Below, piece by piece: positions 1-64,000 of a stretch of DNA of 64,000 nucleotides; the stretch's first letter is position 1; every line of letters begins with the position of its first letter. Where the stretch lies: positions 321,560-385,559 of the forward strand of contig MU004202.1 in assembly GCA_010093605.1 (NCBI GenBank), written 5' to 3'. The stretch comes from Lophium mytilinum (Eukaryota). The notes under the pieces were generated by a model, which saw only the letters and a list, made by a program, of their open reading frames with translations, searched no databases and was not told where the DNA came from. A program made the translations under genes and the position numbers.

Positions 1-3000
1 GTCAAGTGAGCAGCCCGCACGATGCAGCCTCTGGCACTCCTGAAGATCATCTTTCACGATTGCTTCTTCAAGAGACTGTGCTAGGAGATTCGTGTGTTTC
101 CGAGAGATTGAGTTCCTATTGATGAAAGACGAGCCTTCCATATCGAGAGGGAGGTGCTGATCTAGAAGCTTAATCATGTCTTCATCCTTCAAGCCCGAGG
201 CATACATCCTGGGAGTCATAGCAACAGCATCTTGCGAGCTTTCTGCCCCTGATTCGAGGAGAACTTTGACTGTTGCTAGGCTTTTCGTTCGAACTGCTAG
301 ATGCAGGGCGGTACTTCCATCAACGCTTTGCATGGCAAGGTTTGCTCCTCGAACTTGAAGCCGGTGAACAGCGGCTGCTTGATTATGAATTGCGGCGAGG
401 TGCAATGCAGTATAACCGTCTGCATTCGGTACGTTTATGTCTCCTAAGAGGCCTCTGTCAATGTAAAACGCCATAATTTCGTCCAGACCTTGTCCTGCGA
501 TATAATGTAACGGAGTGACGTCTTTCAGCTTTTTTACACTACCCTCAAATTTGATCGAACATGTAAAAGTGCCATTCCATTGAATGGGCGTTCCGGTCTC
601 GTCGGAGTATCGTAATAGCCGTTTCATGAACGATAAGCCACTTTCCGTAAGTGAGGCTTGAACAGGATCGAAGGCACTATTCGCAAGAGGATTTGCTCCC
701 AAGTCGAGCAGTATCTCTGCCGTCTCAAAGGAACCCTTGGATAGATGATGTACCAGAGGTGTGTAACCTGGCTTAAACCTTGCTTCGCCATTAATATTGA
801 TGCCCCGCCTGATAAGCTCTTTCAGGAGCCAGTATGTCCATGCTTTCCTACTATGTTCCGTCTCGATGACCATGTGCAAAAGGCCAAGGCCCAGACCGTG
901 CGGACTGCAATTCTTCAGTTCTTCCCTTACTGAATGTGATAGAAGAGCGAGCAACATCTCCTTAGGGTCTATCTCGTCTGCTATCTCGTCTGTTATCTCG
1001 TCCGATTCCATTAATTTATGGGCAGTGCTGAAATTCTCCACAGCGAACTCCATACTCGACACCCCGTCGACGCGCTGATGAACACTTACGCCATGTTCGA
1101 GAAGTAACTTGACGGTCTCCAGATTGCCGTCTGTAATCGCTGCTTTCAAAAACTCCACCACGGCTAGGGACGTTTTTGCATCCTCCCAATATGAAGACTT
1201 GCATATGATAGTGGATAGTGTGCCGTGGCTAACTACCGTGGTATAACGTCTGGGCTGCTTCTTTCCTATCCCTAACGCAGAGAACAGCGGTATTAAGCCT
1301 GACTGCCTCTTTGTTTCCTCGCACAGCGCCATCTCCAATGCAGAGAATAGTGGTACTAGTCCTGACTGTCGCTTTGTCTCCTCGTACAACGCCATCATTC
1401 CGAGGCGAAGGAGTGTTGAGATAATGCAGTCGAAGTGTGAGTAGAGACCTTTGACCGACTCCCACAGTAACGATCTGATTGGGATCTCTTTGCAACAGAA
1501 TGACCAGACCACTTCCGTATCGGTGTTCTGGGGGGAAAGTGCATCTGGTGTCGCTAGGACGACTAACAGCTCCTGGTTCACTACTTGGTTCCACGTCAAC
1601 TGTTTTTCAATATACATTTCGAGGGGTGTTTGCTCCTGGAAACGAAGTCGGTGAGCATCTGGGTATATGCGTTGCAGAATCTGCGCGCATCCAGGAGTTG
1701 TATAGGAACCGAGCCGATGCAAAGGGGTGAAATGGTCGGTCCCAATTACATCTGGCTCTGCACCAGCCTGTAAAAGGTGCTCGATTACAGTTTCAGAACC
1801 AAACTCAGCTGCCACGGCGAACACAGGGCCATGGTCCTTCCAGAACTGAGACTTTCCAGCGCAGTGGTCTATGATTATGAGCAGTCTCGCAACCGCGTTT
1901 TCATCTCTTTCCTGTTTGAGCGCTACTAGGATGGGAGTGTCTCCGGAAGGCGTTCTCAACAGTAGTGCTTCGGTAGTCTGATCCTGAGGTAACTCGAGGA
2001 GCCTTTTTAGAATGGGGTTCCCAACATACCCCAAGCTGGCACATTTATGCCATAGATTATAACCGCTTGAGTTGGTGGCAAGATGTGAAGCGCCCTTTTC
2101 GAGAAAGAGCTCCAAAGTGTGCGGATTCTTGTGCCAAACGCATTCGTGGATAGGGAAGCCCCCATTGGAATCTCGAGCATTTAGGTCGTAGCCAAAATTT
2201 AGGAGCAGTTGGCTGGCGGATCTGGAATTTTGAAGAGCGGCCATATGCAGCAAGGAACAAACATAATCCGGCCTATCATATGGGCAAAACATGCTCGAAA
2301 CATTCAACTTCCCATCAGCCAAACAAGTTTGTAGACTCTCGGCATCATCTTCAAGCACTGCCGTCAATGCCTTCGAGTGCAAGGCGTCTTCGGCCAAAGC
2401 AAAGTGTGAAATACCGTCAAGGTCCCATCTTAAAGTGAATGAAAGGTAAGAAACAGCTGACTGCGCTATGGACGCGATTTCTCGCCCAATACTCGTCTTA
2501 TATATTGGTGTAGAGATGAGGTGATTGAGAAATTCGTGTAGAGTAGCTTTCATGGCGAACTTGTCCGCCTCAAACAAGTCGACGAAACGCGAATACTTCC
2601 ATGCCTCCATACTGTCACGGAAGCTGGTTACTCCTTTTGGACCTGGCTCTATACCGAGGGACATCAGTCTGGTGGAAGCTGAGAGGTCTAAAAAGACTTG
2701 CGCAAGAAGGAACGACAACTCTAGTAAATTCATCTTTGCTTGCGACCACGAGCAAGTCAGCTGTACTGCCGCGCCGGCATCCACTAAGAGTTTGATCGTT
2801 GTTCCCCTATCTTTTCGTGCTTTGTCTGACGTTACGTGAAACTCTCGGGCCCAGTCATGGTGAACAGCGCACAAATCCTCGACTTCGTCTTCAAGACTGC
2901 AAAAGCCGGCGAGTCCAACCGTGGCAAGCTCGAGTGGGCTTCCCCAGGCACTGTGGTGGTTGAGATCTGATGGATCACCGAGAAGGGAATTGCAAATTCT

Positions 3001-5224
3001 GGGAATGCAGAGGGCAGCAGCTAGATGCAGGGGAGAGAAATCCTTTTCAGTCACGCTACGGACATAAAAGTCAAGCTTCTTCACGTTCGCGCCGGGGGAG
3101 CATGGAAAATCCCATATTCTATCGTCATCGTCCGGATCATGAAAGTGGCGAAGGAACTCAACGCTCCATGCTAAGAAGTAAACGGTTTTGGGCCTTTGGA
3201 ACAGTGAAAGGGCAATTTTGAGGAGAGGACGATTCTCGAAGTGGTTCCTAGCGAACTTCGGCCACAGCACTGCCGCATACTCGTAAAAGGGATGGTCAAG
3301 ATTTCTTTGAGAGATGTATACAGCTTCCTCATTCGATGGCTCGGGATGCCTTCTAAAGGTGTCTAGCTGCAGAAACCTGAGACATTGCGTGGCTAGAAGT
3401 GTGTGGCTGTGTGCTTCTGATAAGAGATAATCCTCCAAAGCTGAGGAGGTCAATAGGTTGGCATCTCTGAGAAACTCTTGTACTGAAAAATGTGAATATT
3501 CGAAATGGTGCCCATTTTCGGATTTACGGATCAGGCTGCTACATCTCCTCGCAATCTCATCTTCTGAAATCAGATTTGACTTGTCTAACGAAACGCCAGG
3601 AGTTTCAGGAGTTGAAACAGCCTGCTGAAGTTGAAGGATGGTCAAAGGCGGTGAAGCAAAAGCGATGAATTGGAGGCACGTGTGTACCAACAACTTTACT
3701 TTTGCGGGACATATGTCGACTCTCTCCAGCAGGCGAAGGTAGGTCTTTGGGAGATCTGGAGGCAGCTCATTCAGGGCCTTGCGTCGGTCTGCGTCATTGA
3801 CGCAATCACAGAGATAGTCGAGCTGGCATGCGACCCATCGAAACCTAGTGGGTTGACAGGTTAGACGTCTTAATGAATTATATACGGCGGGGATAAAGTA
3901 CTCACATTCCTTTGGCGCCCTCGACGAGCTTAGTCAAGATCTCGTCTTTCAGTTCCATACTCGTGATCCGAAGCTGCCGATTTTGAATTCGCCTCTCCAT
4001 CTCCGCTCCAACGTACAACCTGACATCGTCGCTCTTTGCAGCGATGGCAATATGATCGAAGTCTTCTCTGAGCCAGGCCTCAATATTCGCTTCGTGACGA
4101 CTCAACAAAGCCACGGACGTGTTTGGTGTGTAATCAGCAAGTTCGGAGAGAGCTTGTACCACATCATCGGTATTGTCTCCACATTCATCGAGCCCATCTA
4201 CAATGATAATGATTTGTTTGAAGTGCTCCGACATGTCGGTTATCTTGGCTCTCAACTCCCCTGGATCCGGACTCTTTGCGAGATGTCTAGCAGGATGCAG
4301 CTGATCGTAGTAGACCTGCAACTTGCTATATGCGTCTTCGTTCTGTCGGCTAAGTTGAGAAGCTATTGCGCCGAGAATCATGGCAATATCCCAGGTATTC
4401 GGGTTCTTGTAATCACAGAAGAAGAACGCAACACCGACTTCGGGTTGAGAATAACTGCGTGTTAGTGCGTCTTGGATGACAGCACCGGCTAGCACAGTTT
4501 TACCAGCTCCCGGTATACCACTCAACCACAGTTTTGAACCTGGCGTCTCTAGCCAAGTCGTAAATGTTGGTGAACCGGAGAGCCAAAGCCCTGTCATTGG
4601 CTGTCGAAGTTTGACGCTTGTTTCTAGGTTCGGCTGTGGGCTGACCTTCATGAAGAAATCCAGTACGGCGTGCTTGAAGTCGTTCATCGTGATCTGGGTG
4701 TGTATTTCTATCCTTTTAACTGCGTTTTCGATGGAAGATAGAGTCTGGCCGAGCTCCTCCTCCTTTGCTAAGCAGAGCTGGAGCTTTCTCATGGAGTCAA
4801 CAGAAAGCGCCAGGGATATAGTGCTTTTATGTCTGACGAGGTCCTCCAGCAGCTGTTTGGTTTCCCCAGTCGAGAAGGGCCACTTAAGTTGCTGAAGCTT
4901 TTGTTGTGTCTTCGAACCTTTCTCGAACTTCGTGTGTGCTTTCTCCACTCGCTGCTGCAGGCGGCTGAGAGTACTACTCAATGTTCCAAGATGATGCGCT
5001 CGAACAGTAGGGTCGAAGGAAGTCCCTTCTGCTTCCAGTCCGCTTGCCAAAAGGCGGAGGCTCTGTAGAACCCCGGCTAATGCCTGAAGTTCGTCGGCGA
5101 GAGTTTTGACATCTTCCTTGGCATCGATTGCAGATCTTGCGTACTTGAAAACGAGTCTGAAGACAGTGTCTGCCACAGAGATAAGACCGGCAATGCTGCC
5201 AGCGAGAGAAAGTGGATCGGCCAT
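1..5224 (-). CDS. Fungal NLR/STAND protein: HeLo-like/SesA-type N-terminus, NACHT NTPase, ankyrin repeats; 3' end runs off the window. Exon 1 5224-3906, intron 3905-3845, exon 2 3844-<1
   Basis: N-terminus MADPLSLAGSIAGLISVAD is typical of fungal STAND proteins. Walker A GIPGAGKT, Walker B IIIVDGLDE. A 61-nt GTGAG...CTAAC...TAG intron restores GMFRWVACQLD. The exon-2 frame reads as sense where spot-checked (DGSTALHLAV ankyrin motif near 290-320; IVKDDLQECQRLHRAGCSLD at 1-60), and no terminated ORF is listed in that frame. Confidence 0.92.
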
Positions 5225-7149
5225 GTCGCATGCCTTGGCTGTCGTGCCCGTAATCCGATTTCCTCAGCGGATACGAAACTTCCGTCTGGTGGTCGTGAAT
5301 GACAACGTATAGAAAGAGCGCAGTTGGCATGCTGCGGCACAATTCACTGATCTAGACGCCGTAATTGTCCACAGCAAAAAACTTTGGAAGTAGGCTTCAT
5401 TCTGGGACTGCCTAAACCCCAGCCTGATCGACGGATTCAGCCCGAGCTGCCAACACATTTGCACAAGCCACCAAGGCTGCTCACTGGCCCGCCAGAGGCT
5501 GCCTTGGCGCATTCGGGCAGTGCTGGATCTTGCCATTCTTTCCAAGGAACCCGGGTGGTTAGAGCGCAAATTGCGCCGTCGTATCGTGTGTTGGCAGGCT
5601 AAATAGGAGATACCCCAATGATGGGTTTACTAGAGTGTTCTGGTGAGAGTGTTGCCGCGTCGTCGGGGTGGCTCCGGACCGTACAGATTTCTCGTACAGT
5701 GGGTCTCGTACAGTCACGTAATGGGTTTATTGAGTCATGTCTGCGTATACTTTATCCCGCTGCAGCTAATTATATCACACCTGCGTATAGTCTATCACAA
5801 ACTCGAGATTTAAAAAAGCTTACGACAAGCCAGCTACACCAGCAAGGTCCCCTCCAAAGCCTTAAGCTGCTCCAAGCCTTGCGCGATTTCAAGGGCCAAG
5901 AAGGCTAATCCTACTGCGAACGGGAAGGAACAAGCGGCGGCGGCTGTTAAAGTTGCGTACTTGGAGCCTACTCGGGCCTTTCCAGCCCCCCTGCGCAGCA
6001 GGGGGGCCGCCAGCTCACCAGCTTCCTAGCTCACTAGCCGCGAACGCTAAAAATAGTAAATACTATTAGGGCTTAATATATCTAGGGGTTTTAATTCCTA
6101 ATAGTTTATTTATAGCGCGCACCTATTTTCTATATATAATTCTAATTACCTCTTACTTCTTCTAAAGCTTTCTATTTACCTTTTTCTATTATACTTTCTT
6201 AAGTATTAATTTACTCTTTTTAGCTACTATATTCTAAGCGGCGCCGGCCTATAGTAGGCCTATATTCTTAATTTATCTATATAGATTCCTTTTAGAATCT
6301 AATTAGACCTAGCTAGTAGCTATATAGCTAGCTAATTACCTATATATAATATTACCTACTAAGGCTATACTTTAGCTTACCTTTATATACTTAAGTATCT
6401 ACTTCTATTCTTTATTATTATTCTAGGCATTTAAAATTATATTACTAAGATACTTAAGTTCTTAGCTAGATATTAGTATTATAATATTATCTAAATCTTA
6501 GACTAGTAGTATTCTATTTTAGGGTATTATATTCTATATAGGTAGTAAGAATTAATAGAGAAATACTACCTAAAATAGCGCATAATATATTCTATACATA
6601 TTTTTTAATATTCTAGGCACTTCTCTCTATTATTATAGTTAATATTAGAGGTATTATAATAGGGGGGTGGCACGGCTTAGTATAGTTACTAAGCCGGCGG
6701 CCGGCTTAACTAGGTAGTAGTTTAATTAGGTTATTATATATAGAATAAAGATTAATTAATTAGATTAATTAAATTTTTAAATTAAACTATTTAAACTAGA
6801 TTAAAAAATAAGTAAATATAATTACACTTAGTTTAAATAGATAAGATATTAGATTCTACCTATAGAGCTATATAAGTAAACTAATAAAAGCCTATACTAG
6901 AAACCTTAAGTAATATAAGGTTTAATTTATAATTACTTTAACTAAGTTTCTAGTATAGGGAAATATATTAGAAATTATAATACTATAAGCCTCTAGATAA
7001 TATTCTATAATTCTAATATAGAATAACTTAATAACTAGAGAATATATAAATAAGCTAAGTAGTAGAAAATAAGTATAAGAACTAGAAGAATAATCTAACT
7101 AAGTAGAAATAATAATAGACTAAATATAAGGTAAATAAATTCTACTTAA

Positions 7150-9506
7150 AATTAAACGCTCTCTATCTCTATATATAGCTATTAGCGCATATAGACTTCT
7201 TTCTCTATAGTAGTAGCTAATAGCTTACTAGTATCTAGTTTATATATTCTTCTAGTATTACTAAATATCTACTTATTTTCTATAGCTATTATAGGGGCGC
7301 TATAGAGCTTAATAGCTAGCTAGAAGAAAATAGAATACTTAAAGCAGTAATTCTACTACTACTATAGTAGTGCGCTATAGTCCCTATTAAGAGGCTACTT
7401 AAGATAATAATCTAACTTATTCTTTTTTATATTAACTACTAGAGTTCTATATACTAGAAAATAGCTAAAGAAGTCTACTTTTAGTATATTAGCTAGCTCT
7501 AGGGTAATTTCTATTATATTCTATAGAGGTACCCTCTACGCATCTAATATAGAAAGGGTTAATTATATTTAATTTTTATAATTATTCTAGAGGTTTTATA
7601 TAGTATCTTTTATATTCTTCTTTTAGTAATTATAGCCCGCCTATTTATTATTAAAGTACTACATCTTTAATTAAAAATAAAGAATAATAGCTACTTAGTA
7701 TATAGATAGCTTATTAGTAAGGTAGTAGTAATAGCTTAATTTAAGGTAAGTAAAGTTATATATAGAGTTAAAGTAGTTATTCTATAGATAATTAAGGCTA
7801 GTAATATAGGCCTATATCTTCTTTATATACTTAAGAATAAAGTCTATTATAGAAAGAACCTTCTATAGAGTACTATAAGTTCTATTATAAATAGTATTAC
7901 CTTCTAGGTAAATTATAAAGTTATAGAGAGGCTCTAGAAAGGTATTAAAGTTCTTAAGCTCTTTCTAGTTATTATTAGTAATTAGATCTAGGTACTCTAT
8001 ATTTATATAGCGAGAGAGTATAAGGTCTATTATATTATAAAAAGAAAGAGCTATTAAAAAATTAGTATTTTTAATATGGAATTAGTATATAATAGAAGGC
8101 TAGTACTAGATAGCTAACCCCTTTTTACTATTTAGCTAATACTATATTACTATCTAGCCTATCTACCTCTCTATAAACCTTTTACTGCGTTCTAATTAGC
8201 TTAAATAGCTTATAGAAAGGTCCGGCTATTTACTCTATATATATACTATAGCCTTTCTATTTTATTTATAGTCTTTCTATTTTAGTATAGCTATATTTAT
8301 AGCTATCCGCCTACCTATCTATCTATCTAGAAAAATACCTAAACTATTAATTTTATATTTAATAGAGGCCTTTTCTCTATTACTACTAGCCTATAAGTAC
8401 CTATATAGAGTTCTTACTAATAAGATCTTCTATATACTTATTAAACTTCTTATTAGCAGGCTTATAAGCTACTTTATAAGGCTATAGTAGGCCTCTACCC
8501 TTATAGTCTATACTCTAGAGAAGCCGGCCTAGTAAGTAAGCTAATTAAAATATAGTAAAAGGTCTATAAGAAAGTAGATAGACTAGATAGTAATATAGTA
8601 TTAGCTAAATAGTAAAAAGAGGTTAGCTATCTAGTACTAGCCTAATAGAATCTATACGTATAGTAATAAAAAATATTAAGAAAAAAAGTATATAAAGAGC
8701 GCTAAGACCTAGAAATCTAGGCTAAAAATAGATAAGATTTACTCGCCCGGAGGCTTATATAGGTTAAGAATATATACTCTATATAGAAATTTAAAAATAG
8801 TATTAAATCTATACTAAATTAGATAGAAGTTAAATATAGTAAATTATAAAGAGCTATTCTTAAAGAGTATAAAAGAAAAGAATTATAGGTATAAAGAAAG
8901 GGTAATAGATTTTAGATAATAGAAGATATATAGAATAAGGCTATAAGTATAAAAATAAATACTATTTATAGAGCTTAAAATATACCTTATATAAAAATCT
9001 ACTATATTATTAAATTTCTACTAAATTAGACTAGAGTTAGATATAGAAGATTATATAAAGCTATTCTTTAAAACTACTAAAGAAGAGAATAATAGAAGAA
9101 GAAAAAGAGTATTAGGTAGAGGTAATTAGAAAGTATATAGAATAATATAATAAAAAGTCTATTTATATCTAAACTAATTTATATATATATAGTATTCTAC
9201 CTTACTTCTCTATCTAGAAGTACTATATAGAATTAGAAAAAATTATTAAAGCCTATCTTAGAGAATAGATAGGTATTCTAGAGCTTATAGAACTTCTTAT
9301 ACTACTTAGAACTTTATTTAAGCTATATATATATATTATAAAGCCTTCTAATTAAGGCTTTTAACTTCTATAACCTATACTCTTTATCTAGGCCTACGCT
9401 AGCTAGTCTTTTCTTAAATTTACTAATATTATTACTATAAATCGCCGCCTTTACTACTAAGTTAAAGATATAGCTAGAGTAATAGATATAGTAGTAAACT
9501 ATATTA
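7150..9506 (-). pseudogene. hAT transposase relic, C-terminal half (CxxH, RWN, dimerization domain)
   Basis: Minus-strand reading with RIP reversal gives RIRCSGHIFNLVVKAA (~9445-9490), EVRWNT (~9190-9205), DDDWKELENF..FLEPLYDFT..LEG...GALWEVLP.MDFIL (~7830-7990) and WWQNHRFEYP.FFQLAIELYSAPAM.AENER.FS (~7255-7365). Boundaries approximate. Confidence 0.85.
8098..8642. mobile_element. 545-bp MITE with ~60-bp TIRs and 8-bp TSD (hAT-like), nested in the hAT element
   Basis: GGCTAGTACTAGATAGCTAACCCCTTTTTACTATTTAGCTAATACTATATTACTATCTAG at 8098 and its inverted copy ending 8642. TAATAGAA at 8090-8097 and 8643-8650. Confidence 0.9.
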
Positions 9507-11407
9507 TATAGGGGGCTAATATAATATAAGTAAAAAGGTATATTAACTATTATAAAAATCTAAGCTAAGAAGAAGAGAGAGAGCTAGGAGCTCTTAAGAG
9601 GTTGTAGTTTAACACCGGTGTATAGGCTATAGCCTAGCGCCTTAGGCTAGCGTCTTACTTAGGTTATATAAGGGGCGGCATGTAACCTTAGTATATAATT
9701 ATTATAATTCTAGATTTATACTATAATACTACCCCCCTCTTTAAAAGCTAAAGTTCTATAAGGCTTATAATATATTATAGCTTCTCTATTCTTTCTATTC
9801 TATTTCTATTAAGCTATATATATAGCCTTACTATTTATATACTTACTATATCTATTATTTCTATTATTTCTATTATTATATTAATTCTTATATTTATTTT
9901 TAAGCGCTGTAAGTAGGCTATATAAATTAACCTAAGGCCTATTATTAGCTTCTATCTATTAGAGTTCTACTTTAGGTTACCTATATAGAATAGCCTTCTT
10001 ATAAAATAACTTAGCTACCTAATAAGGTTACTATTTATACTTACTTAGGCTAGTACTAAGAATATTCTATAGGCCTACTATTACTATAGTAGTATTTATA
10101 CTTTTACCTATTATCTTTATAACCTTCTATTTAGATATACTAAATATTAAATAAGGTTCTACTTTAAGGCTATACTTATTATAATACTCTATAAGAAGCT
10201 TATTATAGCTATCCGCGTTCTAGTAAGGTTTCTATTTAGGCTAGGTATTATTATAACTGGTCTAGGCTATCTTATATATAAGGTATAGTTTCTTACCTAT
10301 ATATAGATTTAGTTAGCGGCTATTAAATCTAGAATTAAGGACTTTATTAATATAGTACTACTCTATAAAGCTATCTTCTTCTATTTTAAGTATAGGTAGG
10401 GGTTCTAAATATTATCCTAGAAGAGGTAGATTCTTATTAATTTAATAGAGTAGCTATAGGTAGAATACTAGAAAGATTTCTTTTATAGAGTTAGAAAGTT
10501 CTAGCTTATAGGCTATATTATTAATAACTTATATTATATAAAAGGGACTAAGATTCTTATAGTTAAGAGACTTACTTAGCCTTATAGTATAAATATTCTT
10601 AGTATTAAGTATAACTATATTATTAATCTTAAACTTAAAAGCTAGTAGGTGGTTCTAGTTAGCTAGTTTCTTTATCTTAGATTAATTCTAGTATAGTTTA
10701 CCTTTAAGGAACTTATATAAATTATAGATCTATATAATAAGCTTCTTAGTAGTATCTATACCTTATTTCTCTAGGCCTAGTATAATAATTCTATAGAAGA
10801 AAGGTTTAAGGCTACTTCTAGGTATATATTCTTTAGTAGCTTTAAATAGTAACACGCTAGTAGACTAGTTAATATTAGCGTTAGCCTTAAATTTAGTAAA
10901 GATAATAAGGTTTATCTAGTTATCTTATAGGTAATAGATATATACGTGTAGGTACTACTTTAGGCCTATATTAATAATTTTAGTTTATCTATTAGTCTCT
11001 AGATAGGCTATAGTAGATAGCTTTAGATATATTTCTATATACTTATATAGGTACTTCTAAAAGAAGAATATAAACTATATACTATAGTTAGATATAATAT
11101 AGTCTATATTATAGGTAGTAAGGTATAGAGGTATATAGAATAAAAAGTAGAATTATATTATAAAACGTGCTATAAGAAGCTAGAGTATAAAGCTACTTAT
11201 AATCTATCTAGAGAGGCATATTAGTAGCGGAATAATAATATTTCTAGCGAGCATATAATAGCTAGGGAAAGAGGCCTAGATCTATTATACTACCTCCCTC
11301 TTTAAAGAGAAAACCCCCTCCTCTAAATAAGAGTTATATAAACTATAAGATAAAAGTAATTATAGGCTTTAAAGCTATAGAGAGAGTATAAAAACAGCTA
11401 TAATTAA

Positions 11408-11481
11408 AAGGCTAATTATAATAGAAGGGCTAATTATAATAGAAGGGCTAATTATAATAGAAGGGCTAACTATAATAGAAA
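11408..11481. repeat. Four tandem 18-bp units (GGGCTAATTATAATAGAA) near the 3' end of Gypsy B
   Basis: Directly visible tandem repeat. Confidence 0.85.
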
Positions 11482-14400
11482 GACTATATAAGGTTATAGA
11501 GTTAAATATTAGTAAGTATTTTACCTATATATTAGTAGCCTTTATAACCTTAGTATACTTAGCTAGAGTTATTAGTATATACTATACTATAACCTATAAT
11601 TATAGATAAACTTATACTCTTATAGTAGCGTACTTATAATATTACTAGGTAATAACCTTCTTTAATAACTTAGCGGAAACCGTGTAGTAGAGGATCTAAT
11701 CTAAAGTAAAGAGTTTAGTCTTACTTTAATTAGCTAGCTAACCCTATAGCTTACGTTATTATAATCTTTTAAGCTATTAACTTTAACTAATTCTAGCTAT
11801 AGAGCTATAAATTATATAGCTAGTTACTTAGTATTATTTAAGTTCTTATCTTTCTTATATTACTATCCTACTAGTAGCTTTAGAAAGTCTTAATGCGGCC
11901 CGTTCTTTTATAGGTATAGTTAATAGAATCTCTATACTAGTTTACATGCTCCTTAAAAGAACTTCTAGTTCTTCTAGTTTTCTAGCGCTATATAATCTAT
12001 CTACTATAGTTTATACTATAGTTTATAATATTATTCTTAGCTACGCTAGCAACTAGTAATAATATTCTTAATAGAATACTCTATCTACTCCTCTTCTTCT
12101 TTATTAAGAACTATAATTAGTAGTAGCTCTAGCTATCTTTATTCTAGTATAGAAATAGAGTTATCTAGATAGAGTAAATATAGTAAGAATACTAGCTAAA
12201 CTCTTCTATTAATAAGATCTTATAGTAGCTTAAGCTTATATATAGCTTTATAATTAATAATATATTTAATCTAGTAGGGGCCTATATTCTTATAATCTAA
12301 GGACTTATTTTTATACTTTATCTTAATATTCCGTGTGTTAAGCTAAACCTAATTATCTACTTTTATTAATAGCGGGGGGTTCTAATATTAATTTATAAAC
12401 TCCGCCTACTTATTCTTTATCTAGGTTATCTATTACTATCCCTCTACTAGCACTTTCTAAAGATACGTAATATATTAATTAGCTAGTGTAAGATTAACGC
12501 GCGTGTAATAGGCTAGCCCTTATTATAATAGAGCTAGTAGTTTAATACCTTATTATAAATAGAAACTATAATTAAAAAAGAATAGAAAGAAGCCTATTAA
12601 GGTGTTAACTATATTATTCGCAATAAATTTACTAATAGAAAGTTAGTTAACCTAATTATTCTACTAGTAGTTAATAAAAAGCCTAAGGAAAGCTTTTATA
12701 AATAAGTTTATGTTCTCTATCTATCTATCTATTTTAGGGTAATAGGCTATTAATAGCTTTAGGTTAACGCCTAAGCATATATAAACTCTTTACTAGAAGT
12801 TAGAGGTAAAATTAGTGCCTTAATTACTAATAATTTATTATAGTAGACTATAGAGGCGGAAGATCTTATAGATAAACGCGTTAGCAACGTCTTTTACTAT
12901 TATGCCTGCTATTAGAATATAGTATTATTACTTAGACATATAATTAATTACAACTAGAATAGATATATATTTAATACTATTTCTTATATAGGGAGAAAGA
13001 TTTATAATAAAGTTAAATATAATATTAGTCTAGTAGTATTCTTCTATAGAAAGACTATATAGTAGTCCTTACTTCTTACTTCTAGAGGCTTTAGCTTAAT
13101 AATAACTATAGTAGGCTTTTATAAATTACTTAATAGAATCTATTATCTTTAGCTAGAAATAGTACCTCTAGAGAAGCTTATACGTGCTATACTTATCTAG
13201 ATAGCCGCTAGCTAGTATAATATAGGCAATCTATATTAATTATAATTATAGGGCTATATAGTCTAGTATAAATAATTAACTATAATAGTATAACCTTATA
13301 TTAGCTTTCTTACTAATAACCTTAAACGCGCCTATATTAAGGTTTCTAATAACTTATTATAGTACTATAGAAATAGTACGCGCTCTATTCTATATAAGTA
13401 CTATTAGTATATATATAGTAGAATCTATTAGCTTTTCTAGTTCTAGTAGAATATAATAAGCGTTACTAATTAGATTACTAAGTATCTATTCTAGCTCTTT
13501 GCTAGGATTAGGCTAGTTAGGTTAATTTACTAGAAGGGCGCCATCTTATAGAATAGCTAGCGCGAGCTAGAAGAAGCTAATATATAAGCTTGCGGCTAGT
13601 AATAGATTAAGTATAAGATAATAAGGTAATTCTTTAAATAATAAGCTTAAATAAGAGTTAGCTATTAGGCTACTTATTATATAGCTTATTTATTTAGTTT
13701 TAGCGTTATCTATATTATCTACCTAGAGTTTAGCATTAGTAATAGATAGTATAATTCTAGGGCTAAGGTAATAGCTTTTTAGTATTATTTAGTATTAAAA
13801 TTAATTCTATAGATTATTAGGTTCTTAGGGTAGGTCCTATAAATATCTAGTAAGGCTATCTAGTTTAATACTAAATACTCTAGGTTAATATATAATTTTA
13901 AAATTAAAGCCTATAAGAAATTCCGCCTATTAGGCCTAACATCTATTAAGTTGCTTTATAGTTATAAACTATTCTAGATTTTAGTAATCTATAAGGATTT
14001 CTATAGAGTCTTTAGAATTAGCACTAGCTAGTTTAGGTCTCTACTATTTAAAAGCTTTAATAATTGCGAGAAGCTTCTTATTATATATCTTATAGTTTAT
14101 TTCTTATAGTAATATCTTTATTAAAAAGAAGGCTATAGAATATAGAAGGCTGTCTTCTTCTATTTATAATATAACGCTGGCTATAATATAGTTAGAAGCG
14201 TCTATCTTAACGTAGACCTTTTTACTATATTAAAAGTAAGTAAGTATAGGTACTAAAGTAAACGCTACTTTAAGAGTCCTAAAGGCTGTCTTGCAATTAT
14301 TATTCTATTAGAACTTAGGCTAAGATTTACCTTTCTTATTCTTTTTTAATATATTATTACTAGTTATATATATTATTAAGGTTAGTAGATATATAATTCT

Positions 14401-17400
14401 AGAGAAACTATATATAAAATAGTAATAGAAGTTAGCTAGGCTAAGAAACGCCTATATATCTTTAATACAGGTTAGGGTTTACTAGCTTATAATTACTTTA
14501 ACTTTATCTAGGTCTATATAAATTCCTTTAGTAGTAATAATAAGGCCTAGGTACTTAACCTATTTAATGCTAAATTTAGATTTATTAATATTAGCCTGCA
14601 AGCCGTGCTTGCGCAGTTATTAGAGAACCTTCTTAATGTGCTTTTAGTGCTTCTTCTTATCTATAGAGTATATAAGGATATTATTAAGGTATATAGAATA
14701 GAAATTATCTAGATAGTTATATAGGGCGTTATTAATATAGCCCTAAAATATTACTAGTCCTCTAGTTAATCTAAATAGAAGGACCTTTAATTTAAATATA
14801 CTATAGCGTGTAGTAAATTCTATAAAATATTTATTCTCTAGTCTTATTCTAATTCTATTAAAAGCACTAATAATGTCTAGCTTAGTAAACTATTTAGTAT
14901 AACTAAGCTAGTTTATAGTTTCTTATATTAGTGGAATCGGGTATTATAATTTAACTATAAGGGTATTTATAGCTTAGTAGTTAATATAGAATTATACGCC
15001 GCTGCCTAGTTTCCTAATAAGGAGGATTAGTAATAAGATATTAAATTAGGCGGGTTTAATAAAGCCTTTTATAAGATTATTATCTATCTATTTCTTAATA
15101 ACTTGTAGCTCTTCTTTTAATATTAAATAAGGCCGGGCCCGTGGAAGCTTCTCCTCTGCGCCTAGAAGTAGGTAAATCTTATAATCCACGCTAGGTTAAT
15201 TTAGTAGAAGAGTATTTATATTAGTTTAATTAAATATATTAATATATAGGTAGTATTCTTTTAGAAGCTTATAGAGGATTTTATCCTTTATTATATATAT
15301 CTTAGCGCGGAGGAACTTATTAATATTAGTTATTATAATAGCGTTAACGCGTTCTAGAATATTAGTGCTTTATTAGATAATAAGCACCTAGATACTATTA
15401 TTATAGATAAGAATATTATAATTATTATCTATTTCTTATAAAATATATAGTAGAAGTTCTTTTATATTCTATTCTTTCTTTATATATATATAAGTTAGGC
15501 CGGCGGATATATAATATATATTATATTATATATCTATACTTATTAAAGGTACTATCTTTAGTCTATATAAGGGGCTCTAAGTTATTATAGTACTCTATAT
15601 TATATAGTAGCTATAATAGTATAGTTAGAAGAAATTAATATAACGTTTATGCTAGTTAATTATAGGGTTATATCTATCTAGCTATTTATATCCTAGAATA
15701 AGGAAGGCCGGGCCTAGGTTTATAATAAACGTCTCTATCTATTTAGCGTGCCTATTAAGGTTAAAATAGATAAGCGTAATATAGGTAATCTTCTTAGCTA
15801 CAGCGCCTCTATTAGCTAGTTCTAGTATATAAGCGCGGAGTAAGAGAATTAGGAGTAGGTTATAGGTATATATGTAAGTAGTATTAATAAAGATATATAT
15901 AGCTCTACTATTAATAAGTAAAAGAGTAGGTATTATAGAAATAGGCTTACTATTCTTATATATCTAGACGTCTCTAACTAGCTTTAGATAATAATTATTC
16001 TATAGAGTAATATCTATTTAAATTAATACTTTACTAATTTTAAGAGTCTCTATAGAATCTAGCCTAATTTTATCTAGCTTATTAATTATACCTACTACTT
16101 CTTTATATATTAACTATATAACTAGTATTATATTACTACTACTTACTATAGGCCCTAAGTTGCGGCTATAATCTAGAGCTAAGTATTTCCCTATTTATAG
16201 CTATAGCCTTAACCCTATAGATTAGCGTTATTTATAGCGTAAATAGCTAGAGCGCCGGGCTAGGCTTAATAAGAATAGTTAGGGTATTAATTAATAAGCT
16301 AAGCTATAGAGTAGTTAGGGTTTCCCTTTTTATACTCTAGTATATAATAATAGTAGTAACCTTCTATAGCTTTAAGTGCGGCGCGCTTATTATTAGTAAG
16401 AATGCCTAGGGGCTACTAGTCTATAGAAATATTAACGGGGCCCTATAGCTAACTAGTATAGAAATTAATATTATTATCTACTTCTACTATAGTAATAGCT
16501 AGCGGAGTATAGCTTATATTTATTATAGTTAGATTATATAGAGTATATAGCGCCTAAGGCTAAATATAACTATTATACTAATAGCTTCTATATTATCCCC
16601 CGCGTTAATAGCCTCTACGCTAGTAATCTCCGCGCTAGTATTCTTACTATAGCTAGAAAGGAGATAGTATATATATATTATATATAGTATACGCAGTGCT
16701 ATTATACTAATAATAGTATATAGCCGCTACTATATCTAATATAGTAGGAAATAATTTACTATCTACTACACCTTTAGTAATCTAGAGTAGAGAGAGCTTA
16801 TAGAGTATTCTTATAGTATCTTTATTATAATTCTATTATAGTATTATATTAGTTTATTCTTCTATATAGCTATAGAAGTTATCTATATTCTTACTCTTTT
16901 ACTAGTATAGGTTGCATAATATCTTATAAGTAGTAGCTTCTATATTAGGGTTAAGAAATTAGGCGTCTATAAAAACCTAACCTTTATTTAGCGTGTATAG
17001 CTTATTTATAGATATCTACTATAATATTATAAACTTACTAGTAATAGAGTTAAGCTTAATTCTAGATACTATATATATAAGCTGCGCAGTATCTATAGTA
17101 AAGGCGCGTTCTCTACTAGTAATCTTAAGTATAATATAGCCTTTCTAGCCTAGGTATATAGCTTTATTACTATTAAACTCTAGTATATTAGTAATATAGT
17201 TTTATAATAGTAATTATAACTAATAATACTTAAATTAGTATTAGCTGCAACTCTAAAGATTATTATTATCGCTAGAGAAGCTATTAGAGCTAGAGCTAGA
17301 GCTACTAGAATTGCTAAAGTCTAGGTTATAGCGCTTCTTTTTTTATAACCTAGACTTCTTAGATTACTTTTTCTACTTAGAATTATTCTAATCTATTATA

Positions 17401-18895
17401 TTATAGTCCTCTAGTAGTAGAGGTAGTGCGCCTTCTAGGCTAGTTATAGTTATTATAGTAGGGAAGAACCTATTAATTATATTAGAACTAGTAGGCGCTA
17501 TAGCTTTCTTTAAAGTTATAGCTATTACTATAAGTATAGGTCTAGTAGGTATTGCAACTAGAATAGTAGCTAGTATAGTAATAATAGCGCGGCGTTTAAG
17601 CTATATAATCTTACCTTTAAGAGCTTTAATTATAATACCCTAAGTCTTATAAGCTTTCTTTATAGACTTAAAGTTTTCTTTTTAGATAGTAACCTAAGTA
17701 ACTTAATAGTTATATTTAATTCTTAACTTTTTAAGCTTTATCTTTATCTTCTTAAGCTTATACTCTAGCTTCTCTATATTAGTAGCTTACTCTAGTATCT
17801 TATCTACTTTAAAAGCTAGCTCTAGCTCTTATATAATTAATTTATCTTTAAATAGTTAGATTTAGTCCTTAGCTAATACATTAGTAAGCGCATCCCGCTT
17901 AGTAATAGCAGTATTGCGTTAGGATTTAATATCTTCTTATACTTTCTTAAGTTTAACTATCTAGGCGGTAAGGGTTTTAACTTATTTCTCTAGAATCTTA
18001 ATTTTATTTTCTTTCTTCTAAACTAAGTTCTATTTAAGATTAAGCCTATCTTAAAGGGTCTTATAGCTATATTTAGTATTCTTATATATAATTTCCTTAC
18101 GCTATACTTATAGCTTATATTCTTAAAGAATCTAGTATTACTTCTTAGAATTTACCTTAATAAGTATAAGGTAGATATTAGCGTTATTAATCTAAATAAG
18201 TTTAAGCTTCTTAGCTTAGCTAACTATTAAGTAGTTAATAAAAGTAAAGTCCTCTATAAAGTAACCTAGTATAGTTCTTATTAGTTCTATTAGCGTATTA
18301 CTAACGCAACGGGCGGGGGTATTAATCTTACTTATTAGAGGCCTATCTATACTATATTTATCTATAGTTTTATCTATAGTAGTATTACTGCCTTTAATAT
18401 TTTAAGTAAATATAGGCTAGCTATAATCTATAGTATTTAATATTTACTAAGTCTCTTCTAGAAGTTCTATATTCTGCGTAAACTACTCTACTTATAAGTA
18501 TTATTCTTTCTATAACTTCTTCTTACGCTAAAGGCAACCTTATAATAGTAAGACTAATATCTAGAGTTAGTTATTATTAGAGTTAGTAGAGAAAGTAGAA
18601 TAAGTATATAGAGGCTTATAGTTAGACTTAATATAGATAGGGTTTTTCTTATTTACTATAATAAGTAGTAATAATTAATCTATAGATTATAGAAGGGGAT
18701 AGAGTATATATAGCGTAGTGCTAAATTAGTTAGTAATATAGAGGGGGTAGAGAAAGAAGAAAGTAAGTATAGTAAGTAGGCTTAGAGAAAGTAGCTATAT
18801 AGCTAGAGCTAAGTTAGGTTTCTATATATAGTAAATAATTACTAATTAAAAAGCTACTTATTTTAGTAATTCTAAGTAAGTATATTATAGTCTTA

Positions 18896-19029
18896 TTACT
18901 AAGCGGCCTATAGGCTTATTACTAAGCGGCCCGCAGGCTTATTTCTAAGCAGCCTATAGGTAATTAACTAAGCGGCCCGCAGGCTATATACTAGGCGGCC
19001 TATAGGCTGTAATTAAATAGCCTATAGGC
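18896..19029. repeat. About six ~23-bp units (CTAAGCGGCCCGCAGGCT core) in the 5' leader of Gypsy B
   Basis: Units alternate between GCGGCCCGCAGG and RIP-converted GCGGCCTATAGG. Confidence 0.8.
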
Positions 19030-22000
19030 TTTCTTTAACTAGGTAGGTTCTTAGACTATTTTTATACGCCTATAGGCTATAAAAATATACTTTTATAGAT
19101 CTTAGAGTTACTTAACTAAGTAAACCCGTAGGTTAATAGTAGAGTTTTAAGAAATTATAGTCTATAGGTTGCGCGGCTAGGCTAAAATAGTATAGAACTA
19201 AAGTAATAATATTTAAGGCTGCTAGATAGTATATAGTCTAGTTTTATAATAAGTAGCTAGAATTATATAAAAAGAAAATCTAGTATATAGATAGTATATA
19301 GTATTATAAGTAGTAAGGTATAAAAGTATATAGAATAAGAAGTAGAATTATATTATAAGATATGCTACAAGAAGCTAAAGTATAAGGCTGCTTGCAATCT
19401 ATCTAGAGAGGTATATTAGTAGCAGAATAATAATATTCCTAGTAAGTATATAATAGCTAGAGAAAGAGGCCTAGATCTATTATAGTCTAGATAGCCTTTT
19501 TTATACTAGATCTAGTTAATAAAGGCCTATATAATATTCTCTAGCTCTATAGAGTCTAGTAGAATAAACTTATACTTTTTAAAGAGTTAATTAATAACTA
19601 CTATAATATATTAGTATATATAGCCCTTAATAGTATAAGAAGGTAGCTTAGTAATAAAGTTAATAGAGATATCTATCTAGTATTAATTTAGAATAGGTAA
19701 TAGCTTAAGTAAGCTATATTTACTATTCTTATAAACCTTAGTATATTTATATATTAGGTAGATATTAATATATATAGTAATAGAGTTTATAATATCTAGC
19801 TAGTAGTACTAGAAGAAGAGGTAATAGTAGAGGGAGTTTCTTCTAGTATAGCCTCTAGAGAGAGAGTTATAGACTTTCTTAATTAATTATATATAGAGCT
19901 TTACATTATATAGAATATATAGGCGGCTATTAATAAATAGCCTATTTTTATAGATTTTATAGTTACTAAGCTTAATTTTAATTTCTTATTTCTAAATAAG
20001 TTTAAGAGGAATTTATTATTTATCTATCTCTTTAGCGTGTATAATATACTAGAGGATATTATTCTCTATATATATATAATTAATCTACTAAATAGTAGTA
20101 TTATTAGTATAGTTACCTAGTAAGTTCTTATCTAACTTATTACTAGGCTTAGATACCTTTAGTGCTCCTTCTTTAGCGGTAGAGTCTATAGGTGCGGGTT
20201 TAGGGGTAATAATATTAGAGGTAGTATTTTATAGATCTTTATCTAACTTACTATAATTAGCTGCAGCCTTAGTTAAGTACTTCTTTACTCTTATTCTATT
20301 AGCTGCTAGAATAATATATAGAATATTTATAAGGTATTATTCTATAACTTTATATATTAGCTTAGTAAGCTAGATAATAGATACTTTCTATTTATTAAGA
20401 AGTATACTAGCAAGTTAAAGGGCTTAGTATATTTCTTCTAGTAGGTTTTATTTCTTTAATACTATCTATATTTAATATATAGTTCTAGAGTTATTTAGAT
20501 TATTTAGAATATTACTAGGCCTATAAGTAAGGCTATTAGGCTTAGTTAACTACTTACCTAGTTGCTAGTTTAGGATAAAATTAAACTAAGAGAGGTATTT
20601 AGCCTAATAGGCTTAGTAGTAATTAAGCTGCTTTAATAATATAAAGTATTCTAGGTTTTTATAATCTATTTAAATAAGTATAGAGTTAATAACGCCTATA
20701 AGTTTAGGGTGCTATTCCTTAAAGGCCTATATAATAGCGAGTAATTCTTTATTATAGATCTTATAATTAAACTTAGCTAGAGTTATCTTTTTTAATAGGA
20801 AGGTAATAAGATATAGAATTCTATTTAGTCTATATTATAAAAGGATCGCCGCTACTATATAGTTAGAGGTATTAGTTTTAAGAATATAATCTAAATCTAA
20901 ATTAAAATAGGTAAGAATAGAGGCTATTAGAAATAAGGCTTTAAGTCTTTTAAAGGCTTAAGCTGCTAGGCTATTAGTAAGTAGTAGAAAGTTACCTTAT
21001 TCTATAGTTTTCTTAGTAAGCTCTATTAGCGGAGCAGCAATTTATAAGTAGCTAGTAATAAATCGCCTATAAAAGTTATAGAAGCTAAAAAAGAATTATA
21101 TATTCTTAATATTATAGGGTAGATTCTAATCTTAAATAGCGCTAACTTTAGCGGGGTCTATTTCTATTCTATTAGGCGTAATAATTAGGCCTAGGTATTT
21201 AACCTTTTTAACTAAGAAGTAATACTTATTAATATTAAGATAGAGTCCCGCATTATAGAGGGCGGTAAGAATATTAATATAGTCCCTCTTATAGTCTTCT
21301 TTATTATTACTATATATAAGAATATTATCTATATAGGCTATATAGTAGATATTAAAATATAGTTATAGAACTAAGTTAATAAATAACTAGAATATACTAG
21401 AGGCATTATATAAGCTAAAGGGTATAATATTAAACTTAAAGACGCTGTATTAGGTGTAAAAGGCTATCTTAGGCTAGTTACTATTCTTAACGCGGATATT
21501 ATTAAATACAGTAATAATATTAAAGATAGAGTATATCTTAGCTTTATAAAGCTACGTAATTATATTATATAAAAGAGAAGAAGTATTTCTATCTTTAATT
21601 ATAATTTTATTTAGTAAGTAGTAATTAATATAAATATAGAGTCCTCCGCCTAGCTTATAGATAATAATAATAGGCGCTATAAATAGTAACGTGCTAGGGC
21701 GAATAAAACTCTTTCTAAGTATTTTATTAATATAGGCTTTAACGGCCCGTAGCTTATTATAAAAGAGGCTATATTAGTAAGAAATAGAAGGTTTTATATT
21801 TAAATCTTTAAAGTTAATAGTATAGTCTACGCTAGGCCTATATAGTAGTAGTTTATTCGCCGCTTATAGATTAAAGGCGTCTAAAATCTAGTAGAAAAAG
21901 AGTAGAACTTTCTACTATAGCTAATTCTTAGTATAAGGTAATTTAGTTATTTTCTTCTTAAATTAATAGTAATCTTCTATAGTAACGCCTGTAAGGTTTA

Positions 22001-25000
22001 CTATCTAGCGCCTATAGGCGTATTATTTATCTATTTTATTAGGCTAGTCTAATTACTTAAAGTTTTATAAAGTAATAGTTATTACTATATTTTTATTTTA
22101 TTTTACTATAGTAGAATAGGCGTATATAGAGATAAATTAAATATTATATTTAGGTAGTTTATCTAGTAGAACTAGTTTAAAAGAAAGAGGTTTTCTATTA
22201 TAGTTAAGCTAAGGGGAGTCTTTAGTATTATTAGGCCCTTTAATAATAGGGCTAAGGTTAGAGTTAAAGTTAGAGTTATATTAAGAGCTATAGAAATTGC
22301 CTAGATTCTAGTATAGTTTAATTTTAATATATTTTAAATAGATAAGGCTCTTTATAACTACTAGCCTACTATAATAAAGGTAGTTAGATATGCAATAGTT
22401 AGATTAGAAGATTAGCTAGGTCTTTCTAAAGCTAATAGTAGGGTTATAAAGCTAGAGCTAGGGTATATCTAGAATTATATTATATTATCTAGTATTAGTA
22501 ATATAGTAGGTAATAGTATTATAGTAGTTACTAATATAGAAGGTAATATCTATAGCGCGGTTTAGTATAATAGAGAGCTTACTATTAGTAAGCTTAAGAA
22601 TAATAGGTTATTAAAGGGGTTAGGTAGATATCTTATAAAGGCGCGCGGTCTTTAAATAAAGAAACTAAGAGCCTAATTCTATATTAGAAAGAATCTTAGT
22701 AGTAAAAAAGTTAGAAATAGAATTAGATTAGAGAATTCTACCTAAGAAGCTAAACTATTTACTATTAACTAGCTGCGGCGTAAAGTAGATATATATATAA
22801 TAACTAGCTTAATTTCTTATTCTAAAATAGTAATTCTATCTATAACTGCTTTTAATTTCTTATTATTAAAGGCTATTAGAGGTCCTTAGTAGTAACTATT
22901 ACTAAAAACTAAGTATTTCCTATTATCTTATTATAGGTAGAGCTAGTATTTATAGCGCTAATATTAATATTAATACTAGTAAGGTTAATTTTATCTATAA
23001 GGCTGCTAGCCTTATAGATTAGAACTAGCTATTAGCTAATATATAGGGTATTACTATTAGCTATATATTTGTATTTAAGATAGTTCTAGTAGTAACCTAG
23101 CTACTTAAGGTAAGTAATAGTGCGGTAATCCTAACTAAAGGGGCCTAGAGAGTTATTTATAGTAGTAGTAGTTAGAGTAGTATTACTAGTATTATTCTTA
23201 GATATATACTTAGTATTAGTAAGTAGTAGGTAGTAAGGTACTATTAATTTTATACCTATAGGTTTACAAGTATTATATATAGACTTAGAAGTCTCCTTAT
23301 TTTTATAGATATTCTTATTTAGCTTAATAATATTAAGCTATAATTCTAGAGTTTATAGAAAAGTAATAAAAGTTATTATATTAGTATCTTACCTATTAGC
23401 CGCCTTATACTTAAGGCTATTAGTAAGATTACATTATATTTAATAGATCTTTTTAGGGTCTTTAAGGTAGAGGGAGGCTATACTAGTATTAAAGCGCCCT
23501 ACCTAGATTATAATATACTTATCTTTCTTCTATATAAATTTACTATTATATAAATTAGTATATATATTAGCTACTTTATTAAAAGGTCTATAGACTTTAT
23601 CTAGATTATTAATTAGTTCTTCTATAGAGAGGTATAGCTTATTACTATTAAATTTAGTATAATAGAAGATTATATTAAAGGCTTCTTTCTTAAGCCTATT
23701 ATAAATATAAATTATATAATAATGCGCGGTAGTATATAGTAGTGCGTAGATATCTAGCTTACTAAGTATCTATATACGCTATTACTAGTAGAATAGCTTA
23801 TTCTTATTACTACTACTAAACTTATCTAGATTAGAGTAATAAGATATTACTATATACGCGCTAAGATTCTAAATAGATATAAATAGAGTAATAAACTTAC
23901 TCTTAATAGGTTTAAACTATAGAGGCTAGCTAATAGAATAATAATAAAGTAGAACTATAGGTATAGAAGAATAAGTACTATTATTATTATTAGAATTATA
24001 ATTAGAGTCTAAGGGCTATAGGCCCTACTAATAAAGCTATTACTTAAGCTTTTTAATATAAGTAGTAAGCTTCTTATATATCTTCTTAAGGGTCTAGTAC
24101 TTACTACGCTAGTAATTATAGTATAAGCGCATCTAATTAAGCTTAAGGTTAGCCTAATAACTAATTATAACTTACTATAGCTACTCTATATAATAGGCCT
24201 CTAGTTTTTATTCTACTATAGTAGTATTATTAGCGGTATTCTATTTATACTTTTAGTATTTATTCTAGAGCTTATTATAGAGCTTATCTTTATTATTAGC
24301 TTTTTTAAAAGCCTACTTTATACTCTATATAGAGCTTCTAGAAGAATTTCTACTATACTAGATTATTCTTATTTACTATAGTAGTAAACTCTATCTTATT
24401 AGTAACTATAGTATTAATAGTTATAGTATTATTACTATAATAGTTAAGAAGCTAGACTAGTAGCTATATATAGCGCTATAGGTTAGTTTCTTATAGTCTT
24501 TCTAGAATATTAATATATTTAGGTTTAGTATCTAGAACCTATTTAGTCTTATAATATATAACTAGAATAGAGGCTTATTAGTCTACTATAGATACTTAGT
24601 AATAGATAGCGCATAGCTTACTACTACTAGCTTAGGCGTAAGGGTTATATATATTATCTTCTATAATAAATTAGATAGCGTACTTACCTAGAATATTTAT
24701 ACTAGGTATAATAAAGCTATCTTTATTATTAAAGTCTTAGTCTAGGTATTATATTATTTCTTAGTATTCTCTTAGTAGTTATTAAGGTTAGGGGTTATTA
24801 TATGCACGGACGTTATATAATCTCTAGGCTAAGGGTTCTTCTAGCGCCTAGGGTTCTGCCGGCGCGCACTTAACTATATAGTAGGCTTATAGCTAGAGCC
24901 TCTCTTCTCTCTACGCAACCTTATTAATAGAAATATAACTCCTTTCTAGCTATAAGCCTAATACTAGGTTATATTATTCTTTAAAACCTAGAAATATAGA

Positions 25001-25122
25001 AATATAGAAACCTTAATTTCTTTTTATATAGCTATACTACTATATACGCGCGTACCTATATAGGTGCTGCTGGCTTTAAGATTTAGCTATATAATTACTA
25101 ACCTTAAAACTAACACGTTTTC

Positions 25123-25124
<2 letters not shown>

Positions 25125-25154
<30 letters not shown>
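25125..25154. repeat. (TTAC)n microsatellite, about 7 units, in the leader of Gypsy C
   Basis: Directly visible. Confidence 0.85.
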
Positions 25155-25417
25155 AATACTCTCTTCTTATTTCCTATACTATATAAAGCCTAGGCCTTAC
25201 TATAAATAACTAGGTATAACTAACTATATTAATAATACGCCTAGTAGGTAACTCTATAACTCTAATATTCTATAAGGTAAGGGGGGGGTTAGTTACTAGA
25301 ATATTAAGAAGATATAGAATAACACTTAGGGCGATATCTTTAAAGAAGCGGATAAGAATATACTACTAGTAAACCTTAACTACTTAGCCTTACGTATAAA
25401 GAATTAATAAAACTATC

Positions 25418-28400
25418 TATTAGAGCTTAAGGTTAGAATATTAGAATTATTAAATTAAATAGTATTAATATTAATAAAAGATAAATATAAGAGAGGAAGA
25501 GGTTCCTAGAATAAATATTATAATAATCTAAAGGGCGGAGTAATATTTATCTATTCTATAGAGCCTCTATTATATAACCTCTAGTTACATATTATATATA
25601 AATATATAGCTATAATATATCTCCCCTCTTTAAAGAAGCCCCCTAATTAAAGCCTTCTTCTTATAAGAGAGTCCTTTCTATACTAGAGTATCTATAATTA
25701 CTTAAATATCTATTAAATAAGTGCTAGGTTATACTAGAGTTATAATTTAAATAAAGGAAATAAATTAATTTATAGAGGATTACTTATTCTTTCTATTTTT
25801 ATGCAGCCTTCTATAGCCTTACTATTTAGTATAGTATTATATAGCTACTTTCTTAGTCTACTAGTATTACTATATATAGTATTACCGTGTATAGTATTAC
25901 TATCTTATTATTTATTTAAACTAGGGCCGGCTATAATAGGGCTATAAGAAGCTATATAGCCTTTATAGCTACTAGCCTACTACTAGATACTTATAATAAT
26001 CTATACTATTCCGCATTAATTATTACGTACGTCCGTGGTTAGGTCTTCTTAATAAATTAATTTAACTACTAGTCTAGTAATTAAATTATATAGCTTCTAT
26101 AACGTTAGTTATATAGAGGTCTATAGCGGTAAGAATAGTAGCTAAGGTTAGCTTCTAGTCTAATAGTAGTTAGAATAATAGGTAGAGGCCTAGTTTCTTA
26201 GAGTATCTATAGTAGAAATCTATAATAAGGTATAGGTAACTATTAGCGTAATTATAGTTATTCTATTAAGGCTTATTATTCTATCTAATAAACTTAATCT
26301 TATATTATAGTATGCCCCTTTTTCTAGTAGTAGAATTAAGATATCTTCTATCTAGGCAGCTATCTATAACCTCTTTAGCATCGCCTTCCTAGTATATAGG
26401 TGTTATTTTAATAGGGGGAGGCTTAGAATTATATTATTCTTTTATAGAAATAGCATTAGCTAGATAAAGAAGCTATAGGTAGAATACTAGATAGATATTC
26501 TCTATACCTTTTAGTAGGTTAAGCTTATACGCGCTTCTATTTTTATAGCTTTCTAGAATCTTAAAAGGGCCTAGCTTCTTAAAGTTAAGCTTTTTATTTA
26601 GGCGCGTAGTTTTAATAAAGCGTCTATCTAATATAACTTAGTTACCGGGGTAATATATATAAGCTAGTTATTATTCTATATTAGTATATTTTTTTTATTT
26701 AGCTTAGGCCTATTTAATTTCTATACGGAGAAACGCATGCAATTTATCTATTCTAGTAATAAATTTATCTACAAGTTTTATAAGACGAGCCGTCGGCGCG
26801 TTTTTATTAGGTAATTACGCGGCTAGTGCGGTACCTATACTAGGAATATAACCCTTAGTAGCTATAAAGAAGGCTACTCTAGTAGACGCGTTCTTTACTA
26901 AGTTAGCTTTAAACTTAGTAATAGCGAGAAAGTTATACTAGTTATCTTACTAGTAGTTAATATAAGCCCTAAGGTATTACTTTAGGCCTATATTAGTAAC
27001 TTCCGTTTATCTATCTATTTTAGAATAAAATATAGTAGAAAGCTTTAGTTTTATTTTAATGCACTTATATAGGCGGGACTAGAAGATTAAGATAAATTAT
27101 ATTCCTCTATTAGAAATAATAGACTATAGATATTCTTTAGTGCGCTATACCTATTTAAGAAAGGCTTAGATAACTTTTTTAGCGTCTATAGTAACTATAG
27201 GGATAAACTTATACATCTTAAAGAGCCTATTAATAACTACTATAATATATTAATAGTCCTATCTAAATTATAAGTATTTTAGTAGAGGGCTAATAAAGTC
27301 TACTATTAGATTAGTCTAGTATTACTTAGAAATAGAGAGTAGCTTAAGAAAGCCTTATTTTACCTCGCGTGCATGTTTAATACGGTTGCACGGCTAGTAA
27401 GCCTTAATATAGCGGTTAACGTTAGAGGTTATTTATAGCTAGAAGTAATACATTAAGATATAGTTATAGGTGGATGTAGTTCTACTATAACTAACTAGTA
27501 GGGGTTTATATAGGCTTTTAATAATAGCTAATTAAAGTTCTTCTTTAGTAAAAATATATAAGCGGTTCTTCTAAATAAATATAAGGCTATTATAGATTAT
27601 ATAATTATAGAGCTTAAGTTTAATACTATAGTTCTTAATAATGTTAGTAGGTAGGCGGCGTAGCTTAGCTCTAATAGCGTTCTTAATAGCGTTGCTAACT
27701 ATATTAGTAGTAAGGGTATCTTATATATAATCTATAATATCTTACTCTACTATACTATTAGTAAGGTTATTCTATAACTCCCCCTACCTACTTAGTAACT
27801 CTAGTAGTTCTTTATTAGAGTTACTCTAAAACTCTCCCTAATTAAGTTTTACTTTACTAAGATTATATATTATTACTATTAGAGATACTACGCTATAGGT
27901 AACACTATTAGTTATAATATAAGCTAGTTTAATAGTATAGTATATGCTAGGTTTAAGATTATAGTTCTTAAGAATAGTTTATTACTAGATTTTATAGCGC
28001 TTATTATCCTAATCTAGTATATCGCCTAGGCGCCTAGTTAGTAAATTAGCCTTACTATTATTTTTACCTAGCCTATAAGTAATCTAGAAGTTAAACTTAG
28101 AGAGAAATTTAGCCTATCTAGCTTATCTATAATTAAGTTACTTAGTTTCTATAAAGTACTATAACGTCTAGTAGTTTAAAAGGACTTTAATAGGGTTACT
28201 ATAGCTATAACTAGTAAGTTCTATACACTATTCTTTAAAGGCGCGGATAATTGCTAGAAGTTCTTTATTATAAATTTAATAATTTAGTTAGACTATACTT
28301 ATTTAGTAAGATATAAACGCGATAGAATAGAAAACGCTATTAGCTTATATTTAAGATAGTATAGTAGCTATAATAGTATTAAATGTATTATATTCTACCT

Positions 28401-31400
28401 AAGTCTCTAGATCTAGATTAAAGTAGGCTATCTAAGAAGCGTTAATAAACGCTTATTTTATCTACTTAAAGGAGAAGTTCTCTAAGCTACCTTTCTACTA
28501 TAGAAAGGTAAACTACTTATAAACCTCTACTCTAGTAAGTCTAGTAAGTGGCCCTGCAATATTAGAATAGGCAATAATAAATTATTAGTAGAAGTTATAG
28601 AAACCTAGAAAAGCTTATATATCGCGGAGGTTCTATAGTTATAGCTAGTTAATAACTATTTTAACTTTAGCTGGGTCTATCTTAAGGCCGTTAACGCTAA
28701 TAATAACGCCTAGGTATTTAACCTCCTATTTATAGAACTCGCATTTTATAATATTAAAAAATAGGCTAGCTTTATAAAGTTATTAGAGGACTTTCTTAAT
28801 ATAACTAATATATTCTTTAAGCATTTTACTAAAGATAAGAATATTATTAAGGTAGGCTATATAGAAGTTATCTAAGTATTCTAAGAGAATATTATTAATA
28901 AAGGCTTAAAATATTGCTAGGGCATTATATAAGCTAAAGAGTAGAATAGTAAATTTAAATAGGCTGTATTTAGTAAGAAAGGCTATATATTTCTTGTCTC
29001 CTTTACGCATTCTAATCGCGTTAAAGGTAGTAATAACGTTAAATTTAGTATAGTAGCAAGCGTATTTTAGTAATACTAAAGTATCCTTTACAGCTAGTAG
29101 AACGTTACAGGCCTTAATTGTAATAGCGTTAAGGCTATAGTAGTTAATATAAATACGGAGGCCCCCTTCTAGTTTATAGATAATAATAACGGGTATAGTA
29201 TATTAGCTATTACTTTTTCTAATATACTCTTTTCTATATATTTTATTAATAAAGGTTTTAATAACTAACATCTTATTATATAAAAGGCTATATATCTTTT
29301 AAGCTAGAGCTTTACTACTAGGTTTAATATTAATATAATAATTAATATCTATACTATCTTTAGCTTTATAGCGCGGTAGTAGCTTATTAGCTTTCTTTAG
29401 GTTTTATATATTAAGGAAGCCCTAATATTTCTAGAGTATAAGCGCCTTAAGTTTCTTATAAGTTATAGGGGTGCGGTCTATCTTCTTAAAGAACTTTTAT
29501 TAGTTGTCTTTTAATATAGCGTAGAGACTAATAGCTAATAGATTATTAGTAAAGTTAGCTAGGCCTATAATAATATTACCGGGTGTATATAGTTATTCTT
29601 TAGCGCGCGCTAGAGCTTCTACTTTCTTATCTATAAGTACTAGTTTAAAGTACTTAGGCTATATATAGATAGTATCTTTCTCTAGTAACTACTAGACATT
29701 ATATAAATACTTATTACTAGATACTATATTAATATTAAGCGCTTTAAAAGTAGCAAGCTAAGCGTTAAGCTTTTACTAGAATAGGCGCTTACTAGTGCGG
29801 GTAATAGGGTTCTTAGACTAGATATAAATAGGTTTATAGTTAACTAGGCACTAGAAGCAGTAGTAATTTAAGTCTAGCTGTATTATTTAGATACTAAATT
29901 TTATATAAGTATTATATATTATAAGCTAGCCTATACTAAGAATAATATTATATTCTTTAAGGTTATAGATAAGAGCCTAGAATTTATTATAGTATCCTTT
30001 AATTTATATAGTAACTTTAGCTGCTTTATTAATAACTAATATAGAGCTATTTAGTAGTTTAATATTGCGTGGAGTAGCTTTATAGATATTAAGGTAGTAA
30101 TATTTTATAAAGTTTATAGAGATAAATATAAATCTGCCGCATCTAGAGTCTATAAAAACTATAGATTTAACTATTCTAGTTAAAGTCTTAATTTTATAGT
30201 TAAAGTCTATCTATTTACTTAATAATAGGGTAAGTCTAATAGTATAAGCTAAGAGTTTAATATTAGGGGGTTTTAGAGGGGGTAGCTTAAGCTTCTAAAT
30301 ATATGCAAGAGCTTAAGCTAGCGTATCTTCTAACTATCTCTAACAATAACTTTTATTAGAGATTAAGTATTTCCTAAACTATTAGAATAAACCCCTTAGT
30401 TATTATCTTATTCTTATTTATTCTTATATTTATATTTATACTAATACTTCTAGTTACTACTATAGTTAAAGGCGTTAAGTTCTATACTATTAATGCTAGC
30501 AGTAGTAAGGCGCTTATTACGCTAGGTCTCTATTATTATCTTTCTAGCTATAGCGCATTTAGAGTTGCTAGCATAGTAGTTCTTCTTAAAGTAGCTAAAG
30601 TAGCGTTCTTCTTTACTTAGGCGCAAGCAAATATATAGTAGAATACTTAGTAATAGAACTATAGTAGTCTTCTTAACTATAATATAGTTATTAGTCTTAG
30701 TAGTAGATACTTTACGCTAGGTCTAGTTAGGGTTATAATAAGCTTAGTTAAAGTCGCAATAGCTGTCCTGCGCGTGCGTATTATTTAAGCGGCGAGCTAA
30801 GATTTATATAGTAAGGAGCTCTTTATTAGCTTACTTTTTACATTAAATATAGTAATAGTCCTTATATAGAATATTATCTTTTACCTAGTACTAGGTAGAT
30901 AAACTAAAGTTAATATATTTAGTAAGATCTATATATAGTATTTTCTTAAGGTAATAGTATTAGGTTATAAGGCTGTTATTAATTTTACTATACTTAAGCC
31001 CGTTAAGAACAACGTTAAGGCGTTATAGAAAGTCTAACGTCTTTTTATTATATTACTATTTTATGCCTTTACTATTAAGCTAGTTAAAAAGGTAATTATA
31101 ATAAATAGCATTACTCTTCTAGAATATAGTATCTAGGTTCTAGATAAGTTTCTTAAGTAAATAATATAGATTAGTAGACGTAAGAAGACTATAGTCTTCT
31201 ATAACTTTATACGCGCGCCCCTTATAATAGCTAATAGTAAGCTAGATTTAAGTTATAGTAGTAGAGTAGGTCTATTAGTCTACTTAAACTAGGTAGATTA
31301 AGTAGTTCTTCTAGGCCGTATATACTATAGCTTCTAATTTAAAATCCTATAGGTATATATATTTAGAGCGAGAATCTTATAGTTATCTATATTAAGAATA

Positions 31401-33984
31401 GATAGGTCTATATACTTATAGCTAAGTAAACCCGCCTAGTTAACTTAGGTTTAGATTATCTCTACCTCTACCTTCTACAGCTATAAAGTGTTAACCTAGG
31501 ATGCAATTATATTAAAAGTTATCTAGGTTAAGAGTATATAGTTCTACTAGAGGTAGAGAAGAAGCCTTATTAGTAGAATTATAATTAGGGTGTTTATCTA
31601 TATATAGATTATTAGGTTGTCCTACTACTATATTCTATTAGACTTAAGCTTTAAGCTAGGTAATCCATGTTAAGGTCTATTAGTATTTAGCTTCTAGGTT
31701 ATTAAGCTAAAGGGTTTAGGCCTAGAAGTTAGTATACTTTCTATTACATAGGCGTTATACGCGGGCTAACTCTATTTACTTAGACTTAAGTTTATAGTTA
31801 AGAGTATAGACCTGCATCTAAAGCTTAGAGAGTTTACTATTAGTAAGTAAATATTTCTTATTTAGGTTCTTAATAGTAGTATTAGCAGCGTCTTATTCTT
31901 ATATAGTAATATTTATTCTATACCTAGAGTTATTGCAGTTCTTATCTACTAGTATAATATAGTTCTACTATTATTATAGTGCTAGTTAAATATTCTAAAT
32001 AAGCTTCTATAGGTTCTAAAGCTTATATTATTCTTATAGTCTATTACTATACTATATCTTAAAGATAGAGCCGCTAGCGCGCTATATAATTATAAGATAT
32101 AATTATTAATAGTCTTCTACGCATATTATAATATATTACTTATTACTCTATTCTATACCCGCTACTTACTAGGCTAAGTTAGAAGTATTAAGTCTAGTAA
32201 TTAATTTAACGCGGGTAGATTAGTATTATAATAGAGATATATTAGAGAAGGAAATACTATAAACTAGTAGTATTCTTAGATACTTAGGGTCGCGTAACTA
32301 ATGTATTTTAGAAATAGTATTATAGTACGCTATAGTATTAGAAGTATTAATAGTAATACCTTAATATACTATCTTAAGCTTATTTACTTTATTATCTTTA
32401 TTATTACTAAACTAACGTTCCTTCTCTTAATAGTCTTATTTATTAGCTAAATTAAAGTTAAAGAAAGAGCTATTATTATAGGCAGCAGTTATATTATTAA
32501 GGCCGGTAGTTATATTCGCGAGTTTATTAGGTAAATTAAAATTGCCTAGTATATAGCTACTAACGCGGGAGAGTAGAAGTATAGCCTTCTCTACTAGAAA
32601 AGCTAGAGTAACTAGTAGGGGTTTATCTATAGTACTAAATTTAGTTTAATAATATTATAGCTTAGCGGGTATTACTAGAGGAATTAGTCTAATAGATAGA
32701 GCTAGCTATAAGATAGCGGCTAGTATTTAGAACTAGAACTAAGTCGCTTAGAAGGGTAGATTTACTAGCTAAATAAGAGAAGGCTATAGGCTATAATTAA
32801 TCTATATTATATTATTATTATTATCTTCTATAAGAAGATACTATAGGTTTAGGGCGCCTTCTTAATATAATATAATGCTAATGCGGCGGGGGTTAATAGA
32901 GATACTATTAGCGTTACTAAATAGGCGTCTAGCTATAGAGTATCTACTAGAGATAGAGTTACTAAACTATAGAGCTTTAGCGTAGTTAAAAGTATAGTAG
33001 TTAGAGTTAGCTATATAAGAAGGTAAAAAAAAAGTTAATATAGAAGAAAGAAAACTTAAAGGGGCGAGGTATTAAATTTATATGTAAGGGCCTATTAAAT
33101 TTAGGTTATTTACTATATGCGCTGGGCGCCTAGAAGGTTTAAAAGGGGCGCTAGTTGCACTTAGTTGCGGGACTACCTAGAGGGTTATAGTAAATAATAA
33201 TATTAGGTAGTCTATTTATATAATAGGTAGTATATAGAAAATAGGTAGTCTATAGATATTTATTCTATAATACTAAGTATATGCGCAGGCTAGCTATTAT
33301 TAATACTAAGCTTTCTAGGCGTTAGTCTCTATATAGTAATAGTAATTAATTAGTAATACTAGGCGCGCGCACGCACTATTATTAATACTAAGCTTTCTAG
33401 GCATTAGTCTCTATATAGTAATAGTAAAATAGATAGAAGAAGAAGTTATAGAGCCGTTAAAGTAAATAGATAAGAATTAGTAAGAACTTTCTAGGGTACT
33501 ACTACTACCCCTCTATTATAGGGGCTTATTATAAGCGCTGCTATAGTTATAAGGTCTACTATCTAGCTTTATATATAATAGCTAGATTGCTTTATTAGGG
33601 GCCCGCGGCGCTACTAATAGAAATACTATATTAGTATAGCCTTTATTAGGGGTCTATAATACTACTAATAGTTACTATATAAATATAGGTATACTATAGC
33701 TTATTATAAGAGCGCACTCTATTATAGAAAATTTTCTAGGGGTTACTTTTATTGCTCCTAGAAGCTAGAAGGGTATTTATCTTATATTAGAGCTTAAGGT
33801 TAGAACATTAGAATTATTAAATTAAATAGTATTAATATTAATAAAAGATAAATATAAGAGAGAAAGAGGTTTCTAGAATAAATGTTATAATAACCTAAAG
33901 GGCGGAGTAATATTTATCTATTCTATAGAGCCTCCGTTATATAACCTCTAGTTACGTGTTATGCGTAAACGTATAGCTATAATA
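25418..33984 (-). mobile_element. Gypsy/Ty3 (chromovirus-like) LTR retrotransposon D, 8567 bp, innermost, inserted in the 5'/gag region of C; LTRs 25418-25617 and 33785-33984
   Basis: 200-bp LTR pair, TSD CTATC (25413-25417 / 33985-33989), minus-strand PPT ~25620-25631, RT AYLNNILIF (=YLDD) ~28831-28858. Confidence 0.93.
33294..33427. repeat. Direct duplication of ~52 bp in the 5' leader of Gypsy D
   Basis: CTATTATTAATACTAAGCTTTCTAGGC(G/A)TTAGTCTCTATATAGTAATAGTAA occurs at ~33294 and ~33376. Confidence 0.85.
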
Positions 33985-36900
33985 CTATCTAACTAAGTAG
34001 TATAAGTATATTAGTAAGCTACTTAATATAGCTATAGTAGAGGCGCTTAATACCTAGAACTTCTATACTATTAAGGTAGACTTCTAGAATATAGAAAGCC
34101 CTATTACCTTTAACCTTCTTCTAGATTTATATAATATTAAGAACCTAACTATAAAGCTAGAAGGTACTATATTCTAGAGCTTATTTAAGTTCTATTAATA
34201 GATAAACTCTAAGCTACTTAAAGCCTTTAAACTACTACACGCGCTAGTTAAGAGTACTAATATCTATATTAATAACTACAGTGCTAGCTTAAAGAAATAG
34301 AAATATATATCTATAAACCTTTATAAGAAGTTTAATAATATAGATAAGAAACTTAGAAACTTAAAGATCTAGCTTAATAACTTTAAGCTTAGCCTCTAGG
34401 CTGCCTAGGCGCACGTATATAACCTCTAATAATAATAGTCTAAGCCTACTAAGATATCTAAAGAACCCGTTTATTTTAACAATAATAAGCGGCGCGATAA
34501 TAACGTTAACTATTAGTGGATAAACGGCGGGGCCGGAGAATAACCCCTAGGTAGGCCTAATAACTATAGTTATAATAGCTATAATAATAATACCTATATA
34601 GAGCCTATATATACTTCTTCTACTCTATATATAAACCTCTATAGTAGTAGTAACTAAGTCTACTATTCTACCTCTCTATATAATAAATAATTAGATAACT
34701 AATATTATAATAATAGCTACTATAATAGCTATACTCTACTATATATTTAGCTACTATTATTAATATTCTACTAGTGCACCTACTACTAGCTGGACCCGGT
34801 TATATTTAATAGAGAGGACCTAGATATATATCTAATCTAGCGTAGTAAGGTTCTTACTAAGATTTACTACGCCTTTTCTAATAAGATAGATAACTATAAG
34901 CTTAATTATATTAAGAGCGTTCTCTTAGGCGGACCCTTTAAGCGCATTTAGGTATACTACTATAATTAGGTTATCTATAATAAGATTAACGCCCTCTATT
35001 CTCTAGATAATAGATATAGTAAATATAATATTAAGGCTAAGGCCCTATTATAGCTAGAAACTCTTTATATAGGTAATAATTTATTTACTATATTTTATAA
35101 CTATTTTCTAGATATTACTAGTAACCTTAACCGGGGGGCCGCTAAGCTTATCTATTAGTTTAAGACACATCTTATACTATATCTATAATTTAAGCTTATT
35201 AATAGCGTAATATATAATTATTTTAATAATTTTATATAATATATCTATACTATAGATATATAGAATATAGCCTTCTAGTAGGCTAAGAAGTATAATACTC
35301 TTATCTTCTAGCTCTATTAGACTACGGCGTTAACTATAATAATAACTACTTAATCTATCTATAGTAGGGGCCGTAGCTATAGCAGCTACTTATCTACGCC
35401 CGCTATAGGTGCTAATATAATAACTTTAACTATAATAACCTTAACTATAATAACTTTAAACGCCCTATAGGCTTCTACTATTATAGCTATAGCTAGTATA
35501 GAATAGCGCCTATATGCTATAAACCCGGCGGATAAACTAGCGTATATTTAAAGTATTAGTAAGCTTACTAAGAGTAATAAGAAAAGAACGCGCGTAGCTA
35601 GCGCTTATAACTGCTACCGCTGCGTTAGTTATTATACTATTAATAATAATTACCCCCTCTAAAACTTCTCTATTTAGATAACTAGCGGCCTTTCTCTCCG
35701 CGCTACTAATACTATATTTTCTAGCTAGGAAAATAAGTAGTTCTTAAGTATAGTTGCGCCTAAGGACTTATTATAATTAATTATAAAATAACCCTATTAA
35801 TTACTCTATTATTAACTCTATTATTAACCCTATTATCTACCCTCTATTCTATACTAACTTTCTCTAAGTGCGGCAACTTAGTTTCTATAGATAATAACCT
35901 TCTAGAACTATAAAGAAAGGACTAGAAACTATATAAAAGCTACTATAGGGGTACTAAATATAGAATACCTAAAAAGTACTAAATAAAGAAGGTAGTAGAA
36001 CCCCTACTATAATTTAATACCCTCTTTTAGCTATAGGAAGTTCTTAAGTATATTAAGAATAATAAGAACTAGCTAGAACTTTATATTTCCGCTATAGCTA
36101 TTATATATACTTAGCACGACATTATAAAGCTCTAGCTAAAGAAAGGTAGTTAGTACTTACTTTCTTATTCTATAGTATTAGATAGTAATTAAATTATTTA
36201 TACTTACTCTCTCTCTAATAATAGTATAATATTCTCTTTTATTAATTAATTATTTACGCGTAAATATAAAATATATTATATTCCCCTTAATTTACCTTAC
36301 TACCTAATATATATTAATAATTTTAATTCTACCTAATCTATTATATACGCGGTAATTATTAATATTACTATAGGCTTCTATATAGAATAATTAATCTACT
36401 ATATAGTAGACCTAGAATATATACCTATAGTACTTAGTACTAATTAGTATAAAACCTATAACCTAGAGATTAACTTTATTAAGAAAAGCTTCTACTTCTA
36501 TTAATTATAATACTATAATCTATACTACTATAGTAATAGCGTACCTATAAAGATCTTCTATAAGGGCGCTATATAGCCCGCCGGGCTAGTTAAACTTTAG
36601 TCTATATTTCTATTTATAATATCTATTAGTTCTATAGAACGCTATATTTAATATACTAAACCTAAAGACCTTATTTAAATCTATAGGCTAGAGTTTATTC
36701 CTGCACTAGATAACTCCTTATTTAAAACACCCGTAATAGGATATATTATTAACGTCCTAGAAGGGAACAGCACGCTTAAGCTGCACGCCTTATTAGTTAA
36801 TAAATATAATAAGTTTATAAAAGAACGTAGAATATATTTATTAGATAAACTATAGAAATAATTAAATAAGTATTTCCACCCTTAGGTTAATATATAGTTA

Positions 36901-39900
36901 TAATAGGAAGCAGGAAACCTACTACTATACTATAACTATAACTATATAATTCTTCTATAACTAGACGCCCTACTACCTAAGTATAAGACCTAAGCTATTT
37001 TAAAAGAGAAGAACTATATTATCTATAATAAGCTCTAGAAGCTACTTAGTAATAGGTTTATTAAGAATAGTAATTCTTCTACGCACGCGCCCGTGCTTCT
37101 TATTAAGAAACTAGATAGAACTTACTAGTTCTATGTTAATTACCGCGGCCTTAATACTATTACTATAAAGAATTAATACCTAATTCTAATTATCTAGAAG
37201 ACGCTTAACTATCTCTATAAAGCTAAATAGTACACTAAATTAGATATTATTTCTACCTTTAATCGCGTACGTATTAAGCCTAGTAATAAATAGAAAATAG
37301 TATTTATTATATGCTATAGAATATTCTAATCTAAAGTTTTAAAATTTAGCATATATAACGGCCCTAGTACTTTCTAGATATTTATTAATAATATATTATA
37401 TAAATACCTAGATAACTTCTATTTAGCCTATATAGATAATATATTAGTATTTATAGATAGAACTAAGAAGGACTATATTGCCTATATATAAAAAGTCTTA
37501 GACTAACTATATAAGGTAGGCCTCTTTCTTAATATTAATAAGTGTAAATTTCTTATTAAATGTATTAAATACCTTAGCCTTATTATTATAACTAAGGGCG
37601 TTAAGATAGACCTAGATAAAGTTAAAGTAGTTACTAAATAGGCTACTTCTATATGCCTTAAGAACGTTTAGGCCTTTTTAGGCCCAGCTAATTTCTATAG
37701 GTAATTTATACAGGGCTTTTTATAATTATATAAGCCGCTTACTAACCTCTTATAGAAAGAACTAGACGGGCGTATCTATTTTAAATAGATAATAAGCTAC
37801 TAAAAGGCCTTTAATAACCTTAAAATAGCGTTTACTACTACGCCCTATCTTAAATACTTTAATCCTAACTAGAAGTTACGCATTAAAACTAACGCATCTA
37901 ACTATATAGCTGCAGGCATATTCTTACAGCTATATAATAATAGTATATAGCACCCGGTTATATTCTACTCTTATAAAATAATACTAGTAGAGTATAACTA
38001 TAAGATTTATAATAAAGAGTTGCTTACTATTATTCTTACCTTTAAAGAATAGAAACTATAGTATTAAGGTAATAAATACTAGAAACCTATATAAGTACTA
38101 ATAGATTACTAAAATCTATTATACTTTATAATAACCTAATAACTAAACTAGCGGTAGATGCGCTAGCTCTAGATTCTCTTAGAAATTAACTACGTTTTAA
38201 TATACCGGCCTAGCTGCCTAGAAACTAAACTAGATAGTCTTATGCGCTGCAGCTAAGATCTACCGCAATCTAATAATAATAAATAATTTCTATTTTAATA
38301 ATAAACTATAATTAAAATAAAGAACCTTACCTCTAAGGTATTAAAAGAGCTCTACCTCTATACTATAGGCGTTATAAGTTATAACCGGCCCCTATATAAA
38401 CTTATTAAGGAGGCCTATAATATAGATAAGGCCGCGTTCTAGAAGGGGGGCAGCAACCTAGATAACTAGTTAGATAACTATCTAGTCTACTATATTATAG
38501 CGCTTAAGTAACGCAGTAATTAGAAGCTTCTACGTAATATTCTAAAGGATAAGCGCGTCTAACTATTAATAAGTAAGCTAGAGGTTATAGATAATAAACT
38601 ATAGGTCCTCTATAAGGACTTCTAATAACTATTTATACTATAGTTAGCTATACTCTAGCTTTAAATTATATAGCTAGAATATAACTATACTAGTATAGGT
38701 TATAGAGGCTATATAGACTGCCTCTAGTATATATACTCTAGCTACTACTAGCTATAGTTTACTAAATTAATTATAACCTATATTAACACTTACTAGCGCT
38801 ACTATAATATTAAGCCCTCTAACTTTACTAAGTAAGGTTTCTTATGCCTCTTACCCGTCCCCCTTTATTACTAGCGTAATATTACTATAGACTATATAGT
38901 TAACTTACCTATCTATAAGTATTACGGCCGTAAGTATTATTATATACTAGTTATAATTAATAGACTCTTAAAAGAATATTACTTTCTTACTATTACTTTA
39001 CTAGAAGTAGATAAGCTAGCTAAAGTCTATTTCTAATAGATCTATTAACTATATAGACTACTAGCGTCTATTACTAGCAATCTAGAAATATAATTTACCT
39101 TTAAATTCTAGCAATATTTCTATTATTAGATATAATTATTACTAAATATATCTACCGCTTTCTACCTAGAAACTAATAGTTAAATAGAAATTACTAATAT
39201 AGATATAAAGAAATACCTATAAGCCTATATTAACTATATATAGAATAACTAGTATAATTTACTACCTTTAGCTAAACTTATAGCTAATACCTATATATTA
39301 ACTACTATAGGCCTATTACTATTCTTTATAAATTACAGCTATAACCCTTATTTAGAGCTTAAGCCACCTACTATTAAAAATAAGAAAATATCTAAAAATA
39401 AGGAAATTAAATAAGAACTAGCTAATAATATAGCTAAACGCCTAAAAGATATTAAGGTCTATCTATAGAACCGCATTATATAGGCTTAAGAGGAATAAGC
39501 TTACTAAGCTAACTACTACTATAATGCAGCTATAGATATATATATTAATAATATAGTCTAGCTTAACGCTAAGAATATTAAACTAGACCGCGCTAAGAAG
39601 GCTCTTAATAATAAGTTTATAGGCCCCTTCCGCGTTAACAAGGTTATTAATTAGGGCGCGGCCTTCTAATTAGACCTTCTATCTAATACTAAGATCTATA
39701 ATATCTTCTATTCTTTATTATTATAGCTTAATACTTCTAAACCTATTAAAGAATAGAATTACCCTAAGCCTATACTGCTACCTAAGCTAATCTAATAAGA
39801 GAATAATAATAAGCTAGTAGAGGAATTTATAGTCGCCTAAATTATTAACTTACGCGTTAAGAATAATAATATCTAATATAAGGTTTACTATATTAGTAGT

Positions 39901-41279
39901 ATATAACTATATAGATTCTAGTAACTATTTAGAAATTTTAAGGGCTGCCTCTATAAGGTTTTTAACTTCTATTATTATAGCCTATAGAAACCTAAACTAC
40001 CCGCTTACTTTATTAAACTAAAGAACTAGACTCTACCTACTTAGAACCTCTAGAATATTACTATATTATTATAATAGTCTAATATACCCTAAGATTCTAC
40101 GCCGCTATTAGATAGTAGAATTAATTAAGAATATCTACCTATACTAGTTTTATTAGCATACTCTACCTATATATAGAGCTACGCCTATATTAGCTATCTA
40201 ATATATAAGTTTAAATAGTAAGTCTTTTTTCTATAAGTTTTTATAGAAGCTTAGTTTTTTAAAGGGGGGGCATATATTATATTATTTCTTAGTATTCTCT
40301 TAGTAGTTATTAAGGTTAGAGGTTATTATATATATAGACATTATATAATCTCTAGGCTAAAGATTCTTCCAGCGCCTAGGGTTCTACCGGCGCGCACTTA
40401 ACTATATAGTAGGCTTGTAGCCGGAGCCTCTTTTCTCTCTACGTAACCTTATTAATAGAAATATAACTCCTTTCTAGCTATAAGCCTAATACTAGGTTAA
40501 GTTTATTAGTAATAGTTTAGTTCTAGTTCTAGTTTATAGATTTAGTAGTATTAACTTAATTATCTACTAAGTATTTAGGGCGCTAGATATCTATATACTA
40601 AGTATTATCTATAGTTTATAAGAAGGCTTAGATATTTAGAATTAGTTCTCTAGTTCTATATTATAAGCTAGAAATAATAGCTAGAGTAGAAGAGCCTTTA
40701 GCTACACCTTAAAAGTATATAAGTTGCGCAGCCTAGTAAGCTTTCTTATTACTAGTAGTTAATAGAGTTATAGAAGTATAGGTAATTAGTAGTCCTTTTA
40801 AAGTATTTAAATTAGCGCTATTTATAGTGCTTAGAGTCTTTAGATTATCTTAAAGCCTAGCTATTAGATTAACTAGCTTATTTAAAGAAGGCGGTGCTAG
40901 ATTATCTACTAGATTAAGTTTAGGTGCCGCGCGTAGCTATATAGCTAGGCTGGCTAGTATTTAAGTTATTTTAGTAAAAACGCCTAGATCTTATAATAGA
41001 GTTCTAGAAAAAATTAGTAAGATTCTAAGTATAGAAGAGTAAGCTTAAATTATATAGAGGGCTAATATAATATAAGTAATAAGGTATATTAACTATTATA
41101 AAAATCTAAGCTAAGAAGGAGAGAGAGAGCTAGAAGCTCTTAAGAGGTTATAGTTTAATACTAGTATATAGGCTACAGCCTAGCGCCTTAGGCTAGTATC
41201 TTACTTAGGTTATATAAGGGGCGGTATATAACCTTAGTATATAATTATTATAATTCTAGATTTATACTATAATATATTA

Positions 41280-42393
41280 AAGCTATAGTTTATAGTAAGT
41301 AGCCTAATTACTATATTATTAGCTATATAGTTATTAGCTATAAAGAATTCTAGATTATAAAAGATTCTATACTATTTAAATACCTTTCTAAGAACCTCTA
41401 TATAGTTCTTTCTATTTTTAAAGCTAAATATTTTAGGTAGAGTAAGAAGTAGTATCTATTTATAGCTATATATATTATTAAAGTAGATAACTATAGAATA
41501 TATAGTAATTATTTCTTATAAGGTCTAACTATTAAAGCCTGTATATATATAGCTTATAGATAATTCTATAAGCTTAGTAATCTTCTTATAAGTAGCTCTA
41601 AAGTATACTTAGAGCTAAATATAAGTTATATAATATAATATAGGTACTATATTATTAGCTAGTAGATAGAGAAGCTATAGTAGTTATTATAGCTTAAAGC
41701 TTATACTTAATTACCTTAAAATACCTTTCTTAATAATATACTCTAGATATAGCTTATAGGTAACTTTTAAGTTATATTTATTTACTATAGAAGCGTATAT
41801 AGATATATAAGAAGTAGCGCCTATAGAGGTAATAGCTAGGTTCTTAAAATTAAAGAGAATACTATTCTATCTAATATTATAAAATTTAGTAAGATAGGCG
41901 GCTTAATATATAGTAGAAGACGCGGTAAAAATATAGTTATAATAAGCCTTACTCTTAAGACCTATATATATATTAGAAGCTAAAATAGCTATATAAATTA
42001 AGTAGGGGTCCCTATACTTATTATAAGCCTAGTAAGTATAGCTATTACTATTCTTTATAGCGTATCTAAAGAACTATATATATAAGTATTAATTTTAATA
42101 GTAATAAAGCTAAGAAAGTATATATCTAGTAGAAAGGTTCTTTCTCTAGATAGATCTTATATAGAGAGAAAGCTAAGGTTTAGAACCTCTATAGCCCTCT
42201 TTATAGAAGTTACTATAGTTCTTCTAAGATAGAAAGAGGTCTCTTACTATATAAACTAGAGTAATAGAAGGCTTCTTAGTAGTAGAAATTACCTTAGAAT
42301 TAAAAGACTTTAAAAGATAAGTTTCTAGAGACTCTATAGATAAAAAGAAGAATATATAACCTAGAGAGAGTAGTATAGAAGAGCTAGAAGCTA
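41280..42393 (-). pseudogene. hAT transposase relic, N-terminal half (BED-like zinc finger and first two catalytic Asp)
   Basis: De-RIPped minus-strand reading gives YWACNEC...AAHLAKFHNI (~41875-42035), GFDGWTS (~41520-41539) and FFMADNHAAND (~41315-41347). Probable start near 42393 and a short intron near 42080-42125 are approximate. Confidence 0.82.
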
Positions 42394-45300
42394 TACTAAG
42401 AAATAATATAGTTAAAAAGCTTAGCTATAAGAGCTAGAGGTTAATATTTTTCTTACCTCTATCTAAGAAAAATAATAAGCTACTTCTACCTTAATAGTAG
42501 TATTCTAGGCCTCTACTATATAAATAATAGCTAGAGAATAGAGTTAGAGCTCTATTACTTTATATAAAGTATAAGTTAATAGATATAATAAAGACTAGTA
42601 AGTATTAGAACTATTAGAGTTAAAAAAGATAGTAGTTTAAATCTTCTAATATTCTTAAAATAAGAGATTTAATAATATATTTATAGAAAAAACACGTATT
42701 ATAGTATTATAAACGCGTTATATTATATATTATAACTATAAAAAGTCTAAATATACTCTAAAGTAGCTAAAAAGATTTCTATAGACTTATATATTATATT
42801 TATATACTTTATAGATAGATAATTAGACTATTATAAGTTATAAAGGTAGTAGTATTAATAAGAAGTATATTATCTAGTTTATTATTACTTAGATCTCTAT
42901 ACTAAGGCTATTACCGCGCTCTACTAAGCTAATAGAATTATATTATTTTACCGCTCTAATATTCTACTAGCGGAGGTGGAAGAATATATATTACTAGCCT
43001 TATTAACTATAGCTCTAGCCCCTTCTCTAGTATAATACTATAATAAGTTAAGTTTAAATAAATACTATAAATTAATTTCTATAGGTTAAATTATATTTAC
43101 TATATATTACTAGGTCTTCTAGGCCTTAAAAATGCGCCCCTCTTTAGTACTCTATATAATATTTCTATAGGTAATTCTAAGGCCCCTCTTACCTAGAACC
43201 TTACTACTATAGGTACTTTTATATTACCTACTAATATAGAGTACTCTAGAGTATTATCTATAAGTATAGTAAGTATATATAATAATAATTTACCTATAAA
43301 AATCTATTAAAATTAGTAAGAATCTTCTCTATATATATCTATATTTAGCCTTTCTATTTTACTTTATTCTTTCTATTTTATATAGCTAATTAGATTAATA
43401 AAACTACTTTATACTTAGGCCTTAATTAGCTATAGTAATAGTAGTAGTATAGTAAGTATATATATAAAAATAGAAAGGCTATATATAGCCTACTAGTAAA
43501 ATACTAGCTATAAGCTAAGCCTAATTTAGGGGCTATTACTAACTGCCTAATTTAGTTAGAGTCTTTTAGCGAGCTAATTAGATTATAAGAAAACTTAATA
43601 CTACCCTACTTTTTAGTTTCCTAATTAAAATCTATTACTACTAAGTATTCTTACCTACTATTTTTATACTTTTATTTAAAAATTTATAACTTTATTAATT
43701 TCTATACTAAATTACACTAGATTCTAGCTTAATAATTCTTAGACTTAGCGCTATTCTTTACTAAAAAGTAAGAAGTAAAAAGAAAGTAACCTTATTAGAA
43801 ATTAAATCTATAAAAGAAGACCTTAGATATAAGAGGTATAATTCTTCTAGCTAGCTTATACTTAGGTAAAGGCGCTTTATCTTATACTAAGATAAAGGCG
43901 CTTTAACTACTACTAAGTTAACTAGTTCTATATTTACTATTATAAGGTCTTATATTAAAGAATAGCTAAAAATATTTAATATATATACTCTAATATAAAT
44001 AGCTAATTAAAATAATTAAATTAATCTATAATTAAGATTTAATTAGCTATAGAATTAATCTAATTAGACTAACTATAAGTAATATTAATAAACCGGCTAT
44101 TAATCTAATTAAGAATTAGCCGGTTTACTAACTATGCTAGTATAGCTAGTAAGCTAGAAAGCTAGTAAGCTAGCGGCCCCCCTACTGCGCAGGGGGGCTA
44201 GAAAGGCCCGAGTAAGAGGGAGGCTAAGATTTAACAAGACTAAGAAGACAAGGTAAATAATAAGCTAGTAGCTAAGGTTACCTTTTAGCGTTTATAGTAT
44301 ATAATCTAGTCTACTAGTATAGATTTTTAAGATAGTAATATAGTATACGCGCCGCATAATATAATAAGCTGTGCAGAATATAATATACGCAGGCGTAATA
44401 CAATAATAGCTTGCACGTGACTGTACGAGACCCACTGTACGAAGCCAACTGTACGAGAAATCTGTACGGTCCGGAGCCACCCCGCCGCGTCGTCCTCTTG
44501 GAAGGCGCTGAGATGGCCAGATGCCGGTGCGAGAGGGACAACCAAGTTGTGTTCTTTACACAGCTGTACAAGCTGTATATTGCGGTCGGTCGATTCCCCC
44601 AGCCTCCAGGCTTGTAATCTTTCTAAGTGCGACCTGAATTCTCGATATTCGGTTAATATTCGGGTGCATGCACTTGATGTACGGGTCTACTATTGCAGCT
44701 CTTTCCTACCATAAGCGTAGTGAACTTTAGACCTTTACAGCCTTTCTTACGCCTACTCTAGATGGGCTAGCTACACTTCTAAATATGTAGAATCGGCATT
44801 CGCTGTCCTCCAGGTTCTTACATCACGTGATCAGAAATATAACGCAGATTCCGACTAAATATAGAATGTTCTCTTCTATCCTGTTATCCATTTGTCTTGT
44901 ATTATAATGTCCAGAATACAAGAAACTAACTCCAACCCCTGGACTACAACACTGAAGCTATCTAATCCGTACCAGATCCGGAATCTATGCTAGCAACGCC
45001 CCCCCTTTTGGGTCATTCAGGCTCCTAGGCTCCAGCTAGCTTCTAGCTGCGCGCTTCCGGGTCGTCGGCCACACGCAGTCCATCCGATACGAGCGTCTCA
45101 GGCCCCAAGAGCCGTCGAGGATTTCAGCCTTGCTGAGGAATCTGTCATGTCTAGGCTCGAGCAGGTACCCTTCGGAAAAACTATCTGAGAGGGGAAGCTG
45201 GTGCTGCTAGAGCCTGTAGAGTAGGTTTATAGAAACGACTCCAATGATACATTATTAAAATAACAGAATACATGGCTGACCCAGATAATGACCTTAGCAA

Positions 45301-45458
45301 TTTCAAGGCAAGGATAATCGTCCACCGGGCGCGACGTGGATTAGATCGAGGATTCATCGGAATCGTTGGAGCAAAAGGTACCTTCAATTGCTACGAAGGA
45401 TGACTAGCTACTTTGTGGCAATAATTTCTATCATCTGGCAACTTTCCCACGCGTACAT

Positions 45459-47291
45459 CTACCATATTTCAAGTTCAGTGCGACGGCCCGGACCAGGCGC
45501 CATACGAGATCCACAACTCATACACAAGTCGCCGGAGAAACTATGCACCCAACATTTTCCCGGTACTAGGACATAATGTTGACCAATAGGACGTAATGTG
45601 TGAGGAACTTTAGCTCCTTCGAGAAGCCAGATCTCATCTGGATATTCGGACGGCAAGAGGACGAATGAATTGGTGTTCCAGAAGACTGAAAAATAAGGAC
45701 CTGATGAATAACAGTTCTGACAAGGCATACCATACTCATTCCATTTGAACCTCAAACGGTTGGGCGGATCGTCCTGGGAAATGAGAGCGGTCATTCGTTG
45801 GAATGGATTGAAAAAAGAGGTCGAAGTGCTTCTTGAGAAAGCACCCATAGGATTAGGAGGGCGGCTTCTATTCCAAAGCACAGCAGGTGTTTCCTTTGGC
45901 TTTGGGGGCTTACGGGGATCGTAAAGTCGTCGCCCAAAGACTTTCAATTTTGGGCCCAACGATGGATTCCCCACTTTCCAGAGGTGGTCTCCACGAAGTA
46001 CCAACGATGGATTCGCCACTTTCCAGAGGTTGTCTCCACGAAGCACGCTTGGGGCGGTATACTGCTTCCTTACATTACAGGTTCCATTTTCCGTGGCATT
46101 GCTTACGAATCTTCCATTTAACTGCGACGAAAAGTCTGGGACCGTCCAGTCTGGCACCCAAGACGGTAAGGGGAATTTGCGAATGTCATTGCCGGTCACA
46201 TGCGCCAATATGTCCAGAGATTTTGAGCTTTCCACGATCTGGCAGGCAACTTCACTGAACACCCAAGAGACACCTTTGGAATAGTCGGCTCGTAGAGAGA
46301 TTCCCGACTGCTCATCTATAAGACCGAGCAAGGCGAAAACTTTGTCCCTTGGATCCGAAGCGGCGCAGTTTCGTCCAGCGACTAGGCAACTCAGAAAATC
46401 GTATGTCTTAGCTTGAATATTTGCGGATAACCTCAAGATCCCTGGTATTTTTGGATCAGTCAGGTTTATCGGTAGTTCAAGGTTTTGAAAGTTATCAATG
46501 GTGAACAGATCCCAATCGATGCACCTTGACCCGCACACGACAGTGGCGCGTTTTGCTAACGCTACTTCTTGGAGGGTCCATGTCCTGTGGAACCACCTTC
46601 GTTCAAAAAACTGCTGGACTGCAGCCGCCGATGGAATTTGAGCTCCTGGTTTTGGAAGCACTTCTACGGATCTGCCGCTGCGAACAACAAGACAATGGCT
46701 CAGGTACTCGAGAAGCTCGAAACCATCGCCAGACGGCCCTCCTACATATACTAGCACCTGAATGGCATTTGCGTATATGTTTTTCATGAGCCAAACTTGA
46801 TGGTTGCGTTCTGAGACATTGTCTTGATTGATGCATACAGAATCGATCCACACTACTCGTTTGCCATCTTGTAGGCGTACTTGGCGGAGCGCTGCATCAC
46901 AGTTCTCTGTCACATTAAGAACTTGTCGGCTCCTCGAGTCGATAAGTTTACTATCAAACGACACCTCTAGGTCGGAATTTGCCCATGTGTAAGATATTGC
47001 CTCGTATTCTGGGTGATCAAGGAGATTCGCATGGACGAGGTCGCAGACAATAGGGTCCGAAGGTTGACCGGAGTGAAGAACAAGCAATCTGATCTCTTGT
47101 CCAAGCTCGAAGTTCAGGGGCCTGTAAGAATATCGCGAGCCTGGTTTAGGAGTGCTGTCGGTATCTGTGCGCGTATCGATATGGACTCTGTTATCGTGGA
47201 GCAGGGCAAAGCCACAAGATAGACAGGAACGATAGTCTATCCCGACGTATATGTCTCGGTGTAAGCAAGGCTGAGAGCTTGAACTAGCCAT
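45459..47291 (-). CDS. HET (heterokaryon incompatibility) domain protein
   Basis: Single long ORF with EIRLLVL, YEAISYTW, WIDSVCINQDNVSERNHQV.LMKNIYANA, WFHRTWTLQE and ASDPRDKVFALLG...PSWVPDW. First ATG at 47291 (the ORF track starts at a non-ATG codon, 47423). Confidence 0.92.
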   Translation of the reverse strand: MASSSSQPCLHRDIYVGIDYRSCLSCGFALLHDNRVHIDTRTDTDSTPKPGSRYSYRPLNFELGQEIRLLVLHSGQPSDPIVCDLVHANLLDHPEYEAISYTWANSDLEVSFDSKLIDSRSRQVLNVTENCDAALRQVRLQDGKRVVWIDSVCINQDNVSERNHQVWLMKNIYANAIQVLVYVGGPSGDGFELLEYLSHCLVVRSGRSVEVLPKPGAQIPSAAAVQQFFERRWFHRTWTLQEVALAKRATVVCGSRCIDWDLFTIDNFQNLELPINLTDPKIPGILRLSANIQAKTYDFLSCLVAGRNCAASDPRDKVFALLGLIDEQSGISLRADYSKGVSWVFSEVACQIVESSKSLDILAHVTGNDIRKFPLPSWVPDWTVPDFSSQLNGRFVSNATENGTCNVRKQYTAPSVLRGDNLWKVANPSLVLRGDHLWKVGNPSLGPKLKVFGRRLYDPRKPPKPKETPAVLWNRSRPPNPMGAFSRSTSTSFFNPFQRMTALISQDDPPNRLRFKWNEYGMPCQNCYSSGPYFSVFWNTNSFVLLPSEYPDEIWLLEGAKVPHTLRPIGQHYVLVPGKCWVHSFSGDLCMSCGSRMAPGPGRRTELEIW

Positions 47292-48391
47292 CGTGACAAA
47301 AACTCGTTCGAAATGCGACGAACGACGAGATGAGGAAATTGGTGTCAGGTTGGAAAGGAAGTTGGTTCCAGAGCCGCGGGGACGTAGATATGAAGCGGCT
47401 GAGCGTGCAAAGGGAAAAGCCAACCGCCCAAGGCTGACAGAAAGGCAGAGAGGCAGAGAGGCAGCTTAGCCTTGCACGTGACAATCGTCTCAACCACGTA
47501 CAGCCCTTATGTGTTCATCGTGCAGGTGGCTGAGCCTGCATGAGTAAATTACGACACTTGGAATTGATAAGAGCGGCTAATTGGACACAGGGGCCAAACG
47601 CCTTCGTTACACAACATCTCTGAGACACACCAACCACAGGATGCGAGAAGGAGCGGTAAGTGTCGATGTACTTGGGCCATCAGCCTCACCCAAGACGAAT
47701 TAGAGTAGGGTTTTGGACCCGAGCCGGTAAATCAGGGCGATAGGGAGCAAAACCCACGAGGAGATGGTGTTGCCCGGCATGATAGCGATGCGAGCGCGCG
47801 GTGTTCGAGTGATGTACGCCTGTGGAGGATGGCAGCGCCCGTCGCGCGGAATTCTATTTACTCGGTTGATCTTCGGGTGTCGTGCACGTGATAAACGGGC
47901 CCACTGTAGCAAACCCTTCCTATGATAGATCTAGTAAGTATTAAGTATGCATGGGCTTTTCATACCCGTATATAGTATATAAGTAACATATATTGTCTTT
48001 CAAAGTCTTACATCACGTGCTTAGAAATATTTCAAGCGCTTCGCTGGGCAACCGGGGCGCGGTAGCTAGAGCTAGGATTGATTTCGAATGGGAAGAATTC
48101 TCGGGATAGGGTGCAGAGCATGTAAAAAGAAGAACAAACGCGACAGGGATAGATGTGGGTGGGAGGTGGAGGACGGCGGAGGGAGAGAGGGACCAGGGGG
48201 GTTGTCGGGCAGGCGTGATGAACAGATGGGATGGGAGAAGTTGAAGACGCCATGTCGGAAGAGAGAGGAGATATTCGGTGTATCATCATCACTCAAGGAC
48301 GCCTGCGACACGAGTTTTCAACGCCAACATAATCTCATTATCTTCATATCAATTCCGGCAACGTATATACACTTTCCAAGTCGCCTCCGCA

Positions 48392-50010
48392 TCATGAAGA
48401 ATAAATCACATTCTTCCCACAGTACCCGTTACTCGCGTAAATGCCCTGGTCACCACTCCCCCCCAATTCCAACTCATACGCTTCCTGCGACTGCGAACAG
48501 CCCGATCCCTCCATCAACAAGTAACAGGCCCCTGGCGCCCCATAAGTCCCTCCACAGCCGGACGTGGTAATGCACGCAACACAGCAATCATACCCGGACC
48601 CCGCGCCCGTGGACGAGAAGTAGTTCGGGTTGTTGTAATAGGCCTGTACAATGCCCTGGCCGTTGACGGTGGAGATAACGTTGTTAGGGGCGCAGGCGGC
48701 GTAGTAGGTCGAGGTGGGGGCGACGGCTCCGACGGTGTTGGTCACGGTTGCGACGGTGACGGTGGCGGTGTCGGATTCCGTGAAAGTGAGGGTGTCCGTT
48801 TCAGTGAAGGACAGCGCTTGGGTACTCCGTTAGCATTTGCTTGAGAAGATAGATGAGAGGAATCCTTACTTGTGCTTGCGTCAATGGGCGTGATGGTGCT
48901 GGTTGAGGTTTCGGTGATGGTAGTCGAGGTTGCTGTCGAGAGTTAGAATGTGTCTAGTGATTCTGACTAGATAGATACATACTGCTCGTAGGAGTGGGCG
49001 CGGTATTCGTATCTACGAGAACGTCAGCAAACTATTCGGCAGTGTTTACTAGGCAGAGCGCGTACGGGTCTTCTTAGCTGTAACGGTGAGAGTCTTGGTG
49101 GAGTACACTTTCACAACGCCAGCGCAAGTGACGGCTTGGGGGTATACGGCAGGCGAGCATGCGATTTTGCCGTTTTTGAGAGAGAGCTTGAACTTTGTCC
49201 CTGTTGCGGCCCTCTCGTCGATCTCCGGGACTAGCGCATCGGCAGGTTTGCCTGCACTTCGGCGCTTCTTGGATGAGTTGGCAATGTTAGACGAGATGGG
49301 GGTAAAGCCTGCACTGGCTGGGATGGTTGTGGAAGGAGTGCTTGTGCTGTAATACGACAGTCAGCATATTGTGCAAAGTATAAGGCAGGAATGAGAGAGG
49401 GCGATAAGCAGTGTAAAGGGAAGAAATGGGAGAATGAAAAAAAGTCTCACCTAGTATAGGTATCCGTCTCAGTCACACCTGCAATTAATCGTACGAGTTA
49501 ACAAGGGTACAAAATAGGAAAGCCAACACCACGAGGCTACGTGTGCACGGGGACTTTGCTTACTGTCGGTCTCTGTTTCAGTAATGGTGACGCCTATTAT
49601 GGATTAGCATGACTATTAAGAACCAATGGTGAGGCGGGGCAAAACTTACTCTCCAAAACCGTTGAGGTGGACGAGAACGTGTCCGTAACCTGATCCACTT
49701 TTGTGCTATTAGCCGGTATCCGATGATCCTGAACGAGCATGCACTTACATGTGGTGTAGACGGTCGACGTTGAAGTGAAGCTGAGGGTCGTGGTCGTCAC
49801 CGGCGGGGTAGTCGTAGCCTGCGGCGTAAGAGTGGTAATCTTGAACCAGTAGAGAGGCACAGTCAAGGCATAAGATGCCGTCTTGACGGGAGCGACGGAT
49901 TTTGGCCCATATTTGGTACTGCACTTCACCGAAGAAACGGTCGAACCGGCTGCTGTAAGGTCTATGGAGAGCAGCAGTGCAGAGAGCGTCGGGAGAGAGC
50001 GGATATGCAT
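48392..50010 (-). CDS. Secreted Thr-rich protein with C-terminal Cys-rich (PAN/apple-like) module; at least six short introns
   Basis: Signal peptide MHIRSLPTLSALLLSIDLTAA. GT donors at ~49748, 49648, 49563, 49450, 49065, 48983, 48869. Last exon STYYAACAPNN...GYDCCVACITTSGC...CYLL...SNGYCG. Exact exon joins not all verified. Confidence 0.8.
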
Positions 50011-51983
50011 TGTGAAGAACTGATTTGAATTCTGTCTGCAGCGAAGGAGGAAAAGGAGTTCGTGATGTGTAGAAAGAAGATCGCCAGGAGAAAGCGGTTC
50101 TTATGTGTGGTCATCTATGTCTTTGCTTGATTCTAGCCCGCGGATCATTCGATCCAGAGTCGTCGCTGTCGAGACCGGAGCGTACGAGAAGATCTGGACC
50201 AAGGTGTCTTCAGCCAGCCACATGATTCATTAGGTGTGAGTAGGTCTGCTTAGACCTCTAGGCGTGGGTAGGGCTATATCAAAACTAGCCATAGCCCGGC
50301 CATTCAAAAAGATCCACGGCGTCTCCGAGGATTTGGGTTGGAAATCCTTTGACCTTGCTCAAGCGAGCGACCTGGGTTCTGTATTGATTTTCCGCGTGCT
50401 GGGCGGGCAAGCGTAGTAAATCTCCAGGGAAGAGGCAACCGAGCAAGGAGTATGTTCTACTTTTGGAAGATTTTCTGCAGGTAGAGACTAGGCGTGGTCC
50501 GAATGCGGGTTGGTTTTGAGGCTGATCTGCGCATAAGCTCTGAGTCGGGACTAGTATCAGCACTATACAAGGTGTGACAACGCAATGCAGGGCTGGTACC
50601 CAGCGCCGAGACGTGGCCATGCAGGCATTACTTTAGAGAAGCCTCACCCTTGTAGGCGCCAAAGAAAACCATGTCTCATTTTGTCTCTAGTCTTCCCCAC
50701 AAAATACGTCTGCGGCTGAAGAATGTCGAAGTGGTTAGTACGATTCAAGTAAACCCCTGTCGATCTCGTCGCGCGGAACGGCATCTTCCATTTCAGGCTT
50801 TCAGAAGCGCCGGCTCCACTGCGCCGGCCCGTAGAACAGTCTTGCACTCGACACGTCAGGTGTCGCCGCTAGATGCGCAGAAGGGGTCCAGAACCCGGGT
50901 AGCAGATATCCGGGGTAAACGTGCATGGATGTTTCGCCGGGAGATGGGCCTTTCAAAGTCTTCCGTATGCACTTGGAAAGGTTTCAAGGAATGAGAAGAC
51001 TTCCTGTAACTGTGATCTTCAATATTGGGCATGAATGCCTGAGTCACTACATTTTGAGGCGCGACTATCAAATGAGGATGGTTGAAAGTCGAGCCATGAC
51101 ATAAGAGGGGTGGACGTGCTTTTAGGACCCTAGGTGCACGTACGCAGTCGGGAAAACGAAATACTTGCAAAAGACGAGAATGTAAACCGAAATGACGACG
51201 CTGTGAATGTGGTTGAGTACTTGTTGGGCGATTCAGGATAGTGTCCTAGAACGCTCGAAATGCCACTTTCGTGGACAGAAGTCGCTGCTTTTATCTAGTA
51301 GTCGCAAGAGTCATTTCAGTCTACTTACATTTCATCGTCGCAGGTAATTTACATTTCGAGATGTAGAGCTTTCTGTTCGAAGGGAATGTCTGTGAGGTGG
51401 CGACGGCGAGGTACAGTAGATGTCGTCTGCGGAGGACGCGTATCCCATCCGCTCCTGAATTAAGACCGTCGTCGCGCGAGATGCATCGACTATTTGGTGT
51501 AGCAGTAGCAAGCAGTACGTTCTTCGGCCTTCGGGTTCAGGGACATATCGGGGGGAGAGTAGACGTGTATTTACAGTGAATGCGTTGAGCGATGCGAAGG
51601 GCTCGTGGTTTAGACGATGTGACGGGATAATTTTCCTTCAACCCCGCGCCATCCCCGAAGTGGTAAAGGCAAACCCCATCTATGTCTAATCCTCTGAAAC
51701 TGCTCACGATCTTTACGGGCAAGCTATTGTTTACACGTGAAACTTGCGTTGTTTTAGATTACGATGAATCTTTCTAAGGTATGTAATGTTAAAAAAGACC
51801 CACTTCATGATGATAGACTTGCGCCACTCTCTTCGCTAAATAGAGACTCGTGGCCTAAATTCGCACCCCACACGCCTAAATTTATGCCACAATGCTCCTA
51901 TTTCCGTTTCAAACAAACTATTCCAATCAAAGAAAATGAGTGGAAACCAACAGACATGCATATGCTCGAAGACAGGAGCAATT

Positions 51984-53315
51984 CTAAGACGCGCAAGTCA
52001 CAGAAATATTATCAATAAAGTAACTCGCGTCCGAGTCCGAGTGATACTGCAGCTGAATCTGGAGCGCCGGGCTATCGCCATTTGTCGTAACCGACCCCGA
52101 AAGAGTTGTGAAGGAGCCCGAATTGCTGAAAGTGTCGACGCAACTCATGCCACCAATAGTAATTGACACCTCAGTGTCGAATTCGAACTGCCCTGCAGTG
52201 TGATAATCTATCGAACAGGAAACAGGCGTTCCCGCTGGCAGACCTGTGAGCTGTTGGGTTATGACGAGGTTGCCGTCTTGGGCTTCATTGGTATTGATTT
52301 GGAGTCCATACGCTCCACTGGCGGCGGCAGCGGCCGTTCCCGCGTCGTTGGTTACGGCATCATCTCCGTAGTTGGTGACTGTGAACGGCGACAGGCTACC
52401 AGTCTCGAAGTCGCCATTGGTGACATACTGAGTGCCGCTGGTGCAGACCGACGGTGTTGCTGAGGCTACGCTGGAGGTGGATGATGGAGTCTCGACAGAA
52501 GTTGATGAGGCCGAGTCCGTTGAGAGGCTAGAGGACGACGCGGAAGAAGACGAGGAGGATGAGGAGCTTGAGCTTTCAGAGGAAGATATAGTTGTCGAAA
52601 CAGGGGTACTGCTGCTTGCCGAAGGAGTGGCTGAGGAAGCAGATGAGCTCTGGGAGGCAGATGGGGTTGACGAAGCCGTGCTGCTTGGCGAAGGAGACGA
52701 GCTTGTCGTGGTAATGCTACTCGTCGCCGATGAACTGCTAGATGAGGTGGAGGACGAACTCAGTGAAGAACTCGTGCTGTGTGTAGTTGAAGAACTAGAG
52801 CTGTGCGCCGAAGAAGAACTCGTGCTATGCTTCGTGGTTGACGAGGACTTGGAAGAAGTCGTGCTATGCTTCGTGGAAGACGAGCATTTAGAAGAACTCG
52901 TGCTGTGTTTCGTGGAAGAACTCGTGCTATGCTTCGTAGTTGACGAGTGCTTGGAAGAGGACATCGGGTTGCAAAGCCCGTACCCGACCTGGCATTTAGG
53001 GGGAGCGCAGTATTCGGACGAGCTTCCGCAATGGTGGCAGTCTGAGCAGCAATTGCCCCATTTCGAACCCAGGCAAGTTGTTCCGCCGAAACCAGCACCG
53101 CACCTGCCGTCCTTCGAAACAGGTTGGCTGTGTTTTGCAGGCGCGGAAGAGCTGCAGCGCGTTGATGTCGAGAGAGTAGTGCCGTGTTTGGTGGTGGAGG
53201 TTGAGGAACTGGTATGATGCGGAGCGGACGATACTATCGCTTTCGAAGAGACGCGAAGTGCATCAATTCCGAGGCCAAAGAGGCACACTGCCACGATCGA
53301 AAGGTGACAACGCAT
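51984..53315 (-). CDS. Secreted protein: hevein/CBM18-like domain, Ser/Thr/His-rich linker, C-terminal galactose-binding-like (CBM4/9-type) domain
   Basis: Signal peptide MRCHLSIVAVCLFGLGIDA; VSKDGRCG..GTTCLGSKWGNCCS...CGSSSEYC...CQVGYGLC; repeated TKHSTSSS units; VTNGDFETGSLSPF motif. Confidence 0.88.
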   Translation of the reverse strand: MRCHLSIVAVCLFGLGIDALRVSSKAIVSSAPHHTSSSTSTTKHGTTLSTSTRCSSSAPAKHSQPVSKDGRCGAGFGGTTCLGSKWGNCCSDCHHCGSSSEYCAPPKCQVGYGLCNPMSSSKHSSTTKHSTSSSTKHSTSSSKCSSSTKHSTTSSKSSSTTKHSTSSSSAHSSSSSTTHSTSSSLSSSSTSSSSSSATSSITTTSSSPSPSSTASSTPSASQSSSASSATPSASSSTPVSTTISSSESSSSSSSSSSSASSSSLSTDSASSTSVETPSSTSSVASATPSVCTSGTQYVTNGDFETGSLSPFTVTNYGDDAVTNDAGTAAAAASGAYGLQINTNEAQDGNLVITQQLTGLPAGTPVSCSIDYHTAGQFEFDTEVSITIGGMSCVDTFSNSGSFTTLSGSVTTNGDSPALQIQLQYHSDSDASYFIDNISVTCAS

Positions 53316-54662
53316 GACTGAAGATGTTTGTTGCAAATTGTGACTGGTCGGGATATTAAACGAAAGTGAGCGCCAGCTACGATCACGAACTTGCGAACGG
53401 ATAACAAGGTAGGAATCAACGAAAGACTGCGAGACAAGAGAGTAAAAGAGTGTTGCCAACCTCCAAATAAAAGAGAATGTCCTTCACATCATTAGCGATC
53501 CTACAAGGGTACCATGAAATAAGTCGGTGTTGATTTATCTAGCCTCATTTTAGTAACGATTTGCCCGTGGCGTCGCGTGGCAGTCATGACTGCTTTGGGC
53601 TTAATTGAAGCCTAGCTGATAGAATGGCTTTGTGGCGTCTGGCTGGAGTGTCTTTAGGCTCAGGGGTGGTAGGACGCCTTGCTGCATGCAGGACGCTCTC
53701 CCGTCCTGTGGGTAGCACCTTCTTTCATCTACATACAGCCTCTCTTTGCGTCCGGTGGTCACTCTCTAATACCAAGCCACAAACTTATCTTATATGGGAG
53801 CAGCTCCGAGCGCTTTTAGAGGGTAATAGCACCCTTCTGGCCAACCAATCCTCGAGTTGCTTCTGTGCTAACCCGGAAAAGAGCAATACCGGGATCGCCT
53901 CAGTTTAGCGCTGGGTCACCGGACGCAAAGAAAGGCTGTACACCCAGAACAGTCACGACACGGCATGCATTCCATGATGTTCGGAAAGCCCCTTTACGGT
54001 AGACAACGCGGCCGTTGGGATTGGCCAGACGCCATACAGGGACTCGTGGATGTCTCACGATCCTGTTGTAGCTACCCTTGTAATGTGGCGCAACTAAAAG
54101 CTAGAGGCGGACGCCACAGCGGAAGGACGGGTGTGGCTCCCTAAAAGTCAATTTAGTGCCCTACCTGAACCACATTTTGGAATTCTGCGATCTTAGTCCT
54201 CGAACCTGATAGAGAAACTCGAACCCGGGCGATCGTACTTACTACAGGCTTTACAAAGAAGGGCTGGAGCTACACAGAGAAGGTAGGCCTTGCATTGCAA
54301 TCACTACGAACAGCACACAAAATGGGTAGCGGGCTGCAAAAGAACAATGCCAGCTCAAGGTAACGAGGAACTATTACTTTGAAGCACTTCATCAATATCC
54401 TGCGGTCGGAAGCGCAATAGCTGCCATATGAGATACCATTTCATAAGAATATCGGCAGGCTTAAACCCTATTGACAAGCACCTCATCTGCCACTACAACA
54501 TGATCGCCACCCTTCTCCTACATACAGCCAAGCGACTCTCATGATACAAACAGCAGCACAATGCCCTCGCCACATCGACCAATCCTGAAATGGATTTCAT
54601 CCCTCAACACCCCCGGGCAGCGGCTCATCAGACCCCCAGATCCCCTCATAGCCCCGCAGTAC

Positions 54663-56531
54663 TCAGCTCGCGAACCTAAAGTCCAGCCTCTTATTCCCCT
54701 TATCCTCCGTCGTACTCAGATACTGCAACCGCTCCTCCCTCGACATCCCATTCCACTTCTCATCCCTCTGCTTATTCCGCCTCACATAATACGCTTTCGA
54801 CGCCACAAATAGCACGATGTTCCACGCCACCAACCCCAGTAGCACCTTATTACCCTTATAGTAATACGGCTTGTCGTCCGCACGGTAGATTTGGCTCGAA
54901 ATGATATTTGACGTCTGGACGCCCATGTTGTACAGCGACGACGCGACAGTGCGCGTACGCACGGTGCCGGCGTTGCGCGAGGCGAGCGCGACGAGGACGG
55001 CGTGGGCGTAGGGGTAGCCGATGATCATGGTGGTGATGGTCCATTTAGCCCAGTTGGAGCCGGGGAAGACGGCGGGCAGGGTCTCGAGGGCGATGAGGAG
55101 CGGGAGGACCCAGATCTGCGAGATGAGACCGATCAGCATGCGCTGGTTTAGCTTTTCGGAGACCCAGGTCCAGAATAGCAATTGCAAGATGAACAGCGCG
55201 TAAGCAGGGATTGTAAGTAGGTTAGTCTGGAAGGTGTTGAAGCCGAGGGCTTTGCATGTCAGAGTGATGTAGGTTGTCTCCGGCGTCATGGGCACTTGCC
55301 AGGTGAGGCCGAGGAGGTAGATGGGCCACATGTCGTAGTCGGTCAGGGAATTCCAAAGGGCGCGAAAGGAGAGGCCTTGGCGGTTGTGCATGGTGGCCTT
55401 CCCGGGGTCGTCGAGGAGGATGCGGGTGACGAGGATGTATTCTTCGCGCTCGGTGAACCAGCCGTGTTTAGGACGGAGAGCGCCTTTGAGGCCTTTTCTG
55501 CTGGTCTGGGTTGGTGATGCGGGGAGGTAAAGCCAGGTGAGAATGCCGATGAACCCGGTCAAAGATCCCTCGATGGCGAAGAGGTAGCGCCATCCTGCTC
55601 CAAGACCGGTGTGGTGGCGCAGGTGGAGGATGCCAAACGCAAGAAAGGCGCCGACGATGGAAGTGCTTTGGTACGCAGTCCAGAACCAGGACAAACGTTT
55701 GGGGAGCTCGGCATTCTTGTAGTAGTACGACAGGTACAGGATGACATCCGGAATAAAACCTCCTTCGATCAAGCCCAAAAGGAAGCGGCAGATGTAGAAG
55801 GTTGTACGGCCGTTCAGACGTGCTTGGCTAGCAGCCACTATGCTCCAGGCTACCATTTGAATGGGGATCCATACGTCCGGCCCCAACTTTTTGCTGATGA
55901 GCTGAGAGGGGAGTTCTGCAAACAAAAACGAGCAATAGAAGATCGTCTGGCCGTTGTTGTAGTCGTTAGTCGTGAGTTTAAGATCCTCTGTATTTAGTTA
56001 GTAGTGAGACGATGCGGTATGTACAATCAAACCACTACTTACTCAGCATAGTATCGGAAAGGGCTTGAGTAATGTTGCCACGATCAAGTTGAAGAGCAAA
56101 AAACATAATGCATGCTGGTAATGCGATGCGCCAGTCGAGCTGTCATCATTATTAGTTCTCAGCCGTAATGAAGAATAGTAAAAAAGAGCTGAGCTCACAG
56201 TTCTAACAAGTGCCTTCTCCTCCGCGGGGTCCCACTTAAAAGAGGGATCGAAGCGATGGGCGCCTTCATAGCCTTCAATGGGCTTGTAAATCTCTTTCGC
56301 ATCTTCAGTTTCCCAAACATGTTGCCCCAGTACTTCGCCAGCATCAAGCTTCGTGTCCGAGCTCGAATTTGAGACTGCGCCTCTTGCATACCCAGCGTTA
56401 GTAGAAACAAAGCTAACGTCTTTTCCACCTAACTTCCACCATGGGGTACTTTTGATTGGGTTGGCATCGACATTTCGAAGCTCGCTCCCCTCGACGTCGT
56501 GGATGTCTTCGGGATAGATTTCCTTCGACAT
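54663..56531 (-). CDS. MFS transporter, allantoate permease/anion:cation symporter (Dal5-like) family; introns ~56198-56140 and ~56042-55988
   Basis: LDWRIA..ACIMFFALQLDRGN, FAELPSQLISKKLGP, RFLLGLIEGGFIPD, WRYLFAIEG and terminal RLDFRFAS; canonical GT-AG introns. Confidence 0.92.
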
Positions 56532-57342
56532 GATGACAACAAAATAAGCTGAGACTATCCTAAGCAGATCTATGGCATCAGCGAGGTTATTATATCTGCT
56601 CCACGGCTTTCTCGGCGTCCGCCACAGACGTCGGCAATCCGTGGGTTGCGTACCGCGGAGGAGGTGCCAGCACTGCCCGCAAAGCCACAAGATAGATACT
56701 GGACAAGCTGACGGCATCTCAAATACCATCATAACAATTCATTGGTGGGATAAGGACTGGTAAAGTTACTTTCCTTTTTGGAGCGGATTCCTCATTGTTG
56801 CTCATTTGAAGACAAGATGATGTGACCAGCCCGCCTGATCGTCGCCAGGCGAGCCGAAGCGAGCTTCACAACATCACGAAACCTGGGGTTTGCCAGCGCC
56901 TAAAAAAATAGAGTTAGCAGAAATTGAGAAATAATACCAAGCATCCATAGGCCTTAGCTACCAGTTCAAGCACTGCTAAGCATTTCGAGACACGCCAGAG
57001 GTGGGCCCGCAAGTGGAGCGTCCTAGTATTCGCACAAGATCCAAGCCTTGGCCGTGTTGCCGGCTCGTGATAGTGACGGTCAAGAGCGTGGTCTAGCCGA
57101 GGGCGGGGGAAAAAACAGAGTGGCGCCGATGAGGACGACGAAAATGGCCATGGCTGTGAGAGGCGTATCTCAAGTTCAATCTGCAGCATTCGCTCTACAG
57201 TGATCTGGACTTAAGTGGCGCCCCAGCGGGGTTCTACTGAAGTGGAGTGCATTCGAAGCTCGCTCCACTAACTCCAAAAAGATCAATGCATAACACACAT
57301 GCGCAAATGTGCTATGTGGATTAGAACACTCCTGCCGCAAAC

Positions 57343-59469
57343 CTATCTCAACACAACCGTCATATCAACCGCCATGTTATCAAGCGGTTCACCCTCCATA
57401 TTACCATGCAAATAGCAATCACCAATGACAGCACGATGGCGATGAGCTGTATACCCAGGCTGCAGCCGACTTACGCCAGAGTCTTCCTCTCTGCTGATAG
57501 TGGTTTGAAGCGGCCGTAAAACGATGGGCACCTTCGCACCAAACAACAACCAGACTTCGTCGCCAGCACGCATATTCGAGGGACCAAATCCCATCAAACC
57601 TTGACGCGTGGTAAAAAACACCCTGTTGCATATGTTGTACTTGATGTTGTTTCCAAGGTGCGACCGGGTGTGCGGCGGAATATCTCCCAGGTCCCAGATC
57701 CATTCTCTCAGCCTGTGTAACTCGGACTCCTTTGGCCTACGCACCCCGCTCTTCGTTTCCGCAGACCTACATCGATCCCCGAAGGCACTTCTGAGGAAAG
57801 CCTCTTTCACGGTTCCGGACCCAGGGTAGTTCGAATCCTTGCGAGTGGAAAAATTGATGAGACCAGCACATTCGCGAAAGTAGGCCTTCATATCAGCCTC
57901 GCTCTCTGAGGCACGGAATACTCGACTGGTCGTGAGTACTTCGTCCACCCAAATGGTCGAGAAGCATAGGGTCATCTTGCTGCATATGCGGACAGATGCC
58001 GGTTTAGAAACCGCGGCTTTATAGTCCCATCGGTTATTGTTTCGAAAATCGTCTATTCTCTGATTAACCAGATTCACCGTTCGGCCGAAATTCTTCGCCC
58101 ATGACGGCACGGTTTCATGATCAATGTGCCTAGATTCATCGTATAAGATCGCAATTTGACCTGAGAGAAGAAGCTGTCGACTTAGTTTGCGATTCAGATC
58201 ATCCATTGGAATTCTGTAGTCTGCAAGGATGATACTGTGGTCCTGCCCGAGAATACCAAGTAGCCCATACACCTTGTCTCGGGGGTCACTGGCATGGCGG
58301 TTGCTGAAAAGTTGGAACGTGCGCATGAAATTCCACTCTCCTGACTCCTGGTTTTCGGGTCTGACGTTGTGCAAAGCCAAGAGGTTCATGTAGAAAGTTG
58401 ATAGTGTCATGTAAGTGGGCTGGCCGTGTGTTGAATAACTGAGTGCCCCATACAATCTCTCTTTTAGAACTGAACAGCAGGTGTTTGCGTGGCGGTGCCA
58501 ATTCATAGCCGCTTTCGTCACAGTGGCCCAGCGGATTTCCAATGATCCGCACATGATGATACCGTTCCTGGACAAAGCAGCTTCCTAAACTGTCCAGATC
58601 CGATGCCACCAAGAGCGACGCATCATTGCATTCAACGCTTGAATTGGCTCTACGAATCGACGACGATCGGTGTTTTCGGAGGATGTCAAATTGACGAAGC
58701 CGGGGATAGCGTTCACGTGACAGTCCTCCGCGAACATGCGGATGATTGCGAATGCTTCGGACATTCTAGGTCGGCGGCCATGCCATTCACAATAACCCTG
58801 AAGCTGGGCAATTTGCGGTCGAATGTGAGGTTCGTAGGCATATGGAGAGGCCAGCGAATCTGGAGAGGGACGACGTCCAGATGTAGGTAATGACAATGGT
58901 GTATGTGAAGATAGGTGATGGCCATACGAATATGGTGAAGCTAGCCGACCTAGACACAGGGGACATCCAGATACGCATTGCGATGATAGTCGATCTACAG
59001 AAAAACCATGAACGAGGCGATATCTCTCACAGACATCGTAATTTTCGCTTTCACACCATTTGTCACTCTCTTCGGACTCCAGTCCAAGCCATAGAAACAC
59101 CTTTTCACAGGCTTGGTAGATCCGACCCATCATGTTGACTTGCCACGACTTCTCGTCATTGTTGGCCTGATCGATGCACAAGAAGTCGATCCACAAAATG
59201 CGGACCTCCTCCTGTTGTCGTAAATGGCGAAGTGCTTGTGTGAGATTCTCCATAGCATGGAATTCCTCTCCGTCCAGGAAAATGACTTCCGTCGGATTGG
59301 GGTTTCCCCAGGTGTATGAAAGGGCGGAGAACACTGGTGCATGGTCCAATGAAACTACATGCGTTGTGCAGGAGATATCGTCGTCCCAGAATCCGGGAGA
59401 TAAAGAAATGATTCGGATTTCGCAACTGCTTGGCCGCAGCTGCTTATGACGGAAGGTCCTTGTCTCCAT
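57343..59469 (-). pseudogene. HET-domain gene interrupted by one in-frame TAG at 58585-58587
   Basis: ORFs 58585-59517 and 57343-58575 share a frame: ...WWHRIWTV*EAALSRNG...; motifs FSALSYTWG, WIDFLCIDQ, ASDPRDKVYGLLG, GDEVWLLFGAKVPIVLR and IGDCYLHGNMEGE. Confidence 0.85.
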
Positions 59470-60571
59470 ATTATACAAGGCTGATGAGTGTAAACGCTTA
59501 CATTGACCGTCTTGCAAGTAAGGCCGGAAACTCTCATAATGAGCTTAAATGGGTTGCTTTATCACTGTTAAAACTAATGCCGAGATCTTGGCATGGCGCA
59601 AATGTCTAATTGCGGATAGTTGATGTTTCTTGATGTGCCTTTCGGCTCGGATGCTTTGAGAAGCGCAATGACTTGGTGAATATGCGCAAGGACTCTCGCC
59701 GGTTGCTGGACGCGTCCTAAGGCAGATATGCGAAACTCAAAGACGTGGCGCTTAATTGATATTTTGCTGGAGTAGCTGGCGACTAGGCATGACTATACAT
59801 TCCTTGATAGAAGTTCTGCTATGGTTATTGTGAGGAGGCTGCGTGTCGCAGGCTTTCAGCGTACGATAAGGGTGCGGTGACTGTGCGACCGTGCGATCGT
59901 GCGGTCGCCCGTCGAGGGGTTGAAGCTTGCCGATAAGCCAGCTATGAATCCAAAGTAGAAGGAAATGTCACGGCCAGGGAATTTAGGATGAACTTGATGA
60001 GAATCGGATGTATTGACATATGATAGACATAGACTGACGAATCCTTACAAACACCGGGAGGGGACCCCGCAGGAGACTCCTCACAAGTCGTAATTTGGCA
60101 ATGAGCCGAAATGATCACGTGCTATACGAAACGCAGCCAACACGTCTAGGCAGTGCAACCTGTGTTGGCGTGACGCCTTGCATGCCAAATTCTGTTCGTA
60201 TATGCAGCCTGAATACCACACAAGCAAGGCTGAAGCGTCGGCGGGGAATCCGGCTCAGGGCGAGGAACGACATTGGCTCTAGAAGATGGACAACGCCATG
60301 ACGATGAGTAGGTAGTGTATCTGATTTTCAATCCGAAGAATTTGGGGATAATGTTTGTCGAGAAGGGGAATAAGCGTGGTTTGGAGAGAGAAAACCCCCG
60401 CGCCCCACTAAGCTAAATGGAGCCGCCCTAATATTGCCCCTCCTCTCGGCACACATTTCATGCCCACTGTTTGATATTCTGAAGTGGCCCCATTTCTGGT
60501 ATGCCAGACTGTAATAGTCATTCATGAATATATTGGATCTAATTTTCGTCATTCATCAAATCAACTTCCAC

Positions 60572-60665
60572 GGGCTTGTGGTTTAGTGGTATAATTTTCC
60601 CTTAGCATTGCATAGCACTGCGTACCGTCTGGGAAAGGTCCTGGGTTCGATTCCCAGCAAGTCCA
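60572..60665 (+). tRNA. tRNA-Ala(AGC) with 22-nt intron (60608-60629)
   Basis: Acceptor stem GGGCTTG/CAAGTCC, A-box TGGTTTAGTGG, anticodon stem TTCCC/GGGAA around TT-AGC-A, T-arm CTGGG-TTCGATT-CCCAG, downstream T-tracts. Confidence 0.95.
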
Positions 60666-63600
60666 GATGCGATTTCTTTTGCTTTTTGGGGACTCATTTT
60701 GCCTCCTTGTGATGCGTGATGGAATGGTGGTGAATGGAGGAGAGATTGAGGGGTACGTGGCGAGGAAGATGCTGCGAAGTTGGGCGGCATGTCGCACGCT
60801 TCACGAATTTTTGCGTAGCGAAGCGCTTTTCATACTTCATTCCAGAGACGTTGATTGTTGGCTAAAAATGATCGGAACGATGCTGTTCGTTCGTCAATTG
60901 GAGTTTCCATTGTTCGCGACGTTGTTAAAATTTTGGCCTATTCGCTCTCCTTTGCTTCTGAACCCTCTTCGCATGCAATCTAGCTAGACCTGCTTGTGCC
61001 ACTTGTACTCCATCATCTCCGCGTTCCGCCACTTCACCCGGGAAATACAAACGATGGACCAGACCCTCCGGCACGAGCGTCAGGAAGACCCGCCGTTCGC
61101 AAAATAAGGAAGGCCACAAATAAACGCTAGTCGAAGGAAAAGAGCAGTTGCGGCGATGGTCATGATCTAGATAGACGTGTCTAGAATAGTGGAAAGGTGT
61201 CAGGGTAGTTAGAGAGCTGGACGTCTTCGGGGAGAGTCTGGTCACGAGCGAGGAATGTGCTGTGAGGATGATATATGAACACGGAATCGGGGGAGGTTGA
61301 GTAGTTGCTAGAAAGGGCGGAGACGTTGGACAGGCTGCGTTGCGGGATGAGATGATCTGAGGCCATGCTTTTGGTACCGATCGGCACTGCTGCTCGTAAG
61401 TTTAGATGTAGGTTCCCGAGGGAGTATAAAGAGAGGAGGTTTCGCGATTTGCATGATGAGTTTGGTGACCTGAAAAGCTCACGAGATTTAAATGGTAGCA
61501 AGTTGAGGAGAGGTTTCATAACGTTGTAACGAGGAGCGGAGAGAAGGCGTTGTGATTTCGAAAGAAAGAGAATATATTGACGTATAGAAGAAGAAAGAAT
61601 TCCAATGAATTTGATTGAGTCTGTTGCATGCCTTTACGCGTCTGCTTTCGTCCGTTGTAAGGTTGAGTAAGGAAGAATAACGAAAAATTACCGCATTAGA
61701 GAATGAATAACATATCAGACTGACGGCAATCACTTCATTGCGATAGTAGAGAGCAAAGGACATACGAAATCTGATATGTATAGTCACGTGATGTATGGAT
61801 TCGGAGGGCAATAAGTTCCATACAAAAAAGAAGCCGAAGAGGTCAGGGAAGGCAAAAGCCTAACAAAATTATCATGGTCATGTCCAGCAGCCATCAGCAG
61901 CCAACATGGTCACCAGGCACACTTGTGCAGGAACCGACGGTTTCAGTGCTTGAGATCGAGCGTCTAGTAGAAGCAGGGTCCAAGTCCGTCGCACACTAGT
62001 GGACCGATCTTGAATCTTATCCCAAACTGCTTTGAAGATCATTCTGATAAGCTTCAGCTAGGTTTTACGATGCTCCGAGGAGTCCAATTGGACTCCATGG
62101 GCGAAAGGGGATATTGTATCAAGCTATACGGAAGGATCGTGCTCTCTGCCTTATTTTTCCGAAGATGCGTTCCAATTTTGAAGATTAGAAAGGATCGTGA
62201 TGAATTACATGGTCATAAAAACGAAGCACCGAGTGCAGCACATGGCTTTTATTGAAGATGGGGTGGAATGCCGTGCTCAGCACAACGGTGCCGTGCAACC
62301 GCTCTCCTTTTTCTCCGTTGCGAGATCCAACACTGAAACCCACTTGTGCATTGTGGCGTCTGCAAGAAGGCGTATAATTAGCCTCATCCCTGGACCCACC
62401 GCTACTCGGCAGATAGCAATCTTAATACTCTTGGCGAAATGTCACGACGGGCCGAAGCGGAGCTGAAGGAAAGAGTACGATGTTCAAAGCCATACACGAG
62501 CGTAAATGGGGGTTCTCATCTTTTTATACGCAGTATACGGAAGCTGAGATGCAGCTTGGAATAAGATAACCCCGGTATGTGCATCTGGGTGACGGGCCCA
62601 GCAGAGGGCCCGCACCTAGCGGGTCGGGGCAACACTCCGATTGCTTATTTTGACCTCCAATAAGGCCTCGTCTCATCTTATGCATGCATCCAAGGCTGGC
62701 AGCTAACGGCGCGTCAACTGGACCATTCGGATAAAGCGGGACGAATGCTATTTGTGCTGTGAAGGTCGCGCTGGGGATGGGCAGCCGACATCAGAACAAC
62801 TCATCAGCACCCTGCTGTGTGTCATGCTCCTGATCAGCAACCTCTCACCGACAGCCTGCCGACTCTTGCGTACCCAGGACCGTACGGCTGTCAGGTGGAC
62901 GAAGGCATCAGCATCGGCGTGGAGTCGTGCTCGCGACAACCAAGCTGCCGAGGGTGGAATGGAACAGGTCGGCAACCTCCACGCTGCACCAAGAGATTAA
63001 CGGCGCCGAGAGCGCCCAAAGCACTCGGGATCGTGCCCATCTGCCAGTCAGAGCGGTCGATTTCAGCCCGCCAAGCAGGACTGATGGCCGCCTTGCCGCC
63101 CGCGACTCTCTCGCGTTTTTCCCTTCACACGACCCACGACTCGTATCCCGCAATCTCTGCAGCCAGGGTCGGTCGCGCAGCCACACCTCACGGCGTCGAA
63201 CAACACCACCTGGGCAGAGCAGCAGCACAAGAAACGGGCACCTGCGGAGCACAGCCTGCGGTGCGTGGTTGGGCTCTGCGATATGCTGCCGTCCTGAAGT
63301 GCAGAAAGGGGCCCGTGACCCCATGTCTTGCCTGCATTCACGAAAAAGGCTGCAACCCCTGGCCCCCCCTCGGTGCTGTCGACTCACCAACAGCCTCGCC
63401 GGGCGCCGCGGCTAGGCTGTATCCAGGGCTGATAGCAGAGGCGGGGCCGTGTCATGGGTCTCGAAGCTGTGATGGGCTGCGCGTGGCGTGCATAGCGGAG
63501 CGAGATTGGGAAGCGCGAGATGATACGAAGGGCTGAGGGACGCAGGCTTGGGACCATGGCGTTTCTTGCTGGTGAGAGCCAGAGCGCAGGGGGTGCCGAC

Positions 63601-63853
63601 AAAGAATGTTGGGGGCTTATATAGCTATCGGGCGATGCTCCTCACAGCTTCTTCTTCCCTCTATCCTCGACAGCTACCATTCGATCTTCAACCCTTTTAA
63701 TCCGCAACCTATTCTAATATCTATTCACTCCTTCTCTTCAAGGTACGAACCCCTGATATTCGCTGCTAAAGCTATCTGCTCTTCGCTGTAGCTGTCAGAA
63801 TCTTGCTGCCTCATAACTCATCTGACACCTCCCAGCTCTCCCAATTCCACGAA

Positions 63854-64000
63854 ATGGCTGTCACCAAGGAAGACGTTCTCCACCACGAGGATGCTGCCAA
63901 GCACTCCGGCACCGCCGCTGAGACTTTCGCGAAGAAGGCCGGCCTCGGCGCCTTCAGCAAGCAGATCGGCGAGTTCGTGAAGAAGCTCGTTGGCAAGAAG
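63854..64000 (+). CDS. 5' part of a hypothetical protein (MAVTKEDVLHHEDAAKHSGTAAETFAKKAGLGAFSKQIGEFVKKLVGKK...), runs off the window
   Basis: AAAATGG start context, strong third-position C/G bias, TATATA at ~63618, CT-rich leader and a probable 5'-UTR intron (GTACGA...GCTAAA...TAG, ~63744-63791). Confidence 0.7.
   Translation, partial: MAVTKEDVLHHEDAAKHSGTAAETFAKKAGLGAFSKQIGEFVKKLVGKK

Follow-up and report, generated by a model that had tools for sequence, protein, structure and literature searches.

Nested retrotransposons in the intergenic regions of maize were reportedly described by SanMiguel et al. in 1996, and in plants the divergence between LTRs can date insertions. Repeat-induced point mutation (RIP), a genome-defence process of fungi, is not known from maize. 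In Leptosphaeria maculans, networks of transposable element (TE) nesting are reported from RIP-affected AT-blocks ('isochores') by Rouxel et al. (2011; PMC3105345). That account gives the AT-blocks an average GC content of 33.9%, describes most elements as truncated mosaics, with 85% of the nests one level deep, and lists DNA transposons as invaded in 23.3% and as invading in 3.5%. It also presents a model in which decayed TEs tolerate later insertions, giving a positive reinforcement loop, and names in Table 4 a small non-autonomous Tc1-mariner element, DTT_Finwe-3, of 806 bp with a 29-bp terminal inverted repeat (TIR) (PMC3105345).

Nesting in RIP-affected AT blocks and the reinforcement loop have accordingly been known, from that source, since 2011 (PMC3105345); the record described below is very clean yet ordinary, and the locus reveals no element or mechanism of a new kind. 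For teaching it is a clean example, and software that annotates nested TEs can usefully be tested on it: the eight elements are complete, three types of target-site duplication (TSD) and four gypsy families are represented, and the junctions can all be verified despite extreme RIP.

Architecture of the nest

The window analysed (the whole stretch of DNA, 64,000 nucleotides) contains at 5654-44494 a block of 38.8 kb. This block occupies an intergenic spacer in the genome of a filamentous ascomycete, flanked by two genes for fungal self/non-self recognition: a HET-domain gene, with the block ~965 bp downstream of it, and a NACHT/ankyrin NLR-like gene, with the block ~430 bp upstream of it. By self dot-plot, alignments and in-silico serial excision it was resolved into eight elements in six levels (Table 1). 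Levels 1 to 3 hold one TIR element each; level 4 consists of a 545-bp miniature TIR element (MITE) and the Ty3/gypsy element A, level 5 of B and C, both within A, and level 6 of D, within C. The first-pass annotation had read the block in the same way: every terminal pairing and TSD that it listed was recovered in place, the dot-plot confirmed the pairings, and serial excision returned the same elements and levels. Added together, the lengths of the eight elements (575 + 772 + 5136 + 545 + 7635 + 8378 + 7173 + 8567) and 38 duplicated TSD bases give 38819, which is the span 5665-44483, so all bases are assigned, as had been claimed. Both termini are intact in all eight elements, in agreement with the proposed lack of any terminus-removing deletion.

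The TSDs are exact in seven of the eight elements, and the remaining one (level 3) differs by three RIP-direction transitions only. Within the block, two random 5-mers are identical by chance with a frequency of 0.0053 and two random 8-mers with one of 0.00025, which rises to 0.0040 if transitions are tolerated. The TSD of A is statistically the weakest, because TATTA is common (1.7% of positions). Self-blastn gave the predicted set of pairings with no extras, namely those of the four pairs of LTRs, of two pairs of long TIRs and of the TIRs of the MITE. With transitions disregarded, identity is 99.6-100% within the LTR pairs, 100% over 107 nt between the MITE TIRs and 100% over 76 nt between the level-2 TIRs; under the same treatment, besides pol homology among the four gypsy elements, short tandem arrays and palindromes, no further repeat pairing exceeded the shuffled control (best 63.9 bits). 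The block is very probably best explained as a pile of eight fossil TEs, nested within one another and later mutated by RIP.

Table 1. Positions of the elements, their parts and their TSDs in the window.
Feature	Position	Strand	Details
Left 11-bp TSD copy GCCGCGTCGTC	5654-5664	.	outer element
Left part of outer TIR element	5665-5968	.	TIR ~146 nt, repeated CGTACAG motifs; 50% GC, un-RIPped
Left TA duplication	5969-5970	.	level 2
Left and main part of level-2 TA element	5971-6677	.	left TIR, interior, target octamer
Level-2 left TIR	5971-6043	.	69% GC, unmutated
Level-2 RIP-mutated interior	6044-6669	.	
Target octamer GCACGGCT of level-3 element	6670-6677	.	within level 2
Left part of level-3 TIR element	6678-8097	.	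TIR TAGTATAGTTACTAAGCCGGC; subterminal motif TAATTAGATTAAT at 6757; last 8 nt = MITE target TAATAGAA
545-bp MITE	8098-8642	.	107-nt TIRs, 95/107 identical; TSD TAATAGAA 8/8 at 8090-8097 and 8643-8650
Middle part of level-3 element	8651-9506	.	ends in TATTA, target of A; degenerate tandem duplication 8755-9145
A TSD TATTA	9502-9506, 41275-41279	.	5/5
A 3' LTR	9507-9728	-	222 nt; polypurine tract AAAGAGGGGGG on minus strand at 9729-9745
A 3' internal part	9729-11106	-	integrase C-terminus: SH3_Tf2-1 ~10450-10618; tblastn match 11098-10481
B, 8378 bp	11107-19484	-	LTRs 11107-11289 and 19302-19484, 163/183 identical, 20 transitions; TSD GTCTA; pol 15363-12223
A central part	19490-24746	-	RT/RNase H 21725-20622; ends in CTAGG, target of C
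C TSD CTAGG	24742-24746, 40492-40496	.	5/5
C 5' LTR (24747-24963) and 5' internal start	24747-25417	+	ends in CTATC, target of D
D, 8567 bp	25418-33984	-	LTRs 25418-25617 and 33785-33984, 186/200; TSD CTATC; RVT_1, RT_RNaseH, SH3_Tf2-1 in-frame
Rest of C	33990-40491	+	RVT_1 ~37135-37585; RNase H ~37801-38180; SH3 ~39553-39711; polypurine tract; 3' LTR 40275-40491
A 5' internal part and 5' LTR (41053-41274)	40497-41274	-	
Right part of level-3 element	41280-44139	.	right TIR ends ...TAACTATGCTA; subterminal motif on minus strand at 44054, 44099
Level-2 right TIR and RIP-mutated right octamer copy GTATAGCT (44140-44147)	44140-44212	.	
Right TA duplication	44213-44214	.	level 2
Right part of outer element	44215-44483	.	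37% GC, partly RIP-mutated; TIR with 14-nt extra CGTACAG unit
Right 11-bp TSD copy	44484-44494	.	outer element

Ty3/gypsy elements and RIP

The elements A (9507-41274), B (11107-19484), C (24747-40491) and D (25418-33984) each carry a direct pair of LTRs, 89.1-93.7% identical within pairs, and 5-bp TSDs, within the 4-6 bp of Ty3/gypsy elements, that match at 5/5 positions in all four. The LTR/element sizes are 222/7635 for A, 183/8378 for B, 217/7173 for C and 200/8567 for D. A polypurine tract, TTTAAAG(A)GGGG, precedes the 3' LTR by 2-4 nt in all of them. The LTRs end in TA...TA, the expected RIP products of what would originally have been TG...CA. The LTR boundary of A is ambiguous by up to 4 nt, and the LTRs of C stay identical for 8 nt (CTAGGTTA) beyond the chosen end, so that a coincidence of 3 nt has to be accepted.

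Pfam matches to RVT_1 (E 6.6e-11 and 5.8e-15), RT_RNaseH_2 and SH3_Tf2-1 occur in this order in one frame each of D (minus) and C (plus), i.e., in two of six translations. A has SH3_Tf2-1 at E 5e-6, located 3' of its RT. With the pol of C as tblastn query, two HSPs were obtained in A, two in B and one in D, all on the minus strand and collinear (E 6e-9 to 1e-74). The order RT - RNase H - integrase of Ty3/gypsy elements is present in frame in C and D and by collinearity in A and B, and the Gypsy identity assigned at first holds. RT, RNase H and the C-terminal SH3 were the only LTR retrotransposon domains detected; the X-read translations gave no match at E<=0.01 to the integrase core (rve), protease or gag, which RIP may have erased. 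Removal of B with one TSD copy rejoins A, gap-free in the alignment with D at the junction, and the joined A produces single HSPs across it (with D, 536 nt, 71.8%, E 3.9e-61; with C, 646 nt, E 7.6e-26). In the pol alignments among A-D transversions outnumber transitions, and no LTR alignment among them rises above shuffles; A-D are therefore distinct families, four in number, as originally counted.

Across 822 aligned positions of the four LTR pairs there are 62 transitions, 1 transversion and 0 gaps. The ratio (CpA+TpG)/(ApC+GpT) is 0.00-0.17 in the block vs 1.21-1.29 in the flanks, and TpA/ApT is 1.6-2.0 vs 0.69-0.74. The RIP signature, C:G>T:A transitions with CpA depletion and TpA excess, is thus confined to the repeats. 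The GC content of the block is 25-30%. The entire 38.8 kb had been called AT-rich, which is correct from 6044 on, where the AT-rich part proper begins, but not for the first ~380 bp (5665-6043), which have 50-69% GC and are un-RIPped. RIP is not clock-like. The LTRs of B are 89.1% identical vs 93.7% for those of its host A; because the inserted element is the more diverged one, a simple clock is contradicted and LTR divergence at this locus reflects RIP.

Insertion history

The relative order of insertion given by the first-pass annotation follows from containment; the order of B vs C, and of the 545-bp MITE vs A, cannot be read. According to the history favoured here, the first insertion would have been that of the 575-bp TIR element, which made an 11-bp TSD; a 772-bp non-autonomous TA-targeting element would then have entered it, and the right TIR of the TA element would have received a TIR element of 5.1 kb that makes TSDs of 8 bp. 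A and the 545-bp MITE would then have entered the 5.1-kb element, B and C would have entered A, and D would have entered C. Each insertion, cut-and-paste or integrase-mediated, would have left its own TSD, and no terminus would have been deleted afterwards. Later RIP, changing C:G to T:A across the repeated DNA, would have destroyed all reading frames and given the block of 25-30% GC. Presumably every step occurred at this locus, with no layers nested on arrival, and insertion into older TEs probably reflects tolerance or targeting.

With confidence only slightly better than even, we propose an unbroken, deletion-free series in which one sub-kilobase DNA transposon between the HET and NLR genes sufficed to nucleate a 38.8-kb AT isochore by six TE-into-TE rounds, the RIP front stopping within ~50 bp inside a transposon (6043/6044) and sparing the left half of the seed and the neighbouring gene promoter. 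If true, this would demonstrate the 'positive reinforcement loop' model at the level of a single locus. Should empty or intermediate alleles exist in other isolates, the locus could separate targeting of older TEs from mere tolerance of insertions, and could show how sharply RIP is confined beside living genes.

It is unlikely, given this architecture, that part of the stack arrived pre-assembled, e.g., with the outer element already carrying the TA element, so that the locus would be no record of in-place growth from a seed. With outer termini intact, as here, a composite TIR element can be mobilised, and none of the tests run separates the two histories. No further copy of the outer element, whether alone or carrying a passenger, was however found at >=80% likeness in the contigs of one sample (two runs), a search that would miss RIP-diverged copies, and, given established packaging limits, a 15.7-kb composite of C and D would hardly be expected to retrotranspose.

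The level-3 element (6678-44139, 5136 bp), the third step of the proposed growth in place, has a TIR matching at 18/21 positions and starting with TAG, and a TSD, GCACGGCT vs GTATAGCT, that is identical at 5/8 positions, with all three differences in the RIP direction. The motif TAATTAGATTAAT has four exact copies in the window, all within this element and three of them <=100 nt from its two ends, inverted; at <=1 mismatch there are 7 matches vs 1.32 expected, and 0/100 shuffles reach 7. No Pfam family was found in its body in 12 X-read translations at E<=5, nor over 8651-9501 at E<=0.01. Because no coding remnant is detectable, the unity of the element rests on the TIR, the TSD (5/8 and three transitions) and the subterminal motif. 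Gypsy elements with as much RIP still reach 1e-11 to 1e-16, unlike the level-3 body.

A chance pairing of 6678 with 44139 would turn the 5.1 kb into a mosaic of unrelated TE debris without termini, and the absence of unassigned DNA and of deletions would then fail. Such a nest with fewer layers is improbable, even though an 18/21 inverted match between two ~3-kb AT-rich regions is expected about once by chance (an estimate), the TSD is identical at only 5/8 positions, 12 frames hold no Pfam family at E<=5 and paralogues at >=80% are lacking for most of 6800-8090. The TIR coincides with the position and with a neighbouring 8-mer that agrees apart from RIP transitions (chance 0.004); the level-2 inverted repeat continues naturally into the octamer; the motif, exact four times, is restricted to the element and inverted at its ends; and the left terminus is multi-copy, a high-depth paralogous contig being found for 6685-6798.

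The level-2 element (5971-44212, 772 bp) has TIRs identical at 63/71 positions, seven of the eight differences being C>T. In each of two runs, the matches of three contigs start at 5968 or 5969, and the flanks of these contigs are unrelated and GC-rich; other contigs of the same genome cease to match at 5998 or 6002, and paralogous contigs with transition differences cover parts of the interior (6067-6178 and 6374-6506). Since contigs begin to match exactly at its TA, level 2 is an independent multi-copy element, and its earlier treatment as a separate mobile element stands. A TA duplication flanks the TIRs as in Tc1/mariner elements, and no DDE/D transposase or other Pfam match was found in the 772 bp, which leaves the superfamily to be deduced from the TA; the element is at best non-autonomous.

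The outer element (5665-44483), whose TSD GCCGCGTCGTC is identical at 11/11 positions, has TIRs with 114 matches over 146/159 nt and a 14-nt indel, and its residual length of 575 bp was reproduced as 304 + 2 + 269. In the contigs of the one sample, 5665-5968 has no paralogue at >=80% except its own right arm, and the interior 5728-5935 is covered only by the contig of the locus itself; its standing as a high-copy 'MITE' family is therefore unproven.

Levels 1 and 2 would form one element, with ~380-bp partly diverged TIRs and a 630-bp core, if 5665-6043 and 44148-44483, which align in reverse complement at their two ends, with hints of similarity (CTGTTAAAG vs CTTGTTAAAT) in the poorly aligned middle, are taken as a single inverted repeat. 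The resulting count of seven elements in five levels is very improbable: the three contigs per run that begin by the TA, with unrelated flanks, do not reach into 5728-5935, on both sides the inverted repeat, with transitions disregarded, is perfect from the base next to the TA onwards, and the intervening parts, 5810-5966 and 44217-44322, are unequal (157 vs 106 nt) and scarcely align.

Two junctions, that of levels 1 and 2 (5671-6013) and that of levels 2 and 3 (6619-8090), are spanned by contigs of the same genome with 0 differences, which is not independent support because the runs are probably the source sample. Misjoining of repeats in the assembly, so that the nest would not exist as one molecule, is hardly credible even for a repetitive block with short contigs (113-1532 nt) from runs that are the only ones found and the probable source, since each LTR/TIR pair is individually RIP-diverged (6-11%) with matching TSDs at its flanks, the halves of A rejoin collinearly, two junctions are spanned without differences, and misassembly would not yield matching TSDs at eight independent junction pairs.

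Comparison with known systems

A-D resemble fungal Ty3/gypsy elements (Metaviridae) with a Tf2-type integrase C-terminal SH3 in their LTRs of 183-222 nt, 5-bp TSDs, polypurine tract and the order RT > RNase H > integrase C-terminus. They differ in being dead, with hundreds of stops per frame; the integrase core, protease, gag and primer-binding site are unrecognisable, and a chromodomain was not detected in A-D.

The superfamily of each of the three larger DNA elements is putative. The outer element shares with MULE DNA transposons an 11-bp TSD (9-11 bp in Mutator-like elements), long TIRs and repeated subterminal motifs; it differs in lacking a transposase remnant and in being single-copy in the contigs searched, where no copies sharing termini with a MURA-encoding partner were found. 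The earlier label 'MULE-like' drew only on TSD length and TIR shape. The same two features lay behind the name hAT for level 3, which should not be used: the element has the 8-bp TSD and short TAG... TIR of hAT transposons and differs from them in having no transposase remnant, with neither a C-terminal dimerisation domain nor a BED finger in 12 translations at E<=5. An 8-bp TSD is also produced by other superfamilies, and the safe name, '8-bp-TSD TIR element', should be used.

As in the nests reported from maize, LTR elements lie within LTR elements, and containment and TSDs give the order; here, by difference, DNA transposons form the base of the stack. With DTT_Finwe-3 as given in Table 4 of the L. 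maculans report (PMC3105345), the level-2 element shares a length of ~0.8 kb, the TA duplication and a terminus of which approximately the outer 30 nt are common to other genomic copies; its inverted repeat is 71-73 nt, and the resemblance is one of size and TIR length only, compared without sequence. The LTR and element sizes of A-D match none of the families in that table. Like the L. maculans AT-blocks (PMC3105345), the block is AT-rich and gene-poor, lies between GC-equilibrated gene regions and consists mainly of RIP-mutated Ty3/gypsy LTR elements that invaded one another. It is more AT-rich (25-30% GC vs an average of 33.9%), and in contrast to those nests, both termini are kept in all eight elements, six levels deep.

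Architecture of the nest

The AT-rich transposon nest at 5654-44494 (the block) had been described in the first-pass annotation, made from the sequence alone, as eight transposons on six nesting levels with a readable order of insertion. The outer element (level 1) holds a TA element (level 2), which holds a 5.1-kb TIR element with an 8-bp target-site duplication (TSD), termed hAT-like (level 3). Level 3 carries a 545-bp MITE and the LTR element A; the LTR elements B and C lie in A, and D lies in C. Self-blastn and repeat finding returned exactly the terminal pairs that had been predicted for a self dot-plot (Table). The other self-blastn matches were collinear pol homologies among the four internal regions, three on the same strand and one inverted.

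Table. Elements of the nest, pol homologues and flanking genes (positions within the window; terminal pairs from self-blastn and repeat finding).
Feature	Position	Strand	Terminal pair	TSD	TSD agreement or basis
Outer element (level 1)	5665-44483		5661-5775 / 44487-44359, inverted	GCCGCGTCGTC	11/11
Level 2	5971-44212		5969-6038 / 44214-44145, inverted	TA	exact
Level 3	6678-44139			GCACGGCT / GTATAGCT	5/8, 3 RIP-direction transitions
MITE	8098-8642		8097-8203 / 8643-8537, inverted	TAATAGAA	8/8
Element A	9507-41274		9493-9728 / 41038-41274, direct	TATTA	5/5
Element B	11107-19484		11077-11289 / 19278-19484, direct	GTCTA	5/5
Element C	24747-40491		24747-24971 / 40275-40499, direct	CTAGG	5/5
Element D	25418-33984		25418-25622 / 33785-33990, direct	CTATC	5/5
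pol homologue in A	21725-20622 and 11098-10481	minus			tblastn, C pol query, collinear
pol homologue in B	15363-13813 and 13074-12223	minus			tblastn, C pol query, collinear
pol homologue in D	29298-26512	minus			tblastn, C pol query, collinear
NLR-like gene, left flank	PigL_N/NPHP3_N/NACHT domains 3902-5224; ankyrin repeats 1-2733	minus
HET-domain gene, right flank	45459-47291	minus

Identical k-mers are drawn from random positions of the block with a frequency of 0.0053 for 5-mers and 0.00025 for 8-mers (0.0040 for 8-mers up to transitions). Taken together, the set of TSDs is far beyond chance; TATTA, the TSD of element A, is weak taken alone because this pentamer fills 1.7% of positions. 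Two alternative boundaries, an LTR of C that ends in CTAGGTTA and an LTR of A with 4 extra nt, were rejected, as they yield no TSD. The lengths of the elements and the duplicated TSD copies add up to exactly 38819 bp, so that all DNA is assigned, and the outer element is left with 304 + 2 + 269 = 575 bp, the size given in the first-pass annotation. With transitions ignored in the self-comparison, identity was 99.6-100% for the LTR pairs, 100% for the MITE TIR and 100% over 76 nt for the level-2 TIR. The same transition-blind comparison revealed no new pairing above the shuffled control that would point to hidden solo LTRs or further transposable elements; the residual matches above the control were the pol homologies of the gypsy elements A-D, short tandem arrays and palindromes. 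The arrays and repeats observed include a 23-nt unit present about 6 times near the 5' end of B (18866-19030), 36-nt repeats in B (11390-11486), 80-nt repeats in D (33267-33427) and a degenerate, roughly 200-nt duplication in level 3 (8755-9145).

Serial excision, proposed earlier as a check, was performed in silico for B. When B and one TSD copy are removed, A becomes continuous and aligns to D gap-free at the junction. The rejoined A gave single HSPs across the junction (position 6035) with both D (536 nt, 71.8%, E 3.9e-61) and C (646 nt, E 7.6e-26). For the C-in-A and D-in-C junctions, where the 5' regions are without cross-family homology, the basis is the LTRs and TSDs alone. The architecture is confirmed as an observation, and the order of insertion is supported.

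The DNA-transposon base

One alternative was that a single element with long TIRs makes up both level 1 and level 2; their two halves align well at both ends and poorly in the middle. The question was settled against a single element by contigs of two runs (X1 and X2) of one sample, probably the source, matched to the locus at 80% likeness. In each run at least three other contigs begin to match at 5968 or 5969, at the TA, and carry unrelated GC-rich sequence before it; in further contigs the match ends at 5998 or 6002, and parts of 6044-6677 are covered by paralogous contigs with transition differences. Among the matches listed at this likeness, 5728-5935 is covered only by the locus's own contig. 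A joint 5719>5969 and a loose end at 5664 represent the locus's own right arm in reverse. Since other contigs start at the TA with unrelated flanks and paralogues exist of its interior, level 2 is a multi-copy TA element in its own right; this non-autonomous element measures 772 bp.

Level 3 has TIRs matching at 18 of 21 positions, paired with a RIP-altered octamer (RIP, repeat-induced point mutation) that is the natural continuation of the right arm of level 2. The motif TAATTAGATTAAT occurs in four exact copies in the window, all within level 3 and inverted near both ends; with up to one mismatch allowed the count is 7 (1.32 expected), a number attained in none of 100 shuffles. The superfamily labels of the first-pass annotation held only in part. 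The label hAT agrees with the 8-bp length of the TSD; it is a guess from that length, because no Pfam family was found in 12 translations of the 5.1-kb body at E<=5. For the outer element, the label MULE-like is based only on the 11-bp TSD and the long TIRs. A candidate second MITE copy in the level-3 body (best transition-tolerant local alignment 96.5, shuffle maximum 66) was not accepted, because mononucleotide shuffles are a poor control for RIP-mutated DNA.

Ty3/gypsy elements and RIP

Elements A-D are Ty3/gypsy elements. In translations with stop codons read as X, Pfam detected RVT_1, RT_RNaseH_2/RT_RNaseH and SH3_Tf2-1 in this order in a single frame of D (minus) and C (plus), that is, in two of six translations; the remaining four gave no Pfam match. 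In A, SH3_Tf2-1 appeared at about 10450-10618 (minus) in one of 12 translations, with 26.9 bits, below the Pfam cut-off of 30. The tblastn positions of pol in A place its reverse transcriptase and its integrase end on opposite sides of B, as the nest requires. A polypurine tract, TTTAAAG(A)GGGG, adjoins the 3' LTR in all four elements (9729-9753, 11290-11314 and 25618-25642, minus; 40250-40274, plus), and all LTRs have TA at the start and at the end; downstream of the 5' LTRs, no primer-binding site shared by the four can be recognised. Transversions exceed transitions in the pol alignments between elements (e.g., 113 vs 71 for A against D), and LTR cross-alignment gave nothing above shuffles; the four elements thus represent different families of one clade. 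The polypurine-tract motif is nearly identical across these families, yet their LTRs are not mutually alignable. No Chromo domain was matched by Pfam in the translations searched, and chromodomain targeting is therefore not claimed.

Over 822 positions, the alignments of the LTR pairs contain 62 transitions, one transversion and no gaps. The ratio (CpA+TpG)/(ApC+GpT) is 0.00-0.17 in the block vs 1.21-1.29 in the flanks, and TpA/ApT is 1.6-2.0 vs 0.69-0.74. The pol frames of D (26467-29121, minus) and C (37135-39711, plus) run in register from RVT_1 to SH3_Tf2-1 over about 850 to 885 codons with many in-frame stops. Because the register is kept, decay has proceeded almost purely via point mutation and not via indels. 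Identity between the two LTRs is lower in B (89.1%; 11107-11289/19302-19484) than in its host A (93.7%; 9507-9728/41053-41274). LTR divergence was rejected as a means of dating, since it consists of RIP transitions and would make B seem older than its host; at this nest it is a measure of RIP dose, not of age.

RIP is asymmetric at the edges, with leakage on one side only. On the left (5665-6043), the arms of level 1 and level 2 are unmutated, with 50% and 69% GC, and at 6043/6044 GC drops to 25% over a stretch of about 50 bp. On the right (44148-44483), the arms are partly RIP-mutated, with 37-60% GC. Of the eight differences in the level-2 TIR, seven are C>T and lie on the right copy.

Locus setting and history of the stack

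GC content is about 50% in the flanks vs 25-30% in the block (roughly 6044-44400), and the block is intergenic. No ORF of at least 70 codons is present within 6044-44139, and hence there is no candidate effector gene. The NLR-like and HET-domain genes on either side of the nest both belong to fungal non-self recognition gene types. Their reading frames are intact, directly beside 38 kb of RIP-mutated DNA. Such a setting, in combination with RIP, suggests a filamentous ascomycete. A 20-nt unchanged stretch of the left flank matched metagenome contigs at five loci, all by chance, in unrelated GC-rich prokaryote-like DNA; two of these (L002 and L005) are flanked by identical repeat copies of about 30 nt and are CRISPR spacer-like, from an unrelated prokaryote and irrelevant to the nest.

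The first-pass annotation also had one small seed nucleate the AT-rich DNA. The stack would then have grown in place from one seed, with intermediate alleles, and the empty site predicted after removal of the nest would be ...GTTGCCGCGTCGTCCTCTTG... This nucleation story is only partly supported: some of the layers could have been nested already on arrival.

Reading the order of insertion from nested LTR elements has a precedent in maize. The phenomenon is already known, and the cleanness of the nest is pleasing but opens no new question. In the passages of Rouxel et al. (2011, PMC3105345) on Leptosphaeria maculans that concern nesting, AT-blocks are mosaics of RIP-mutated transposable elements, 85% of the nests in the "nesting network" are one level deep, and DNA transposons are invaded far more often than they invade. 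The same source proposes that decayed transposons tolerate later insertions, which leads through a positive reinforcement loop to large AT-rich blocks. Compared with the L. maculans pattern as set out in those passages (PMC3105345), the nest described here is a very clean, six-deep and deletion-free case.
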